Origin: a virus | Strand: one strand, 5' to 3' | DNA: 64,000 bases | Virus record (IMG/VR): IMGVR_UViG_3300045996_001561 | Coordinates: 1-64,000 of that record | Shown: positions 1 to 64,000 of the stretch, in pieces | Position numbering within the stretch: the stretch's first letter is position 1 | How the letters are laid out: every line of letters starts with the position of its first letter | The notes under the pieces: model-generated | Databases searched by the model: none | Seen by the model: only the letters and a program-made list of their open reading frames with translations | Told to the model about the DNA's origin: nothing | Made by a program: the position numbers and the translations under genes

Positions 1-1560
1 CAGGAGGTTTCGTCTGAGGGAGAACGGCACCCACAGCGACCCCCAAGGGTGCGTCTCGGTTAAGGGAGCGGTACCGTCCGGGGGAGTGGTTGGGAAGTAG
101 TCGACCGCGCTGATGAACCGATAGCTCCCCGACTCCTTGCGGTACAGGCGAAGGATGTAGCGTCGAAGATAGTCGTTATATCCCTCGGCACGATCCGGGT
201 CGCTGATGGTGAAGGTGAATTCGGGCGTGATGTCGGTGAGGACGACGTCATCCCGGGGGGTCATATCGGAGACAACCGGAGGGCGGTTTTCCTCGACGAC
301 CGCATACCAGTCGGGTACGACACCCGTAGCCTGCTCTGTGGCGGTGCTGAAGGTGAGGGGCATCTCCATATCCGTCTTGGCCCTGCTCCACCAGCGCGCC
401 CCACTCTCCTGTTGGTGGGACGTTCGCAGGGCAGGGTCGCTGACGTTGACGATATGGATGTCATCCTCCGGACGGATCAGCACAGCCAATCGTGACTTGC
501 CGTGCGCGGTTTCCACGCTGGCGATCGGCGGCTCGACATTCACCCCGCCCGGGATGTCGGCGCTCCACGTCACCGGGATCGGAAACACGCCCGTTACCCC
601 GCGCAGCGCGGTGGGAACGGTGCCATCGCTGTCATAGATGGCCCACAGGAGGGCAGGAGCGGTTGCCAGCGGGGGGTTGGTCTTATAGGGGTGCGCCGTG
701 GGCAGGTTGGCGGTCAGACCCCACTTGTGGGCCAGATAGCCCTCCACGCGCTCCCGCTCGTCGTCGGTAAGCTCGGGCTGGGTGATAAGCACTTCGGCCA
801 GCAACCCATCATGCTGATACCCTCCCCCACCAGCCCCGCCGAGATACGTGGTACGCCCTGCGGTGAACGTTGCCGCATGCGTGCCGCTCGTCCACAATCC
901 GTTGATGCCCAGCATCCACCGCGTTGTCTCGGTCTTGACCCCCACAAGGGCCGGGGTGCTATACGGTGCGGTGATTCCGGCTGCGGTGGTATCGCCTATT
1001 GCCGCAGCGAAGTGCGCGTTGACACCGATGGGCCAGGGGTTCCCCGGGAGACCATTGAACGCCCTCCCGCCAGTAGCGGACGGCCCAACAAACCCCGCGC
1101 CATCTGCGTTGTTGTCCCGCCGCACGACGGCGAGAATGCTCTCTCCGAGAACCGAGGCGGATATCCCAGCAGCCCCCAACCAATCACTGCTGACAAAATC
1201 GACCGCTGGCAGTCCGTTGATCTGGTTCGTGCGGTAGATCGGTCGGTTTCCGGATGTACTTTGTGTGGCGGTGTTGCGCTTCCCCGAGGAATCGACCCAG
1301 CTTGATAGTGTCGCGCTGTTGGCAACCCCGGTGATCGCATCGGCCTTGAACCAGCCAATCAGCTTCTCCCCGAGGTACTGCGGTGTCCACGCATTGAGGG
1401 GGGTTGGACTATCGACCCCAACCCACCCTCCGACCGCCACGATGCGCCCCGGTGGCCCCGTGTAGAGGATGCGGTCGGTGGCACGCATCACATCATTGGG
1501 GAGCAGGGTGTTGCGACCCGCGTACGTCTCGCGCTTGCGTCCAATGATGGTGCGGGCCAT
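1..1560 (-). CDS. Minor tail protein with LamG/ConA-like domain (partial, runs off left edge; not in ORF track)
   Basis: ATG at 1560 overlaps the tape-measure stop (TAATG). Translation reads MARTIIGRKRETY...WTPQYLGEKLIGWFKADAITGVANSATLSSWVDSSG..., like phage LamG-type tail domains. Segments checked at both ends are open; it lies directly after the TMP. Confidence 0.65.
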   Translation of the reverse strand, partial: MARTIIGRKRETYAGRNTLLPNDVMRATDRILYTGPPGRIVAVGGWVGVDSPTPLNAWTPQYLGEKLIGWFKADAITGVANSATLSSWVDSSGKRNTATQSTSGNRPIYRTNQINGLPAVDFVSSDWLGAAGISASVLGESILAVVRRDNNADGAGFVGPSATGGRAFNGLPGNPWPIGVNAHFAAAIGDTTAAGITAPYSTPALVGVKTETTRWMLGINGLWTSGTHAATFTAGRTTYLGGAGGGGYQHDGLLAEVLITQPELTDDERERVEGYLAHKWGLTANLPTAHPYKTNPPLATAPALLWAIYDSDGTVPTALRGVTGVFPIPVTWSADIPGGVNVEPPIASVETAHGKSRLAVLIRPEDDIHIVNVSDPALRTSHQQESGARWWSRAKTDMEMPLTFSTATEQATGVVPDWYAVVEENRPPVVSDMTPRDDVVLTDITPEFTFTISDPDRAEGYNDYLRRYILRLYRKESGSYRFISAVDYFPTTPPDGTAPLTETHPWGSLWVPFSLRRNLL

Positions 1561-4500
1561 TAGCGTCCCACCGTGCGGTACTGCCCCTGGTTCTTGCGAA
1601 GGGCGTTGACGAGGTCGATCGCCTGCCGGTGTCCCGGCTCACCCTCCTTGATCTCGATTCCGGCAATCGTAATGTTCGTCCCGCCGCTCACCGTGGTGCC
1701 CTCCGACCGGGTGACCTGGGCGCTGGTACGATCCGCGATATCGGTCAACGCGGACTTCGGGAGGCTAGACAGCGTCACCATGCGCTCGATGCTGGTCAGC
1801 GTACCCGCAACCCGGCTCGTATAGCGATCCAGATTGAGGTCGAGGATCCGGCTGGCCTGTCCCACCCCGGTTCCCCGGAACACGTCGATCATCTCTCGGG
1901 TGGACGATGAGACGGCACGGTTCAGGGTTGGCGTCAGGTTCTCCACCCCCATTGCGGCACCCCGCATCCAGTCGGCCCCGATGTCCATGAACACCAGCGA
2001 GGGGGACTTCGACTTCGACTCGTCCTTTGCGGCGTCGACCCCCTCCTGCACCGCCTTTTCCACGGCCGACCGGATTTCGGGGATAGTGGAGGTCACGCCT
2101 GCCGCGATTCCCTGACCGATCGACTCACCGACCGACTGGCCCTGCGACTTGCCGCTCACCGTCCCGGCCGCGTTTGCCACATCCCGGGCCTTGCCGATGA
2201 CCGACTCGCGCGCCCCCGCGATCCCTGTCCCCATCGCGTTGGAGAACCCGGTTCCGGCATTGCCGAAGCTGCGCTCCACATCCTTCTTGCGGATATCGAG
2301 GCCGTTCATCAGCGAGTTGGAAATATCCTGCCCCGCGTTCTGGGCCACGTTGGTCGCATCCTTCAGACCGCTGTTGATCCCTTCGGGGATACAGGACTCG
2401 GTCAGATCGTTTGCGGTGCTGTTGACCGGCGCACAGGCCGAATCGATGCCACTGGTCAGGGAGCTTCCGATCGACTCCCCGGCCTGATTCGCGGCATTCC
2501 CCGTCGCCCCCACGCCCTGATCGATCCCGGTTCCAACCTCCTTGACCAGATCCGTCCCGCTCTGGGTCGGATTCGACTGGTCGACCCCTGCGGCGAAGGA
2601 TGACCCCACCTGGGTTCCGGCCTGCTGGAAGTTGGGCATCATCGACATGACCGCGTTGCGGATGCCATCCCCGTAGCTCTTGACCATTGTCGTCGCGGCT
2701 GTGGGATCAATCCCTGACGCGAACCCATCGCCAAAGGTTCCCGCGATCAGCTCCCCGATCTGCTGCGAGAAGCTGCTCTGGGAATTCGCTGCGTCGGTCA
2801 TGCCGGTCACGGCCGAGTCGACGAGTCCCGCGCCCGCTTCCGTCGCGGCCGGTGCTGCCGTGGAGAGTCCGGTGCCAATCGACTCTCCAACATTCCCGGC
2901 GCTCTCCTGCACCGAGGGAATCGTGCTATCGAGACCCGTCCCCAGCGCCTGCCCGGTATCGGTGCCCATTGCCTCGGCCATCTCGGGCAAGCGGGAGAGG
3001 TTGGCGTTCAGGCCCGTTGCGGCGGCATCGCCCACACCTGTCGCCGCCTCGGTTGCGGCCGGGATGGCTTCCTTGATCCCCGACCCGATCTTCGATGCCA
3101 GATCCTTGGAGAGATCCTTCATCACCGCCCGCATGGCCTCCTTGGAGTCTTTGAAGGTCTGCTCCAGGCTCTTGACCAGATCCTTGGCACTCTCCAGGGC
3201 AGGCTCCCGTGCGGCGTCGATGTTGTCTGCGACCGTGTTCAGATCCTGCTCAAGGGTATGGAGGCCCGGGATATCGCCCGCCCGCTCGGCAATGCCACGA
3301 AGCTCGTTCACGTCGGCCTTCATCGCCTGCAGGTCGCCTACGATGGACTTCGCGCCCTTGATATCCTCGCGCTGGACGGTGGGGATATTGTCGAGGGCTT
3401 GTCGAATCTGATCGCGCAGACCCTTGATGACGTTCTCCCCGGCCCCGGCTGTGGCTCCCGAGGCCGATCCAAGTCCGGAGGCCAAGCCCTCTCCGACTGC
3501 GGCTCCCGCCTCGCGGCCCCGGTTCCGCATGTCATCTTCAAGCTGGCCCAGCTTCTCTTTGACCGAGGTCATCAGGTCGTCGAGACCGCTGCGGGCCTCG
3601 TCGGCATTGCCGCTAATGGATCCCGAGATATCGGAGAGGCTCGATTGCAGGGTGTTGAGTCCCGGGATCTCCCCGACACGGAGGGCGATATTGTCAAGCT
3701 CTCGCGTCGAGCTTTGGATCTCCTTGATGCCCTCCTTGACGCCCTTCCCGAGGTCGAGTCCCGCCTTCATGGCGCGCGAGATCATGCGCTCGATGCCGAT
3801 GGCGAATCCTTCTCCCACCATCTCGCCTTGATGGATCGCAACCTTGGAGGGAGAGCTAATCTGCTGGACGAGGTTGATGGCCCCCTGCGCGGCGGCAGCG
3901 AGTGCCCCGGCAGCGGCCTCAACCGCGCCAATGGCTGACGAGATGCCGTCCGCAAACGCCTGCCCGACATTCGCCCCGGCCGAGAACGCGCCCCCTGCCG
4001 CACCCTCTAGGATGCCCTGCATGTTCGTGACGCCGCCCTGCACGGCAGACACGGCTGCGTCCATCCCGCTCTGTACGGCCGACGAGAAGGCTTGCATGTT
4101 CGACGCCGCCGTGTTCGCCATCGACGACATCGCGTTCTGCGTCGACGTGATCATCGAGTTGGTCATCGACGTGACGACCTGCCCGATCTGGGAGAACCCG
4201 GAACTGACTGCCTGCGTGAGCGCCGCCATGTTGGAGGACGCGGTATTCGCCATCGAACTGAACCCGTTTTGCACGGAGGCAATAGCGGCGTTCATCATCG
4301 ATGTGATGGTGTTGCCCACCCCGGCCATTTGCGTGGACACCGTCTGCGAGAGTCCCTGCATGTTGGCCGACGCGGTGTTTGCCATTGAGCTAAAGGCGTT
4401 TTGGAACGTGCCGATCCATCCGTTCGTGGCGTTCTGGATCTCTGGCCCGACCGCGTTGATCGCCTCGGTGACCGCCCCCGTAATGCCGGTCTGCAGCGCG

Positions 4501-7500
4501 GTGCCAAGGGCCGAGAAGTCCGCACCCTGGATATCGGTGACGATGGAGTTGACGATCGATGCGCCAATCCCCGCGCCGGATGCCGTTCCCGCCTCCCCCC
4601 GCTCACCAGGGCCACCCATGCTGTTGACCGCACCCAGACCGGCCGCGAGGGACTCACTGATCTTGGCGTTGATGGCGATACCCACGGCTGAGAAGTCGGC
4701 CATCTGGATCGCGGACGCCATCGACGTGGCGATCGACTGTCCGATACTGGCCCCGGTGCCGCCCGCTGCCCCCGCTTCCGGAGCCGCTTCGGCACTCAGT
4801 CCGGCCGTCAGCCCCTCATTGATCTTGGCCTGGATCGCCGTGCCAACCTCGGCAAAGTCGGCCCCCCGAATCGATGCGGCCAGCCCACCGGCCACTGCCG
4901 CGCCGATGCCACCCCCTGCCTCGGCGGCTCCCTCGGTGCCTTCACCCGTTCCTTGTCGAGACAACCCCGTAGCAATCGTGGACTGGATCTGGGAGCTAAT
5001 CGCCTCACCGACGAGGGAGAAGTCGGCTCCCTGAATGGAGGTTGCCAGCGTCGTGGCGATCTGGTTGCCAATGCCCGCCCCTGCGGCTGGCCCCATGTCG
5101 CGCGGGCCACCCTCCCCGGCAAATGCCGCCCCCTCGATGCCCTCAAGGATGGCCGTGTTGATTGCCTGACCGATCCCCGTGGCAAACTGGTCGAGGGTGG
5201 CCCCGGCAACGCTCTGCCCCATCGCCGCATCGATGGCCGTTGTCAGCCCGGTGGATTCTTGTGTCGCCGCCTCCCGGGCCTGTTGCTCTGCAGCAGCGAT
5301 AGCCTTGCCCGTTCCCGCTCCGATGGCCGGGGGGATTGGCTCAAAAAGCTCTGCCGCCTTCGCGTTGGGGTCGACACCTGTTGGGAAGGGGTTGATCGCA
5401 TCCCACAGCCCGGAACTCAGGAAATCGGCAATCGGATTTTGCGTGGCTGCCGCCCGCGCCATCTCGGTAACCGTCTCTCCGAGTCCGATCCGCTGACCCT
5501 CGACCACCTGACCGCCAACTTCGGACACCTGCTGCGCGGTCTGGTCGGCAATATTCCCCTGCTGGGCCGCTTGTCCCTCGGCAGACTCCAGCCATCGCTG
5601 ATAGGCTCCAATCGCACCCCCGGGGCCACCCCAGACAGCCTCCGCGATCATCGCCCCTACTTGCTGCCCCCGATCCCCGGGAGACACCCCGGCAACCTCT
5701 GCGGGAAGGATCTCCATCCCCAGCAACCCACTCAGGGTGTTGGCCATCTCCTGGGCAATGTAGGGCGGGAGGGCAGCCGCCGCTTCCTGCATCTCGGCCG
5801 CGAATGCCGTCTTGAAGGCTTCGATGAAGGCGTCGGAGAACCCCTCCAGGGCGCTGGTCAGGTCAAGACCCGTGCCACCACCGAGACCCGCGCCCGTGAC
5901 GAGTTCGGCCATCATGGAATCGCGACTGCCCGCCCCGGCCGCAAACCCCTCTCCGGCTGAGGTGGTGATGGCATCCATGATCGCGTCGTTCAGGGCGCTA
6001 CCGAGTTCCGTCCCCGCCTTGGTGCCAAGCTCTTCACCAACCCGCCGCGCCTCGGCCACAAACGCGGGGGAGGTCACCAAGTCGTTGATCGGTTTCAGGA
6101 TGGCGCTCACGGCCGCGTCCGCATCGGCAAGGTCAATGGTGGATGGCGACCCAAGGTCGATCTCGTACCCGGTGAAATCCTCGATCCGGACGTCGGCTTC
6201 CTCGATCTGCTGACGGAAGAACCCCGCCCAATCGATCGCCTGCGTTCCGCCCCGGAAGGATCCGCCCCCATTGGGGTCGCCACCCATTCCCGGCATCCCC
6301 AGCGACAGACCCCACGCAGTGAAGTTCTCGACCGTAATCCCGGCCGACTCCAGTTGTCCCCGGATCCAATCCTCGACTTGCCCTGCCAGATCGCCAAGGG
6401 TGGCCCACGCGCCCTGCGCCCACGATCCGATGTTGACCGCCACATCTTCCAGCGTCAGGCCAGCACTGGCCGTCCCGGCTTCACCGCGCTCCCCCGGGCC
6501 ACCCATGCTGTTGGCCGACCCGAACCCGAACCATCCCTGGATGGTGCCCCACAGGTCGGCAATCGATCCCTGAATGAAGCCACCGATATTGACGGCGATG
6601 GCCGGAATGTTGATCCCGGTCTGAGCCTCCTGCACGGCGCTGCGGGCCATCGGGAAGCGCGTGGCACCTGTCGGCCCGCCACCCAGACCGAAGAAGGCCA
6701 TGATCGATGACCACAGGTCGGGAATGGTTCCCTGCAGGAACTCCCCGATGTTGACGAGGATCCCGGGTACGTCGATGACCGCTTCCGATGCGCCGGTGCC
6801 TCCAAGACCCGCCTGCGCATCGCCGCCAAACCCGAAGAAGCCCTTGATTGCATTGACGAGATCGGGAACCGCCCCCTTGATGAACTCGCTGATGTTGACC
6901 GCAATCTGCCCGATGTCGATCGTTTGCGCGGTGGCAATAATCTTGTCGATCTCGGTCTTGATATCAGTCCCGAGACTGCGGAACGCCTCCACGACCCCGG
7001 AGAAGTCCCCGGCTGCTACGGCGGATCCGATCTCGCTCAGAAGTTGCCCAACGCGACCAAGTCCCGACCCCACAAGGTTGTTTGCCGAATCCGCCATATC
7101 CTGAATGCGCTGACTGATCCCATCGAGAGCCGCTTCCTGATCGGCCGACAGGATCATATCCAGCGCGGTGTCGACCGCGAAGAGTCCGGCCTCAAAGGGG
7201 TTGAGACCATCGGTCAGGGCGGAATTGAAGGCTCCCACGATGCGGTCGACGGCAACGGCGGTGTCGTTGAGCTTGTTGGCAAGATCCTCAAACCCGAGAG
7301 TGCGGACGGCGGACGCCAGCCCCTGCAGCACCTGGGAGAGGCCCGTTGCCCCATCCATCATGGCGAACCATTGTGCGGTGCTGAAGGCATCTCCGAACCG
7401 CTGCGCCGCATCCGATGCCTCTTTGATCCGCTCCGAGAGGCCATCCCAATTCATCTTGTCGGCAACGACCCCGACCACCTGAAGGGCTGCGGCAAGGGGA

Positions 7501-9539
7501 TTCAGTCCGTTGCGGGTCGCGGACTGCCATGCCCGGTCGGCTGTTTCGATGATGCTGGCAAGATTGATCAATCCAGCACCGATCGTTGTCCAACCGATGC
7601 TGTTGAAGGCCGCTCCCAGCGCATAGACGGTGTTGGTCAACCCACTCATGGCCGAGAGCGCAGGCGTGTTCTGCATCCCGGCAAAGACATCCCCGAACAG
7701 TTGCGCCTTGTCCGCGACATCCCCGAGCGTCTTGGCGAGATCGCTGGGCGCGATGCCGGTGAAGATATCGACGAACTTCGATGCGGCCCGGAGGCCAGCC
7801 ACCAGCGGGGAGATTCCCTTCTTGGTCAAATCGTTAAAGAGCTTGCGGGCCTGATAGAGTCCCTCGGACAGATTGGTAATCAGGAACTTACCGAACGTCT
7901 CCACAGCCGGGATGCCGGACTTGGACAGCCCCACACCCAACCCGTAGACGGCCTCTTCCAGGGCGTTCATATCGCGCCCGGATCGGGATGCCGCCTCAGC
8001 CCCCTTGCGGGCCTCATCACCGACCTCTCCGAGAAGATCCAACACATCTTCGATAGCATCCCGCAGACCGAACCAGTTGTTCTGGTAGGCGATCGCCGCA
8101 ACACCGATCGCCGCCCCGGCAATCGTCGCCGCTGCCGCCACCCGACCAAACAGACCCAGCAGCATCTGCAGGTTGATACCCGCCGCACTGAATCGTGCGA
8201 CCGCCTCCAGTACATACCCGCCCACCAGCAGGAATGCCCCACCGAGGGCCGTCATCCCTCCGGTGAGCAGTCCCGCCGTCGAGACAACCGCCCGGATCGG
8301 TGCTGGGAGGCCGATAAGACGTCCGAGGAAGGTGTTAAGCGACTCGATGGGCTGGCGTAGCGCGGTGTTGAGCGGCATGCCGAATTCTTCAGCGAGGGTA
8401 CCCACGGTGCCCCGCAGGCGCTCGATCGCTCCTGCCGTGGAGTCCATGCGCGCTTCGGCAAAGTCGTGCGCCGCGCCAACGTCGCTGACCGCGTTGATGT
8501 ACTCGTCCCATCCCTTGCCAATGCCGGTCTGCTGTGCCTCCAGCGCCTGCATGCCAAACAGGATGGCGCGGATGGCGTCTGTGCCCAGCACATCGCCCAG
8601 CGGCTCCATGAACTCGGAGAGGGTTTGGCCGGATCGCTTCCAGGCGTCGAAGAACTCCTGCGATGCCCCGGCAAGACCGACGAAGTTCCCCTCGGCATCC
8701 AGAAGCGAGATCCCGAGATCCTCCATCACCCCGACCGCCGTATCCGTGGGCGAGAGCAGCCGGACAAGGGCGCTCTTCATCGAGGTTGCGGCATCCGACC
8801 CCCGGATACCGTTGTCGGCCATCATCGCCATGAAGGCGGCGGTTTCCTCAAAGGTCATATTGGCGGCAGCGGCAATACCCGCCACCTGACCCATGCCGAT
8901 GCCCATTTGGTTGATATCGGAGAGCGAGGTATTTGCGGCCCCGGCGATGCCGTCCGCGACCCGCATCGAATCTTCGCCGGTGATGTTGAACGCGGCCATC
9001 GCCGCCGCCATGACCTGTGCGGCCTTGGGAACGTCGGTGCCACCGGCTGCCGCAAGATCCGTTGCGGCCTGCGCCGCGCCCCCAACGACATCCTCAAAGC
9101 TGATACCGGCGCGACCAAGCTCTTCAATGCCGGTGGCGACCTGCTGCCCGGTGAAGATCGTGTCCCGTCCAAGCTGCTGGGACACGTCGCTGACCGTTTT
9201 CATCTGATCTTCGGTTAACCCCATGACGGCGTTAACCCCGGCTAAGGTGGACTCGTAATCCATAGCCGACTTGACGCCCAGCGCGAACGGCGCGGTAATC
9301 GCCGTCCCCAAGCCAACGCCAACACGCCCAAGGTGCTGCATTCCTTGAGCGAGGCCGACCACGCTTTGATTGAAATTGCCGATTTCCTGCCCGACCGTCG
9401 CCTGGGTGCCAAGACGATCGAGCGCCTGCCCGACCTGCTGGATCGAGCTAATCGCCTGACCGGCGTCAACGGTAATTCGACCTTCGGCTGTCCCTAAGCT
9501 GGCACCGGCCATACCCGAACTCCCGTTGACACCTGCCAA
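1560..9539 (-). CDS. Tail tape measure protein (TP901-like N-terminal region), 2659 aa
   Basis: Very long Ala/Gly-rich helical protein. N-terminal TMP signature (DYESTLAGVNAV...ELGRAG...GIRGSDAATSMKSALVRL) and C-terminal SPSKV/SPSLVF motifs. Follows tail tube and chaperones. Confidence 0.93.
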   Translation of the reverse strand: MAGVNGSSGMAGASLGTAEGRITVDAGQAISSIQQVGQALDRLGTQATVGQEIGNFNQSVVGLAQGMQHLGRVGVGLGTAITAPFALGVKSAMDYESTLAGVNAVMGLTEDQMKTVSDVSQQLGRDTIFTGQQVATGIEELGRAGISFEDVVGGAAQAATDLAAAGGTDVPKAAQVMAAAMAAFNITGEDSMRVADGIAGAANTSLSDINQMGIGMGQVAGIAAAANMTFEETAAFMAMMADNGIRGSDAATSMKSALVRLLSPTDTAVGVMEDLGISLLDAEGNFVGLAGASQEFFDAWKRSGQTLSEFMEPLGDVLGTDAIRAILFGMQALEAQQTGIGKGWDEYINAVSDVGAAHDFAEARMDSTAGAIERLRGTVGTLAEEFGMPLNTALRQPIESLNTFLGRLIGLPAPIRAVVSTAGLLTGGMTALGGAFLLVGGYVLEAVARFSAAGINLQMLLGLFGRVAAAATIAGAAIGVAAIAYQNNWFGLRDAIEDVLDLLGEVGDEARKGAEAASRSGRDMNALEEAVYGLGVGLSKSGIPAVETFGKFLITNLSEGLYQARKLFNDLTKKGISPLVAGLRAASKFVDIFTGIAPSDLAKTLGDVADKAQLFGDVFAGMQNTPALSAMSGLTNTVYALGAAFNSIGWTTIGAGLINLASIIETADRAWQSATRNGLNPLAAALQVVGVVADKMNWDGLSERIKEASDAAQRFGDAFSTAQWFAMMDGATGLSQVLQGLASAVRTLGFEDLANKLNDTAVAVDRIVGAFNSALTDGLNPFEAGLFAVDTALDMILSADQEAALDGISQRIQDMADSANNLVGSGLGRVGQLLSEIGSAVAAGDFSGVVEAFRSLGTDIKTEIDKIIATAQTIDIGQIAVNISEFIKGAVPDLVNAIKGFFGFGGDAQAGLGGTGASEAVIDVPGILVNIGEFLQGTIPDLWSSIMAFFGLGGGPTGATRFPMARSAVQEAQTGINIPAIAVNIGGFIQGSIADLWGTIQGWFGFGSANSMGGPGERGEAGTASAGLTLEDVAVNIGSWAQGAWATLGDLAGQVEDWIRGQLESAGITVENFTAWGLSLGMPGMGGDPNGGGSFRGGTQAIDWAGFFRQQIEEADVRIEDFTGYEIDLGSPSTIDLADADAAVSAILKPINDLVTSPAFVAEARRVGEELGTKAGTELGSALNDAIMDAITTSAGEGFAAGAGSRDSMMAELVTGAGLGGGTGLDLTSALEGFSDAFIEAFKTAFAAEMQEAAAALPPYIAQEMANTLSGLLGMEILPAEVAGVSPGDRGQQVGAMIAEAVWGGPGGAIGAYQRWLESAEGQAAQQGNIADQTAQQVSEVGGQVVEGQRIGLGETVTEMARAAATQNPIADFLSSGLWDAINPFPTGVDPNAKAAELFEPIPPAIGAGTGKAIAAAEQQAREAATQESTGLTTAIDAAMGQSVAGATLDQFATGIGQAINTAILEGIEGAAFAGEGGPRDMGPAAGAGIGNQIATTLATSIQGADFSLVGEAISSQIQSTIATGLSRQGTGEGTEGAAEAGGGIGAAVAGGLAASIRGADFAEVGTAIQAKINEGLTAGLSAEAAPEAGAAGGTGASIGQSIATSMASAIQMADFSAVGIAINAKISESLAAGLGAVNSMGGPGERGEAGTASGAGIGASIVNSIVTDIQGADFSALGTALQTGITGAVTEAINAVGPEIQNATNGWIGTFQNAFSSMANTASANMQGLSQTVSTQMAGVGNTITSMMNAAIASVQNGFSSMANTASSNMAALTQAVSSGFSQIGQVVTSMTNSMITSTQNAMSSMANTAASNMQAFSSAVQSGMDAAVSAVQGGVTNMQGILEGAAGGAFSAGANVGQAFADGISSAIGAVEAAAGALAAAAQGAINLVQQISSPSKVAIHQGEMVGEGFAIGIERMISRAMKAGLDLGKGVKEGIKEIQSSTRELDNIALRVGEIPGLNTLQSSLSDISGSISGNADEARSGLDDLMTSVKEKLGQLEDDMRNRGREAGAAVGEGLASGLGSASGATAGAGENVIKGLRDQIRQALDNIPTVQREDIKGAKSIVGDLQAMKADVNELRGIAERAGDIPGLHTLEQDLNTVADNIDAAREPALESAKDLVKSLEQTFKDSKEAMRAVMKDLSKDLASKIGSGIKEAIPAATEAATGVGDAAATGLNANLSRLPEMAEAMGTDTGQALGTGLDSTIPSVQESAGNVGESIGTGLSTAAPAATEAGAGLVDSAVTGMTDAANSQSSFSQQIGELIAGTFGDGFASGIDPTAATTMVKSYGDGIRNAVMSMMPNFQQAGTQVGSSFAAGVDQSNPTQSGTDLVKEVGTGIDQGVGATGNAANQAGESIGSSLTSGIDSACAPVNSTANDLTESCIPEGINSGLKDATNVAQNAGQDISNSLMNGLDIRKKDVERSFGNAGTGFSNAMGTGIAGARESVIGKARDVANAAGTVSGKSQGQSVGESIGQGIAAGVTSTIPEIRSAVEKAVQEGVDAAKDESKSKSPSLVFMDIGADWMRGAAMGVENLTPTLNRAVSSSTREMIDVFRGTGVGQASRILDLNLDRYTSRVAGTLTSIERMVTLSSLPKSALTDIADRTSAQVTRSEGTTVSGGTNITIAGIEIKEGEPGHRQAIDLVNALRKNQGQYRTVGR

Positions 9540-9542
9540 ACG

Positions 9543-9995
9543 CTACAACGCTGCATCCTCCTGTGGCGCTGCCTGAGCCGCCAGCCAGTCAGCAATGTCG
9601 GGAGGCGGAAGCCCCTTCTTCTTCGCCTCAAAGACGGCATTGCGGTAGTCCAGGGATACGTCCCGAAGCTCCGCTCCGCTATGCCATCCCCCACGTCGGG
9701 CTTCTTCGACGATCCCCAGCGCCTCGCCCAAGGTCTTGTGGGCCGCTTCCCACTTGTGCTTGCCAACCTTCTTCCGGTGCTGGATGCGCCCCTCGACCCA
9801 CAGGCCGAATTGGGCGATTCCCTTGTCGACCTCGGCACAGACCGAATCCGAGAAGATCCGATTCAGCCCAAGATACTGTGTCGGTGTTCCCGCTCCCGCG
9901 TATCGATGGCAGAGGCAATCGATCTCGTAGAGCAGGAGACGGTCACTCAGAAAATCGCTCCAACCGGCGTGCGGCCAGTTGGTCATCTCCTTCAC
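9543..9995 (-). CDS. Tail assembly chaperone, downstream (gpT-like) ORF
   Basis: Lies between the upstream chaperone and the TMP and overlaps the upstream ORF end by about 50 nt in another frame. Confidence 0.55.
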   Translation of the reverse strand: MKEMTNWPHAGWSDFLSDRLLLYEIDCLCHRYAGAGTPTQYLGLNRIFSDSVCAEVDKGIAQFGLWVEGRIQHRKKVGKHKWEAAHKTLGEALGIVEEARRGGWHSGAELRDVSLDYRNAVFEAKKKGLPPPDIADWLAAQAAPQEDAAL

Positions 9996-10584
9996 AGATC
10001 CGGCTGAACTCGGTCAAATCGTGAAGCGCGATGCTCCCGACCCAGGCTTCCTTCTCCGGATCCTTCACGTCCTCTTTCCGCATGACCAGCCGTGGCTCGA
10101 TGAACCCGGCCACCCCATAGGCATAGCCGACTTCACGCAACCGGGTCAGCGACTGCTCCATGCGGAGCCGAGAGCCGCCCCTGTTGGCGTTTCCGCGCTG
10201 ATTGCCTGACCCGGCGAAGAAGAGGCGCTGCACGATATCGCGCACTTCCACCGGGACGGAATTGATCAGCGATCGGTCGGTCAGGTTGATGATGCGAACC
10301 CGGGCAAAGAGGGAACCCGGCTCTCCGACGTTGATGCTCGTCTGATGGAGGGCAAACCGGAACTCGGGGAATTCCTCCCCATGCTCGTCGGCCCACTTGT
10401 TGAGCATCGCGGCGGTGACTTGCTTGGGCGCGGCCGACTCGTAGTCGACGTCGTCGGCGGTGTCGATGATATCGATCCCGGCAAACTCGTCAGGGGGTGG
10501 CAGGAGTTTGGATTTCCCTGCTGTGAAATCGACCTCAGCCGTCTTTGGTTCCTGCGCGACGTCTTCTGCAACTGCGTCTACCAC
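9943..10584 (-). CDS. Tail assembly chaperone (gpG-like)
   Basis: Position directly after the tail tube gene; AAGGAG SD upstream. Confidence 0.6.
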   Translation of the reverse strand: MVDAVAEDVAQEPKTAEVDFTAGKSKLLPPPDEFAGIDIIDTADDVDYESAAPKQVTAAMLNKWADEHGEEFPEFRFALHQTSINVGEPGSLFARVRIINLTDRSLINSVPVEVRDIVQRLFFAGSGNQRGNANRGGSRLRMEQSLTRLREVGYAYGVAGFIEPRLVMRKEDVKDPEKEAWVGSIALHDLTEFSRICEGDDQLAARRLERFSE

Positions 10585-10620
10585 GATGCGCTCCTTCAGG
10601 GGCTTATCCCCCGATATGCG

Positions 10621-10658
10621 CTCAGGTACGGGGCCGACCTGACCCCGTACCGTTTGAG
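10621..10658 (-). terminator. Stem-loop after major tail gene
   Basis: GGTACGGGG...CCCCGTACC inverted repeat in the intergenic gap; no U-tract. Confidence 0.5.
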
Positions 10659-10669
10659 CCTCAGTCAGC

Positions 10670-11206
10670 CTACGCGATGGCCGTTAGGGTCGCGTAGTTC
10701 TGCCGCTTGAGCAGCATGCCTGAGCCGTTGGCAATCGCCTCAAACTCAAACTCAGGCGTCGACCACTCGTCGATGGTCAGCGTCTCGTTCGGGCCTCCCG
10801 TCACGAGCGCCTTGTAGATGGTAATCCGATAGGCTGATCCGTTCGCGTCGGCCGATGCCGCCTGACCAACGATCTGGAAGTAGCGGGCAGGAGCCGCCGA
10901 TGCCTCTTCCAGGGTCGTGATCTCGGTGGCTCCGGTTCCCGATGTGGTGGTTGACCCACCGATCATCGCCGCGATGGCGGCAAGGTTGATCTTGGCAACC
11001 CGGATCGTACCGGCCACGGTCTTGGGGTTACGGACGAGAGCGATGGCCTGGTTGTCACCGCGAAGCTCGTCCGAGTCGGATTCCACCGACCACTCTAGGG
11101 ACTGCGCCCCCGGAACGTCGACCTTGGTGCCGGGGGTGCCTGCGGCATCCAGCACATAGACTGCAAGGTCGTCTAATCCTCGGGGGATCTCACCAAAGTT
11201 CGGCAT
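10670..11206 (-). CDS. Major tail tube protein
   Basis: 178 aa beta-rich protein (ELRGDNQAIA, YFQIVGQA, ITIYKA, FEFEAI) in the canonical position before chaperones and TMP. Confidence 0.75.
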   Translation of the reverse strand: MPNFGEIPRGLDDLAVYVLDAAGTPGTKVDVPGAQSLEWSVESDSDELRGDNQAIALVRNPKTVAGTIRVAKINLAAIAAMIGGSTTTSGTGATEITTLEEASAAPARYFQIVGQAASADANGSAYRITIYKALVTGGPNETLTIDEWSTPEFEFEAIANGSGMLLKRQNYATLTAIA

Positions 11207-11212
11207 GATCGC

Positions 11213-12244
11213 TTACCCTTTCTGCTCCGCACTGCGCGGAACGAACTCGGTTTGATCTTTCAGCACCTTGCGTGCCCAAAGATCAATAACGATGTAAGCG
11301 CGTCCCCGGTCTTTGCAGTCCCGGCTGCGGTCGCGGATGCGCAGGAAGCGGGGAGGGTTCCCCAGCAGCGCAAACCGCACCGACTCGCGTTTCTTACCCG
11401 ACTCGAAATGAGTCCACCCACTTCGGCTATCGGTAGACATCGACGAGGTTCCCCTCGATGGGTTCCCCGACCTCTAGGATACGCGGATCCGGACGAATGA
11501 TCCCCTCATCCTCGATCCCCGGCCACCAGCGTCGGAACTGATGCCCCGAACCCGGGTCGCCCAGGATGATATCCACATCCTCGTCGTCCACAGGTGTCAC
11601 GAACGTGTCTGGCCCCCACGTGTAGGCGCGAGACAGACCCGGAAAGTAATCCGGATCGACCACGCGCTTCGTGATGCCCTTGACCCGTTGCGTCCGCTGG
11701 ATATCGGCCGAGCGCACGACCGTTGCCGCCATCGGATGGATCTCGCCCATCTGAATGCGGAACTTCGTGACCTCGTCGAGAACCTCGGGGTCGCCCACCC
11801 ACTCGATGTCCACCGTTGCCATGCCCGCTCTCCGGTTTAGGTGGTGGCTCTTGCCCCGCCACCCGTACGGGTCGCCGTGCCACCTGTGGTGGCCCCAGCG
11901 CCGCCACCTGTGTCGGCCCGGTCACCCGCTGCCGATGCGACAGCGCTCGTTGCACCCCCGGCCTCAGCCACTTCGGCCAGGGTCACGGGTCGGGCGATCT
12001 TGAACTCGTCGGGCTGGTCGCGCATCTCCACCTGACCTGTTGCCAGATTGGTCACGATGCGACCGTCCCAGGAGACGCTCAACTCGCCATTCGCCACTGC
12101 CAGTTCCTCGTCGGTCGCCTTGTAGACATCGGGATCCCTGTCGGGATTGAACGTCCACCCGGCCGGAAGCTGCTCTCCCCGGCCGAGGCGTGCCCGCATC
12201 TCCGCGACCTCCGACGTGTCCTTGTCGGCGTCTCGCTTCGCCAT
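11213..12244 (-). CDS. Three small hypothetical virion-operon genes (11837-12244, 11427-11822, 11213-11440)
   Basis: Tightly packed ORFs with SD sequences in the late operon; no recognisable motif. Confidence 0.55.
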
Positions 12245-12256
12245 GATCTCGACCTC

Positions 12257-12745
12257 CTAAACGGCGGGACGCACGAACGTCCCCTGAATCCGCCAGATCG
12301 TGAACACACGACCCGCATAGCCAAAGTCATCGCCGTCTCTGATGGGTTGACGCTCAAGGATGACGAACTGTATGCCACTGCCGTTCGGGTGCGGGTAGGA
12401 GACTCCGCGCCGAAATCTGGCGTGCAATCGCTCGTCAAGCAGCTTGATCGCGTCAATGCCAGTCGGGGTATCGATGACCCAGCCATACACCAGCGGGAAA
12501 CCCACAAACCCGTTTAGGGCAGCACCGCCTGGAGAAGGGTCATCACCCCCGTCAATGACGGAGATCGTATTTTTCAGTTTACCAGACTGCGTCGGACTCT
12601 CTGCCGACGTGTAGAACGCCTGGGGTGTCGACCCCGGGCCAGTTCCGATTTTGGGAAGCTGGGTCAGCACGCCCCCGTTGAATGGCGTGGGTGTGAGCGT
12701 CTCCGGTGGGCTTGCCAAAACATCAGCAATGATGGTGTGCAGCAT
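12257..12745 (-). CDS. Putative tail terminator/completion protein
   Basis: Size and synteny (after gp10-like gene, before tail tube). Confidence 0.45.
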   Translation of the reverse strand: MLHTIIADVLASPPETLTPTPFNGGVLTQLPKIGTGPGSTPQAFYTSAESPTQSGKLKNTISVIDGGDDPSPGGAALNGFVGFPLVYGWVIDTPTGIDAIKLLDERLHARFRRGVSYPHPNGSGIQFVILERQPIRDGDDFGYAGRVFTIWRIQGTFVRPAV

Positions 12746-13143
12746 TATCCGGATCCCGCGATATCGTCCATGATCTGCCGCGTCTTGCCGTAGTGTGCCT
12801 CCAGGGCCGGGCGAATAATGGGATAAGGCGACATGAAGCGCGTCCCAAGCTCTAGAAACGGGCCATAGAACACGGTGTGGAAGGCCGAGAGGGTGACGGC
12901 TCCCTTCCCCGTGATATTGGCGTTCGAACTGAGACCATTCCGCGCATCCGTCGTCCGGTCAGTCCAGGGCGCATTGTCTTTCATGTAGGAGAGCAGTTCA
13001 TCCCGCAACGCACTCATGCGGCCGAGAAGCTCAGGCTCCATCGCATCGGCCCGCCGCTTGCACTCCGCAGACATGCCGGACGGCGGACGAATCCAGATGA
13101 AGCTGACCATGCCCGCACGGCCAACGCCCTGTCTTATCGGCAT
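12745..13143 (-). CDS. HK97-gp10-like neck/tail completion protein
   Basis: Motifs NAPWTDRT...ARNGL, YGPFLELGTRFM and PIIRPAL, typical of this family. Confidence 0.75.
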   Translation of the reverse strand: MPIRQGVGRAGMVSFIWIRPPSGMSAECKRRADAMEPELLGRMSALRDELLSYMKDNAPWTDRTTDARNGLSSNANITGKGAVTLSAFHTVFYGPFLELGTRFMSPYPIIRPALEAHYGKTRQIMDDIAGSG

Positions 13144-13298
13144 GATCGTCGCACCACCACGTTGTAGACCTCGTATCCACGATCATTGCGCGCCCGTCGC
13201 ATGCGGTGAGCAATCCGGATCCGACGCTTCCGCATGCGCTCGACCTCTCGCAGACCCCTGATGATCTTCACGCGGTCGATGGCGTCGTAGTCGCTCAC
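13134..13298 (-). CDS. Small basic hypothetical protein (54 aa, not in ORF track)
   Basis: GTG overlaps the upstream stop; reads MSDYDAIDRVKIIRGLREVERMRKRRIRIAHRMRRAR...; fills the gap in the operon. Confidence 0.4.
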   Translation of the reverse strand: MSDYDAIDRVKIIRGLREVERMRKRRIRIAHRMRRARNDRGYEVYNVVVRRSCR

Positions 13299-13939
13299 TA
13301 CGTTCCCTCGCCAATATTGGTGCTAAAGATGGCCTCGCGCCGATCGGTTGGATCGGGCGGAACCCACGTCACAATCGCATCGACGCCACCGAGGAAGAAG
13401 CTATCCCCCTGCTGGACGTCAAGCTGCTCGTTCCCCGTGGGGGAGAAGATCCACCCGAACTGCCGAACGGCCACACCACCGAGGCGGTCGGGCTGGTTGC
13501 GACTCCATGCCACCTGTACCAGTTGTGGCGGGAGAATCTCCCAATCCTGAATATCGTGCCGCCATCGCCGCAGGGTGATGAACTGCGCCCCCACGGCCGA
13601 GATGGGTCGTGCGGCCATTGCCCGCTTGAATGAGGCGTAGGTTTCGCTGAGATTGCCGCCACCGACCGTCCACACGTTGCCTCGCGCATGGACGCGGTCA
13701 CCAATACGAATCGGCGTCGAGAGATCCATATGGATCTCCACGAACTCGACCGTCGCGGCCGAGGCGTCGGTCGGGTCGGCAGGCGTGGATGGGGTGATAC
13801 GGTGGTGGATGGCGCAGCGCACCTGACCGATCTGCTTCCATCCGTACCCATCGTTCCGATAGATATCAGCCATGTCCCGAAAGGAGGCCGAGGCAAGCCC
13901 CTGCATCAGTCGGGTCGGCCAGGGGTTGATCGCTCTCAT
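13298..13939 (-). CDS. Head closure / head-tail joining protein
   Basis: Synteny; two IRIGDRV/VQQGDSF-type beta motifs suggest a duplicated stopper-like domain. Confidence 0.5.
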   Translation of the reverse strand: MRAINPWPTRLMQGLASASFRDMADIYRNDGYGWKQIGQVRCAIHHRITPSTPADPTDASAATVEFVEIHMDLSTPIRIGDRVHARGNVWTVGGGNLSETYASFKRAMAARPISAVGAQFITLRRWRHDIQDWEILPPQLVQVAWSRNQPDRLGGVAVRQFGWIFSPTGNEQLDVQQGDSFFLGGVDAIVTWVPPDPTDRREAIFSTNIGEGT

Positions 13940-14358
13940 CCCCGCTGCCCGGAGACGGTCGTAATGAAGATGGGTGCGGTTACCGCGATATCAGGGGCGA
14001 GACTCGGGAGGTAGGCCAGAACGTGGCTAAAGGCGTCGTTCTGCAATCGTGCCGACCGAGTTGTGGGATCTTCCGCATAGAGGAACGTTGCCGAGTGACC
14101 GGCCATATTCGCCTGTCGCGTTTGCGGTACCACCACGGAGAGGTACGATGCCGTCTGCAGGACGATCGCCTCATGCACATGCTCCAGTTCCGCTCCCACG
14201 CGCGTGGGAGCCAATGGATCGAGTGCCGTAATCCAGGCTTCCGCCCTCCCGAGATAGATCGACGACGCGATCACTTCTGCTGGCAACGCTTCCGGTGCCA
14301 GCATCGGATCGACGGCTGCCCGAATGTCGTCGTACCGCTCGGGAGGGAGGATCGCCAT
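13936..14358 (-). CDS. Head-to-tail adaptor
   Basis: 140 aa helical protein after the capsid genes (YLGRAEAWI, EAIVLQTASYL). Confidence 0.55.
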   Translation of the reverse strand: MAILPPERYDDIRAAVDPMLAPEALPAEVIASSIYLGRAEAWITALDPLAPTRVGAELEHVHEAIVLQTASYLSVVVPQTRQANMAGHSATFLYAEDPTTRSARLQNDAFSHVLAYLPSLAPDIAVTAPIFITTVSGQRG

Positions 14359-14360
14359 GA

Positions 14361-14843
14361 CTACCCCTTGGCTGCCGCCTTGTCGGCCTCAGCCTGCGCC
14401 TTCTGCGCGTTCGCCTCGTTCTGCTCCTGGGCAACCCGAAGCTGCTCCCGAACCTCGGCAAGCTGGACGGAAAGCTCGTCCTGCTGCCGCGAGATCTTGT
14501 CGTAGTCACCCTGGAAGGAAATCTCCCCCCGGGTCGGCATTGCGCCCTCACCGACCACAAGCGGGGCTTCGACGCGCGGCGTACCGTCGATCTTCTGCTG
14601 GGCCATCTCGTCGGCCCGCTTGATCTCGTCCTTGTCTGCGTCATCGGCCTCTTCCAGCCAATTCTCCCGCAGACGTGACATCACGTACGCCGTACGACCA
14701 ACCTTTGCTACCAGATCGCCCGCCACGATCACCGATCCACCCGGGTGCAGGGGGTCGATTTCGTGCAGGGCAACCCGGTTATCGTCGAGGGCAGAACGGA
14801 CGTAGAGGAACTCCCGGTCGTCCTGCGCCGCCTTCTTCGCCAT
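14361..14843 (-). CDS. Hypothetical capsid-operon protein with C-terminal coiled coil
   Basis: AAGGAG SD; immediately after the MCP. Confidence 0.55.
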   Translation of the reverse strand: MAKKAAQDDREFLYVRSALDDNRVALHEIDPLHPGGSVIVAGDLVAKVGRTAYVMSRLRENWLEEADDADKDEIKRADEMAQQKIDGTPRVEAPLVVGEGAMPTRGEISFQGDYDKISRQQDELSVQLAEVREQLRVAQEQNEANAQKAQAEADKAAAKG

Positions 14844-14875
14844 GATTGCTCTCCTTACACCGCGATAGGTGTCAA

Positions 14876-14902
14876 GAACGGGGGAACGTCGTCCCCCCGT
14901 TC
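14876..14902 (-). terminator. Stem-loop after major capsid gene
   Basis: GAACGGGGG-loop-CCCCCGTTC immediately after the MCP stop. Confidence 0.55.
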
Positions 14903-14903
14903 G

Positions 14904-16130
14904 TTAGGCCATCGTCCAGGTCTTGTTAGCGTTCTGGTCGAGAAGGGCAAAGCCGTCGTTCTCGGTGAACACCATCAATTCCGTCTGCCGCTCGATGAAC
15001 CGGGTCGTCTCCTGAATATCGGATCCCGCCTCGGTGATGCGCTCCAGCGCCCAACGCGCGTCGATACCGAGGTAGACGCCAGCGCCGACCGCATCTGTCT
15101 GGCCCAGCAGCACGCGGGCACCGTAGCGGTTCTGCATCGGTACCAGGGCACCAAAGCCATTCTCGTCCTGCACGGAGATCAGGAGCGGGTTGGCATTCGG
15201 CATGGCCAGCAACTGCAGATTGGTCAGTTCCGCCTCGCGGGCGAAGATGTGCGTCAGGACGTAGGGATCCTTGAACTTCGCCTTGAAGGCCAGGAGTCCC
15301 TTGATCGTGGGCACCGCGCCGGTGTCCAGCGTCGACTGGTTGAAGTTGTCGGCCGAGGTTCCCACGTTGCCGTCGCCGTTCAGGAGAACGTCAATGGCCT
15401 GAGCAACCCGGTCGGCCTCAACCTGCAACGCCGCCTTGGCGACGAAGATCCCGACCTTGTCGATGGGCACGCGCCGGATCGCCTCGTAGGAGATCTCGAT
15501 GCCCCGCCCATACTTGTAGAGCCGAACCAGTTGTTCGCTGGTTTCGATCTTCGCCCGAGGAATATCGGCCGTCTCACCGATACGCAGCAGGCGCACGTCC
15601 GCAGCAGCGGGGTCGTTGAGATAGGCGCGTCGGTAGACGTCGCCATCGATCTGGCTCTGGAAGGCCAGGAGATCGGAGAGCGCGATCCCCGGGGTCAGCG
15701 TCTGGGAGTACAACCCCCCGGAGGCTTCCACGTAGGGGCGCTGCAGCGACCCGATGACCGACTCACCCGACTCGATCACGCGGCGCTGTGGTACCTGTGG
15801 GACGTACCCATCGGCCCGCGCCTCACGATAGACCCGGTTCATCCACTCCGGAAGGAGGGCGCGACCCGTGTCATCCTCGTAGATATCCTCAACCCGGTCG
15901 GCCCAGATGCCTTCCCGGGGTGAGCTGCGGAAGCGGAACCCTGACGCCTGCAGCACGCGGCCAAAGGCGTTGAGCTTGCGATCCTCACCATCCCACTGAT
16001 GCGAGGGATCCTCGTCCTCAAGGAATTGGGTGAGGGTCTTTTTCTCGGTTGCCGCCTCACGGTAATAGACCGGGAGGTTCTTCAGAATCTCTCCGGGCCG
16101 CTCCCGAAAGTTGGAAACGTTCAGTCTCAT
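14904..16130 (-). CDS. Major capsid protein (HK97 fold)
   Basis: 408 aa with RIGETADIP, KYGRGIEISYEAIRR and VLLNGDGN motifs typical of HK97-type MCPs; synteny. Confidence 0.88.
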   Translation of the reverse strand: MRLNVSNFRERPGEILKNLPVYYREAATEKKTLTQFLEDEDPSHQWDGEDRKLNAFGRVLQASGFRFRSSPREGIWADRVEDIYEDDTGRALLPEWMNRVYREARADGYVPQVPQRRVIESGESVIGSLQRPYVEASGGLYSQTLTPGIALSDLLAFQSQIDGDVYRRAYLNDPAAADVRLLRIGETADIPRAKIETSEQLVRLYKYGRGIEISYEAIRRVPIDKVGIFVAKAALQVEADRVAQAIDVLLNGDGNVGTSADNFNQSTLDTGAVPTIKGLLAFKAKFKDPYVLTHIFAREAELTNLQLLAMPNANPLLISVQDENGFGALVPMQNRYGARVLLGQTDAVGAGVYLGIDARWALERITEAGSDIQETTRFIERQTELMVFTENDGFALLDQNANKTWTMA

Positions 16131-16178
16131 GATGTAGCCCTCCGCGACTCGCGGTCGCGCCGTTAGCCCTTCAGGCTC

Positions 16179-16622
16179 TTATGCGCCGAGGTAGACGCTG
16201 ATCGCGGTCGACACCGCGTCATCCTCAACCCGGTGCCGACCGGCCAGCGCCGTGGTGCCGGATGTGCCAGCAGCGGGGCCAATGTAGCCACGCGCCGAGG
16301 CAGGCCCAAGCGCGCCCACGATGCGATCGCCGCGCACGACGTCAACCGCGTCACCCTGGGGGAGCTTGCACTCGCCCTCGGTCTGGACAACCACGGAGCC
16401 GTCGCCCTCGACGTGATCGAGGCGTCCGAGGATGGCCTGCCCTGCGGCCGACAGTTCCACGGCATCCTGCGTCCCGACAACGTGCGACACGGCACGACCG
16501 GCAACGGCCGATCCATTGGCTGCCGTGGCGTCAAAAACAATCGTCGACCCATCGGCCTTGAAGGTTTCGGCGCGATAGCCAATCCCGTCCCGAGGGCCAG
16601 TGATCAATCTCGGATTCGCCAT
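16179..16622 (-). CDS. Capsid decoration/cement protein
   Basis: Small Gly/Ala/Val-rich beta protein between protease and MCP. Confidence 0.6.
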   Translation of the reverse strand: MANPRLITGPRDGIGYRAETFKADGSTIVFDATAANGSAVAGRAVSHVVGTQDAVELSAAGQAILGRLDHVEGDGSVVVQTEGECKLPQGDAVDVVRGDRIVGALGPASARGYIGPAAGTSGTTALAGRHRVEDDAVSTAISVYLGA

Positions 16623-16656
16623 GATGGTACTCCCTCACACCCGGAAACCGGGGTGT

Positions 16657-18141
16657 CTATCCGATCAGGTGGGCGGGCGTGCGTCCGCGCTTGCGGGCCG
16701 GTCGATCGGCAGGCGTCTCTGGCTCTTCCTCGCTCGTGACCACATCGCGCGTGGCGCGACCGGCCTCAAAGGGGGAACGCTCGTCCAGATCCGCAATCAT
16801 GCGCTTGACGCCGTCGATATCCTCAACGGCCGCATAGCGCCGAAACCGCTTCTGCTCCGCTTCCGCCGCATGTGCGCCGTAGACGCGCACGACTGCCGCG
16901 TCGAGGTCTTTGAGCAACCCCTCGCGGAAGTCCCGCCCATCCTTGGCCTCGCGCTCAAGACTCTCCAACCGCTCGTTCTGCTCCAGAACGGAGGTTGCGA
17001 GAGACTCGATGCACTCGTAGGGATCCTCGCCAAGCTCGATCCCCTTGTCGCGGAACGAGACCCGGAGCCGCTCCATCGGATCCTGCTCGACCGCCGAGGA
17101 CGCCTTTGCGCGATCCTCCCGACTGAGATTGATGACCGTGGCCCGCTTGGTGACCGGAGCCGGGTTCGCTCCCTCACCCTGGTCGGCACCCCGCTCTTCA
17201 GCGTTCGGCTCGACAACCTCGGCCTCGGTATCATCGACAACGGTCGCCTTGGTGGTTCGTGCGCTCATGATGTTGAGATCCCTTTCCACCGCGTAGACGC
17301 GGCCCTCCGGTGCGATCCGCACCCGATACGTGTTCTCAAGGATTTGGCGATCCAGATCCGATAGCTCGCCTCGGGCTGAGGCAATACGGGCCATGTCAAC
17401 AGCGACGATCCCCGCCCCCGGGGTCGCGCCGTCATAGACCGTCGAGACCTCGTTGAGGTGACCCTCGTCGATGCGGAAGATGGCAGTGATCTTCTCGACC
17501 TTGCGCCCCTTCTCCACATCGTAGGTGATGCCGGGGTAGTGTGTGCAACGCTCCGGGTCATCCCAATCCAACTCCCACCGCTTCAGGAGGTCGCCGTTGC
17601 AGATGTTGCAGATCATGGCCCCGGGGGTGAATCCGATGCTGACATCGGCGTAGATCCCCGACCGCGCCCCAGCAATGAACTGGTCGCTGGTCATATTGCC
17701 ACATTGCAACCCAGGGATCGTGTAGAAGTCGATCAGGCAGGATCGCTCCTTGGCGGGGCCAATGACCTCTCCCTGCAGGGAGCGACCGAATCCCACCTGA
17801 CCGGCCTCGCCGCCCCCGAAGAAGCCGCTGGTTCCCGCGCCGTTGTGGCTGACCTGAAACTGGACGCCCGGGTCGGTCGCATCGGCCGCGTAGTTGCGAA
17901 GCGATCCGTCCGACATATAGGTGAAGTAGCTGTCGACCTTGGTGTTGCTGGCGCGCACGTTGAAGAAGAAGGGAGTGACCGCATCCTCGCCGTCAAAGAT
18001 ATCGGGATCCGGCGCGCGGCGGCGTACCAGATCCATGAGCGACTCGCGCTCTTTGGCGGTGAGCTTGCTTGCGGCCCGGACATGCAGTGCGCCATGCGCG
18101 CGGTAGACCGCGTTGTCCATTCCCGGTTCGGTTTCTGCCAT
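16657..18141 (-). CDS. Prohead protease / scaffold fusion
   Basis: N-terminal protease-like part (DVSIGF, CNIC...CTH, EVSTVYDGATPGA) and acidic coiled-coil C-terminus; GGAGG SD before ATG 18141. Confidence 0.72.
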   Translation of the reverse strand: MAETEPGMDNAVYRAHGALHVRAASKLTAKERESLMDLVRRRAPDPDIFDGEDAVTPFFFNVRASNTKVDSYFTYMSDGSLRNYAADATDPGVQFQVSHNGAGTSGFFGGGEAGQVGFGRSLQGEVIGPAKERSCLIDFYTIPGLQCGNMTSDQFIAGARSGIYADVSIGFTPGAMICNICNGDLLKRWELDWDDPERCTHYPGITYDVEKGRKVEKITAIFRIDEGHLNEVSTVYDGATPGAGIVAVDMARIASARGELSDLDRQILENTYRVRIAPEGRVYAVERDLNIMSARTTKATVVDDTEAEVVEPNAEERGADQGEGANPAPVTKRATVINLSREDRAKASSAVEQDPMERLRVSFRDKGIELGEDPYECIESLATSVLEQNERLESLEREAKDGRDFREGLLKDLDAAVVRVYGAHAAEAEQKRFRRYAAVEDIDGVKRMIADLDERSPFEAGRATRDVVTSEEEPETPADRPARKRGRTPAHLIG

Positions 18142-18337
18142 AGCAAAGCCTCCGAAATCCATGCCGGATCACGGCGGCGGCAGTCGAGTTCCGGACGAAC
18201 GCGGCATCCCGAAGGGGGAACGCTCACGTGTCTGGGGGAGCGGGTTACTCCCTCGACACCTGTCACGCCTCTAAGTGCGGGATACTAGCAGAGGATTTAT
18301 CGCGCTGTCTAGGATGCGTCGGAACGAGGACGCGGGG

Positions 18338-18883
18338 TTAGGAGCGTTTTCTGCTCCTGCGGCGCTTCTTCCTGGCCTTTCCGCCCCATACCGTCTTGAG
18401 CTTCCAGATATCGAATGGCCCGGGCGTCTCGCGCCACCCGTGGACGCACGAATCTTCGCGGCACCCGTAACAGTCCTTGATGCCGGTCAGAATGTGCATG
18501 AACTCATGGCAGGCCACGATGCGCTGGCGTCTGGGATCAAGGGGGATGGTGTCGGTAACGAGGATCTTCCCCACCCCGGGACTCAGCGTCCAAGCAAGAC
18601 CGGCATATTGGTCACCGGGGTTACCGGAGCAGGTATCGATATCCTCGGGGCACACCCCTGTTGGGTGTCGCTCGTAGACCAGCCTCGGCCCCTTGCTGGG
18701 CATGACGGCGTTGAAGTCGTCGACCACCTGGGGGATGATCCCGTTCCAGAGAACCGATGTGTAGTCCTTGACGTGGACGACCGGCCGGACGAAGGTCGTC
18801 GTTCGCTTCTTCTTCGCCTCGGCCCCCACAAAGGGGAGTGCCGCTAGGGCTGCTAGAACACGCCGTCGATCGATCACCGCCAC
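18338..18883 (-). CDS. Tat-signal zinc metallopeptidase-like protein (moron)
   Basis: DRRRVLAALAALP twin-arginine-like signal; HEFMH (HExxH) zinc motif followed by SCV; basic C-terminal tail. Confidence 0.6.
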   Translation of the reverse strand: MAVIDRRRVLAALAALPFVGAEAKKKRTTTFVRPVVHVKDYTSVLWNGIIPQVVDDFNAVMPSKGPRLVYERHPTGVCPEDIDTCSGNPGDQYAGLAWTLSPGVGKILVTDTIPLDPRRQRIVACHEFMHILTGIKDCYGCREDSCVHGWRETPGPFDIWKLKTVWGGKARKKRRRSRKRS

Positions 18884-19030
18884 CCCCGGGGTATGGCAAT
18901 GCCGCCAGGGCGATCAGTCCCAGCGGCATTGCCCGGTACAAAAGTGTGTCATCCCATGATGGTAGTAGGGCAGGAGTCGTCCGACGAGTTGCCGCTCCAC
19001 CTGACGCCTCCCAACCCGACTACGCCCATG

Positions 19031-19059
19031 ATATTACCATATGCGAGGGAGTTTGTCAA
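19031..19059 (-). promoter_or_regulatory. Sigma70/SigA-type promoter
   Basis: Minus strand TTGACA-17 nt (ending TATGG)-TAATAT. Confidence 0.7.
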
Positions 19060-19157
19060 TGGCAGGGGCGGGGCGTTCAGGTGGGATGCAGACACCCGAA
19101 CCCCCCGACACCCTTACGCACCCGGAGGTACGGCCGCTTGGGGAAACGGCGAGAAAA

Positions 19158-20558
19158 CTATAACTTGCCCTGCTGCCTCGGATCATTTCGCATGCCGACC
19201 ATCCGCATGCCAATTTCCAACCCGGTGGCATCCGGATCGAGGTCGTGGATATCGGCGTCAGGGATGGTGATCGTCTGGGCGTAGTGCTTGACGAAGGCCA
19301 GCTTGCCATCCTGCACCAGGGAACCGGCAATCACCAGGGCGACCTCGATGCCGCTGTCGGTGATGGTGGTGCCGTTAATCGCCACGCTCAGGTTGCGGGC
19401 GGGTAGGTTGCGGTTCATGTTTTCCTCCGTGCTTCATCCTCGACCCAGGTTGCCTCGTAGAACCGTCGCTCGGCCCCGGGAAACCGCCTGACAGCATAGC
19501 AACGCATCCCGATAGGGGACGCCGCCTCGGGAGAGCAGACGATCTCGACCTCGGTATTGTGGGGCGCGGGCGGGGTAAAGACCCAGGAGACGGCCGCGCC
19601 GTCACCCATGAGGGCTTTGGTCTGCCCGGGCATCACCCGTGGTGACGGCACACGCGGCCCGGGATCCCCAAAACGAAACGCCAGCGACTTCTCTTCCTCC
19701 GTGGGTCGCCGCAGGGCAATGGATCCCCACTCGTTGACCTCAGCCACAGCAACGCCGGACATATGCAGGAGGGCTGCCGCCATATTGGCAAGGTGGACGT
19801 CGACCGATGCCTGGAATGGGGTGATTTCTTCGCCCAGATCGATCGCCACCGCATCCGGGTCGGGTGGTTCGCTCATCCCTTGATCCCCATCCCTTCCTTG
19901 ACCTTTTCGTAGACCATCACCTTGTACTCTTCGGTCAGGACGCGGGCATAGTCATGCGGGATGCCGCTGTCGATAAGCTCCTTGTAGAAGGCTCCCAGCA
20001 TGCGCCCAAAGGTCACGCTGGCATCGATGGCAGCGACGGATCCGGGGTTGATGGGTGATGGGTTGGCGGCAATGGCCTGCTCGTAGGTCTTGTCGGGAAC
20101 TCCCGGGACAGCATCGCTAATCAGGGGATCCTGTTTCTTCTGGGAGTCCTTCTGCATCCGATAGTCGAACCCTGCCGTCATCTCGTCCCCCCCATCGCCA
20201 CGCGACGTGCCTGCTCCAGCAGCAAGCCCACACCCTCGATCTTCTTGAGCGACTCGTTGAGCCACTCGTCATGCTCCCCTGCGGGGATCTCGTAGATGTG
20301 CCACACGAACTCCGCACCAGCCCGCCGCTCCTGCAGCGAGTCGATGTAGCGCCCTCGCTCCGGTTCGGGGAATCCGGTACCCATGATTTTGAAGCGGCGA
20401 ATCTCCATCTCCGCTTCGGTATCGACCTTCGCCCAGATGGTCGGGGTTTCGTTCTGAATCGAGAGCTTCAGAACGATGGCCTCTTTCGGCATCTGGACGA
20501 TGGCGATGTCGTTTTCGAGGTTGAATTGCAGCGGATACTTCCAGATGGTCAGCATCAC
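19158..20558 (-). CDS. Moron block of four hypothetical genes (20178-20558, 19873-20181, 19415-19876, 19158-19418)
   Basis: Overlapping start/stop codons, own promoter at 20694-20722. The first gene has a common phage-family pattern (TIWKYPL...IWAKVD...GTG...FVWHIYE). Confidence 0.6.
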
Positions 20559-20693
20559 TCCCCCAAGCGCATGCGTAAAGCGGTGACAGGTGACGCCTGT
20601 GAAACATCCCCCGCCACCGCCCGTATCAATCTCGGGCCAATGCCCACGCCCCCGCTCCGCAGTGGCGCGTACACCGCGCCTCCGATTGTCCGT

Positions 20694-20722
20694 ACAATAC
20701 CATGATGGCAGGGATTTGTCAA
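20694..20722 (-). promoter_or_regulatory. Sigma70/SigA-type promoter
   Basis: Minus strand TTGACA-17 nt (ending ATGG)-TATTGT. Confidence 0.6.
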
Positions 20723-20838
20723 CCCCGCTTCTGGCGATCGACCCAGGTCATGATGCTGTCGTAGGATACGGCAAAGAGCCAGGAGGCGACCGCCAGTCCC
20801 AGGAGACCCCTACCAATCCAGAAGCCGACGCGCGACAT
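20719..20838 (-). CDS. 39-aa single-TM peptide (not in ORF track)
   Basis: MSRVGFWIGRGLLGLAVASWLFAVSYDSIMTWVDRQKRG; GGAG SD upstream. Confidence 0.45.
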   Translation of the reverse strand: MSRVGFWIGRGLLGLAVASWLFAVSYDSIMTWVDRQKRG

Positions 20839-21160
20839 CCTGCTCCCCATCCTTCCAGACCACATCCCGCTTCCCAATCACATCATCAGGTGGGGCGTTG
20901 GATGCCGGATTGGCGCGCGTGCGCGGCGGTGGGTTCGCCACCTTCTCGGCCCCAGCGGGTACCGGGGCCAGCGCCCGGACGTTCGGGTTCGGGTTCCGCT
21001 CGTAGACGACGGTGCCACAGGCACGACAGGTCACACGGAGAAGCCCGGGGGCGTTCTCAAACACCACCTTGGTGGGACACTTCGGGCATGGCAGGCTGTA
21101 GATCTGGCCCATCGTCGCTGCCCATCGTGCGTAAAACTGCTCCGTCGTCACCGCGCCCAT
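20810..21160 (-). CDS. Zinc-ribbon protein
   Basis: CPKC...CRAC motif; start near 21160 overlaps the portal 3' end. Confidence 0.5.
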   Translation of the reverse strand: MGAVTTEQFYARWAATMGQIYSLPCPKCPTKVVFENAPGLLRVTCRACGTVVYERNPNPNVRALAPVPAGAEKVANPPPRTRANPASNAPPDDVIGKRDVVWKDGEQDVARRLLDW

Positions 21161-23048
21161 TCGCCTCGGTGGTGTCAAGGATAGCGGATTCGCGGGTGTG
21201 GCGATAGTCTGCGGGGATCGACACCGTCCCATTCGCATCCACCGTGCCACGCAGGCGCTTCGGTTCCGGAAGGCGACCGCTAATGCGCGCCATCGCGTAC
21301 GCCACCCCGAGGGCGATGTTGGGGTTCTCCATCGATTGCAGGAATCGCGCGAAATCGGCATCCGATATCCGGTTAACACCATCATCGCCCTGGATGTCAT
21401 CTTCATCCTCGGTATCGCCATCGATGACCCCACCCTTCCCCTGGGGATCGTCGGTGGTGTCCTCGGGTGGCGGGTCGTTGCCCACCGCACCGATCGAGGT
21501 TTCCTCGGGTGCCGGGTGCCCCCAGGTGTAGATGGCCCCCTCGTCGTGGGTGATGTAGCCCAGAAGCTCCGAGGCTTCGGCATTCTCGATCTTCTGAAAG
21601 AGCGTCTGGGCGTCCCGCAATTCCTCGGCCGCGCGAAGCTCCTTGAAGCGGAATCGGGCCACGGCGGCGATCCCCTGCGCTTCCAGACCCAAGGTCAGCA
21701 CGCTACTGAGCGCTTCCTCGGCCAGCCCCTGAATGGCCTTGATCCCCTGGACGTGAACCTCCCACTGCCGGTTGGCGTTGGCCTCGCTGACCCCTTCGGG
21801 CATGCCGAAGAGGAGCGGCATGCTTTTCAGTGCCCGGATCGCCATCCGTTCCAGCACACTGACCAGGGCGTCAACCCCATCCAGACTGCCGATGGCTCCC
21901 ACCGGCGTGCCGAAGGTGATGGTGCTGCTATGCACCCAGGCTTGGTCGGGTGCGAGGTCGCTGTAGCTGGCGGCAACTTGATTGACCGCCTCATCGACCA
22001 TCGCTTTGACCTTGGCCGGGTCTTGCTGATCCTCGATCGGCATGGCGGCAATGAGTTGTTCGATGTCGATCATGATGTCGAGGCGCGGCCAGCCCTGCTG
22101 GGCCACCACACGCCGGGCATCAAGGAGCATGGTGATCAGAAAGAGGGCCGGGAACAGCCCCGGTGCGACCGGCGACGTCCCGTAGGGGGTATCGGGAAGG
22201 GGGTCGATGGGGATGTATTTGATCGTCGGTCGGTCGAGGACGACCTCGTCCCGCCCCGTTCCCTGCACTAACTGGTATTTCTGCCCCCCGATATCGGGGT
22301 CATCGACCAGCTTGAAGCGGGCACTGTAGGCATCGGGGATGACCAGATCGGCAAAGGTGCGGGCATCGCGGGCCAGCACAAGCTCTAAAAAGAGCGCCCC
22401 CCGGATGTAGCCGTTGGTCAGGAGGCGGTTCCAGACCACATCGACGGCTCCGTGGCGGCGGGAAAGCTGCAGCATGCAGGCATCGAGGTACTCCTGCCCG
22501 GCCGGGTTGGGGGTCTCGGTTCCCGGGGTGAGGGCTTTCAGTTCCCAGCCGGGGTTGGCCATCCGCAGATAGTCGTAATAGGCGCGACTCATCTCGGGGG
22601 AGATGCGCACCATGCGCGCGATCAGGTCGGCAGGCGACATGCGGCGCAGTTCGTCGGCGCTGAGGTTCTCCAGCCGCCACTCACCCGCCTCCGGTGGGTT
22701 GACCTGCTGTCCGACGCGCGGGGCGCCGATCATCTTGGTCAGGCGACCGCCCTGCAGCGGCTTGGTGCTGATGGGTTCCAGCAGAATGTTGACCGCACGG
22801 GAGGCAACCATAGGCCGGGGTCGTTCTGGGGGAGGGGAGATGGCCCGGTCGTGCGACTCGATGCGGCCTTTGACCTGCGCGATGCGGCGGCGCATGGTCT
22901 GCCGGTGCAGCCCATAGTGGCGCTGGATCCAGCTATAGGTCTTGCCCTCGCGCAGGAATTGCTCGATTTCGGCGTAATGCGCCTCAATCTGGGCGCTCGT
23001 CATCTTGTCGAGGTTCTTGATATCCCCGGTCGCGGTGGGTTCTGACAC
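21057..23048 (-). CDS. Portal protein
   Basis: Directly after TerL; PYGTSPVAP, GWPRLDI and LLFGMPEGVSEANANRQW portal-like motifs; acidic C-terminal tail. Confidence 0.8.
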   Translation of the reverse strand: MSEPTATGDIKNLDKMTSAQIEAHYAEIEQFLREGKTYSWIQRHYGLHRQTMRRRIAQVKGRIESHDRAISPPPERPRPMVASRAVNILLEPISTKPLQGGRLTKMIGAPRVGQQVNPPEAGEWRLENLSADELRRMSPADLIARMVRISPEMSRAYYDYLRMANPGWELKALTPGTETPNPAGQEYLDACMLQLSRRHGAVDVVWNRLLTNGYIRGALFLELVLARDARTFADLVIPDAYSARFKLVDDPDIGGQKYQLVQGTGRDEVVLDRPTIKYIPIDPLPDTPYGTSPVAPGLFPALFLITMLLDARRVVAQQGWPRLDIMIDIEQLIAAMPIEDQQDPAKVKAMVDEAVNQVAASYSDLAPDQAWVHSSTITFGTPVGAIGSLDGVDALVSVLERMAIRALKSMPLLFGMPEGVSEANANRQWEVHVQGIKAIQGLAEEALSSVLTLGLEAQGIAAVARFRFKELRAAEELRDAQTLFQKIENAEASELLGYITHDEGAIYTWGHPAPEETSIGAVGNDPPPEDTTDDPQGKGGVIDGDTEDEDDIQGDDGVNRISDADFARFLQSMENPNIALGVAYAMARISGRLPEPKRLRGTVDANGTVSIPADYRHTRESAILDTTEANGRGDDGAVLRTMGSDDGPDLQPAMPEVSHQGGV

Positions 23049-23063
23049 CTGTTCTCTCCCCGA

Positions 23064-24581
23064 CTAGAGCCGCCCCCACTTGGCCGTAGCATACCCGGTC
23101 GAAATAACCCCAATCGGCTTGACCTCGTCGGGAGGCGGGTCGTAGAAGGCCAGGGCAATGGAATCCCCGAAGTCCGACGACCGGCCCGTGCGCTTGCGAA
23201 AGTCGTCTTTTGGCTCCACCACCGGCTGCGTGTGGCGACCGTCGATGCGCCCCTGCAGCGCGCTCAGGTCGGCTTCGACCTCGGGCACGATGGTGCCAAA
23301 GATATCGCCGTTGCGGAACCGATCGGCCAGCAACCCGTAGGATTCGGAGCGTTGGTTGATGTATTTCTCCTTGTCGTGGGGCACTTTACTGAAGTTGACC
23401 CCCACCACCCGCAGGTTCATGCCGCGTTCCTTGACGACGTGGCGCATCACATCGTAGACCCCGACCCCCAATCCGATGATATCGACCTTGATGCGGGTCG
23501 TCTCGGGCTGGTGTTTGCTGATCAGATCGAGGGTTGCCCCAACGGTTTGCCACGATTCATTGCCCGGAACGGGCCAGGATCCGACCACTTGCGCCCCCGC
23601 ACGCAGGGTCAGGGCGCTGCGATCGTTGCCATCCCGGGCCACATCCAGCCCCGCTTCCTGGGGAAACCCGGCATACATGCCGTCATCGAAGCCCCGATTC
23701 TTGGCCGCTTCGATCATGGCCACCGAGATCATCACCCCTTCGGCACTCACCCAGCGGGCATAGACCCGGGACTGGACGTAGGGTGACTCGATGCCGTACT
23801 TGCGGATGGTGTTGTTGACCCACTGCTCGGTGATCAGTCCCTTCCACCGCGTCTGCCCGGGCATGAGGAAGTTGGGGGTATCCTCCCAGGCATAGACCAT
23901 CGTGTGATAGAGGTCGCGGGCACTGTGGTGGCTGTCATAGAAGGGGCCACTCGTCGATGTCGGGTTGCCGATCATGAGCATGCGCGAATTCTCGGTCGTC
24001 ATCGCGGCCTGCAGACCGTCGATGAGCATCGTCGGCACCCCGGCCCCCTCGTCGATGATGACCAGAATGTTCTCGGCATGGAACCCCTGGGTCGGATCCG
24101 TCTCCTGATCGGACGGCTTGAACCCCATCGCGTACCAATCCTCGGCAATATCGTAGCGCGTGGTGAGGGGTTTGGCCCCCAGCAGCGGCACCTTGGCCCT
24201 GCGGTGGATCGCGCGGATGTTGCGCCACAGCACATGCTCGACCTGTCGTCCGGTGGGTGCGGTACTGAGGACGATGGAGTTTTCAAAGCAATGGAGGAAG
24301 GTGATGCCAATCGCGGCGGTAATGAAGGTTTTGCCGATCCCGTGGCAGGAGGCCACGGAGGTGTATTGATGCTCCCAGACGGCCCGGGTGATATCCTCCT
24401 GCCCCCACCACGGGTCGATCCCCAGCACTTCGCGCTGGAACTGCACCGGATCCTTCGGGTAGTCCCGGTTGACGGCGATCTGACTGGCCGTGGCCGACCG
24501 GATGGCCATGACCATGCGATCCCCGACGCTCATGGGGGGAGCAATCTCCGGGGAGCGCAGATCCTTGATGGTGGTTTTCAC
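23064..24581 (-). CDS. terL: Terminase large subunit
   Basis: Walker A SCHGIGKT, Walker B ILVIIDEG, coupling motif IGNP, RNase-H-like nuclease GLDVARDGNDRS and SSDFGDSIAL. Confidence 0.93.
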   Translation of the reverse strand: MKTTIKDLRSPEIAPPMSVGDRMVMAIRSATASQIAVNRDYPKDPVQFQREVLGIDPWWGQEDITRAVWEHQYTSVASCHGIGKTFITAAIGITFLHCFENSIVLSTAPTGRQVEHVLWRNIRAIHRRAKVPLLGAKPLTTRYDIAEDWYAMGFKPSDQETDPTQGFHAENILVIIDEGAGVPTMLIDGLQAAMTTENSRMLMIGNPTSTSGPFYDSHHSARDLYHTMVYAWEDTPNFLMPGQTRWKGLITEQWVNNTIRKYGIESPYVQSRVYARWVSAEGVMISVAMIEAAKNRGFDDGMYAGFPQEAGLDVARDGNDRSALTLRAGAQVVGSWPVPGNESWQTVGATLDLISKHQPETTRIKVDIIGLGVGVYDVMRHVVKERGMNLRVVGVNFSKVPHDKEKYINQRSESYGLLADRFRNGDIFGTIVPEVEADLSALQGRIDGRHTQPVVEPKDDFRKRTGRSSDFGDSIALAFYDPPPDEVKPIGVISTGYATAKWGRL

Positions 24582-25291
24582 GACGAGAGCGCCCCGGCAT
24601 GCATGCTTGGTCGCTTCCGCAGGGCGGCGATGGCTCCATCCTCGATGGTTTGCAGCGCCCGCTTATCGGTGACATTGGCCGCGACGATCTGCATGACCTC
24701 GGTGACGAACCCGACCGCCTGATCGGCACTGACCAGGGCGTTCATATCCATGAGCCGCTTCTGCTCCTGGGCAATGAGCCGTCCCTGCATGTGCATGGCC
24801 TTATACAGATCGTCCCAGACGCGATAGTCCTGATCGGCATCACTCAACAACCGCCCCAGGTCGTCGATCGCCTCGGCATAGCCCACCTTATCCTGTTGCG
24901 CCTGGGCACGCTTGAGGGAGCGGAAGGTGTCCTTGACATCCTTCCACCGCGTCTGGGCCTCACCAGTCGTCAATCGTTGGATCAGTTGCTTGATGCGGGT
25001 CTGGACAAGAGCGATCTCGTCCCGAAGTTGCAGCAGTTCCGGATCCGCGCGGGCCGTCTCAAAGGCGTCGATCAGGTCGTAGGGCAGCCCTTCGGAGTAG
25101 CCCTTGCCCTTGAAGTTGGGATGGGCAATCCCCTTCAGGGCTTTCCCTCCGTGCAGGCGACAGCGGCCGTTGCTCATGGCCGGTTGGTCGCACGGATCGC
25201 CGGTGCGTTTCTCCTTCGCGCCGCACTTGGGGACACGGTCAAAATTGTTGACGACCGCTTTTTCTCGGGCATGGGGGATGGTGTCGGACAT
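24578..25291 (-). CDS. terS: Terminase small subunit-like protein (HGGxSTG-type domain)
   Basis: CGAK...PC..PAMSNGRCRLHGG motif; immediately upstream of TerL. Confidence 0.72.
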   Translation of the reverse strand: MSDTIPHAREKAVVNNFDRVPKCGAKEKRTGDPCDQPAMSNGRCRLHGGKALKGIAHPNFKGKGYSEGLPYDLIDAFETARADPELLQLRDEIALVQTRIKQLIQRLTTGEAQTRWKDVKDTFRSLKRAQAQQDKVGYAEAIDDLGRLLSDADQDYRVWDDLYKAMHMQGRLIAQEQKRLMDMNALVSADQAVGFVTEVMQIVAANVTDKRALQTIEDGAIAALRKRPSMHAGALSS

Positions 25292-25296
25292 GTCCC

Positions 25297-26628
25297 TTAG
25301 CGCGGCCTTTCCGCCGTCTCTCCCGTGTACTGCTCCCAGCGGTCGACGACCACATCACAGTACCCCGGGCTAATCTCGATCCCGTAGCAGGTCAACCCTT
25401 CCTGCTCGGCCGCAATGAGCGTACTTCCGCTGCCCAGGAAGGGGTCATAGACGATATCGCCGGGTCGCCCGGAGAGGCTAAACGCATGCGCCATGAGGGC
25501 CACGGGCTTCATGGTCGGATGCTCCGGGGATTTCACGGGGCGGTCGAACTCCCAGAGCGTATCGTGGGTGCGATCGCCGTAGAACCAGTGGGCCTTCCCC
25601 GGTGACCACCCGTAAAAAATCGGTTCCCACCGCCAGTGATAGTCGACGCCCAGGGGCGCAAAGGTGGCATTATTCTTGACCCAGGCGAGGGTTTGGCGCA
25701 GCACCCCGACTTCGGTGAGCGCCAATGAAAAGCGCCACAGGTTATTTCCTGACGGCCCGCAGACGTACCAGGGGGAGCCTTCCTCGGTCATCTCCAGGGC
25801 CACCCGAAAACTGTTCCGCAGCAGATCGGTGAGTGCCTCACCGTCGTCCTTCTCGTCACCGTCCAGATCGACGGTCACCCGGTTGCTGGAACCGCGCTGC
25901 AGCGAGTCCAGATACCGATTCTTCGCGGCCACATCCACCCCGTAGGGCGGATCCGTGAACACCAACCGCGCGTTCTCCAGTCCCTCGGTGCCCATGAAGA
26001 GCTTGTGGGCGACCTCGATATCCTCGGCATCGCCACAGATGATCCGGTGCCGCCCCAGCAGGATCAGATCCCCGGGCTGGGTGATCGCCGCGTCGTCGGC
26101 CTTCGGCGGCGGTGCTTCATCCTCGGCCTCGCCGTAGGGATTCTCGTAGGGGCCATCGCCGGTCAGATCGAACTCCGGGTACAGCACATCGGCCCTGACG
26201 CCCAGATCGACCAACTCGTCGGGGAACCAGTACTCGGCCACCGCCTGCACACCCTGGTCGGCATCAGCCTGGATGACTTCCTCGGCCCAGGCCAACCCCT
26301 CCTGCGCCGTCCGGTTATCGGCATAGGCCAACTCGCGGGCCTGCCCCAGCGGGTCGTCGAGATCGAGATCGGTACGTTTCACCGCGATGATGGTATCGCC
26401 GGTCGTCTCCACAATGGTGACCGGCAGCCCCATCTCCATCGCCGCCTCGGCCGTTTTATTCCCGGCGATAATGCGCCCCTCGCCATCGAGCAGGATGGAG
26501 CGACCGGCCCCATTGCGCTGCAGCGACTTCTCCAGCAAGTCCCGACCGCGCTTCGTGCCCTTGTTCGCGTTGTGATCGTCCGGAGTAATCTCCGTCCAAT
26601 CGGCCTCAACCACCCGCCGCACCGCCAT
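25297..26628 (-). CDS. ParB-like N-terminal domain fused to amino (N4-C/N6-A) DNA methyltransferase, beta class
   Basis: N-terminal GRSILLD...IIAGN...YADNR; catalytic TDPPY; HPTMKP; SAM motif YDPFLGSGST. Confidence 0.88.
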   Translation of the reverse strand: MAVRRVVEADWTEITPDDHNANKGTKRGRDLLEKSLQRNGAGRSILLDGEGRIIAGNKTAEAAMEMGLPVTIVETTGDTIIAVKRTDLDLDDPLGQARELAYADNRTAQEGLAWAEEVIQADADQGVQAVAEYWFPDELVDLGVRADVLYPEFDLTGDGPYENPYGEAEDEAPPPKADDAAITQPGDLILLGRHRIICGDAEDIEVAHKLFMGTEGLENARLVFTDPPYGVDVAAKNRYLDSLQRGSSNRVTVDLDGDEKDDGEALTDLLRNSFRVALEMTEEGSPWYVCGPSGNNLWRFSLALTEVGVLRQTLAWVKNNATFAPLGVDYHWRWEPIFYGWSPGKAHWFYGDRTHDTLWEFDRPVKSPEHPTMKPVALMAHAFSLSGRPGDIVYDPFLGSGSTLIAAEQEGLTCYGIEISPGYCDVVVDRWEQYTGETAERPR

Positions 26629-26630
26629 CC

Positions 26631-26950
26631 TCAGAACCTCCGTCGCGTGATATACCCATCACTCCACTGCAGCACTTCCCAGGAGCGGCCATCAGGATCG
26701 TTCGTGATATAGCGATGCCAGATAACCGGACGCTCCCGCTTTGGAAGGATGCCCCACTTGGGGAATGCGGGAAGCGTCGGGTTTTGGGTGACCCTCATTC
26801 GTGGCACGGTGTCCACCCATCCGTCGTGACCCAATCAGGAACCGGGCCATTGCCCCGCACCTCATTGACCTCATCGGATCCCGGGATGGGCTTGCACACC
26901 CACCAATCCCACGCCTGCTCCGGTTCGGTCGTGCGGATCTCGTCGTCCAT
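26631..26950 (-). CDS. Two small Trp-rich hypothetical genes (26795-26950, 26631-26798)
   Basis: GAGGAGG SD before ATG 26950; ATGA overlap between the two genes. Confidence 0.5.
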
Positions 26951-27079
26951 CGTTCCTCCTCTGCCGCGCTCCGTAGTCTAACAGGTGTCAGAAATTTCCC
27001 GAAATTCAGGGAAAGTGGGGAATGCCGACCTACTCACCCCGCACGGAGCGATGCCGTCGTCCCTAAAAATGCCCATATT

Positions 27080-27673
27080 TCACCCCGAAGTGGGGCGATA
27101 GTCGATGGTTTTCGTTCCCTTGGAGCAGTTACAGGACAGGCACAGCGGTTGAATATTGCCGATATCATTCCTTCCCTTCCGGGCTAGCGGCACCACATGA
27201 TCCGGTGTCAGGGGCTTGCGCTCCCCACAGGCAAGGCACCGATACCCATACCGCGCCTGCAGTTCCTCCCATTCCCGGGCCGAGTAACTCCCCCCATTCT
27301 TCCGCAACCGCGCCCGACGCCGGGCCGATCGCATCTTGGAGTCCCGCCGCTCGTCCTCTTTCCGCTTCACCACGGCACAATCCCGGCACCACTTCGGTCG
27401 ACTCCCCTGCCGAATCACCCACGAAAATTCCGCCCCACACCGCCGACATGCCACCATTTTTTCCGGATCCCGCTTCGCCTTCCTCCGCTTCTTGAACCGC
27501 CGCGCCGCCTCTCGCCGTAACGCATATCCCCGCTCCGTAAACGCCCACGCCCCCGAGGACTCCCGATCCTTCTTCCTGGCACAGCCCACACAATAGATCG
27601 CCCGATAGTGCCGATCCGCTATATCCACCCCACAGACCAAGCACCGCCGCTCCCGTACCTGCTTCTTCGTCAT
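27080..27673 (-). CDS. HNH endonuclease with N-terminal CxxC zinc fingers (packaging-associated)
   Basis: CLACG...LTPDHVVPLARKGRNDIGNIQPLCLSCN; located upstream of the terminase genes. Confidence 0.88.
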   Translation of the reverse strand: MTKKQVRERRCLVCGVDIADRHYRAIYCVGCARKKDRESSGAWAFTERGYALRREAARRFKKRRKAKRDPEKMVACRRCGAEFSWVIRQGSRPKWCRDCAVVKRKEDERRDSKMRSARRRARLRKNGGSYSAREWEELQARYGYRCLACGERKPLTPDHVVPLARKGRNDIGNIQPLCLSCNCSKGTKTIDYRPTSG

Positions 27674-27879
27674 CCTCTGTTCTCCGCGTAGGGGTCGGAA
27701 GGTGTCAAGGGGGTCATCAGCATTGTCCCGAAATGTGGGCCGGATTCATACGAAGGCTCCGCTGTAGGACACGTGTTCTACCCCCGCCGCGAAACACCCG
27801 TCTGGCCTACCGCGCGGCGCTACCCGGCGCTACCCCCCTACCGCGCGGCAAAGCTACGGGTAGGGGGGTAGGGGGTACC

Positions 27880-28131
27880 CTAGGACTGGCACATGCGTTC
27901 TAGTACCGCTACCCGCCTAGCCGCCGCGCGTACGTCGTCCGCTAGGTAGCTAGGTACCGCTACCCTATCCGCGCGGTAGTACCCGACTTCTAGCCGTAGG
28001 TCAGCTAGGGCGCTATAGGCATCGGCTAGCCGATCTTCTAGGCCGCGTAGCCGCGTACCGCGCGGTACCCAAGCGGTACCTTCATATTGGGCTACCGTAC
28101 TACCGCTAGCCGCTACCATATAGCTATCCAC
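27880..28131 (-). CDS. Early hypothetical protein, 83 aa
   Basis: AGGAGG SD, own promoter (28179-28207) and ACGGAA hairpin (28152-28171); codons skewed to CTA/GTA/AGG. Confidence 0.65.
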   Translation of the reverse strand: MDSYMVAASGSTVAQYEGTAWVPRGTRLRGLEDRLADAYSALADLRLEVGYYRADRVAVPSYLADDVRAAARRVAVLERMCQS

Positions 28132-28178
28132 TGGTTTCCTCCTACCGCTACGGCTAGCTTCCGTACTAGCCTATAGCT

Positions 28179-28207
28179 ACTATACCATACCCGTAGGCGA
28201 TTGTCAA
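28179..28207 (-). promoter_or_regulatory. Early promoter
   Basis: TTGACA-ATCGCCTACGGGTATGG-TATAGT. Confidence 0.8.
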
Positions 28208-28211
28208 TAGG

Positions 28212-28382
28212 CTAGTACGCTACCCTATAGGCGCTACCCGCGCCTAGTGGCCAGTACCCCGTATAGGTACCCCAAGCGCTACGGTACTGTACCCGTACCC
28301 CGGCTACCCGCCTAGCCGCTAGCCGCCGTACCCGCGCGCCGCGCGATAGGTACCCCGTACCCCGGCCGCCTAGCCTAGTCAT
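28212..28382 (-). CDS. 56-aa Arg/Gly/Tyr-rich protein (not in ORF track)
   Basis: MTRLGGRGTGYLSRGARVRRLAARRVAGVRVQYRSAWGTYTGYWPLGAGSAYRVAY; promoter 28428-28456 and AGGGGG SD-like site upstream. Confidence 0.5.
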   Translation of the reverse strand: MTRLGGRGTGYLSRGARVRRLAARRVAGVRVQYRSAWGTYTGYWPLGAGSAYRVAY

Positions 28383-28427
28383 ACCCTACCCCCTACCGCT
28401 ACCGTACCTACCTACCTAACTACCGCT

Positions 28428-28456
28428 ACTATAGCATACCCGTACGCCATTGTCAA
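28428..28456 (-). promoter_or_regulatory. Early promoter
   Basis: TTGACA-ATGGCGTACGGGTATGC-TATAGT. Confidence 0.8.
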
Positions 28457-28546
28457 CTACCTACGCGCGGGGTAGCTACGGTACTAGGCTATAGCGGCGC
28501 GCGGGTAGGTATACGGCTAGTACGGTACTACGGCTATACCTACCCC

Positions 28547-28678
28547 TTGACATACCCGTACGGCTATGGTAGTATAGCGGTACTAGGGTAGTACGGGGTA
28601 GCGGGTACCCCGGCCTAGCGGGTAGGAAAGGGGGTAGCCTATAGGGGGGTTGACAATCACGGTACGCTATGGTAGGGT
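28547..28678 (+). promoter_or_regulatory. Tandem early promoters (28547-28575, 28650-28678)
   Basis: TTGACA-N17(TATGG)-TAGTAT and TTGACA-N17(TATGG)-TAGGGT. Confidence 0.75.
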
Positions 28679-28742
28679 ATACCTAGAGCGGGGTACGGGT
28701 AGCGCGGTACGGAACGCGCGGTACCCCGTACGGAGGAAACCA

Positions 28743-29078
28743 ATGCACGGCGTGACAACTGAAGAGCGGTGTTCCTGCGGCGAGTACTCACTCGCTGGGG
28801 GTGGGACGATCTGCGCCTCGGAAGCTCGGGCAATCGAGGAGGAGGCGGTTCGGAGCCACTATGAGGTCGCCTATGACGAGGTCATGCCATTCCTCGTCGA
28901 GATGTACCGAGGCGTGGTGGAAGAGGATCGCTCGGCCAACACCTTGATGGCGGTCGTTAGAGCAGCCCAGCTTGCGCTCATGAACCCCGACATCACGGTC
29001 GATTGGGTCAAGGAGCAGTACGAGGACGTTGAGTTCGGAAATCGCGCGCAAAAGGCGCTCGATCCTCGGGTGGTCTAG
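28743..29078 (+). CDS. Early hypothetical protein
   Basis: GGAGG SD before ATG 28743; the ORF-track start is the TTG of the -35 box. Confidence 0.7.
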   Translation: MHGVTTEERCSCGEYSLAGGGTICASEARAIEEEAVRSHYEVAYDEVMPFLVEMYRGVVEEDRSANTLMAVVRAAQLALMNPDITVDWVKEQYEDVEFGNRAQKALDPRVV

Positions 29079-29105
29079 ACAAGCGCCCACAATTCAGGCT
29101 CGGTA

Positions 29106-29171
29106 GGGGTACCCTCGGTACCCCGCTGGGTCGTGAGAAACGTACAGGGGTACCCTCCTTCGGGTACCCCC
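29106..29171. terminator. Twin GGGGTACC hairpins between convergent genes
   Basis: GGGGTACC-CTC-GGTACCCC and GGGGTACCC-TCCTTC-GGGTACCCC. Confidence 0.55.
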
Positions 29172-29190
29172 AGGAATCCGAACGTTCGTG

Positions 29191-29454
29191 CTACGGCACG
29201 ATCTCCCACGCCGCGTCCTCGGGGTCGTAGGAAAACGCCTCGCCGTTGGCGCAGATGGCCGTGGCTGACCCATCCTCAAAGACTCGGAGGACTTCGCAAT
29301 CCGGGGTTAAAAGACTCTGAACGTAGCGTTCGTGCGCGTTCAGAAATCGCGCCATCGCGTAGTCCGGCTCGGGCGGAACGTGGGCCGACGCGCTCCCCGT
29401 ACCCAAAACCGCCGCAATCCCGAATGCCGCTACCGCGTACCGTACCTTCCGCAT
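29191..29454 (-). CDS. Secreted hypothetical protein (Sec signal)
   Basis: MRKVRYAVAAFGIAAVLGTGSASA signal peptide; own promoter 29494-29522. Confidence 0.65.
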   Translation of the reverse strand: MRKVRYAVAAFGIAAVLGTGSASAHVPPEPDYAMARFLNAHERYVQSLLTPDCEVLRVFEDGSATAICANGEAFSYDPEDAAWEIVP

Positions 29455-29493
29455 CGCCTACCCCTTTCGTACGTACCTTTTTCAACTAGGGGT

Positions 29494-29588
29494 ACTATAG
29501 CATACCCGGCCTAGTTTGTCAAGGGGTACCTATAGGGAGAATAGCCTACCCCCTACCCCTTGACAAACTGGTAGGGGTATGGTACTAT
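29494..29588. promoter_or_regulatory. Divergent promoter pair (29494-29522 minus; 29560-29588 plus)
   Basis: Both TTGACA-N17-TATAGT/TACTAT with TATG(G/C) extended -10. Confidence 0.8.
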
Positions 29589-29656
29589 AGCCGTAGTTGA
29601 AAAAGGGTAGCGGGTAGCGGTAGCGGTACCGTACGCGCTACCCGGAGGGTACGAAG

Positions 29657-29938
29657 GTGGATTGCCCCACAATGGAAGAGGAAGCGCGGGAAGCGGTAGG
29701 TATCGCTTTCTGGCGGGATCACGGCGACGACGTCGAGGCATTGACCTCCGCGATCGAAACCGGGAAGATCGAGGCTCGGACGTGCTTCGACGCCATCCTC
29801 GCTCGGAAATCCTGGCGAAACGCGGTCGATATCGATTACGCGGCCGAGGCGGAAGTCGAGTACAACTTGGCCGAGTTGTGGTGGGATCTGCAGCATCCAG
29901 ATCGGGAATTCCTCGACGCCATGCCCCTGGTCGGATAA
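29657..29938 (+). CDS. Acidic early hypothetical protein
   Basis: Own promoter and SD; D/E-rich. Confidence 0.6.
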   Translation: MDCPTMEEEAREAVGIAFWRDHGDDVEALTSAIETGKIEARTCFDAILARKSWRNAVDIDYAAEAEVEYNLAELWWDLQHPDREFLDAMPLVG

Positions 29939-30041
29939 TCCGTACAACGCACCGAATCGCTCGGGTTCCCTCGGGAATCCGGGCTTTTCGGGGTGACAGG
30001 TGTTGGGAGTCCTCGGGATTTCCCAAGGACTCCCCGTGGGT

Positions 30042-30308
30042 TCAAAACCGCTCGGGTAGGTTTCCGTAGCGTTCAAGGAGGAAGATCTGATCGTCCAGAT
30101 CCGGCTCCTTTGGCGTGGGATCGGCTCGGCGGCTCGGGTAGATTCGCTCAAATTCGTCCAGATCGGGGTCGTCTCCGTACAAGGCTCGGAGCGTCTCCCA
30201 AATCCCCACCGCTCGACCGAATTCGTAGGGGTTGGCGTGGTTCATCTCCACGTTCGCGCGTCGGATCAGGTTTCCGACCTTTTCGCGCTGGGTGATCGGT
30301 ATCGCCAT
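30042..30308 (-). CDS. Early hypothetical protein (MAIPITQREK...)
   Basis: AAGGAGGAG SD before ATG 30308; promoter 30346-30374. Confidence 0.65.
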   Translation of the reverse strand: MAIPITQREKVGNLIRRANVEMNHANPYEFGRAVGIWETLRALYGDDPDLDEFERIYPSRRADPTPKEPDLDDQIFLLERYGNLPERF

Positions 30309-30345
30309 CGGCTCCTCCTTTTTCCGTACCTTCCAACGTGGGGGT

Positions 30346-30440
30346 ATAGTACCATACCCGTATGCTTTTGTCAAGGGGTAGGGGTGGGGTATTTTGCTAC
30401 GGCTATACCCCTTGACAAACTAGTAGGGGTATGCTATAGT
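30346..30440. promoter_or_regulatory. Divergent promoter pair (30346-30374 minus; 30412-30440 plus)
   Basis: TTGACA-N17-TACTAT and TTGACA-N17-TATAGT. Confidence 0.8.
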
Positions 30441-30496
30441 AGCCACAGTTGGATCGGGGTACGGAACCCAGATCCGGGTAGACGAAGGAGGAAACG

Positions 30497-30772
30497 GTGA
30501 AATTGGATAAGGCGAAGAAGGAATTGGTCAAGTCGTTGCTGGCGGAATCCGCGCAAGCGGTCGAGGATGCCAGAAAAGCCGACCGGGAAGCCAAGACCGG
30601 CTCCAAGACCCGATTTGAGCGGGTTCGGCTCCAAGGCGTCGAAACCGGGATCACCACGGCGCTGATCGCGATCTTTGGCGAGGATGCGGTGGCGCTCGTC
30701 GAGGACGAGATCACCACGGAGAAGGAGAAGGCGGAACTTGCCGCGCAGGAGCCGGTTGAGGACGCCGCCTAG
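30497..30772 (+). CDS. Early hypothetical helical protein
   Basis: AAGGAGG SD, GTG start. Confidence 0.7.
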   Translation: MKLDKAKKELVKSLLAESAQAVEDARKADREAKTGSKTRFERVRLQGVETGITTALIAIFGEDAVALVEDEITTEKEKAELAAQEPVEDAA

Positions 30773-30874
30773 ACCCTCGGGGGTACCCTCGGAAGCGGGG
30801 GTACCCTCGTCTGCGCCCAGAACGCGGGCAAAGAGCCACTCCCCAGGCATCCTGGGGAGGCTCGGGGTCGTGGC

Positions 30875-31027
30875 CTAGAGCGGGAATCGGTAGGATCGAC
30901 CCATACGCACCGATGCAAGATAGGATCGACCAACGTTGGCGCGGCGTGCGGCTCGGTACGACCAGATGCCAGCAACTCGCTTGCGGTGGTAGCGGTAGAT
31001 CTTCCGCACGATCCAGGGGGTTTCCAT
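30875..31027 (-). CDS. Small basic protein (50 aa, METPWIVRK...), possible HTH
   Basis: GGAGG SD; promoter 31080-31108; SYRAARRANVGRSYLASV is HTH-like. Confidence 0.5.
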   Translation of the reverse strand: METPWIVRKIYRYHRKRVAGIWSYRAARRANVGRSYLASVRMGRSYRFPL

Positions 31028-31079
31028 AGGGTTTCCTCCGATCTTTGCCGGGGTGCCGTACCCCGATTCCGTAGTTCCT

Positions 31080-31152
31080 ATACTACCATACCCGTAGGAA
31101 AGTGTCAAGGGGTAGAATAGGGGTTGACAAACGTACGCGGGTATGGTAGTAT
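31080..31152. promoter_or_regulatory. Divergent promoter pair (31080-31108 minus; 31124-31152 plus)
   Basis: Both TTGACA-N17(TATGG)-TAGTAT. Confidence 0.8.
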
Positions 31153-31199
31153 TCACCTACGTTGAAGGGGGTACGGAAACCCCGAAGGAGGAATCGCCC

Positions 31200-31454
31200 A
31201 TGAAGCGCGAGGATTACGAGTTCCTGATCGAGAAAGCCGAGAAGGTGGTACGGGATCACCAAACGGCCGTGGACGTGGTCGAAGGCGTCGATAATTCGCG
31301 GGAATCGGTCATGGCCATGAAGCTGGCCGAGGCGCGGATGGAGGGATTTTTCGACGGAATCTTCGCCGCCTCGCGGGATTCCTGCCTCGCGGGATTTGTG
31401 CGCCAAGATGCCAAGTTTCGGATGGATCGGGATCGGATTCTCGATCTGAGCTAG
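31200..31454 (+). CDS. Early hypothetical protein
   Basis: AAGGAGG SD before ATG 31200. Confidence 0.7.
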   Translation: MKREDYEFLIEKAEKVVRDHQTAVDVVEGVDNSRESVMAMKLAEARMEGFFDGIFAASRDSCLAGFVRQDAKFRMDRDRILDLS

Positions 31455-31566
31455 CACCGCTCGGATCAGCACGGAAACCGTGGGGAGATCCCCACGGTTT
31501 CCTGCCTCCCTGGAAAGGCACGACGAAGGGTACCCCGAGGATGGGGTACCCTCGGTGGCGTGGTTT

Positions 31567-31854
31567 CTACCAGCCTTCCTCCCACTCTCGCTCGGTCGTG
31601 CAGCCCACGATCGCGCATGGCTCGACGTAGGAGTAGCGACCAAAGGCGATGCCGCCTTCGATCCCGACCATCTCTAGCTTGCGGACGTTGCCGACCAGCC
31701 GCAGATCCGTGGGATCGGTGCCTTGCGCGCGGTAGTCCGCGTAGTGATCCTTTTCCTCTTTCAGGAAGGCTTGGGCGTCCTTCTTGGTGCGGAAGGTTCC
31801 CTGGTATTCGTCGTTGACGCCGTCCCCTAATCCCGCGTACCCGTGGTAATGCAT
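31567..31854 (-). CDS. Early hypothetical protein
   Basis: AAAGGAG SD; promoter 31890-31918. Confidence 0.65.
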   Translation of the reverse strand: MHYHGYAGLGDGVNDEYQGTFRTKKDAQAFLKEEKDHYADYRAQGTDPTDLRLVGNVRKLEMVGIEGGIAFGRYSYVEPCAIVGCTTEREWEEGW

Positions 31855-31889
31855 GCGCGTCTCCTTTCTGCGACCTTCAACGTGGGGGT

Positions 31890-31950
31890 ACTATAGCATA
31901 CGGGTACGCCATTGTCAAGTCTTGACAATCGGGGTAGGGTATGGTAGTAT
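31890..31950. promoter_or_regulatory. Back-to-back promoter pair with abutting -35 boxes
   Basis: ATTGTCAAG-T-CTTGACAAT palindrome; -10 boxes TATAGT (minus) and TAGTAT (plus), each 17 nt away. Confidence 0.82.
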
Positions 31951-31997
31951 ATAAGCGTGGTAGGGAAACGGAACCCTACGGATCACGGGAGGATGCG

Positions 31998-32711
31998 ATG
32001 AAAGTTGATCCGATCTATGCGTACGCGCTTGATGGGCATCTGGAGGATTGCCAGGGGAATCACCTGGGAACCTATCGGGTGATCTCCCGGTGGCGCGTGG
32101 GATCGCGCTACATGGGCTGGTATACGTGGCACGCCATCCGGGCGAGGATCCGGGGTCTCGATGGGGAGATGTGGGCGCGGTACAACGTCGACAACGGCTC
32201 GGCCGTCGCGCTGCGACCGGTGCGATCATGAGTCTCACGCCAAACCCGACGTTCGATCCGAAAACGGGGGAGGATCTGCCTCCCCACGTCCGCTACGATG
32301 GCTGGTTCCATACGTGCGGCGACTGTGGGAATGATGATGCGGTGTTCATCGTCACCCTCGACGGCGAGGATCACTTCTCCTGTCGATCATGCGTCTATGC
32401 GCACTATCTCGCTATCGCGTAGGAGGCTCGGCGCTTCGCACCAGAAGGAGGCTCGGATGGCTCGGTATTGCCGGGATCGGTACGAGGGTCAGCTTCGTGC
32501 CAACATCTACGGTGCCACCAAATACGTGGTGGCTGATGTGGAAACCGGGAGGATCGTCGCGGAACTCGACGAGAACGATCAGCTCCTGACGCATGAGAGC
32601 GCCCGATCCCTCGCCGCAGGGATGAATGCGATCATCTGGCAGCAGCGTCGACGTCATGGGCGATGCGCGGGGCATCCCAGGACTCGGGATCGGGGTCAGT
32701 CCTCGGTCTAA
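31998..32711 (+). CDS. Three small early genes (31998-32231, 32228-32422 CxxC zinc finger, 32457-32711)
   Basis: SD sites and ATGA coupling; followed by hairpin 32727-32756. Confidence 0.6.
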
Positions 32712-32765
32712 CCCTCGGGAACACGGATCACCCCCTGGAATTCCAGGGGGTGATCCTCGGTGCGG

Positions 32766-32996
32766 CTAGCTGATCCGGGTGTTCCAGAGATTGTCCTTGA
32801 TCTTCTGCAATCGGTAGGATCGCTTGAGGGCGCTCGGGCGATGCTTCCCGTTGGCCATCAGATCGTTCTCGCACCGCTCGATCTCGGCGTCGATGCGTCC
32901 GACCTCGTCGCGCAACGCTTCGACTAAGGCGTCCACGCGCGACTGGATCGCATCCTCCGTCAGATTCCGTAGCGGGATCTTGTACCCGGCATCCAT
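32766..32996 (-). CDS. Early hypothetical coiled-coil protein
   Basis: GGAGG SD; promoter 33046-33074; ACGGAA hairpin 33020-33034. Confidence 0.65.
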   Translation of the reverse strand: MDAGYKIPLRNLTEDAIQSRVDALVEALRDEVGRIDAEIERCENDLMANGKHRPSALKRSYRLQKIKDNLWNTRIS

Positions 32997-33045
32997 CCTG
33001 ATTCCTCCGTTTCCTTTCCGGGGTTCCGTACCCCAACGTGCGTCA

Positions 33046-33106
33046 ATACTACCATACTGGTACCCTATTGTCAAGGCTTGACAAACTACCCCGACTATGG
33101 TAGTAT
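33046..33106. promoter_or_regulatory. Back-to-back promoter pair with abutting -35 boxes
   Basis: TTGTCAAG-G-CTTGACAA; both with TATGG-TAGTAT. Confidence 0.82.
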
Positions 33107-33141
33107 AGAGGCAGTTGAGGATGGTACGGAAAGGAGGCAGC

Positions 33142-34031
33142 ATGATCCACGGGAACGAGAACCCCGGCAAGGTGGCCGAGGCGATTGCGGAGGCGTTGCG
33201 CACCGCATCAGAGCATGGGGAGTTCGTCGATACGGACGACGAGCCACCCCGGATCGAGGTCGATCATGGGTTTCAACCCTTCCTCACGATCCGGTTTCGG
33301 AATGGCGCGGAATTCCAACTGACTCCGGTCAGATCGGCATGGCCGTCTGAAGGCTCGGCCCAATTCCTCGGCTGCGATCAGTGCGGCGAGACGGTGTGCG
33401 AATGCTGCGAACGCTGCGGTCGACCACCGGGGTACGAGCATGATCGCTCGGGGTGCGTCGAGTACATCGCGCCGGAAGGTGATGAGCGGTATCGGGAGGG
33501 ATCATGACCGCATTGGAGGCGATTCGTCGGATCACGGACATCGTTGAGGCGTGGGAGAACAACCACGATCCCAGCGCCCAGAACGATATCGATACCCTCT
33601 ACGAGATCCTCGGCATCGCGGGGGAGGTCGAGGAAACCGATCCCTACGCCCTGACTCCCTCGGAGGAAGATCGCTGGCGGAAAGATCAGGCCCATCCCGC
33701 GTAGGACGGATCGGGATCTCCCCCATACCCTCGGTGACATCTGTCACGCGGGGGTCGGGGTGGTGAAAGGAGAACGATCATGGATCGCTCGGAATGGGTC
33801 AGGATCAAGTACCGAGAACTCGATCCCACCGTGGATACCTTCGCGGATATCCGGGATCACGTTCGGGCATCGCTGCAGGAACAGGTTGACTTCTGGAAGG
33901 GTGACACGATCCAGGGTCGGGCCGATGTGGCGCGCCGGAATGCCCTCGGAGTACCTCCCCTGAATCCCGCGCGGCGTCCAATGGAACGGTGGGCGATCTG
34001 CGCGCTCTTTGTCGCGGCCGGGAAGCTGTAG
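33142..34031 (+). CDS. Three early genes (33142-33507 Cys-rich C-terminus, 33504-33704, 33780-34031)
   Basis: SD sites; consistent coding pattern. Confidence 0.6.
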
Positions 34032-34034
34032 GGG

Positions 34035-34063
34035 TTGACAATACCCCGCGTATATGGTACTAT
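34035..34063 (+). promoter_or_regulatory. Early promoter
   Basis: TTGACA-N17(TATGG)-TACTAT. Confidence 0.8.
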
Positions 34064-34113
34064 ACAACCAGTCAAGTGGGGGAACGGAAGCCCTCGGACG
34101 GAAGGAGGAAACA

Positions 34114-35037
34114 GTGATCAGGCCAGGAATGAAGATCACCCTAGAGAGTCTGGAAGAGATCGGGCCGTTCGCATGGCCGGGAGGGTACGTCAATACCTTC
34201 ATCGACCGGGATGGCAGCATCCTGTGCTTCGATTGCGCCAAGAAGGATCTGCAGGACGGAAACCCGTTCGGATCGATCGCGTACGCGGGGTACGAGGAAC
34301 GCGACCCCGAGGATGGCGACGTGATTTGCGATGGATGCGGACAGGAGGTCGATCCGGCGATTCGCGGTCGAGACGACGATCCCGCCACCGCCTGCCGCTA
34401 CCGCGTACGCGGGAAGGATGTTGCCGAGTTTCACACGAACGTGTGGGACGAGGTGATCACCGAGGCTCGGAAGCTGCGCGGTGAGGGGATCAGAAACATC
34501 GCCGTCGAGGAACGGGATCACGGGCCGGGGTTTGGGCCGGGACATTGGGTGGAGGTGATCTGGTCGTGAACGCATGGACAGGTCTGCGGCTCTCGGATGC
34601 GCGGCGACAACTGGTCGGCGTCAAATCCCAGATCGATCGCTCGATCCAAGCGGAGGACGACGACAACTGGCTCCGCGATGCGCCCCAAGATCCCGAAGCG
34701 TACGTGTTGCTCAATGAGATCGTGGGTCTCGTCAACACCCTCGATCAGAAGCTGCTTGACCTCGTCTTGAGAAAGGATCACGATGCTGTTCCAGAAGAAG
34801 AAGCCAGCCAAGAAGGGTCGGTCGCGCACATCATCGACCCGACCAGCCCCAGCGCGGAGGAACTCTGGGGTCAGTAAGATCCCTCGGGGGTACTACGAGA
34901 ACTTTGGCACCGAGTACCACAACACGCGCGGGATGGGGTCAACCTATATCGCGGCGGCAGGATCGGGATGTCTGGGGGTCTCATGGAAGTTCTTTCTGAT
35001 GGTGATGCTGATCGGGATTGTGATTGCCGCCTTCTGA
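34114..35037 (+). CDS. Early genes 34114-34569 (CxxC...CxxC), 34566-34877, 34783-35037 (C-terminal TM helix)
   Basis: AAGGAGG SD; coupled starts; zinc-binding and TM motifs. Confidence 0.55.
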
Positions 35038-35382
35038 GGGAGGCCCAGGCCCAGATCAGCACGGCCTGGATCGACGGCGACACGGACACCCTCGTCCAGT
35101 GGCTGGGCGCACTCGATCGCTCGATCCAGGCGAACGATCCACTGCAGAACGGTGCGGCCTTCCTGATCGAGTACACCGTGGCAGGGTTGGAGATCCTCCT
35201 GTTTGATCCCACGGTGCATGCATTCTATTGCACGGCACTCCTACCCCAATTCTGGCCCCAACGCCCCACAGAGGCCACGGAGCGCGTCCACAGCGGGGGT
35301 TCCGTGGATGACGACCGGCAACGTCGTGCCGACGTGCTGCGGTTTCGCATCTTCGGGCCGTGGGAAGGGATGCCGGGGGACA

Positions 35383-35555
35383 TTGACAAATACGCGGGGG
35401 TGAGCTACACTACGCAGGCAACTAAAGGGAGCTTCCTCTAAGCTCCTGGGGGGTCGACACCGGCGATGCCGGAACCACTCGATCCCCAAAGGTTTCCTCC
35501 GAGTTGCACCTTCCGTGTCGGGAACCCCGGTCGCAAGGCTGGGGTTCTTGGCGTC
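35383..35555 (+). ncRNA. Candidate small RNA (promoter 35383-35411, structured ~135 nt, terminator-like hairpin)
   Basis: TTGACA-N17-TACACT, then hairpins GGAGCTT/AAGCTCC and GGGGTCGA...TCGATCCCC, ending in GAACCCCGG-TCGCAAGG-CTGGGGTTC-TT; no SD-led ORF. Confidence 0.4.
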
Positions 35556-35602
35556 CCGATCACCCCCTGTGTATGTATGGGAAACTGGTTTCCATAATAC
35601 CC

Positions 35603-35631
35603 TTGACAATACCCGTATGGTATGGTAGTAT
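35603..35631 (+). promoter_or_regulatory. Early promoter
   Basis: TTGACA-ATACCCGTATGGTATGG-TAGTAT. Confidence 0.82.
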
Positions 35632-35680
35632 TGTCAGTGGTGAAGGGTACGGAACCCTTCGCACGGAAGGAGGAAACGCG

Positions 35681-36354
35681 ATGCTGCAGACACAGGTCGA
35701 TCATCAGTTTGGGGTGGGCGACCGGGCCATCCTGAAGCTGCGGCCGGGACGCAAGTTTGCCTACACCGGGTGGAAGGACGGCGATCTCGTCATCATCGAT
35801 GCGGTCAACTTCCGCATCAACGCGGACGGATCGACGGTCGTCTTTTACGCGGTCACCCACACGCCCGGTGGGGGGCACGTCCACGTCGGTGCCAATGAGG
35901 TGGTGCCGCTGCTCGATCGCCCCACACCCCCACAGAAATTCCTGATCTACGGCGGTGCGTACATCGCGCTGCTGGAGAAGGCGCTCGACGGCGGGCCATT
36001 CGCTCGGGCCATTCGCAACGCCACGCGCGCCGGAAACGATGCCTGCGGGTACGAGATCGTCCCGCGCAACGCCGAGGACGCCGCCCTGATCGCGCAGGCG
36101 GTGCGGGATGTGATGGTGCGCTGATGCCTGAAACCACCTTCCAGCACGCCTTTGCCATCGGGGATGCGGTCATGCTGAACATGCGGGAGACGAAGCAGCG
36201 CAACGGCTGGGTGAACGGCGAGACGGTCTACATCCAGACCGTCAGCTTCCGCACGGCTCGGGAGGGATCGTACACCTTCTACACCGTGGGTATGGAGCCG
36301 GTCAGCACGTCCGTGATCAAGGTTCGGGATATCGACGTGGAGGCGGCAACGTGA
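35681..36354 (+). CDS. Two tandem paralogous genes with small SH3/KOW-like domain (35681-36124, 36124-36354)
   Basis: HQFGVGDRAIL...GWKDGDLVIIDAVNFR...FYAV versus HAFAIGDAVML...GWVNGETVYIQTVSFR...FYTV. Confidence 0.6.
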
Positions 36355-37005
36355 ACATCTACGGACACACCTATCAGCAGCGCCGCGAGATCCAGCGGCA
36401 AGCGAATAAAATCTCGGCCCTCTGGCTCTCCCCTCGGGGCAAGCTCTATGGCCTGGGGGAGATCGAGGTCAAGGCGGCACGGGAGTATGCGTCCCACAAC
36501 GAGTACAAAGGCGATCCAGGGGGGTGGATTCGGCGCACCGCATCGGATCGGGTAATCACGCAGGGGTGGAGAAACTTCTTCCTCGCCCGCACGCGGATGA
36601 TCCTCGACTGGTACACCCAGCGCCTGACCGCCTTCCCCAGCTTCGCGGCCATGATCGATGCGCCCTCCACGTACCGGCCGACGCTGATGCAGACCTCGAC
36701 GGACTGGCGGTGCTGGCTGCTGGCCTTCCACTACGATCAGACGATGGCCTATCGGGGTGATCCGAGGCGGGTCTATCGTGGCTAGGGGGAGGGTTCGGCT
36801 CAAGCGCGGGGAGCAGCGCGTCACCACGTACCACCGGGGTGACGTCACGGCGATCATCAGCGGACGCAGCAGCGGGTACTACACCATGACGATCAACGGG
36901 TTCTTCGGGGGGATCGCCCACAGTCGGCATGAGGCCAAGTGGATGATCCTCTCGGGCCACTACGTCAACGGGCCTGCGCTCCTACGGAGGATTCCGCATG
37001 GATAA
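36351..37005 (+). CDS. Hypothetical genes 36351-36785 and ~36778-37005
   Basis: Coupled ORFs in the same operon. Confidence 0.55.
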
Positions 37006-37633
37006 GATCAACATCTACCGTGTGAATATCACCGGCGTCGATCAGGTGCTGTCCTTCAGCGCCCCTGACGCTCCGATGGCTCCGATCTGGGCCAGCGTGT
37101 GGCCCTCGGGGGTGGCACTGGCCTCGGTCATCTGGCGCGACCGGGAGCGATTTGCCGGGAAGAAGGTCTTGGAGATCGGGCCGGGTCTGGGGATCACCGC
37201 CACGCTCCTGGGGCTGGCCGGGGCTGAGGTCACCCTCGTCGATATCTCCCAATCCTGCCTCAATGTCGCGGCCTACAACATGCGGCAGAACGGAGCAGGG
37301 TACCCGGCCCATGCCATCGTCAGTGACATCCGTCACCCCACGCCGGATCTCCCGGGCCATCTTGAGCGTGGCGCATACGACATGATCGTGGGAGCCGACA
37401 TCCTCTATGAGGATGACGTGGTGGAGCCACTCCTGCGGACGATCAGTGCCGTCGACCACGCCTGGATCGCCGCCGTGATCCGGGAGCCGTTTGCCAAGTT
37501 CGCCTTCGATACCCCGGGTGCCGGGTGGACGATGCGTACGGAGAAGATCCGGGTTCCCATCCCCGACCCCATCGAGGGCACCGTTGACCCGGTCATCGTT
37601 CTTTACCTTGACAAAGCGGGCCGGGTATGGTAA
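36998..37633 (+). CDS. Class I SAM-dependent methyltransferase, Methyltransf_16 (protein-lysine MTase)-like
   Basis: WASVWPSGVALA, motif I KKVLEIGPGLG, post-I VTLVD, motif II YDMIVGADILYE (DxxY). Confidence 0.78.
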   Translation: MDKINIYRVNITGVDQVLSFSAPDAPMAPIWASVWPSGVALASVIWRDRERFAGKKVLEIGPGLGITATLLGLAGAEVTLVDISQSCLNVAAYNMRQNGAGYPAHAIVSDIRHPTPDLPGHLERGAYDMIVGADILYEDDVVEPLLRTISAVDHAWIAAVIREPFAKFAFDTPGAGWTMRTEKIRVPIPDPIEGTVDPVIVLYLDKAGRVW

Positions 37634-37636
37634 TAT
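37608..37636 (+). promoter_or_regulatory. Promoter
   Basis: TTGACA-N17(TATGG)-TAATAT. Confidence 0.78.
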
Positions 37637-37684
37637 AGGGACAATCGAGATGGGGAGCGGAAGCCCCACAGAAAGGAGGAACGG

Positions 37685-39223
37685 ATGCGGGATCGCGTCA
37701 CCATCGCCAACGTCGAGGCGGCGCTGAACTATTACACCTTTGTGATGGGGTTGACGGCCGCGCAACAGGCCGACTTCCTGATCGATACGAAGCGGACAGT
37801 CACGAACGGTCGGTCGACGACGCGGTATCGCCTGTCGCACTTCGACGGAGCGGAGATCGGTTTCCCCCTCGGGAGGGAGTGGCGCACCGCGCGGGAGATG
37901 CACGACGGTCTGCGGGATGCCGCCCTCGGCGTCAATTGTTACCGGAGGTCATTCGGATGAAGCTGGAAACCCTCGACCAAAAGCTGCAGCGGAAATACCC
38001 GAAGCTCTCCAAGAAGGAGCGGATGCTGGCCCTGCTCCTGGCCGATGCCCAGCACCGGAGTCAGATCGGCCGAGCCAACGGCATCACCGCCACGCTGGAG
38101 ACGCTCCATCCCCGCAAGGCAGCAGTGATTTCGGACGCCGCCTATTTCATCCGCGAGTACAAGATCGCATCGGGAGCATGGTCATGACCAACGTGATTCT
38201 GCGGGCCGACGATATCGCGCAGCATCGGCAGGAGAGCGCCGTGCGGAGGGCGCTCCTGCCCTGCCTGCACCGGGTGCGGGTGGGTGACGACCGGGATCTG
38301 CATGAGATGATCGTGGCCGACCCGTTCCACGGATTCATCCCGGGAACCGCTGCGACGCTGAACAGGTGTCGTCAGGAAGCCTACTGCGTCAGCCGCAACA
38401 ACCCCGGCCTCACCGTCTTGGTGGAGCGTCTGGATGGGGATGTTGTCGCACGCTACATCAACGGTCGGGAGGTCTGAGATGGGTTCCGTCAGGCAGTTGA
38501 TCGAACTCCAGGGCGTCATCGAGGATGCGCGAGAGCAAGCCCGATCCACCTTTGAGTACAGCCTCTTTGCGGGATCGAACAAGGATGAGTCGGGGCAGGA
38601 TAAGGCCGAGGATCGCATCCTGCGCTATCTGGAGTTTGCGCGGAGCGAGGTCGAGATGCTCACCGGAAATCTGGTGCGCCATGAACAGCGGTAGCCCCCT
38701 GAATCGACGGGAGGTCTAGGTGCTGGGAACCCTACGTGCAGACGTGGTGGCGATCGAGGACAAGGGCAACGGCCTGTATGCGGCCCATCTCCTGATATCC
38801 GGAACGATCGTCGACGCGAAGAACACCGAGTACACCTTCGATCGTGTGAAATCGGTGATGGGATTCTCCGGGGGGATCGGGCCAAAGCAAACCCTCTCGG
38901 AGCAGCGGCAGGCCGAGGTACACGAGATCACGATGATCACACGATTTGGGGAGGGCATCTGAATGACCACACAGGCACAGCGGGATGCGATCGATCTGGC
39001 CCACTATCAGCGGCGGGAGATCGACCGCCGCTACAGCGTGCTGATGACCACCACTATGGGGCAGATGATCGCAATCGCCCAGGATGGGGTGCGCTGGCAG
39101 CAGGAGCATCGCCGGGCCGTACCGTACGCGGCCTACCGGGAGGAAATGGACACCGTGGTGTCGGTGATCGACCAACTCCGCGAGGGCATCCGCACGACGC
39201 TGCAGGAGGATGTCCGTGGATGA
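37685..39223 (+). CDS. Six small hypothetical genes (37685-37960, 37957-38187, 38184-38477, 38479-38694, 38720-38962, 38963-39223)
   Basis: SD sites and overlapping start/stop codons. Confidence 0.6.
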
Positions 39224-39704
39224 CGATCCCTACGAGGTCGCCATCATGGCGGTCGGCGCGATTCTGGTCTACCTGGCGATCATTGGGCTTGTCGCACTGA
39301 TCTGGCGTTAGACGGAGGGAGATGTGAACGGGACGCTTTCTGCACTGGCCGTCGCACTTGCCATCATCGCGGTGGGGTTCGTGCTGCGAGTCAACGACAA
39401 GATCGACACGCCGACGCAGATCGTCATCATGATTCTGGCGATCGCGATCGAAATCGTGTTGCTCCAGATATGGCGGGATCGATGAGCGACACAAGGCGAT
39501 CATCGGACTTGTCGCGCTGATCTGGAGATAGACGGAGGGAGCATGACCGGAGTCTTTGCCGCATTTATCATCGCTCAGACCATCATCCTCACGGCGTTCG
39601 TCCTTGCGGTGAACGACACGATCGACCTGCCGACGCAGGCGGTCATCACGATCCTGGCCATCGCCGTGCAAATCGTGCTGCTCCAGATATGGGGGGATCG
39701 ATGA
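39216..39704 (+). CDS. Three small membrane peptides (39216-39311, 39324-39485, 39543-39704); last two are paralogs (not in ORF track)
   Basis: GGAGG SD before each; hydrophobic helices; shared VND.ID.PTQ...ILAIA..IVLLQIW.DR. Confidence 0.7.
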
Positions 39705-39711
39705 GCGACAC
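39275..39711 (+). repeat. Diverged tandem duplication, ~220 bp unit
   Basis: Both units start GGCGATCATYGGRCTTGTCGCRCTGATCTGG and end CTCCAGATATGG.GGGATCGATGAGCGACAC. Confidence 0.85.
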
Positions 39712-40149
39712 GGTCGGGAGGGGCAACGCCTATCGATGCTGGCGGGTACGGATGCGCGCCAATCAGGTCTACGAGGCCCACGTCTGGGCCAGCACGACCC
39801 CCGCCGCACAGGAGGCAGGGCAGGCCGCGTATTATGACGATCATGTGATCGAGGTCGATCGGTACCTCGTCGAGATCACGGACGCGACACCTGTCAACGA
39901 GCAGGAGTGCTTTGCCGATGAGAAGCCCATCGGAGGATAGCGATGTATCGCACACACGGCGGCGATGTGGCCCAATTGCGTGGGCGCGTGGGGAACCCCT
40001 GTAACAAGATGGGGTTACGCGACTCCGAGGACGAGAAGATCACCCTCCCCATGACCACCCCGGGTATCCACAACGCTTATCGTGATTGCATGACCGAGGA
40101 CTATCTGAAGCAGTGCAAACGCAAGAGGGCCAAGAAGTCAAAGGGTTGA
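39701..40149 (+). CDS. Hypothetical genes 39701-39940 and 39943-40149
   Basis: Coupled ORFs with SD. Confidence 0.5.
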
Positions 40150-40174
40150 CAAATACATGCTAGTATGGTAATAT
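40146..40174 (+). promoter_or_regulatory. Promoter
   Basis: TTGACA-N17(TATGG)-TAATAT. Confidence 0.78.
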
Positions 40175-40224
40175 CCTCGTAGCTGGGGTGACGGAAGCCC
40201 CGAGGACGAGAGAAGGAGGAAACA

Positions 40225-40335
40225 GTGTTCTTTACGGTCAACTTTATGCAGTTCGTCCGATTCATGGGACGGTTCCTGAAGTGGATCCTGATCCTGGCGA
40301 TCATCGTCATCGTGATTGGGAGCCTGTCATGGTAG
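40225..40335 (+). CDS. 36-aa TM peptide (not in ORF track)
   Basis: AAGGAGG SD; MFFTVNFMQFVRFMGRFLKWILILAIIVIVIGSLSW. Confidence 0.55.
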   Translation: MFFTVNFMQFVRFMGRFLKWILILAIIVIVIGSLSW

Positions 40336-41087
40336 CGGCGGCGAAGCGGGGGTGCGGATTTCGGGTTCCCGGCGACATCTACATGGAGTCCGTGGGTGGC
40401 ACGGCAACGGTCGACGACTGTCTGATCGATCCACCCATCCCCATCCCGGCAGGGTTGGAGATCCCGGCCCGTGGTGTCCTGATCATGCAGCGCCCGGGCA
40501 CAGATGGTGATCCGATCTGGGATGTGTACGACCATGTCGGGTCGAACCACTACCCGAACGTGGCCGATTTCGTGGAGGAAACCCGACGCTTCGGGTTGTC
40601 CCGCAAGATCAGCCGCAACGAGAACCTCCATCTGCTCGACGATCGATCGGTGATCATCCTCTGCCATGAGCGGGCCGTGGTGGAGCAGGCCGATTTCATG
40701 TACCAGTTACTCTGGGAGGAGGCCGACGAGTACCCCTCGGCCACCGGGTTGCGCTGCCCACAGCACAAGCACACCCTCGACCAGATGATGGCCGCGCGAC
40801 CGGGTGCCAACACCTGTGCCGGACTCTGGTACGAGATGATCCAGGGCGGGGATGCCTCCTACGATCCCGACAAGCCGCCACGCACGGTGACCCGCGAGGT
40901 CGGATCGACCCGGTACGAGGGGCGCAAGACGCCCGAGGGATTCACGCCACGCTACCGGGAGGGGTTCTTCCTCAGCAGCCGCCTCAGTAATCTCACGGTG
41001 ATCAAGGATCCCGAGGGCGGCGAGGACATCAAGGCGATGCAGAAGGCCAGCCAGAGCAAGCTCACCGTGCGACTGGAGGACTCATGA
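40329..41087 (+). CDS. Phage hypothetical protein, 252 aa
   Basis: RGCG...YPNVADFVEETRRFGLSRKI; function not recognised. Confidence 0.65.
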   Translation: MVAAAKRGCGFRVPGDIYMESVGGTATVDDCLIDPPIPIPAGLEIPARGVLIMQRPGTDGDPIWDVYDHVGSNHYPNVADFVEETRRFGLSRKISRNENLHLLDDRSVIILCHERAVVEQADFMYQLLWEEADEYPSATGLRCPQHKHTLDQMMAARPGANTCAGLWYEMIQGGDASYDPDKPPRTVTREVGSTRYEGRKTPEGFTPRYREGFFLSSRLSNLTVIKDPEGGEDIKAMQKASQSKLTVRLEDS

Positions 41088-41094
41088 CGACACG

Positions 41095-41123
41095 TTGACA
41101 ATACCGGGGGTATATGGTAACAT
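41095..41123 (+). promoter_or_regulatory. Promoter
   Basis: TTGACA-N17(TATGG)-TAACAT. Confidence 0.75.
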
Positions 41124-41172
41124 GCAACGCAATGGGGAGGAACGGAACCTCCCACGCGTACAGGAGGAAACC

Positions 41173-42249
41173 GTGGAACAGGATGCCAGGGACATGGAGA
41201 ATGCGATCACCGAGGCCGAGCAGGAGGCCGAGGCGGGAGCGATCGAGGACGATCAGTTCGTGGAGGCCACCCAGGGGGAGCTTGCCGGACTGATCCCGAG
41301 TGAGATCCCAGAGGGCTTGGCGACGGACTATGCGCCCATCGACAAGTTGCGGCTCGATCCGATAGGCGACCCGCCGACCAAAGGGTTCATCAACAACGTG
41401 CGGCTCCTTGGCATCATCGAGCCGCTGGTGGTTCGGCTCGATGCCGAGGGGTTCTACGAGATCATCGAGGGGCGACGGCGGGCCGAGGCGGCACGCATCC
41501 TCGGCATGCGGTTCGTCCCGGTGGTGGTCGAGACGCGGAGCAGCGCGAACGATCTGGTGCTTGCCCTCGCGGCCAACTACCAACGCTCCCCGAACTTCAT
41601 CGGGGATGCGCGCAACGTCGTCAGGCTCTTGGAGCATTCCAGTGAGCATCAGGTGGCAGCCGCCACGGGGATGGCGATCCCCCAGGTGCGGGCCGCGCGG
41701 GATATGATCACCCGACTCCACCCGAAGCTCGTCGAGGCGGCGGAAACCGGCCATATGGCGAAATGGGCCTCGACTCACGCGGCACGGCTACCGATGCCTG
41801 CCCAGGAGCGATTGCTGGCCGACCTGCAGGAGCGGTTGCAGCACGATCCCAAGGCCAAGATCACCGACCAGCACGTCATCGAGGCGCGGAATGCCGGTCG
41901 GGATGTGGCGAAGGCGACCCTTCCGGCCAGCATGTTCGACCGGGAGGGTGGGGATGCGGTCGACCCGGTGCTATACGGGGATGCAACGGCTGAGGATCTG
42001 GAAGAGGAATTCGCGGAAGGATTGACGGCCGTCGCGGAGCAGGCGCGATCAGAGCTTGCGACGCACCCGGACAATGGGGCAAAGCCCACCAAGATCAGCC
42101 GCGAGGATCGGGTGGCGAATGCGGTCAGTCTCCTGCAGCAGGCGCGCAAGGAACTGATGGCCATCAAGGGACGCAGCGAGGATCAGCAACAGGTGGTGAT
42201 CTTCATCGACGACGAGTTGCTGCCCCGGTTGCTGCAGCCGGTCAGCTAG
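41173..42249 (+). CDS. ParB/Spo0J-like protein
   Basis: GIIEPLVVR...YEIIEGRRRAEAA...ANYQRS ParB N-domain followed by an HTH-like segment; acidic N-terminus. Confidence 0.8.
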   Translation: MEQDARDMENAITEAEQEAEAGAIEDDQFVEATQGELAGLIPSEIPEGLATDYAPIDKLRLDPIGDPPTKGFINNVRLLGIIEPLVVRLDAEGFYEIIEGRRRAEAARILGMRFVPVVVETRSSANDLVLALAANYQRSPNFIGDARNVVRLLEHSSEHQVAAATGMAIPQVRAARDMITRLHPKLVEAAETGHMAKWASTHAARLPMPAQERLLADLQERLQHDPKAKITDQHVIEARNAGRDVAKATLPASMFDREGGDAVDPVLYGDATAEDLEEEFAEGLTAVAEQARSELATHPDNGAKPTKISREDRVANAVSLLQQARKELMAIKGRSEDQQQVVIFIDDELLPRLLQPVS

Positions 42250-42358
42250 GCTAGCATCGCAGGCAAAGAGCAGGGGCCGGGAGGGAAGATCCGGCCCCAT
42301 AGCTCACCCGAGGTAAGGAATGGCGGCTGCCCCTCGGGATTTTGGTGAGGAGGTCACC

Positions 42359-43225
42359 GTGTCTGATCCTACCACAACCACGGGCGATGAACTACTGCGG
42401 ATCTCTGGGCCTCGACCCAAGGGATTCACGATGCTGTATCACGTCATCGCGCGCCCACTGCTGACGGAGCATAGCGCGGTGCTGCGAACCTATGTGGCCC
42501 TCGGGTTGTATAGCAACGTGCAACGCGCGGCCTACCCCTCGATCGATACCATCGCCACGGATATCAACATGGATCCCCGGTCGGTCTACCGCGCCATCGA
42601 CCGATTGGAAACCCTCGGATTGCTCTCAGTCATCCGATCCCCAGGAAAACCGAACCATTATGTCATGCTCTCTCCCGGGGATGATGGGTTCCTGACCCCT
42701 GACACCCGTGTCACGGGTGCTGCGTCAACCCCTGACACCCATGTCACCCCACCCCTGACACCCATGTCACCCGAACAAGACGGTCTGAACAAGAAGAAAG
42801 AATCATCTTCTGCAGAGAAGGAATCCATCAGGGATAATGGGCGCTCGTCTGTGGGCGCGGAAAGCACGACCCCACCCCCTACCCCCGCCCCACAAAAGAA
42901 ATCGACAGATAAACCGATGACCCGATTGGCCCGCGAAGAGGCCGATTCGTACTGGCAGGAGGAACGGGTCAAGCATTTCTTTCTGGAGATCCGCAAGCTC
43001 TACCCGCGCACCCTGGATCGCGGGCAGGAGATGGAGGCGTTCCGAAAGACGGTTGGAGCCAAGATCGTCCAGCACCCTGATCTCGATACGCAGATCTGGA
43101 ACGGGCTGCACGCCTGGATCGCCTACTGGCAGAAGGAGGGAACCGAGACGCGATTCATCCCGCACTTCAGTACGTGGATCAATGGGGAACGATGGGATGC
43201 CAAGCCAACGGGGGTGACAACATGA
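42359..43225 (+). CDS. HTH replication initiator (lambda O-like organisation)
   Basis: AYPSIDTIA...RSVYRAIDRLETLGLL winged HTH; low-complexity linker with DNA iterons; C-terminal FIPHFSTWINGERW. Confidence 0.78.
   Translation: MSDPTTTTGDELLRISGPRPKGFTMLYHVIARPLLTEHSAVLRTYVALGLYSNVQRAAYPSIDTIATDINMDPRSVYRAIDRLETLGLLSVIRSPGKPNHYVMLSPGDDGFLTPDTRVTGAASTPDTHVTPPLTPMSPEQDGLNKKKESSSAEKESIRDNGRSSVGAESTTPPPTPAPQKKSTDKPMTRLAREEADSYWQEERVKHFFLEIRKLYPRTLDRGQEMEAFRKTVGAKIVQHPDLDTQIWNGLHAWIAYWQKEGTETRFIPHFSTWINGERWDAKPTGVTT
42695..42770 (+). repeat. Three 20-bp iterons ACCCCTGACACCCRTGTCAC (putative origin)
   Basis: Copies at 42695-42714, 42728-42747 and 42751-42770, each with TGACA-N4-TGTCA dyad symmetry; followed by an A-rich stretch. 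Confidence 0.8.
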
Positions 43226-43820
43226 AATGGTGGGTAGTGACCTTTCCCAATGGGAGCATCGAGGTTGCGGCGGCGAACGCTCCCGATGCCATGTGGCGCG
43301 GCGCGCACGCATGGCCTGCCCTTGACCGGACACCGAGCGAGATCGTGGACAGCATCACCGGCATCAAGCAGATCGGTAACGCACTGAAGTGGATAGGGCC
43401 GCGCGACCCGATCGTCATTGACACCATCCCGAACGGATCGTGGTGGGCCGAGAACAACCCCGTCTCCCCGCGCGAGACGTGGGAACTCCTGACACAGGTG
43501 ATGTCATGAGTCGTCGCAAGGATCGGAATGGGTTTTCCGCCAACCAGTGCAGCCTGTGCGAATCGATCACCTTGACCCTCGGTGATCAGGGCATGGGTGG
43601 TGTCCGCTACTGTCGGGACTGCATCCGCGAGACGCTAGGGTGGCATCAGCTTTCACCCGAGGCCAAGGTCAGTCTGCAGACGCGATTCATCAACGCCTTA
43701 CAGGATCCCGAGTACAAGCGGCAGATGACGATGTGGGGAACCCCAACCCCCGAGGAACGTCAGGCGATCTCCATTGGGGAGAGCCGCTATCGACTTGCCA
43801 CGTCGGAGATGGGACGATGA
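43222..43820 (+). CDS. Hypothetical genes 43222-43509 and 43506-43820 (CxxC...CxxC)
   Basis: ATGA-coupled between initiator and primase-helicase. Confidence 0.6.
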
Positions 43821-45775
43821 TCACACGACCAGAAGAGGAAGCCGGGATCACCTATGCCGATCTCGATATCGACGTCCGGCACTGCCGCACCGAGGAATGC
43901 AAGACGTGGTGTCCCAAGTGCCGGGACACGCATTCGCCAGGAAAACGCACCCAGAAGGATCTCTCGGTCAACCTCGCACGCGGGGAAGGGAAGTGCCACC
44001 GCTGCCCGTATACCTTCGGCCTCGGAAAAGAGGCCCGAGAACGCGGCCTGACCCCCAGAGTGGTATCTACCCCCCTTTCGCGCCCAAACGCCCCGCAGCG
44101 GCCACGGATTGAAGCGGAGCGGCCCCAAACAGAGGTCATGCCTCCCCGCACTATGCCGGGGTTGCTCCACGATTGGGCCGTCGAGTGGTGCGGACAGCGC
44201 GAGATCCCCGAAGATGTGATGCACCACTTCGGGATCGAGTCCACCGAACGGTGGGAAGAATTCGATCAACCGACGCTGCACTTCCCCTATCGCCTCGACG
44301 GCACCCTCGTCAACATCAAGCACCGCATCCTCCCCAAAGATTTCCGGCAAGAGAAGAAAGCGCTCAGGTCGTGCTTCAACATCGACGCGGCGAATGGTGC
44401 CGAGACGGTAGTGGTTGCCGAGGGGGAGCTTGATGTGATGGCCTGCCATGAGGCCGGGTTCATCGCTATCTCTCCCCCCGATGGTGCGCCAGGACTGATC
44501 CGCGACCCGGTGACAGGTGCCACCACCGGGGTGGCCGAGGTCGGGAACAAGGCGATGGCCTTTCTGGAGCCGCGCAACGCCGAGATCCTCAGTGGCATCA
44601 AGCGGTTCATCATCGCCACCGATGCGGACATGGAGGGGCAAAAGCTGGCCGAGTGGCTGGTTGAGCATTTCGGGGCCGAGCGATGCTGGCAGGTCGCGTG
44701 GCCCGAGGGGGTCAAAGATGCGAATCAGATGCTCGTCGAGCGCGGGACGAAGGCGCTCACCGATCTGATATCCCGGGCGCGGCCGGTCAACCCTCCGGGG
44801 ATCTACACCTTCGAAGATCAGCGCGAGGAAGCCCACTATATCCATCAGCACGGACTCCCCAAGGGACTCTCCACCGGGTGGATCGACTTCGATAGCCTCT
44901 ACACCGTCTGGTCGGGGTCGGTGGTCGTCATCTACGGCGTGCCCAGCCACGGCAAGACCTCCTGGGTCAACAACCTGATCGTCAATCTGGCCCACATCCA
45001 CGACATGAAGTTCGGGGTGTTCTCCCCCGAAGCCGGTCGGCCGGTGATGGCGCTGATGAAGTACGTCCAGATCGCCAACGACCGTCCGCTCCTTCCCGGC
45101 TACGAGCAGCAGATGACTGCCGAGGAACTCGACATCGGCATCGATTGGGTGCGGGATCGCTTCTTCCGCATCGATGCCCCGACCCAAGGTTCCAGCTATA
45201 CCAAGTTCTCCATCCCCGAGATCGTCTCGCGTGGGGAGCAGCTTGCCTTGCGCTCAGGCATTGGTGGCCTCGTCATCGATCCCTGGAACTATCTGCTCCC
45301 GATGCGCCCGGACGGTCAGAGCGACACCGAATACGTGGCGAACTCGATCCTGCAACTGCATGAGTTTGCCGATCGGTATCAGACGACGGTATTCGTGATT
45401 GCTCACCCGACCAAGCAGGACTTCGGGCAGCGGGAGGATGCCGAGGAAACGATGCCGAAGCCCTACTCCATCGCGGGGAGCGCCCACTGGTACAACATGG
45501 CGGATGCGATCCTCGGGGTGCAGCGCAACAAGTACACCGAGCCGATCAACCAGACGACGGTCAAGGTGTGGAAGAACCGCGAAGAAGGGGTCTACGGATC
45601 GCTGGGGGAGTGCTACTTCACCTTCGACGAACGGAGCCGTCGCTTTCATTGCCGTTCCACGCCGATCCCCATCCTGACCGGAACCAATCCCTATCCCGAG
45701 CTACCCGCCTCCCTGCGCGTCAGTCCGATGTCGATCAGCCAGGGGAACACGACCTTTGCCGACGAGCCGTTCTAG
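43817..45775 (+). CDS. Bifunctional primase-helicase (Twinkle / T7 gp4-like)
   Basis: Zn finger CPKC...CHRC; TOPRIM VAEGELD and ATDADMEG; SF4 helicase GVPSHGKT, LVIDPWN, HPTK, IAGSAHWYNMAD. Confidence 0.9.
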   Translation: MITRPEEEAGITYADLDIDVRHCRTEECKTWCPKCRDTHSPGKRTQKDLSVNLARGEGKCHRCPYTFGLGKEARERGLTPRVVSTPLSRPNAPQRPRIEAERPQTEVMPPRTMPGLLHDWAVEWCGQREIPEDVMHHFGIESTERWEEFDQPTLHFPYRLDGTLVNIKHRILPKDFRQEKKALRSCFNIDAANGAETVVVAEGELDVMACHEAGFIAISPPDGAPGLIRDPVTGATTGVAEVGNKAMAFLEPRNAEILSGIKRFIIATDADMEGQKLAEWLVEHFGAERCWQVAWPEGVKDANQMLVERGTKALTDLISRARPVNPPGIYTFEDQREEAHYIHQHGLPKGLSTGWIDFDSLYTVWSGSVVVIYGVPSHGKTSWVNNLIVNLAHIHDMKFGVFSPEAGRPVMALMKYVQIANDRPLLPGYEQQMTAEELDIGIDWVRDRFFRIDAPTQGSSYTKFSIPEIVSRGEQLALRSGIGGLVIDPWNYLLPMRPDGQSDTEYVANSILQLHEFADRYQTTVFVIAHPTKQDFGQREDAEETMPKPYSIAGSAHWYNMADAILGVQRNKYTEPINQTTVKVWKNREEGVYGSLGECYFTFDERSRRFHCRSTPIPILTGTNPYPELPASLRVSPMSISQGNTTFADEPF

Positions 45776-45778
45776 GGG

Positions 45779-45807
45779 TTGACATACCCGCGATGATGTG
45801 GTACTAT
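45779..45807 (+). promoter_or_regulatory. Promoter
   Basis: TTGACA-N17(TGTGG)-TACTAT. Confidence 0.78.
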
Positions 45808-45855
45808 GCTCCCGGGTTGGAATACGGAGCCGCCCGGGAGCGACTCGGAGGAACG

Positions 45856-47070
45856 ATGAAGCGTCTGACGGATTACTTCAGCGACCTGCCCACGGCGCTG
45901 GCCGATGGCAACTACCCGTTCGCGGAGTTCATGGAGCGTGCCCCGGATCCAGACAAGACGCGTGACTATTTCCTGTCTGCGCTTGAGGAGCGGACGACGC
46001 TCGACATCACGGACATGATGGAGGTTCTTGTCACGGGCCAGATGCTCAGTATGAACTTCAAGGGCATGACCGGATGCGTCCCACCCTGGTTCTCCACCCT
46101 GACGGAGTGGGCGCTCCCCGAGAGCGATCACGATCTGAACGTCCGCATCAAGGAGGTCGTGAACTTCCCGGTGCGCCGCTGGGGCACCCTCACGGTGGGC
46201 ATGACCGCCAGCCAGATGGTGCATCTCATGCGGCGTCCCGACAACACCATCGATCGTGACGAGATGACCACCCTCCCGAAGCTCTCTCCGGACGAGATCG
46301 CTGAGGCATTTCGGGAAGAGCATCCGATCATGCAGCGGCACAGCCACGACGTTGCCGCGAATATCGGGTGGTACCTCCTGATGTATCCCTTCATCCGTAC
46401 CAACCGGGGGATGCTGGGGCCACTCTACGAGGTTCACACCGTCCTCGATCACGACGGCAAGCCGCTGGTATTGCCGCACATAGAGGGTGATTACCTGAAG
46501 TGGGAAAAGGACGACACATCGCACGTCGCCATCTGGAACGAGTGGACGTCCTCTGCGCCCCTCGGTCGGGCGATCTTCAGCGGGAACACCCTCCACACCC
46601 CGAACGATCGATCGGTGATCGCCTTCTCCACGGTGTTCGTGATGCCGACGCTGCACGCCTTTGAGCTTGCCAACTACCGCAACATCCGCCCTCGCCCGGT
46701 GGAGCCACGCTACGCCTCCCGGCAGGAGCGAAGGGATGCCGAGCGGCGTGGCGACCCGCCGCTGACCAAGTACCACATTCTGGAGATCCTCCCGGCCGGG
46801 TCGACGAACGCCAAGCTGGCCCGACCGCTGGGGGAGGTCATGCGCGAGATGCCGCTGCACGCCGTGCGACGGCACAAGCGGGTCTACACGAAAGAGGCTC
46901 CCCTCTTTGGGAGGTTTGGGGATCCCCGCTACTACGGCACCTTCTGGATCGCTCCCCACACCCGGGGCGACCGGGAGAAGGGCGTGGTGCAGAAGGACTA
47001 CATCGAGACGGCACGAACGGTGGAGATTGCCGAGGCGGATCGCCACGGCATCACCCCGGTCATCGCCTGA
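45856..47070 (+). CDS. Hypothetical protein with C-terminal HxVRxHxR...WIAPHxRG motif
   Basis: GGAGG SD before ATG 45856; motif is common in uncharacterised phage proteins. Confidence 0.65.
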   Translation: MKRLTDYFSDLPTALADGNYPFAEFMERAPDPDKTRDYFLSALEERTTLDITDMMEVLVTGQMLSMNFKGMTGCVPPWFSTLTEWALPESDHDLNVRIKEVVNFPVRRWGTLTVGMTASQMVHLMRRPDNTIDRDEMTTLPKLSPDEIAEAFREEHPIMQRHSHDVAANIGWYLLMYPFIRTNRGMLGPLYEVHTVLDHDGKPLVLPHIEGDYLKWEKDDTSHVAIWNEWTSSAPLGRAIFSGNTLHTPNDRSVIAFSTVFVMPTLHAFELANYRNIRPRPVEPRYASRQERRDAERRGDPPLTKYHILEILPAGSTNAKLARPLGEVMREMPLHAVRRHKRVYTKEAPLFGRFGDPRYYGTFWIAPHTRGDREKGVVQKDYIETARTVEIAEADRHGITPVIA

Positions 47071-47084
47071 GAGGGAGAGAGCAT

Positions 47085-47842
47085 TTGCCACCTGTCAACA
47101 TCAGCCTTGATGCGGCGCTGCGGGAGCGCGACGATATTTTGACGCGCATGGATAGCGAGGCGGCGAAGGCGTACATCGTCACGCACGGGGGGAAGGTTCC
47201 GAGGGAGAACCTCGATTGGGAGAAGGTGTTGCATCTGGCACGCCTGGAAGTCACGACCCTTCCCGGGGAGGTGCGTTCGGAAAGCCGCGTCTGGCTTGCC
47301 CGAAACGGCGCGCAGTCGATCATGACCCTTGGCCCCGATAGCCCGTACGTCACGGCCGTGCTTGATCTGATCTTCCCCGCCGCGCTCACCGATGCCTACA
47401 TCGCGGAGATGGAGAAATCCCAGCGCCACCCGTATCCCGGCAATCCTCTTGTCTCCAACGGAGGGACGGTGTGATCGTCGTCACGGTTGAACTGTGGCCC
47501 TACGGCATCGAGGGATTGAAGCGCCACCTGGGAACGGCCCGGATCTGGAACGACACCACGGGCGATCCCAAAACAGGGAACTACCAGATCGAACTCCTTG
47601 GTCGCATGGAGTCGAGTGATTACCGGGGGTATCCTGGGATGCACGCAAACCCCGATTGGGGGAGCGACGAGGTCTCGGAGGAAGATCTGATGGTGACCCT
47701 GTCGAAGTGGGGTCGACCGGATCAGGTCTGGAAGAAAGGAGAGGTCAAAGGATTTCCTCGCACCCGCCTTGGGGCGTGGGACTTGCTCTATCTGGCTCTC
47801 CGCAACATTGTCGGGAGCCGCAACAGGGAGGTCGGGTCATGA
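47085..47842 (+). CDS. Hypothetical genes 47085-47474 and 47471-47842
   Basis: Coupled ORFs with SD. Confidence 0.55.
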
Positions 47843-48168
47843 TTCGTCGCGCAATCGTGGCGGCATGGATGGTGGTGGTGTTCCTGGGCGGGCAGGCAAG
47901 CGCCCAAGGGTACAGTTACGAGCAGGCCATCTACGACGCCTGTGCCCGCTACGGGTGCAACGGCGATCAGTTGGTGCGGGTGATGTACTGCGAGAGCGGC
48001 GGCAACCCCTATGCGGTCGGCCCGAACGGGGAGCGCGGTCTGTTCCAGTACCACCCCTATGGACACAACCCGGCAGCGGCCTGGGTCGATCCCTACACCC
48101 AGATCGACATTGCGGCGCGGGAGTGGGCCGCAGGACTTGGCTATCTCTGGGTGTGCCAGGGCTGGTAG
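47839..48168 (+). CDS. Secreted lytic transglycosylase / lysozyme-like protein
   Basis: Signal peptide ending ASA; VMYCESGGNPYA catalytic Glu motif and GLFQY. Confidence 0.75.
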   Translation: MIRRAIVAAWMVVVFLGGQASAQGYSYEQAIYDACARYGCNGDQLVRVMYCESGGNPYAVGPNGERGLFQYHPYGHNPAAAWVDPYTQIDIAAREWAAGLGYLWVCQGW

Positions 48169-48181
48169 GAGGAATACGTCG

Positions 48182-48424
48182 ATGCCCGGAGGTAATGATG
48201 CCCTCGCGCACGCGCACGGCGTGCAGGAGAATCTCCGGGCCATCGACCTCGCTCTGCAGATACTCCGCTTCCTGCACGAAAAGGGGTCGACCCGACTCAC
48301 CATCGACGAGGCGGTCGATGTTTACGAGATGCAGGTACTGACCACTTCGGCCAAGCGCAAGGCCGACACCCTCGTCGCATCGATGACGCGGCGAATGAAG
48401 GACAAGGAGAGCGAATCGCAATGA
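48182..48424 (+). CDS. Hypothetical protein
   Basis: AGGAGG SD before ATG 48182. Confidence 0.55.
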   Translation: MPGGNDALAHAHGVQENLRAIDLALQILRFLHEKGSTRLTIDEAVDVYEMQVLTTSAKRKADTLVASMTRRMKDKESESQ

Positions 48425-49143
48425 CCACGATCAATCGTCGTCGCTTGTTCGGATCAGGGCTGGGCGCACTCGTCGCCGCTGTAGTGGCGAAGGTGGCTCC
48501 GGTGGAGGCCGCACCCACCGGGGCAATCCTCGGGGAAGCCACGGGCACCATCTCGGTCGATGTGGCTCCTGCCATGACGGCGATGGACAGCCTGCATTCC
48601 TACATCTCGGCCATCCCCGATCCGGTTCCGTGGGCTACGCCACCGCACATGGAGATGATCCCGACCCCGCTCTCCCAGGACACGACCGCGTATTACGGCG
48701 GGACTGATGGCGGGCAGGAGGTTCTCACCATCCCTGAGCCACAGATCCTTGCATCTGTCACGGGGGACTACCTGACGATCGACGAGTGGGCACCGTACCC
48801 GGTGGATGTGGGGAATCGGCGCATCTCGGCCAGGATCGATGAGGGACACACGATCCTTGTCTGTGGGAGTCGGGAGGTTGCCGTCTACTGCGATGGTCGT
48901 GAGATCGGCATCAACCTGTTCCCATCCGTCCGCAACCGTCCAGGCGGTGGTGAGTGGTGGGGATCATTCCGCATCGATGACGGCGCGTGGCACGCCCTAA
49001 CCGTTCCGCGCGGCGTCGACACCATCAAGCTCTACGCCTCGGGACAGATCAGCCACTTGACCGGGGGAGACTACTTCTCTGTCTCGCACGACGACGGCAA
49101 GACGTGGACGAAGATCCCAATCACGTCATGGACGTGGGAATGA
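48421..49143 (+). CDS. Tat-signal protein with C-terminal Asp-box
   Basis: INRRRLFGSGLGALVAAVVA...VEA twin-arginine signal; SHDDGKTW Asp-box. Confidence 0.6.
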   Translation: MTTINRRRLFGSGLGALVAAVVAKVAPVEAAPTGAILGEATGTISVDVAPAMTAMDSLHSYISAIPDPVPWATPPHMEMIPTPLSQDTTAYYGGTDGGQEVLTIPEPQILASVTGDYLTIDEWAPYPVDVGNRRISARIDEGHTILVCGSREVAVYCDGREIGINLFPSVRNRPGGGEWWGSFRIDDGAWHALTVPRGVDTIKLYASGQISHLTGGDYFSVSHDDGKTWTKIPITSWTWE

Positions 49144-49548
49144 TCCTCAACCTCTTTCCCGAGCGAAAGATCGGGACGGTTGAGTTTCAGTACCTCTCCT
49201 GCAATTGGGACAACCGCAGGCTGAAGCGCAAGATCCCGATTGGCAACCCTCGGAGCCGCTACGACCGGCGTGAGCATGTCTGCGCGAGGCGGCGGGCCAA
49301 TCCCTACATCAGAGAGCAGTGGTACGCATGAGGGAAACGAACGATTCAGTGGAGAAGTGGGAGGCTGACGCGAGGCAGTGGGTGCGAGATTCCACCCTGT
49401 CCCTAGTTCCCCTGATCAAGCGTCGGGCCAACCTGTTCAGGGCGGCGACCGGGATGAATCGTCGCCGCTCCACTGAGCAAGCCATCAAGCATCTTCAGGC
49501 CATCCAGAAGCGTGAGACACCCGCGACCCTCTTGGGAGTGTCATTCGA

Positions 49549-49980
49549 ATGACGCGCCCACGCTTTCAGATGGGCGCGGATGCCTACAAGGACTCGGTGA
49601 GCGAGGCACAGTGGCAGGCAACGCTCGTCGAGCAGGCCGGATACTACGGCTGGGTGGTGCTGCTCTCGATCCCCGATAGCGGCCTCGCGGCCCTCGGGCA
49701 CATCATCCAGCGCATCAAGAAGGGGCAGGCCCAAGGGCCACTCCGGGGGTTGCTGGCGCTCCTGGCCGCGATCAGTGGATGGCCGGACTTGACGCTGGGC
49801 CACCCCCATCTGCACCGCACGATCTGCGTCGAGGTCAAGACCAACACCGGGACGGTGCGGGCCAACCAGAAGGCAATGCTGTCCCTGCTGCCCCGGTGCG
49901 GAATCCCCAGCTACGTATGGCGTCCCAAGGATGGCGACGAGGTTGAACGGGTCTTGTCAGGGGTTGACATACCCGGTTAG
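49549..49980 (+). CDS. VRR-NUC (PD-(D/E)XK) nuclease
   Basis: SEAQWQ...GWPDLTL...VEVKTNTG...Q...VWRP. Confidence 0.8.
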   Translation: MTRPRFQMGADAYKDSVSEAQWQATLVEQAGYYGWVVLLSIPDSGLAALGHIIQRIKKGQAQGPLRGLLALLAAISGWPDLTLGHPHLHRTICVEVKTNTGTVRANQKAMLSLLPRCGIPSYVWRPKDGDEVERVLSGVDIPG

Positions 49981-49992
49981 TTGTGGTATTAT
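49964..49992 (+). promoter_or_regulatory. Promoter
   Basis: TTGACA-N17(TGTGG)-TATTAT. Confidence 0.75.
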
Positions 49993-50015
49993 ACGGAGCG
50001 TGAAAAGGGGGAGAA

Positions 50016-50471
50016 ATGAGTAACACGATGCCACGACCGATGGACAGTGAGGCCGAGGCGCGCGTCGAACGCTGGCGCAAGCTAGAGGCCCAGGGCATCA
50101 ACCGCTCCGAGATTGCCCGACGCGAGGGCATCAGTCGGCAGCGAGTGACGGCCAAGCTGGGGCCACTCCCCGACCGGGGGGGTCGCAAGGAGAAGCGCAT
50201 CTACGTCCATGAGGGCGATTACCGCAAGGCGGCGGAAGTCGCCAAGAGCCTCGGCCTGCGGTTGCGGGCCGGGGAAACCTCGGGCGAGGGGTCGGTGAGT
50301 CTGCTCGTCGAGCTTATCGGTCGCGGGCAGCTAGTGGTGTCGCGGCGGACGGAAACCGCGAGGCCGAAGGAGGAAACGGATGGTGCGCCCACCGCACCAG
50401 TGGATGGAAGAGGCGATGACGCGACACCTGAGGGGGCTGGCAACGTCGTTCCAGATGATGCAGCGGCTTAA
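50016..50471 (+). CDS. HTH DNA-binding protein
   Basis: GINRSEIARREGISRQRV HTH. Confidence 0.7.
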   Translation: MSNTMPRPMDSEAEARVERWRKLEAQGINRSEIARREGISRQRVTAKLGPLPDRGGRKEKRIYVHEGDYRKAAEVAKSLGLRLRAGETSGEGSVSLLVELIGRGQLVVSRRTETARPKEETDGAPTAPVDGRGDDATPEGAGNVVPDDAAA

Positions 50472-50635
50472 GATCTTTCACCGTGGGGAGAAGTTGACCC
50501 GGTGTGAGCGGCGGGCGCTGCAGTTCCTGATCCAGATCCATTCGAACCAGCTTCCGGAAACCTACTCCGACCCGCGAGAGCGGAGAGCGTGGAATGCTGG
50601 TGCGCGCTACGGCGCTGAGGTGATGGGAGACATCC

Positions 50636-53600
50636 TTGGCCCTGCAAGTTGGCGGAACTACCCCGCGATCGCTGAGCGATATTGCCGCATCTACTGTCGA
50701 GATCGAGGAACGGCTGATCGCGCTCCGGGCGGTAAGGGATCACGTCGAGCAGGAGCAGCAACGCCTTCTGCTCCTGCAGCTTGACTACGAGCAGCAGATC
50801 GACGCCCTGGAGCGACGGCTGCCCAGACTGTGGGGGGATCGTGTCGACCTTATCCATGCCCAGCGCTTCTTTGGTACCGAGGATATCGAAATCGTTGGTG
50901 ATTGAGCATCGCGTCCCGAGGGACACCACGCCGATCTACGGGACGGTTGAGATTGCGCCCTACCCGGTACGGGAGTGGAGCGGCGGTGTCGACCTGCGCG
51001 GTCAGCCTCGCGTGGCCGGGTATGTGGGAGAGATTGCCCCGGGTGGGGATGTGGAAGCCTACGGCTACATCTACCGCTACCAGACGATGCGAACGATCCA
51101 CGGACGCGCCTGGATCCACCGGGCGCTGAACCGGCTGCAGTACCTCGGATCCTTCACCGGGACGGATGCCCACGACCGGGCAGTCGATGCGGTGCTGCGC
51201 GGCGACCGTGAGGCCACGCACGGTGAGCGATGACCCCGCGACCGTCCAGCCTTCGCAACCTCGCCTTCGTGCGGCCGACCTGTGTCGCATGCTCCGACAG
51301 GAGATCGAGGTTGCCAAGGCGTCTCAGGGAACGTACACCCAGAAGGCTAGGAGATCGATTGAGCGCATGGGGCCGGATGACAACAACGCTGACTACTGGA
51401 TGGTCTACGTGGCGATAGCTGAGATTCGTCAGCGGGCCTACGAGGCGGCATTCAGAGAGCAGTGCGATGGCTAGGATCACCCCGGAATTCCAAGATGAAG
51501 TCTGTGAGCATGCGAGGGTCTACCGAGCCAATGCGATCACCCACATCATATCGGAGAGTCACCAACTCCAAGCTGCTCAAACGAATGGCTGGAAGGATAT
51601 CGCCGTCACCCTGGTTGGCCGCATCACGGTTGAACAGGAGGTCATCGCTATGGCCGACCGACTCATCAGATTCTTCTGCTGCGACGAAGATGCATCCCCT
51701 GCCCGCCAGCACCAACAGCATCAATGGGAGCGATGGAATGCCGATCGAGCTACCGAGTAACGTCACGCCGCTGTGGGAGGGGTCGATCACGGTACGCATC
51801 TTCCGCGATCGACTCTGGCCCGACTTGCCCGCCGCGAGTGATGGGGAAGTAAATCTTGCGGACGTTGACCCCATCGCTAGCTCAATCAAGTTTGCCCGGC
51901 TCTGGCAGGACGAGTTACAGCGCCGCCAGAAGCGATCCCGATTGCGCTTTACCACGGAGCCGGGGTCGTTTCAGACGCAGGTCGATGTTGGCGTCAACCA
52001 TGCCAACCCTCGGGCGATGGAGGATACCCTGGCCGTGGGGATGAGCGTCTACGGCCGGTGGAAGGAGTGGGTGGTTCTCGTCGGGACTCCCGAGGCGCGG
52101 GATATCCGAGCGGCATACCAAGCCAACCGCACGGAGCAGCAACCGGAGGAACCCCCTGATCATGAGTTCTAACACCCCCTCCCCTGATCCGATGTGTCGT
52201 TCGTGCGGTCTGCGCCCCCGCAGCGGTGAGAGCCGGTATTGCGCCGTCTGCGAGGCGAACGGCATGGCATCGATTGATCGTCTTATGACGCGTGCGCTCG
52301 ATGATGTCATTGCTAAAACTCGGCAGAAGATCGACCGGAACCTCAACGACGCATTCGGGAGGGTGTGCGAGTGAAGAAGCTGGTTTCTGCGTGGTCGTCA
52401 ACGGCCAACGATCTCAACTGGAAGGCGAGGCGACTGGAGAGCGATAACTACCACCGCGAGGCCCAGGTGGTCTGGTCACTCGCCTCCACCATTGAGGTCG
52501 CCATCGAGACGAGGCCGCTCGATGAAGAGGTCGATATCGATCTCACCGACCAAGCGATCGATATGGCTATGCGGATAGACGATTGAGCGATCACGAACAG
52601 ATCCGACGCGGGCTGGCCGCATCGACTATGCAACAGGTGTCACGGCTCGTCAAGGATTACACCGACGCCCTTCCGGTCACCAGCATCCACAAGAAGAACG
52701 CGATCGAGGTCGAGCGCATCCTGAACCGGGTCGCCGGGGCCATCCGCGACGGCCACATCGCGCCAAGTGAATGGGAGTTCCTCACATGGCTCAGTCCGGA
52801 GGGCGGCTTGAAAGAAAGCCCTGCCGCCTCTGCAAAGAACCCGTCGTCTGGGTACAGCACATCAAGCGCATCGCAGACGGCATCGAGTGGGGAAAGCGCA
52901 CCCCCCTCAACCCCGACCCCCTCGACTTCCGAGCAGGCAACCTTGCCCGGGTAAACCCCCGCGAGGTTGAGGGCCGCACCGATGTCGTGGAGTTCATCCC
53001 CGAGAACCGGCGCTGGATGTTCGAACGCCTCTATCTCGATCACCACGCGACCTGCGAGGTCTGGAAGTGGTGCAAGGATCAGGGGTTCAGCTTCAAGGAG
53101 TGTCTTGACACATGCGCCAGCAACAAGCCGATTCTGAACCAGAGCGCGAGGGAGGATCGGGAGCCGCAGCAGTACTCCCTCGACCGGAGCCGCTAGGCCC
53201 ACGGGGAGACTGGCTGCCGCTTATCGACATGGGTGTGCGCCCAGGCGACGACGAGAAGGAGGTGGTGCGCCGAGGACAACGCGCGAAGGCCATCGAGCGG
53301 ATCGTGACGGGACAGTGGCTGTTCCCGCACGTCATCGTGCGAAGCTATGCTGCTGTCCCGTACGCTCCCCAGGTGCAGCATCACCCCTCGGGAGCGGTTC
53401 GCTACCAGTGTTATTGCCGCCAAACCGTCATCACCCTGATCCCCATGAGTGTTGCGGTCTGTCCGGCGTGTTTTCGTACCGTGCTGTACACCACGACCTA
53501 TGTGGTGATCGACGAGCCGTCTCGCATCTAGGAGGATATCGCGTGCCCCGTTCACTGACGATCCCGTACATTTCCAAGACCGCCGCCATTCGCATGGTCA

Positions 53601-55234
53601 GGGAGGAAGGAGCCGACCCCTTGCACGTTGCGGCCCGCATCATCAGCCAGCGCCGCACCGAGCTTGTGCAGGTATCGCGGCTCCTGAGCCAGCGCGCCCC
53701 ACGCGATCCTGCGGATCCGCCGAACGACCATGCCTATGTCGAGATGCCGGGACGCCTTCCGGAGATGGCCGAGGTCGCGGGACTATGACCGAGAGTCTTG
53801 GACGCCTCTGGATCGAGGATCCTAGCGAGGACATTGGCTCCGTCCTCACCCGACCCTACATTCGGGATTCGGGTCTGCCCCGGCGCTCCCTTGGCACCTA
53901 TCAGGCGATCCGGCGCTACAAGAAGGGAAAGGTGCGCTGGGTCGCTATTCAGGTAGCCTTCGACGACGGAGCCATTGGCATCGGAGCTATGCCTGCCAGC
54001 GACCCGGGGTGGGTCGAGGTCTACTCGGTATGAGCATCCCCTCGGTGCGTCAGGTCGACAAGCATCACCTGACGTCGGTGATCCGCCAGCAATTGGCCGC
54101 GTCGTGGGCGACGAACGACCGTCTGCAGCGGGGTCGGGTGTTATGCGACACGGATCGTGAGCGTCATCACGGCATGCTAGTGATGTCCCGGGCCATCTGC
54201 CGCTCGATCGGCTGCGATGCCGATACGATCAACACCGAGGCGGCACGTCTCGCGCGATCGGTGCAGGAATAGCGTGCCGCGTGCCGCAACGGGCATCAGG
54301 GCAGGAGGGGGGATTCGCTGCCCCTCCTGCCTGCGCTACTCCCAGGCCGCTGAGTGGAAAACCTACTTCTGCCCCAAGTGCGGGGAGCATCACGACCGGC
54401 TCTACAAGGACGAGCATCTGGATCCGGATCGGGCACGCACGATGACCCGCCACGATATCCGTGTGGAATACTCCCGCGCGGGTATGGCATTTCGGAGAGG
54501 GTAATGGGAGGGCGCGAGGTCATCCTGGCGGTGCTGTTCACGGTCGCGGTGGTGATGATCGCCTCGGCCGTTGCCACCCCCACGCCTCCCATCGATCCAA
54601 TTCCACCACCCACGGACGCCACCCCGGTGACGCTTGACCCCACGCCCACGATGCGCATCCCCACGGCCGTCCCGATCTGGAAGCTCTCCATCTGGGATTG
54701 CCAGGAGATTCCCCACGTTGGGACACGGTGCGCCACCATCGCGTGGCAGTACCGGGAGCTACAGGATGCTAGGCAACGATCCTATTACTACGGAGATCAC
54801 CACCGATGAGAGTCACCCCGACGTTTATTCCCCTCTCGCGTGATCCGAAGCTGGGGCCGCTGATCATCACGACCCAACATGGCTATGACGAAGAGATTGA
54901 GGATCGCGGTACCATCCGACACCCTCGGCGCATGGAGGTTACCTTGCCTGACGGACGCATCTACGTCAACGATGGCTATGGCCCCCTCCCCCCGAAGTCG
55001 GACGGCAAATTCGTCGCTGTACGCCTGCGGAGTCCCGATCTGGTTGAGACGGAGTTCTGGGTGAAGCCTGCCGTACGCCACGCTGGCACGGGGCACTTTA
55101 TGGCGATCACCACCAAGCCGTGGGAGCATTTCGTCTACCAAGCCACGCACGATCCCGATTGGATGAAGAAGCCATTTGGCGCATTGGCCTTCCCCGACGA
55201 CCCCGTCCTGATCTGGCATGAGGTGCTTGACTAG
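50636..55234 (+). CDS. Run of ~15 small hypothetical genes (several CxxC zinc-ribbon and membrane proteins); individual starts uncertain
   Basis: Dense overlapping plus-strand ORFs, e.g. 51467-51760, 52162-52374, 53785-54033, 54806-55234. Confidence 0.45.
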
Positions 55235-55237
55235 GGG

Positions 55238-55266
55238 TTGACATACCGGGAGGATTATGGTAGTAT
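55238..55266 (+). promoter_or_regulatory. Promoter
   Basis: TTGACA-N17(TATGG)-TAGTAT. Confidence 0.8.
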
Positions 55267-55304
55267 TGTCGGGTAGTCAGGAACGGAACCTGACCGGAGG
55301 AACG

Positions 55305-56670
55305 ATGAACGACTATCCCGACTGCAGCGCCCAGCCGAACACCGACGAGCGTTGTGAGCCGACCGACGAGGATCTCGCCGCTATCGCGGGGTGGACGTGG
55401 GCAGGCTACCAGCGCATGTACCAAGACCATCTCTGCGCCGTGGCATCCCAGGAAGAGCGGTGGGGGAACTGGAAGGCCGGACTTGGGTACACACTCGATG
55501 CCCACGCATTGCACGGAGCAGATGGTGGATAGGCCGGAATGCACGCAGGAGCGAGAGGCATTTGAGAGGGCTAGAGCCACCTATCACCGCGCTCGTCGGA
55601 ATGCTGCGGCCGAGAAGAAGCACCTGAAGCGCATGACCCTCGCGCTCCGAGCTTTTTTGGTGTGTCGTGGGCGCTAATCTCAGCACCCTCTCGGTCGTGA
55701 TGACCGACGACGAGTTTCGCTTTGCCGCGAATCTGGCCGAGGAACGGGGTGAGGTTGCCGGGGTCGCCAGCCTCGTCCAGAACGTCTGGTTTGCGTGGCT
55801 GCAGGATCAGGGATACGTCGATCCATCGATCATCAACCCCGGCCCCGAGTACGAGGTTATTGACACCTGTCCGTGGTGCAAACGAAAGGTGGTGCCAAGC
55901 AAATCAACGATCACCGAGGACTTCCCGCAGACACAGGATGGTGTTGAAAAGATCATTCGCATCCTGTGGCATGGCAAGTGTCTGAAGAACGCTGAGAAGC
56001 GGCTCAATGAGGATCTTGACGACGGTCAGGACGATCCTCGTTACGGAGGCTACTAGTGCAAGGCACACGATTCAGTAAGCGGGGCAATCCCATCGTTGCG
56101 GGGTCGCACTCCCTGTTCCCCGACGACGGAAAAGGTGGTATCCGCATGGAGGAAATCCTCCGTTCGGAGATGATGCACGGGGAACCGGAGAACGTCAAAG
56201 TCTGCCAGTCGTGGATGACCAAGCTGGGTCAGGCGATTGCCGAGACGGATCGCCGCCTGACCGAGATGAGTTCTCGCGGCATCCGCATGATGCACCCCAG
56301 CGGTCGCTACTTCACCGATCTGGAGAAGTCGGAGCTTCGGGTGTCGCTGATCGAGCAGAAGAACCAGCTTATCGCGCGATCGCAGGATCTCCGACGCTGG
56401 CGCAACGAGCGCGTGCGGCAGGCCAAGGCGGGGGAGATTTCCGACCCCAACGTCTATAGCACGAAGCTCTCGGTCAACGTCCGCAACATGCGGGAAGCGG
56501 CCAAGCGGTATGGGCTACTGGAGGATCTCTACGAGGCCGTCAAGGTCTATCACTACGGCATGGGGGAGGACGAGGACGACCGACCGCAAGATATCGACGG
56601 TCAACGCTACGACGCGATGATCGAGGCGCTCGATGCGCTCATGGCGGATTGTGGCGATGAGCGCCCGTAG
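55305..56670 (+). CDS. Hypothetical genes 55305-55532, 55667-56056 and ~56146-56670 (coiled coil)
   Basis: SD-led ORFs downstream of the promoter. Confidence 0.5.
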
Positions 56671-57253
56671 CATCCACGTCGCCAGCAATCAGGACAAGGA
56701 TCCCTGGTGCCGGGTCGGGGAGGAATACGAGCGGGCCTTCGTCGAGATCATGCGAACGCAGCTTCGTCTCCCCATCCACATCAACCCTGCGAAGGGGATC
56801 GACAAGTACGCGGCCGATCTGGTCTACGGCGACGTGTTCACCCCATTCCCCAATGTGGCCGACCTGAAAACCCAGACCACCCCGTTCTTCACGGCGGATC
56901 GCTATGGTATGGATCCCCGCTTCACGGTGGTGTTGAACCGCAAGGATGTGGAGCGATACGACGCCTATTACGACTGGAGTATGTCGCTGTTCTTCTGGGT
57001 CGATTGGCACGTCACGGAGATGTTCAAGCAGCGCATCCCCTACTTCGGTGGCATCTTCGTCTGCAGCCTGGGTGACGTGATGCACATGATCAGCAACGAT
57101 GCGCCCGAGCATGTCTATCAGCAGCGCGCCGAGGATGGGCAGGGGAACGCGCGATCGTCCTTCCTCCTGTCCCTTGGTGGCATGACCAACATGGCATCCT
57201 CCACCGAACCAGACTGGTGGGGTGCCGTACCGAAAGGGATCGTCGAGCGATGA
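56657..57253 (+). CDS. Putative PD-(D/E)XK-like nuclease
   Basis: GEEYERAF...YAADL...ADLKTQ pattern. Confidence 0.45.
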   Translation: MSARSIHVASNQDKDPWCRVGEEYERAFVEIMRTQLRLPIHINPAKGIDKYAADLVYGDVFTPFPNVADLKTQTTPFFTADRYGMDPRFTVVLNRKDVERYDAYYDWSMSLFFWVDWHVTEMFKQRIPYFGGIFVCSLGDVMHMISNDAPEHVYQQRAEDGQGNARSSFLLSLGGMTNMASSTEPDWWGAVPKGIVER

Positions 57254-57922
57254 GTGATGGCAGCCCCAGCGCCAGAAGTGACGTCCTGACCCTCCTGACC
57301 ATGCTGGAGGTGTTAGCGCAAGACAATAACCCACACGGGATTACCGACACCCAGACATTGATCGCGTGGCTCTTTGAGGGCCATCCGTCCACGGTGGCCG
57401 AGTACCGGCGCATCCGCAACACCTATCTGACGTCCGGGATCCCGAACCGAGAGCCAGTCACCCGAGAGCGACTGGTGAATGCCATCAGCCCCATCGTCCA
57501 CGCGGCCAAGAGCTATGGCGAGGCTCCGACTCACGAAACGTGCGGGCGGTGCGTCACCACATCCCATCTGATCGTCGATGCGATCGCTCCCCTGGTCGGG
57601 CGATGGATCGAAGATCACGAACCGGACGAGGACGACCGGCCATCCGTCGATGACGATCTTCTGGAGGAACAGTGGGTGAAGGAGATGGTGCGATGACCCT
57701 CCCCACCTACGCCTACTTCCAGATCCGTCCCTACCACTCCCGCTACCGGGTGGCCCGGTCGTGGGCCGCAGGGTACTACCGCAGCGAGTTCGTCGGGGAA
57801 GTGGAGCGCGTCACCCAGAGCAAGTGGAAGGCCACCCTCTATACCGACCCCACCACCGAGGGGTTTGGGCGCACCCGCAATCTAGCAATGGCCCGCGTCT
57901 GGGAACTCGTTGGGGGTGAAGG

Positions 57923-58351
57923 ATGAAAGCAATCTCACTGTGGCAACCGTGGGCCAGTCTGGTTGCCACGCGCAACAAGTGGGTTGAAACCCGTTCGTGG
58001 CAAACCCCGTACCGTGGGCCGATCCTGATCCATGCGGCCAGGCGGAAAGTCACCCGAGACGAGCGAGAGTACTTCGAATCGGTCGCCGCGTTTCAGGACG
58101 CTATGCGAATGGGTGAGATCAGTTGGGATACCATGCCCTATGGTCAGATGGTTGCCTTGGCGGTTCTTGGCAGGGTCGTTCCGACCGAGGCAATTCGGGA
58201 CGCTATCCCCGACATGGAGTATGCCTTCGGGGATTACTCCAACGGCCGGTGGGCTTGGGTCTTTACCCGCATTGACCCCATCGATCCATTTCCCTACAAG
58301 GGAGAGCGCGGACTCTTTGACCTACCCTACGGGTTGACAATACCCCGCTAG
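57923..58351 (+). CDS. ASCH domain protein
   Basis: MKAISLWQPWASLV...KWVETRSW...YRGPILIHAA...KGERGLF. Confidence 0.88.
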   Translation: MKAISLWQPWASLVATRNKWVETRSWQTPYRGPILIHAARRKVTRDEREYFESVAAFQDAMRMGEISWDTMPYGQMVALAVLGRVVPTEAIRDAIPDMEYAFGDYSNGRWAWVFTRIDPIDPFPYKGERGLFDLPYGLTIPR

Positions 58352-58362
58352 TGTGGTAACAT
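58334..58362 (+). promoter_or_regulatory. Promoter
   Basis: TTGACA-N17(TGTGG)-TAACAT. Confidence 0.75.
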
Positions 58363-58399
58363 TCTTTCAGGTTGGAACGGAAGCAACCTCGGAGGAACG

Positions 58400-58759
58400 A
58401 TGAATGGCACGCCTGAGCGCAAGCGGTCGACCCCGGCACGATGGCAAGAGGCACTGGCCCGCGCCATCGCACAAGGCGTGACCGTGCGACAGATCAATAG
58501 TTCCGGAGCCTGGATTGCCACGTCCGGAACGCAGAACGACACGGCGTATGTGATGGAGGTTACGGGTGGGATCGTCCACAGTTGCTCATGCCCGGCAGCA
58601 GAGTACGGAGACGACGTATGCAAGCACCGGGCCAAGTGGTACCACGACGCAGGCGTTCTCGACCCTGACCCCGCGCCAGAAGTTCGGATCCTTCCTGAAC
58701 CGGATCCGGAGGATGCGCGGGTTAACCATGATGGACTTTGCGCGTCAGGTTGGCGTTGA
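58400..58759 (+). CDS. SWIM zinc-finger protein
   Basis: CSCPAAEYGDDVCKH (CxC-xn-CxH). Confidence 0.78.
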   Translation: MNGTPERKRSTPARWQEALARAIAQGVTVRQINSSGAWIATSGTQNDTAYVMEVTGGIVHSCSCPAAEYGDDVCKHRAKWYHDAGVLDPDPAPEVRILPEPDPEDARVNHDGLCASGWR

Positions 58760-58919
58760 TCACTCCTATATCAGCCGCCTGGAGTCAGGGAAGCGCGACC
58801 CCGGCCGGGAGGTTGTGGATCTGATTGTCGAGGCGTTCCCCGACCTGAGCGCCGGGGATATCGAGTGGCTCTACTTTTACGCGGGCTACGTTCCGACGTC
58901 CGAATGGGATCCGCGATGA
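58566..58919 (+). CDS. XRE-family HTH protein (start uncertain)
   Basis: FGSFLNRIRRMRGLTMMDFARQVGVDHSYISRLESGKRDP. Confidence 0.7.
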   Translation: MGSSTVAHARQQSTETTYASTGPSGTTTQAFSTLTPRQKFGSFLNRIRRMRGLTMMDFARQVGVDHSYISRLESGKRDPGREVVDLIVEAFPDLSAGDIEWLYFYAGYVPTSEWDPR

Positions 58920-59103
58920 GCGCCACCTTCACACGGGTGACACATACCGATTGGTGGTATTGCGGGAGCTGCGACGTGACGTGGCCGGTGATTACCAATC
59001 GCTACCAGTATCAGGGGTTTTGCACGATTTGCAAACGCGAAGCCACCCTGATCGAACGCACGCGAGATCTCGGAAATCCCCCGTTCCCGGGAAAGACGGA
59101 CGA

Positions 59104-59445
59104 ATGATCATCTTCGTGAGCGGCCCCTATAGCCACCCTGATGACATGCGCGTGCTGAACAACGTCGAGAACGCCATGTGGGTCGGCTACGAGCTTACCC
59201 GGAGGGGTCACTGGCCGGTGGTTCCCCACCTGATGCATTACTTCGATATGTTCCTGCGCCGTGAGCGGATCGCCCATCCGCCGTACGACTTCTACATCCA
59301 GTGGTGCCTCTCTCTCCTTGACAGGTGTGACGCCCTCTATCTGATCGATCGCTCCCCTGGTGCCGATCAAGAGGTCAGGCGGGCCAACCGGAACAACATC
59401 CCCATCTACCGCAGGATGAATCAGGTTCCCGATGGTCGGCTATGA
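59104..59445 (+). CDS. Nucleoside 2-deoxyribosyltransferase-like (DUF4406/DUF1937-type) protein
   Basis: IFVSGPYS...PVVPH...LLDRCDALY...SPGADQEV. Confidence 0.7.
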   Translation: MIIFVSGPYSHPDDMRVLNNVENAMWVGYELTRRGHWPVVPHLMHYFDMFLRRERIAHPPYDFYIQWCLSLLDRCDALYLIDRSPGADQEVRRANRNNIPIYRRMNQVPDGRL

Positions 59446-59869
59446 GTTTCTCTTTGTCATCGTCGGGTTCGCCTGCGTGTGCATCATCATCAACGTCAGG
59501 GAGTTCCATGACTACCATGCACAACTGGAAGATCGCGCCCGGCACGCCGATGCCATGATGACGAGGACTCTTGCGGAGCAACGGCGCATGAACCAAGCGG
59601 TCGGCAGGATGCTGGAAATGGGGGATAAACCCCTCTCTCAGGACAGCGATATCCTTGTGGGCGACAATGGACGGGTGCTAGCCTACGCCTTCTCGCGGCC
59701 GATGAAGCGCCCACTGTACTTTCCTGACAGCAGTCCCTGCTCTTACTGTGGTCGCTCCCCCCAGGAAGGGGATCTGACATGCCGTGGGTGCGGTGCCCCG
59801 GTATGGGCCGAACGCCGTGAAAGGAGGGAGATTCCCCCACCCGGCCCGAGTAACGTGATTCTTCGGTAA
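59432..59869 (+). CDS. Membrane-anchored protein with C-terminal zinc ribbon
   Basis: N-terminal TM helix; CSYCG...CRGCGAP. Confidence 0.55.
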   Translation: MVGYEFLFVIVGFACVCIIINVREFHDYHAQLEDRARHADAMMTRTLAEQRRMNQAVGRMLEMGDKPLSQDSDILVGDNGRVLAYAFSRPMKRPLYFPDSSPCSYCGRSPQEGDLTCRGCGAPVWAERRERREIPPPGPSNVILR

Positions 59870-59876
59870 CGAAAGG

Positions 59877-60458
59877 ATGCACATGGATTCCAAGCGGTTC
59901 GACAGTTTCACGAAATCGATCGGTCGTCGTCCTGCCATCGCGCTTGGCCTCGCCGCCGTTCTGGGTGCGGTCGATGGGGCGCAGGGGAGACGGAGGCGAC
60001 TCCGCTCCCAGAAGCGTCAGTGTCGCGTGCAGGGGCATCCCTGTGAGGTCGGCGGGCAGGAGTGCTGCCCGGTCGAAGGCAAGGTCGTCGAGTGTCGCGT
60101 CACCGGCCCGGGAGCGGTCACGCGCTGTGCCGTCGCCGGTGAGCCGGATCCACCCCCGGTACCCCCAACCCCCGACAAGCCCGGGGATGGGAGTGGTGGT
60201 GGTGGAGACACCCCGGGGAAGAAGCGGCGACGACGCAAGAAGAAGGGCGACAAGGGTCGCTGCAAGGACAGTCGCGCCTCGGGACGCGGATGCGCGGTCA
60301 ACTGTCAGTGCAAGTCGAACAAGTGCCAGCGCGGGAAGTGCTGCGACCCGAAGGGCAACCACTGCCGGTCGGACAGCGAGTGCTGCTCTGGTCGATGCGA
60401 GTGGGTACACGCCCCGAACCGTCCCGGCAACCCGGACGAAGATCGGCAGTGCGCCTAG
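59877..60458 (+). CDS. Cys-rich secreted protein with MDxxRFDxxxxxxxRR leader
   Basis: MDSKRFDSFTKSIGRRPAIALGLAAVLG, basic linkers and repeated C-x5-CC-x3-C knottin-like units. Confidence 0.65.
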   Translation: MHMDSKRFDSFTKSIGRRPAIALGLAAVLGAVDGAQGRRRRLRSQKRQCRVQGHPCEVGGQECCPVEGKVVECRVTGPGAVTRCAVAGEPDPPPVPPTPDKPGDGSGGGGDTPGKKRRRRKKKGDKGRCKDSRASGRGCAVNCQCKSNKCQRGKCCDPKGNHCRSDSECCSGRCEWVHAPNRPGNPDEDRQCA

Positions 60459-60482
60459 CCTGAGCGATCGTTGTTCCACAGG

Positions 60483-60513
60483 AAGCGGGGGAGGGATTGC
60501 CCCTCCCCCGCTT
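60483..60513. terminator. Bidirectional terminator between convergent early and late transcription
   Basis: AAGCGGGGGAGGG-ATTGC-CCCTCCCCCGCTT. Confidence 0.75.
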
Positions 60514-60872
60514 TAGTGATTGACCAGCAGGAGGACGTAGACCGAGCGGCGCTCGATGCCAGCCGTGGTGTTGGCGTCAAAGGCGATGAAGAGGATGCAC
60601 GGCTCATGCTTCGGGAGCAGAGAGGCGTCGATCTTCTGCGAGGCCACCTTCGTCGGAGCGTCATACCCGATGGGGGCCGACTTCGGATCGGGGTCGATGA
60701 CGGTTCCGTGGCGATAGTGGACGACGCTTGCCGTCATGCCGGGAATGAGGATCGTCGCTCCATCGCTGACCGCGCCCGACAGCCCCACGGTGACGTTGCG
60801 GTTCTCGGTCGAGATCATCTCGACCAGGGGTGGCTCTGTCGATCGACTCCCGGCCCACCAGAGTGTTGACAT
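60513..60872 (-). CDS. Small beta-rich virion-associated protein (last late gene)
   Basis: GGAG SD; follows the large repeat protein. Confidence 0.55.
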   Translation of the reverse strand: MSTLWWAGSRSTEPPLVEMISTENRNVTVGLSGAVSDGATILIPGMTASVVHYRHGTVIDPDPKSAPIGYDAPTKVASQKIDASLLPKHEPCILFIAFDANTTAGIERRSVYVLLLVNH

Positions 60873-60874
60873 GG

Positions 60875-63754
60875 CTAGTCTCCCGCCTCCACCGTCGTGC
60901 TGAACCCGACCCCCACCGCGCCGAGGGTTGCCCCCGATCCTACCACCACCGCATACCCCGACCCAGGCATGGGCGCTACCGGCGAACCCCCGGCCCCAAC
61001 CATCGGCGCTCCGCTTGGCACGGCATTCGTCACAATGGTGGCACTCTCGGCCTCGACAATCTCCTGGCTATCCGGAATCAGGATATAGACCCGAATGCTC
61101 ACCGCCTCGATCGATCCAAGGGTCGTGGCATCCACCGGCACCGGGTGCTGCGGTGGGAACCACGGTTCGGCGTAGGCGCTATCGGTGGTCTGGATCGTCT
61201 GGGCATCATTGACACGAATGGCATAGGTGACACCGATGGCATCCTGCGACCCGATCTCCTGGGTGTCCTGGGCCGATGCGGTGGCCTGGATCTGGCGCGT
61301 CTCGGATACGGCGATCGCCTGGGCATCCGTGGCCGACGTCGCAACGGCAATCCCTGTTGTTTCGTTCGACGCCACGCCCTGGATATCGACGCTGGCCTTG
61401 GTGGTGACCTTGAGAACGGAGGTACTGTCGGATGACGAGATTCCCTGCGCGTCGGTGCGTGTCTGAGCCGTGGCGAGTGCCGTTTGGTCTTGAGCGGACA
61501 GGGGCTGACTGTCAGGTGCGGGTATCGTCGCACCCAGCGCTACGCTCTCAGTCGCCTGCAGAGCGGTCGCGTCGACGGCCGACTTGGACGCTTCTCCTAC
61601 GGAGACTGACGCGGAATCTGACGATCCCAGCGATTGGCTGTCGGTTGCTGGGAGGGACGCCGCCACCGCAGTCGCTTCAGTGGCCTCCACGCTCTGGGAA
61701 TCGGTGGTGGAAATAGTCGCCGCGAGGGATGCGCTCTCGGTGTCAGCGAGCGATTGGGTATCGTCTGCGGCAATCGGTGACCCGACGAACGCGGCATCGC
61801 TTGACCCCATCGACTGTGCGTCGGATGCTGAAATGGTGGCGGTTGCGGTGGCGACGTCGCTCGACCCCAGATCCTGGGTATCCGGGGAAAGTACCGCTAC
61901 CGCGAGAACGGCATCGTCGGCAGACGAGAGCGCCCCGGCATCGTCGGCCGACTTCGACTCCTGATTGGAGAGAACCTCAACCGACGCACTCTCGCTATCG
62001 GCAACCCCTTGGGCATCGTCAGCACTCAGGGATGCGGTAAGGACGGCGCTCTCACTCGACGACACGTCCTGGGCATCTGCTGCCGTGAGCGTGACACCTG
62101 TCTGTGCCGTTTCCGCCTGCGTGATCGCCTGCGAATCGACTGCGTCCTGCAGCACCGACACGACGGAAGCGTCAGACGATCCCAGCGCCTGGGTATCGCT
62201 CTGGGTGAGTGCGGACGCGATGGCCGTCGCTTCCGTCTGACTGATCGCCTGCGTGTCGGCAGCAGAAAGCGTGGTGCTGATAGCGACCGCTTCTGACGAT
62301 CCGAGTGCCTGCGTATCATCAGCGGTGAGACTGGTTGCAAGCGTGGCGGATTCTGACGACCCCAGCGCCTGGGTGTCATCGGCGGTCTTGGCCTCAGTGG
62401 CGGCGACCGATGCACTCTCGGACTGGCTCAGGGATTGGCTGTCGGCAGCGGCAAGGGTCGCGGCGATGACGCCGGTATCGGTGGATCCAAGTGCCTGGGT
62501 GTCGGCCTGGGTTTGGGATGCCGCAATGGCCGTCGTTTCCGACGAGCCAAGGGACTGTGAGTCCGATCCGCTCTTGGCGGCGGTTTCGGCAATCGAGGCG
62601 GTTTCACTCGATCCGAGTGCCTGGGCGTCGTCGGCAGTCTTGGATGTTCCGGCTGAGAGTGTCGGATAGCCGTCGAAAAGGACGGTGCCACTGTTGTCGT
62701 AGAAGACACCAATATCACCGCCAGCGACGGTGATGGGCTGAATTTTGACGTTAGTGATATTGAGTCCGGACTTCCATGTCTGGTCAGTGCCGAATGTTCC
62801 CGACCCGTTGTCAACGTCGCGGAGGATCGTCGTCGCGTTGTTCGTATCCCAGAAGATGTGCGTCAGCGCACCCTCGGGAGCAACAGCGGGGATCTTTACC
62901 GGAACCTCAGTCGTGCTGACCGATCTATTGGTAAGTGTCGGCGCGGAAGTCGTGTCTGCCGAGACACATTCAACGGTTATGACGCCACCCGAACCACGAA
63001 CAGGGAAGACGATGACCGTGCTTCCCGAACGAGCAACGCGAGTCGGTGTCCCTGTGGCGTATCCGCTTGCCGCGCCGCCGTTGTAGGCGTATCCGCCGCT
63101 CGTACTGCTCAGTGACCCGCCCGACGTTATGTGGCGCTCGTAAATGGTGCTTGGGGCGCTAGAGGACTGTTCGTAGAGGCCGTGTACAACGTTGGAAACA
63201 CCCTCAACGCAACCGCGAAACCCGAAGTGTGCGGCGGTTGCGGCTGAGAACTGAACGGCAGACCCCCACGATCCCCCCGAAGGTCGCTCGACGTAATAGA
63301 CGGCGTTCTTCGACCCCATGCTGCTGAAGCTGCCGCTGAAGAAAATAAGCACATCACCGTTTGCGGTGACACAGATCCCCACGCCGGGAACACCAACTGC
63401 GCTCTCAACTTCGGGCAATTGATTGGGAGTTGTCTGCGTTCCCCACGTATCCGTCGCGCAGTCGAAGGGCCGATAGGCAACAACTCCCGACGACGCGAGG
63501 AACGCAACGTGGATCGTTGATCCGACAAGCACAGAGTCAAAGACGTTGTAGTTGCCTGAACCATCGACGGACGTGCCAGAATCGGCTTCGGCCCACGTCT
63601 GACCGCCATCGGTCGATTTCCAGACCATAATGCGGTTGTGGAAGCTGCTGCGAAAGACCCCGTAGAGGTTGCCGTTATATTCCCACGGCCCCGAACGCCC
63701 TGAACGATGGGAGGAAAAGAGGAAGTTCGCGCCAACTGTTCCCGGCCACGCCAT
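60875..63754 (-). CDS. Tail fibre/adhesin-like protein: Asp-box beta-propeller-like head plus ~21-24-aa repeat stalk
   Basis: WKSTDGGQTW Asp-box; more than 20 repeats like ADDTQALGSSESATLATSLT. Confidence 0.65.
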   Translation of the reverse strand: MAWPGTVGANFLFSSHRSGRSGPWEYNGNLYGVFRSSFHNRIMVWKSTDGGQTWAEADSGTSVDGSGNYNVFDSVLVGSTIHVAFLASSGVVAYRPFDCATDTWGTQTTPNQLPEVESAVGVPGVGICVTANGDVLIFFSGSFSSMGSKNAVYYVERPSGGSWGSAVQFSAATAAHFGFRGCVEGVSNVVHGLYEQSSSAPSTIYERHITSGGSLSSTSGGYAYNGGAASGYATGTPTRVARSGSTVIVFPVRGSGGVITVECVSADTTSAPTLTNRSVSTTEVPVKIPAVAPEGALTHIFWDTNNATTILRDVDNGSGTFGTDQTWKSGLNITNVKIQPITVAGGDIGVFYDNSGTVLFDGYPTLSAGTSKTADDAQALGSSETASIAETAAKSGSDSQSLGSSETTAIAASQTQADTQALGSTDTGVIAATLAAADSQSLSQSESASVAATEAKTADDTQALGSSESATLATSLTADDTQALGSSEAVAISTTLSAADTQAISQTEATAIASALTQSDTQALGSSDASVVSVLQDAVDSQAITQAETAQTGVTLTAADAQDVSSSESAVLTASLSADDAQGVADSESASVEVLSNQESKSADDAGALSSADDAVLAVAVLSPDTQDLGSSDVATATATISASDAQSMGSSDAAFVGSPIAADDTQSLADTESASLAATISTTDSQSVEATEATAVAASLPATDSQSLGSSDSASVSVGEASKSAVDATALQATESVALGATIPAPDSQPLSAQDQTALATAQTRTDAQGISSSDSTSVLKVTTKASVDIQGVASNETTGIAVATSATDAQAIAVSETRQIQATASAQDTQEIGSQDAIGVTYAIRVNDAQTIQTTDSAYAEPWFPPQHPVPVDATTLGSIEAVSIRVYILIPDSQEIVEAESATIVTNAVPSGAPMVGAGGSPVAPMPGSGYAVVVGSGATLGAVGVGFSTTVEAGD

Positions 63755-64000
63755 TAGCGAACGATCCCGTGGCCTCGGTGGATGTTGACGATGCGCTCGT
63801 TCGCGTTCTGGCCGGTCGTGCCGATCATGGTGATCCAGTCAGCCTCACTCCGGTACAGCCCTTCCGCCGCTTCTTCCGGCGTCAGTGTGGGCGACCAGGG
63901 CTGCGACGGATCGTACATGCTGATGAAGTGGACGACGCGGCTGCGGTCGGTCGGAGCGCACTCGTCACGGATCGCCGTCAGCATCGCCTGAACCTCTGCC
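63754..64000 (-). CDS. 3' part of upstream late gene (partial)
   Basis: Stop overlaps the ATG of the 959-aa gene; frame open to the window edge. Confidence 0.5.
   Translation of the reverse strand, partial: AEVQAMLTAIRDECAPTDRSRVVHFISMYDPSQPWSPTLTPEEAAEGLYRSEADWITMIGTTGQNANERIVNIHRGHGIVR

Follow-up and report, generated by a model that had tools for sequence, protein, structure and literature searches.

The P1/P7 c4 RNA (immI), whose targets cover the RBS of icd/ant, and the P4 CI RNA are trans-acting antisense RNAs of phages. In case of protein-read leaders, the high-affinity consensus of CsrA/Rsm proteins is an ANGGAX hexaloop placed directly on a stem, and the ACGGAU loop studied by NMR is the natural site in hcnA and RsmZ SL1 (PMC4005645); a loop-stem insertion in RsmZ SL1 cut the affinity of RsmE about 10-fold (PMC4005645). 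The csrA gene is present in only about 30% of bacterial genomes and unevenly distributed across phyla (PMC13443453). At many non-structural genes of Cluster K mycobacteriophages, a conserved asymmetric motif (SAS) surrounds the SD, always in the same orientation, and about half of the SAS sites have an inverted-repeat element (ESAS) upstream; its authors left open whether the binder is of host or phage origin, RNA or protein (PMC3203893).

The novel soil phage analysed here has a genome of 79,344 bp (158,688 positions on both strands), of which positions 1 to 64,000 constitute the window. A promoter scan of the genome yielded 25-26 promoters of the form TTGACA-N14-TGnTAnnnT, and an independent consensus scan 26 promoter-like sites in the 27.5-47 kb region vs 5.1 +/- 2.3 in shuffles; transcription start sites are predictions. 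The initial annotation had described about 13 transcripts with an ACGGAA-loop hairpin between the -10 element and the SD, and all 13 listed hairpins (13/13) were located at their coordinates. They do not extend genome-wide, however, but occur only in the early/middle region (28-58 kb), and about 10 strong promoters lack the hairpin.

On the minus strand, GGCUAGU-ACGGAA-GCUAGCC (28152..28171; promoter 28207-28179) precedes SD GGAGGAAAC and the GTG (28131) of an 83-aa gene, and GGGGU-ACGGA-ACCCC (33020..33034; promoter 33074-33046) precedes ATG 32996. On the plus strand are GCGCG-GUACGGAA-CGCGC (28702..28719; promoter 28650-28678, ATG 28743), which is nested in a longer helix, and GGGU-ACGGA-ACCC (30457..30469; promoter 30412-30440, GTG 30497) with an outer helix GGAUC/GAUCC. 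These are followed by GGGGU-ACGGAA-ACCCC (31168..31183; promoter 31124-31152, ATG 31200), GUAGGG-AAACGGAA-CCCUAC (31960..31979; promoter 31922-31950, ATG 31998), GGGGG-AACGGAAG-CCCUC (34078..34095; promoter 34035-34063, GTG 34114), GUGAAGGGU-ACGGA-ACCCUUCGC (35640..35662; promoter 35603-35631, ATG 35681) and, with the loop variant GCGGAA, UGGGG-AGCGGAAG-CCCCA (37651..37668; promoter 37608-37636, ATG 37685). Hairpin GGGGU-GACGGAA-GCCCC (40185..40201; promoter 40146-40174) lies upstream of GTG 40225, the start of a 36-aa hydrophobic peptide followed by a gene at 40329-41087. A ParB_N protein (GTG 41173) is preceded by GGGAGG-AACGGAA-CCUCCC (41135..41153; promoter 41095-41123). Further downstream are GUCAGG-AACGGAA-CCUGAC (55276..55294; promoter 55238-55266, ATG 55305) and AGGUUG-GAACGGAAG-CAACCU (58369..58389; promoter 58334-58362), the latter upstream of a SWIM zinc-finger protein (ATG 58400). 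A variant plus-strand leader (45808..45841; promoter 45779-45807, ATG 45856) forms a 9-bp helix (GCUCCCGGG/CCCGGGAGC) with ACGGAG in a 16-nt loop.

As the initial annotation had proposed, a covariance model was built from the 13 sites and the whole genome scanned with filters off. It returned 14 matches at E <= 0.1, all of them in leaders and in sense orientation, while the next matches in the genome scored <= 14.5 bits and included none in leaders. The additional, 14th hairpin, GGGGU-ACGGC-ACCCC (31050..31064, minus strand; promoter 31108-31080, ATG 31027), precedes the gene of a 50-aa Arg-rich protein and has an unpaired ACGGAA (31067-31072) just upstream. All 14 hairpins sit between a near-consensus promoter and a strong SD, which is unusually uniform (CGGAGGAA(A)C) and located 7-20 nt downstream of the loop hexamer. 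Irrespective of structure, the hexamer ACGGAA shows no enrichment within the window (37 copies vs 30 expected). By contrast, 11 of the 12 ACGGAA-loop hairpins of the genome (stem >= 5 bp, loop <= 9 nt, both strands) lie <= 40 nt downstream of a same-strand promoter; leaders make up about 1,000 of the 158,688 positions (~0.6%), so that ~0.08 hairpins would be expected there vs the 11 observed. Such hairpins are thus not equally common outside leaders or on the antisense strand.

Paired stem cells amount to 79.5% vs 57.4% in shuffles and the stem covariation score to 0.54 vs 0.165 (0/500 shuffles in both cases), and these values drop at every slid register. CGGAA is invariant across the 13 listed sites while the stems are fully diverged; including the 14th site, the loop C is found in 14/14 and the final A in 13/14 cases. 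Stem covariation, CGGAA invariance and the restriction to leaders in sense orientation therefore support the strand-specific RNA-level signal in many early/middle transcripts that had been proposed from the initial inspection. The hairpins are best explained as cis-acting RNA operator sites in at least 14 early/middle transcripts.

Located just downstream of promoters, the sites could alternatively be DNA operators recognised by a transcription factor of phage or host, or else leader attenuators/premature terminators; the terminators of this phage lack U tracts, so that termination does not depend on one. However, the arms vary yet stay complementary, as expected for a folded single strand rather than a dimer-binding DNA site, the motif is strictly strand-oriented, its spacing to the -10 element varies, and with stems of 4-9 bp the hairpins fall far short of the terminators (11-16 bp) in strength. 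Both variants are accordingly regarded as highly improbable. The arms also set the phage apart from ESAS, the arms of which are conserved in sequence without RNA covariation (PMC3203893); moreover, the sequence differs (GGGATAGGAGCCC), and the phage hairpin sites carry their own promoters.

Predicted 5' UTRs of the cassette transcripts are roughly 40 nt long, with 47-50 nt between -10 element and start codon in 10 leaders and the hairpin starting 7-17 nt past the -10 element, i.e., at about +1 to +11 relative to the predicted 5' end. The hairpin dominates the predicted leader folds, in which the loop motif is unpaired with a probability of 0.76-1.0 and the SD is mostly unpaired. The tight leader length, the 5'-proximal position and the accessible SD would suit a passive structural hairpin, stabilising the mRNA or insulating the SD, with a loop sequence retained through common descent or for folding reasons and without any trans-acting factor. 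T7 early-region RNase III sites/5' stabiliser hairpins likewise place a hairpin upstream of each early gene. Yet RNase III would require longer stems than those of the phage, the sites do not separate cistrons of one transcript and, unlike in T7, loop identity is conserved. Protection of the 5' end would be poor, as up to about 10 unpaired nucleotides separate it variably from the hairpin, and CGGAA has persisted despite complete divergence of the stems. In addition, ACGGAA adjoins the SD without a hairpin in four leaders: as a second copy in those of 34078 (34098-34103) and 35640 (35663-35668), both abutting the SD, and directly upstream of the SD at 30322..30327 (minus strand, SD GGUACGGAAAAAGGAGG; promoter 30374-30346, ATG 30308) and 33126..33131 (plus strand, SD GGUACGGAAAGGAGG; promoter 33078-33106, ATG 33142). 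A passive role therefore appears improbable.

Recognition by a host CsrA/RsmA-type dimer spanning from the A(N)GGA(X) loop to the GGA of the SD, as suggested earlier, would either repress cassette translation until the protein is titrated or make the phage leaders a sponge for host CsrA. Set on its stem, the ACGGAA/ACGGA loop indeed conforms to the high-affinity consensus from the literature and is almost the same as the ACGGAU loop of CsrA/Rsm sites (PMC4005645). As in the known CsrA/RsmA-RsmE sites (hcnA RBS, RsmZ stem-loops, glgC and hag leaders), an A-N-G-G-A-X loop is combined with a downstream GGA within the SD, here at a distance of 7-24 nt, and this two-site design would also accommodate the hairpin-less ACGGAA copies adjoining the SD. 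While the consensus fit stands, the assignment to a CsrA-like partner is weakened in other respects. No CsrA-family gene was detected in the phage (best PF02599 match 12 bits), which comes from soil metagenomes, and csrA occurs in only about 30% of bacterial genomes (PMC13443453). CsrA ignores N and X, yet the loop C and final A are invariant despite fully diverged stems, and 1-3 extra 5' nucleotides are present in 9/13 loops, a kind of insertion that weakened RsmE about 10-fold. Furthermore, the phage sites reside on 14 phage mRNAs with near-identical promoters, unlike CsrA sites, which are found on host mRNAs and sponge sRNAs. We therefore consider a CsrA-type partner unlikely.

The combination of a constant 6-nt loop with a variable stem is also the classic design of a protein operator, which a phage-encoded RNA-binding protein could read as translational repressor or activator (MS2/PP7 coat protein, T4 RegA and Mu Com serving as models) or as N-like antiterminator. 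The earliest region codes for two Arg-rich, highly basic micro-proteins (30875-31027 and 28212-28382, both minus strand), the former following its own variant cassette, and since the early proteins are nearly all ORFans, a novel RNA binder could be among them. However, a search of 20 early/cassette proteins against Pfam revealed no RNA-binding domain, the Arg-rich peptides showed no mutual similarity, and one of them falls within a stretch of odd composition, in which the ORF may be spurious. With the lambda nut site (boxA + boxB, N) the phage leaders share a short G+C-rich 5-bp hairpin, a purine-rich 5-6-nt loop, the early leader position and the presence of small Arg-rich early proteins. The boxB/antitermination analogy proposed in the initial annotation nevertheless fails, as the loop (ACGGA vs lambda-type GAAAA/GAAGA) is not GNRA-like, a boxA-like element is absent, and 14 sites, as compared to two in lambda, each precede a single-gene unit bounded by strong bidirectional terminator hairpins, which argues against processive antitermination. 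A phage protein is hence a rather doubtful partner.

A different candidate emerges at 35383..35411 (plus strand), where the 3' end of gene 34968-35441 contains an orphan promoter (TTGACA-N17-TACACT, no TG extension). Its 10/12 consensus matches are similar to the score of most cassette promoters, and downstream of it neither an SD nor a credible ORF was found; a minus-strand ORF overlapping the element has atypical composition. The ORF-less, strongly structured segment at 35418..35552 would correspond to a trans-acting antisense sRNA of about 135 nt with its own promoter. In silico folding yields an MFE of -69.4 kcal/mol with z = -4.15 for the plus strand vs z = -0.81 for the opposite strand, and the 3' end forms a 16-bp GCAA-capped hairpin which lacks a U tract and resembles the bidirectional terminator hairpins of the phage. 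Rfam provided no match for the candidate (C4 family included). Its segment GGUUUCCUCCG (35491..35501; mean unpaired 0.63) is the complement of the cassette SD consensus CGGAGGAAACC, and CCUUCCGU (35509..35516; mean unpaired probability 0.98) that of ACGGAAGG at the loop.

TTTCCTCCG has three plus-strand copies; besides that in the sRNA, those at 19421 and 31032 are the reverse side of minus-strand SDs, the latter being the SD of the 31027 cassette leader. The order anti-SD then anti-loop otherwise occurs on the plus strand only as flip side of real minus-strand leaders, disregarding looser matches (e.g., 32953 and 44328). Against the 14 hairpin leaders, the 35-nt seed region of the sRNA outpairs 297/300 dinucleotide shuffles and 711/712 natural plus-strand windows. 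Cofold binding energies, which do not cover loop-linker pairing with the hairpin intact, average -9.6 for 22 cassette starts vs -5.2 kcal/mol for 81 other SD genes (Mann-Whitney p = 3.6e-6). The reverse complement of the sRNA region is leader-like over the loop and SD motifs only and not along an entire cassette, so that the region is not simply a recently inverted copy. Base pairing with the sRNA would account for the constancy of all six loop letters, and the two natural variants GCGGAA (37651) and ACGGAG (45779) are A-to-G changes that retain pairing with UUCCGU via G-U wobble.

Weighing against this reading, the common complementarity at the loop comprises just 6-8 nt, the remainder being anti-SD that fits any strong SD, and the energy contrast to other genes is moderate on a high background from G+C-rich sequences. 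Almost continuous complementarity, in case of 58369 from loop to SD, is restricted to two leaders, those of 58369 and of the non-cassette gene 52162; the sRNA might thus regulate only these. The lack of a U tract at the 3' hairpin and a 42-codon ORF without SD (35465-35593) overlapping the element also count against it, and the comparison of sRNA and loop covers one genome only. A phage antisense RNA shutting off the cassette genes is nonetheless our leading, if tentative, reading, at somewhat less than an even chance. The initial annotation, which invoked a single RNA-binding protein, was right as to a shared RNA signal, but an ORF-less RNA within the same span, with complementarity to loop and SD alike, is a more specific candidate partner than a CsrA-like protein.

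The cis motif with its covariation and restriction to leaders, the ORF-less element with its strand-specific fold, and the complementarity are shown in silico; that the sRNA is transcribed, that it binds the leaders and which way it acts we infer. The antisense RNA (about 35418-35552) would be transcribed from the orphan promoter 35383-35411, and its segments GGUUUCCUCCG (vs SD and flanks) and CCUUCCGU (vs loop) are ordered 5'-to-3' such that both could pair antiparallel with one leader. The loop may serve as fast first contact, followed by pairing over the SD, which would block ribosome binding and probably make the mRNA prone to decay; rising levels of the stable sRNA would then switch off all cassette genes together. 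Like c4 and P4 CI RNA, the candidate is short, structured and ORF-less with exposed segments complementary to two short target boxes, one of them spanning the RBS, and is predicted to act in trans within its own phage genome. It differs in addressing about 14-20 leaders over 30 kb instead of one operon, in presenting one target box in a hairpin loop, and in that its expression is predicted only. At least 14 early/middle genes sharing the ACGGAA hairpin, together with a complementary candidate sRNA, suggest coordinated translational control in this phage.

The phage genome (79,344 bp in IMG/VR, the window being its first 64 kb; 99 % complete according to CheckV; 62 % G+C) carries late and structural genes on the minus strand at 1-27.7 kb and 59.5-79.3 kb, including those for a 2,651-aa tape measure protein, TerL, a portal protein and a ParB-methyltransferase. 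The stretch at 28.7-59.4 kb is occupied by early and middle genes, mainly on the plus strand, whose products include a primase/helicase, an HTH replication initiator and a ParB_N protein. At 28-34 kb, the units comprise one gene each and alternate in direction. Overall, the phage is virulent-looking and stems from soil. The product of the early gene at 36998-37633 (+) matches Methyltransf_16 (E = 5e-12), a lysine (protein) methyltransferase family and not a DNA methylase.

Promoters of the type TTGACA-N14-TGnTAnnnT are present in 25-26 copies genome-wide, and an independent consensus scan of 27.5-47 kb yielded 26 promoter-like sites, as compared to 5.1 +/- 2.3 in shuffled sequences. In the corresponding cassettes (promoter, leader hairpin with an ACGGAA-type loop, Shine-Dalgarno sequence (SD) and start codon), the -10 element and the start codon are 47-50 nt apart in ten cases, and the SD is unusually uniform (CGGAGGAA(A)C), with either ATG or GTG as start codon. 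About ten cassette promoters are devoid of a hairpin; in four further leaders (30322, minus; 33126, 34098, 35663), an unpaired ACGGAA directly abuts the SD. About ten leaders on both strands of 29494-33106 share a motif, (C)A(C)GTTG(A/G)A, which is located 6-12 nt past the -10 element near the predicted transcript start (predicted about +2 to +8) and is present independently of the hairpin. The segment 27783-28740 consists almost entirely of GGTAGC/GGTACG-like units of "TpA-only" composition and holds four cassette-type promoters, two of which (tandem 28547 and 28650) face gene 28743. A strongly hydrophobic micro-ORF of 36 codons (40225-40335 in the window) with one predicted membrane helix is under direct control of the cassette at 40146 (+) and precedes a gene for a 252-aa protein (40329-41087).

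All 13 leader hairpins reported in the initial annotation were recovered in place. The cassette it described as genome-wide is real with respect to the hairpins, but is confined to the early/middle region at 28-58 kb. The bare hexamer ACGGAA is not enriched (37 copies vs 30 expected). Among the ACGGAA-loop hairpins with a stem of at least 5 bp, 11 of the 12 present genome-wide are located no more than 40 nt downstream of a same-strand cassette promoter, positions which account for only about 0.6 % of the sequence; the counterargument that such hairpins might be equally common outside leaders or in antisense orientation does not apply. The suggested covariance-model scan (model from 13 sites, filters off, both strands of the whole genome) yielded 14 matches at E <= 0.1, all of them in leaders and in sense orientation, adding one hairpin at 31050-31064 (minus; loop ACGGC), and nothing beyond these 14 scored above 14.5 bits.

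In the model-fitted alignment, 79.5 % of the cells are paired (57.4 % in shuffles; 0/500) and double-sided changes amount to 18 (7.3 in shuffles). The covariation score of 0.54 (0.165 in shuffles; 0/500) decreases in every slid register. About seven stems are clearly distinct (GCGCG, GGCUAG, GUCAGG, AGGUUG, GGGAGG, GUAGGG and GAAGGGU); since all others belong to the GGGG/CCCC type, one third of the partner-swapped arm combinations can still pair. CGGAA is invariant across the 13 initially listed sites. Predicted leader folds are dominated by the hairpin; its loop is unpaired with a probability of 0.76-1.0, and the SD remains largely accessible. A general anti-SD function of the 3' arm was rejected, only about 3 of 13 arms being complementary to GGAGG. 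No Rfam family reached the gathering threshold in the window, and matches in 35300-35700 were at chance level only. The cis element is a real leader RNA motif that has not been described before and has no Rfam family. It marks no fewer than 14 mRNAs of the early and middle classes, for which a post-transcriptional regulon is the right frame. A merely passive structural role of the hairpin appears improbable. Action at the DNA level or as an attenuator is very improbable. The leader hairpins do not combine a G+C-rich stem with a U tract, and no terminator-like site coincides with them; terminator-like U-tailed sites are not enriched (11 found vs 9.9 expected).

As trans-acting factor, one RNA-binding protein had initially been proposed, either host CsrA-like or phage-encoded. 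In case of a host CsrA/Rsm-type protein binding the leader loops, the motif itself is reasonable: all 14 leaders provide a second GGA within the SD (GGAGGAA), located 7-24 nt downstream of the loop GGA. CsrA dimers bridge sites about 10-63 nt apart. The high-affinity CsrA/RsmE consensus is an ANGGAX hexaloop placed directly on the stem, with ACGGAU representing the natural loop of hcnA and of RsmZ SL1 (PMC4005645), and the ...ACGGA(A)... loops of the 14 hairpins agree with this consensus. However, N and X are looped out in the complex and their identity is not read (PMC4005645), whereas in the present leaders N is occupied by C in 14/14 sites and X by A in 13/14, despite fully diverged stems. 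Loop conservation thus exceeds the needs of CsrA, and the CsrA reading, although possible, under-explains it. Furthermore, minimal penta- or hexaloops account for only 2-5 of the 14 hairpins, while 9 of 13 loops contain 1-3 extra 5' nucleotides, and an insertion between loop and stem of RsmZ SL1 reduced the affinity about ten-fold (PMC4005645). The phage itself possesses no gene of the CsrA family (best PF02599 match 12.1 bits vs a cut-off of 27), and csrA is present in only about 30 % of bacterial genomes, unevenly distributed across phyla (PMC13443453). Taken together, a host CsrA/Rsm-type protein is a rather unlikely partner.

A hitherto unrecognised RNA-binding protein of the phage is likewise an unlikely partner. 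None of 20 early or cassette proteins displays a recognisable RNA-binding domain. Two Arg-rich, very basic micro-proteins of 50 and 56 aa, considered with a view to an N-like protein, are encoded in the earliest region (minus strand, 30875-31027 and 28212-28382), without any family match or mutual similarity. The latter ORF lies in the segment of odd composition (27783-28740) and is possibly spurious.

The analogy to lambda boxB/N antitermination, which relies on a 15-nt hairpin with a GNRA-like pentaloop preceded by boxA, did not hold: the loops (ACGGA(A), 5-9 nt) are not GNRA-like, the 14 sites each serve a single gene, and boxA is absent upstream of the hairpins, where GTTGRA, the sole recurrent motif (about 10 leaders), does not resemble it. 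Antitermination is also difficult to reconcile with the closure of early units by long perfect bidirectional hairpins (30778-30809, 31473-31502 and 32725-32756). These palindromes at convergent junctions comprise 11-20 bp without U tracts, which, together with the lack of enrichment of canonical terminators, suggests that the host terminates at tail-less hairpins.

An RNA partner may be encoded by the phage itself. An orphan promoter (TTGACA-N17-TACACT; 35383-35411, +) has 10/12 consensus matches, as do most cassette promoters, lacks the TG extension, and is followed by neither an SD nor a credible ORF. The predicted RNA of about 135 nt (35418-35552, +) folds with -69.4 kcal/mol (z = -4.15; opposite strand z = -0.81) and ends in a 16-bp GCAA-capped hairpin without U tract, in the style of the other terminator hairpins of this phage. 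It is overlapped by a 42-codon ORF without SD and by a minus-strand ORF whose G+C distribution over the codon positions is atypical and whose translation is rich in R and P. Two exposed segments are complementary to the leaders: (i) an anti-SD segment (GGUUUCCUCCG; 35491-35501, +; 0.63 unpaired), the exact complement of the SD consensus CGGAGGAAACC, and (ii) an anti-loop segment (CCUUCCGU; 35509-35516, +; 0.98 unpaired), the complement of ACGGAAGG. Since the loop is located 5' and the SD 3' in the leaders, the order of the two segments (anti-SD 5', anti-loop 3') is the one needed for antiparallel pairing. In silico, the candidate thus is ORF-less and structured, with its own promoter, a 3' hairpin and exposed segments complementary to its targets including the ribosome-binding site. 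The loop of its first hairpin (35427-35447, +; GGGAGCUU-CCUCU-AAGCUCC) shows a third anti-SD-like pentamer; the upstream gene (34968-35441) has its stop codon within this hairpin.

The plus strand contains TTTCCTCCG at two further positions, i.e., in three copies altogether. Both additional copies, at 19421 and 31032, are the reverse side of minus-strand SDs, in case of 31032 that of the 31027 cassette leader. On the same strand, the arrangement of anti-SD followed by anti-loop is found only at the candidate RNA or on the flip side of real minus-strand leaders, with looser matches existing, e.g., at 32953 and 44328. The region does not represent a recently inverted cassette, since its reverse-complement likeness to cassettes is restricted to the loop and SD motifs. 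Descent from a decayed minus-strand cassette was rejected as well: a minus-strand promoter is absent, the minus-strand ORF is atypical in composition, and only the two motifs are alike.

The evidence on the candidate RNA comes from computation on one genome. Predicted cofold binding energies average -9.6 kcal/mol for 22 cassette start regions vs -5.2 kcal/mol for 81 other genes with SD (Mann-Whitney p = 3.6e-6), a contrast that is moderate against the high G+C background and obtained with a model unable to represent loop-linker pairing while the hairpin stays folded. Pairing of the seed region with the 14 hairpin leaders exceeds that of natural plus-strand windows in 711/712 cases and that of dinucleotide shuffles in 297/300. 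At the loop, however, only 6-8 nt of complementarity are shared, and the anti-SD could bind any strong SD. Pairing with UUCCGU accounts for two features that the protein models leave unexplained: (i) all six loop letters are fixed, and (ii) both natural variants (GCGGAA in leader 37651; ACGGAG in the leader with promoter start at 45779) are A-to-G changes, by which pairing with UUCCGU is retained through G-U wobble.

Near-continuous complementarity to the candidate RNA is limited to the 58369 leader and to a start region without promoter, that of gene 52162 (ACGGAG-CA-GCAAC-CGGAGGAAC). The RNA might therefore specifically regulate these two, with the ACGGAA complement as a by-product of descent. 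The start region of this gene (52162-52374; region 52112-52167 of the window, +) contains neither cassette promoter nor hairpin, reads ...GCACGGAGCAGCAACCGGAGGAACC... and matches the reverse complement of the seed region almost exactly; its predicted binding is the strongest of all genes (ddG -20.8 kcal/mol). Among the partners considered for the motif, the phage antisense RNA at 35418-35552 ranks first, albeit tentatively. It would first dock on the six-letter tag displayed in the hairpin loop of a leader and, once docked, zip over the SD, thereby acting as an RNA repressor with a regulon. With somewhat more reserve, one may speculate that a single structured antisense RNA controls a temporal class of genes of this soil phage (at least 14 mRNAs) by means of a master anti-leader RNA and a tag in the loop.

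Mechanistically, P1 c4 and P4 CI as well as the two-site leaders of CsrA come closest among known systems. P1 c4 and P4 CI are trans-acting antisense RNAs with short boxes, one of which covers the ribosome-binding site. The candidate RNA is, however, assigned neither to Rfam C4 nor to any other family. In genomic pattern, the SAS/ESAS repeats of Cluster K mycobacteriophages are closest, SAS being a 13-bp sequence (GGGATAGGAGCCC) at the ribosome-binding site and ESAS 17-bp sequence-conserved inverted repeats upstream of it (PMC3203893). In contrast, the SD context of the present phage is CGGAGGAAAC, and the hairpin arms are variable and covarying. By its sequence, the element is a member of none of these systems (P1 c4, P4 CI, CsrA two-site leaders, SAS/ESAS). 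A low-GC contig from an unrelated phage (IMGVR_UViG_3300021068_000287; L125, 1-5800, and L130, 12540-12600; 32 % G+C) contains 8-11 near-identical promoters (TTGACA-N14-TGGTATAAT), all on one strand, each followed by CAT(C/A)TTGAACGGAAAGG...AAGGAA...ATG, i.e., by ACGGAA and a TTGA motif without hairpin. No complement of these leaders was found within the 25 kb examined, and their likeness to those of the present phage may reflect coincidence or shared logic.

Close relatives of the phage were not found in any collection searched (phage records, IMG/VR, metagenome contigs). Megablast of 14 kb against phage records gave no match, and tblastn with primase/helicase, TerL, portal and MCP retrieved at best 23-33 % identity, from phages of Proteobacteria, Bacillota and Actinomycetota as well as one archaeal virus. 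A search for related loci in IMG/VR provided remote kin only, and both promoters and motif are absent from these loci and from Achromobacter phage JWF. Scans for the cassette pattern in IMG/VR and metagenome contigs returned single, unrelated matches, and a methyltransferase-based scan of genome contigs revealed no relative; the ParB-like cassette gene has one homologue (P0002, 41 % identity) on a 4.3-kb contig. A widespread class of ACGGAA-loop elements was no longer assumed, since external hairpin-bearing matches proved to be other elements (e.g., the groES CIRCE operator or a palindromic operator preceding a MerR-like gene). With respect to the host, tRNAs were not found in the phage, Pfam and PHROGs yielded nothing diagnostic for the late proteins, and the protein atlas returned viral clusters only. 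Among the sequencing runs listed as containing the phage, none is an RNA run. The DNA itself was found in soil/terrestrial metagenomes of four studies (2017-2025), where Logan contigs contain identical fragments of 150-440 bp from 28001-42000 of the window, without sequence variation inside the hairpins. The phage or very close strains thus recur in soil.

Temporal control in phages is usually attributed to promoters, sigma factors, repressors and antiterminators. In this phage, host-type promoters that are nearly identical (about 25) would fire together, and any ordering among their genes must therefore arise after transcription. Should the candidate RNA be the partner, the system would constitute an unusually large virus-encoded RNA-RNA regulon and would also provide synthetic biology with a compact, orthogonal module of tag and antisense RNA; with host CsrA as partner, the phage would plug its early programme into, or sponge, a global regulator of its host. 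In both cases, the motif has no counterpart in Rfam and belongs to a phage lineage without described relatives, and the conserved loop tag on 14 leaders offers a clean, testable handle on this post-transcriptional layer.

Follow-up and report, generated by a model that had tools for sequence, protein, structure and literature searches.

Several described systems lie close to the element reported here. Type I 3'-UTR-derived sRNAs of enterobacteria (DapZ, MicL) have their promoter within the 3'-terminal part of the preceding coding sequence, and Firmicutes produce C-rich sRNAs directed against Shine-Dalgarno (SD) sites, represented by RsaE/RoxS and by RNAIII-type UCCC loops. In T7-like phages, RNase III processing and stabilising hairpins are located between early genes. 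Known phage regulatory RNAs mostly target one neighbouring operon or host genes. In the C4 RNA of P1 and P7 and the CI RNA of P4, two short exposed segments pair with two nearby sites of phage mRNA, including the ribosome-binding site, and C4, a product of precursor processing, has a single operon within an immunity region as its target. The P1 C4 antisense RNA regulates Ant (PMC8201110).

The locus examined here belongs to an uncultured soil phage whose IMG/VR record comprises 79,344 bp, with an estimated completeness of 99% and a GC content of ~62%; the window, that is, the whole stretch of DNA analysed, is the first 64 kb of this record. Matches to TTGACA-N16-18-TAnnnT number 26 in the window, where 0.14 would be expected (per 128 kb of strand), and all but one of them (25/26) constitute a promoter family with a common extended -10 (TATGGTAnTAT or a close variant), mostly followed downstream by a short ACGGAA-loop hairpin and then a GGAGGAA(A)C Shine-Dalgarno module. 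The leader module, ACGGAAG ... CGGAGGAAACC, precedes the start codon in most promoter-proximal genes; the leader at 58334 reads ACGGAAG-CAACC-TCGGAGGAA, and GCGACTCGGAGGAA is present in the leader at 45779.

The module also occurs without a promoter at 50330-50382, as an ACGGAAA-loop hairpin followed by GGAGGAAAC and an ATG at ~50379, so the hairpin-SD module is not strictly bound to promoters; this copy falls within 50040-50471, which a crude gene call treats as one gene, and may represent an unrecognised gene start. In two unrelated IMG/VR viral contigs (53-56% GC), a GGGGGA-CGGAAA-TTCCCC hairpin and GGAGGAA come after a consensus promoter, which hints at ACGGAA-loop hairpins before SD sites outside this phage. 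At the end of the rightward arm, a 193-aa ORF (59877-60458, + strand) combines a twin-arginine-like or signal-like N-terminus with two cysteine-rich, knottin-like segments (e.g. C-x5-C-x5-CC-x7-C-x6-CC-x3-C), and is followed by a strong hairpin with a UUU tail at ~60490-60525.

The candidate element separates two co-directional units. Upstream lies an orphan gene (34983-35441, + strand, 152-157 aa) that closes the operon transcribed from the 34035 promoter. It is probably a real gene, with codon-usage log-odds of +0.27 to +0.38 per codon (antisense ORF, -0.34) and a GC1/2/3 pattern resembling that of the long genes, and it is listed as a 152-aa gene in the protein collection; its product has no homologue among 5.8 billion proteins and no Pfam or PHROG match. 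The 161 nt that follow (35442-35602, ahead of the 35603 promoter) carry no coding signal. A 43-aa coding role for 35466-35597 was ruled out by its codon score. The next unit opens with a family promoter and leader (35603-35680, + strand), in which an ACGGAA-loop hairpin is followed by ACGGAAGGAGGAAAC and an ATG at 35681. A near-perfect palindrome (TATGG-G-AAAC TG GTTTCCATA) occupies 35576-35597, just 5' of the -35 box of the 35603 promoter, and this promoter is itself palindromic over 35603-35637 (TTGACAATAC ... GTATTGTCA); both palindromes may be operator-like protein-binding sites. The total gap at the junction is 239 nt, against 22-85 nt at other co-directional promoter junctions, and whatever its role, the candidate is the sole place in the rightward arm with a large structured spacer between co-directional units.

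In the predicted fold, 35390-35574 is a compact, non-coding, tightly folded RNA domain with which the early operon 34035-35441 ends on its 3' side. Tentatively, and at something short of an even chance, we interpret this domain as a 3'-UTR-embedded anti-leader RNA that would pair with the phage's own leader modules and occlude their SD sites. Nearly as likely is that it serves as a terminator, processing site or stability element only, with no base-pairing role: its three hairpins and outer helix would terminate or shield the mRNA of 34035-35441 and isolate it from the 35603 unit, its anti-leader motifs would be the leftover of an inverted cassette in a genome rich in invertible promoter-leader repeats, and its TTGACA-N17-TACACT site would be a decayed or incidental promoter.

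The initial annotation credited the candidate with a promoter of its own, and all the features that it listed were recovered at the positions given. A sigma-70-type promoter-like site is present on the + strand at 35383-35411 (TTGACA at 35383-35388, a 17-bp spacer, TACACT at 35406-35411), agreeing with 10 of 12 consensus positions and with the family's core pattern (TTGACA, 17-bp spacer, TAnnnT), and its predicted start is at ~35416-35418. The family's extended -10, defined as (T/G)(A/G)TG(G/C) directly before the -10 hexamer, is missing: there is no TG extension, and GAGC takes the place of ATGG before the -10, with TATGG common to 25 of 25 family promoters. A PWM built from the 25 family promoters gives the site 0.8, at the top of background, against 32-56 for the family, placing it 26th in the genome, just above background sites (-0.4, -2.8); over the non-pattern columns it scores -19, compared with +12 to +36 for the family. 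By its motifs, the site is a generic sigma-70 match outside the promoter family, and it lies within the coding region, inside the last 20 codons of gene 34983-35441. Its off-family character and coding location argue for a terminator or processing element, while the promoter pattern, very improbable by chance at 35383 (0.14 expected), argues for an anti-leader RNA.

Gene-end promoters are normal for this phage. The 37608 family promoter (37608-37636) lies within the last codons of the methyltransferase gene (36998-37633), where its TTGACAAA is translated Leu-Asp-Lys and its -10 box provides the stop codon. The 35383 site has the same reading frame as the 37608 promoter but contains no stop and is read through.

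The stable hairpins described in the initial annotation were confirmed as three, together with a closing stem. Segment 35418-35560 has a minimum free energy (MFE) of -71 kcal/mol with a z of -4.28, and 0 of 200 shuffles were equally stable. The 6-bp inner closing stem (35418-35423 with 35502-35507, + strand; GCAACU/AGUUGC) has an unpaired probability below 0.06 on its 5' strand, and its 5' end coincides with the predicted transcription start. It encloses hairpin 1 (35427-35447, + strand; 8-bp stem, CCUCU loop; -10.1 kcal/mol, z -2.1), whose loop and stem are straddled by the TAA stop of gene 34983-35441 (35439-35441), and hairpin 2 (35449-35487, + strand; 9-bp outer and 5-bp inner stem; -21.6 kcal/mol, z -3.9). 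Hairpin 3 (35516-35553, + strand; -29.1 kcal/mol, z -5.7) has a 17-bp GC-rich stem and a GCAA tetraloop.

Hairpin 3 had been described as terminator-like, which holds for its stem and less well for its tail. The tail, UUCUUGGC, contains 4 U in 8, some of them lying within the extended stem, and a terminator scan did not call the hairpin; the GC-rich stem-loop of an intrinsic terminator is there, a U-rich tract directly after it is not. This phage's convergent junctions have GC hairpins of the same type, generally long and GC-rich with U-poor tails; that similar hairpins without clear U tracts stand at those junctions favours a terminator. A single hairpin would, however, be enough for termination, and the other co-directional junctions have no such element, which implies that a terminator is not generally needed there.

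An outer helix of 14 bp encloses the entire domain. Its 5' strand (35390-35403, + strand; core GGGGGUGA) falls within the promoter spacer, 5' of the predicted start, and its 3' strand (35560-35574, + strand) is UCACCCCCUGUGUAU, the core pairing being GGGGGUGA/UCACCCCC. The helix is present in both the MFE and the centroid structure of 35388-35575 (-93.7 kcal/mol) and raises the structural z from -4.3 for the inner domain to -5.79; its pairs form with a probability of 0.25-0.99 in most contexts and of 0.05 in one, and 11 consecutive pairs of this kind have a background frequency of 0.011. Since its 5' strand is the promoter spacer, the helix is possible only in transcripts from the upstream operon. 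The need for sequence 5' of the predicted start argues against a primary sRNA and fits a 3'-UTR element better, and this dependence on upstream transcripts, in a structure reaching a z of -5.8, also speaks for a terminator or processing element. The z values of the inner and the full domain are at the same time points in favour of the anti-leader RNA. Also in its favour, GATCACCCCCTG (35558-35569) is identical to one arm of the hairpin at the 32726-32755 junction. That hairpin is a perfect 14+4+14 palindrome at a convergent junction, and homology between the candidate's 3' part and the 32.7-kb junction is no longer than 12-13 nt.

Two antisense seeds flank the inner closing stem and are single-stranded in the predicted fold. 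The anti-SD segment GGUUUCCUCCG (35491-35501, + strand) is located at the three-way junction and is antisense of the leader module CGGAGGAAACC, and the linker CCUUCCGUG (35509-35517, + strand) is antisense of (C)ACGGAAG(G), the motif of the leader loops and of the position next to the SD. Both cores were said to be unpaired, and the predictions agree: UUUCCUCC (DNA TTTCCTCC, 35493-35500) and CUUCCGU (35510-35516) each have a mean unpaired probability of 0.72, with opening energies of 2.1 and 1.0 kcal/mol, respectively, so both are predicted to be accessible rather than buried in stems. AGUUGC (35502-35507), which sits between the two seeds, has further complements in the leaders at 58334 and 45779 (GCAAC/GCGAC).

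The complementarity of these segments to ACGGAAG and the SD, on which the initial annotation relied, is borne out, and in sequence the two seeds are an inverted leader module. The 12-mer 35491-35502 matches, letter for letter, the antisense sequence of the 31108(-) leader's SD module. The reverse complement of 35494-35516 reads ACGGAAG-GTGCAAC-TCGGAGGAA, and with the leaders at 45779 and 58334 there are 14-21 near-contiguous pairs. Only four + strand sites have TTCCTCC and TTCCGT within 35 nt of each other; three of them are the antisense of real minus-strand leaders, and the candidate, the fourth, is the only one in the rightward-transcribed arm. By generic local alignment, the reverse complement resembles the leaders weakly, and 26 of 772 background windows score as high.

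The order and strand of the seed pair are as expected of a minus-strand leader, consistent with a cassette leftover. The antisense SD (12-mer) and ACGGAAG (7-mer) are nevertheless perfect, although the adjoining minus-strand promoter and leader hairpin are unrecognisable. Such perfect motifs beside a vanished promoter and hairpin provide a weak argument for selection on the + strand RNA as opposed to neutral decay, because a neutral relic would not be expected to keep both once its promoter and hairpin were gone. Likewise, 161 nt of non-coding DNA with a leftover cassette would be unexpected in an otherwise tightly packed genome.

Pairing energies were computed with our own accessibility-corrected script, which combines duplexfold on 28-nt windows with opening energies. 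Against 25 leaders the candidate reached a mean of -10.9 kcal/mol, with 14 leaders at -10 or better, these nearly always through the anti-SD segment on the SD; the anti-SD segment is the site used in most of the predicted leader duplexes. Pairing is predicted to be strongest with the leaders at 28650, 28207, 31108, 30412, 34035, 35603, 45779 and 58334; the neighbouring 35603 leader is among the best, with a total of -12.6 kcal/mol in the leader set and -14.5 in the initiation-region set. The initial annotation named pairing no better than for random genes as a ground against its proposal, and here the answer depends on the comparison. Among initiation regions, those of 18 promoter-proximal (cassette) genes gave a mean of -10.5 kcal/mol with 89% of sites on the SD, against -5.2 kcal/mol for 103 internal genes (Mann-Whitney p 1e-7), and in this model the candidate RNA appears to fit cassette genes specifically, by way of their extended and exposed SD. 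Against control RNAs the margin is small: 22 dinucleotide shuffles averaged -9.2 +/- 1.3 kcal/mol against the leaders (candidate z -1.3) and 24 natural 140-nt sense-strand windows -7.4 +/- 1.7 (candidate z -2.0, one of the 24 being better). The candidate's total computed pairing energy is thus unexceptional for a GC-rich RNA and marginally better than that of the controls, a weakness that favours a terminator without base-pairing role.

Searches for relatives returned little beyond the phage itself. The Rfam search proposed in the initial annotation matched no family at gathering thresholds, the C4 antisense RNA included, and at E up to 10 it gave three matches only (E 1.3-6.3), far below the cut-offs; ARAGORN found no tRNA or tmRNA at the candidate. 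Neither the flanking ORFs nor the nearby methyltransferase have homologues among the 5.8 billion proteins. The primase-helicase has only 30%-identical relatives, on unrelated contigs (45-49% GC) that lack the cassette, and none in the genome collection. Searches of IMG/VR and metagenome contigs with the promoter and cassette DNA patterns gave single matches only, on unrelated, mostly low-GC contigs, and blastn against the phage collection gave no match. Soil metagenomes from four studies contain read-length contigs that are identical to the window, and contigs of this kind from four soil DNA runs showed no variants for covariation analysis; the sequencing runs listed with this DNA include none of RNA.

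Chance is excluded for the promoter pattern, the strong structure and the exposed antisense motifs in combination. The unusual spacer, the closing stem aligned with the predicted start, the exposed seeds and the uneven decay speak for an anti-leader function. For a terminator, processing or stability domain speak the promoter's off-family character, the outer helix with its need for upstream transcripts, the resemblance of hairpin 3 to terminator-like hairpins and the weakness of the energy statistics. The stand-alone, trans-acting sRNA originally proposed keeps its accessible seeds, but its promoter lies in a coding sequence and off the family, and the outer helix and operon-end-like hairpins tie the element to the upstream transcript; on these grounds, that it supplies the regulon's 'missing regulator' is something we infer rather than observe.

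As an anti-leader RNA, the domain could be delivered in two forms, as an RNA of ~135 nt that would start at the 35383 sigma-70-type site and end at hairpin 3, as the 3' UTR of the operon mRNA, possibly freed when the 14-bp outer helix is cleaved, or as both. Ribosome binding would be blocked by pairing of the anti-SD segment with the leaders' GGAGGAAAC(C), and CUUCCGU would provide a second contact, either with the SD-abutting ACGGAAG or with the hairpin loops that carry ACGGAA. Cassette-gene translation would as a result be dampened by feedback or in a timed manner. A caveat for this reading is that the logic of an RNA blocking nearly all of the phage's own strong ribosome-binding sites is not obvious without timing data.

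A more far-reaching form of the same proposal is doubtful. It describes a 'master' anti-leader RNA, born from an inverted leader module and served by both an internal promoter and the operon 3' UTR, whose two seeds would tune the translation of ~20 genes with the cassette of promoter, ACGGAA hairpin and GGAGGAAAC. If true, this would represent a self-targeting post-transcriptional regulon in a lytic-type phage and a new layout for phage gene timing, in which ~20 dispersed phage transcripts are addressed at their ribosome-binding sites, and it would offer a simple, portable leader/anti-leader part pair. Should the domain be a terminator only, the finding would be an ordinary one.

A cis-acting translational insulator is improbable. 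In read-through RNA, arising from the 34035 operon or the 35383 site, CCUUCCGUG would pair with CACGGAAGG beside the SD of gene 35681, leaving efficient translation only to transcripts from the 35603 promoter. The complementary 9-mers do lie ~150 nt apart on the same strand, and in the 35416-35720 fold they pair with a probability of ~0.9, covering the first two G of the SD; even so, most of the SD is unpaired (0.81-0.85), the stronger anti-SD segment is unused in that fold, and the CCUUCCGUG/CACGGAAGG pairing is gone in the 35300-35720 context. Hardly credible is a functional minus strand, on which a leader (ACGGAAG, GGAGGAAACC, TTG at ~35489) would serve an 82-aa gene overlapping the end of the + strand ORF: the 6-nt SD-to-TTG spacing resembles that of real leaders and an open frame of 82 codons follows, but the codon score of -0.34 per codon, against a positive one for the + strand ORF, speaks against the minus ORF as coding, no minus-strand promoter was found, the aligned region having lost both hexamers, and every neighbouring gene as far as 59 kb is encoded on the + strand.

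Read as an anti-leader RNA, the candidate resembles each of the systems introduced above in part. With DapZ and MicL it would share, in a predicted layout read from sequence, a promoter in the upstream CDS, a 3' hairpin common with the parent mRNA and an exposed seed for ribosome-binding regions; it differs in being phage-encoded, in having a seed that mirrors a leader module repeated in the phage itself and not host targets, and in having neither a clear U tail nor any sequence relation to them. Like the T7-like hairpins, it is a long double-stranded element between co-directional early units, at an mRNA 3' end, but where those are single irregular hairpins the candidate is predicted to be a multi-branched domain with an exposed anti-SD, and its cleavage is putative. 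The unpaired CCUCC-type motifs, of which the CCUCU loop of hairpin 1 is a second, would occlude many SDs in the manner of the Firmicutes anti-SD sRNAs; there is no homology to these, the principal motif is placed in the junction and linker and not in an apical loop, and the genes targeted would be the phage's own. Like C4 and P4 CI, the candidate is a small structured phage RNA with two short exposed segments, but unlike C4 it has no Rfam match, and its putative targets are ~20 dispersed leaders instead of one operon. If real, the candidate would constitute a new variation on these systems, a phage RNA that mirrors its own phage's repeated leader module.
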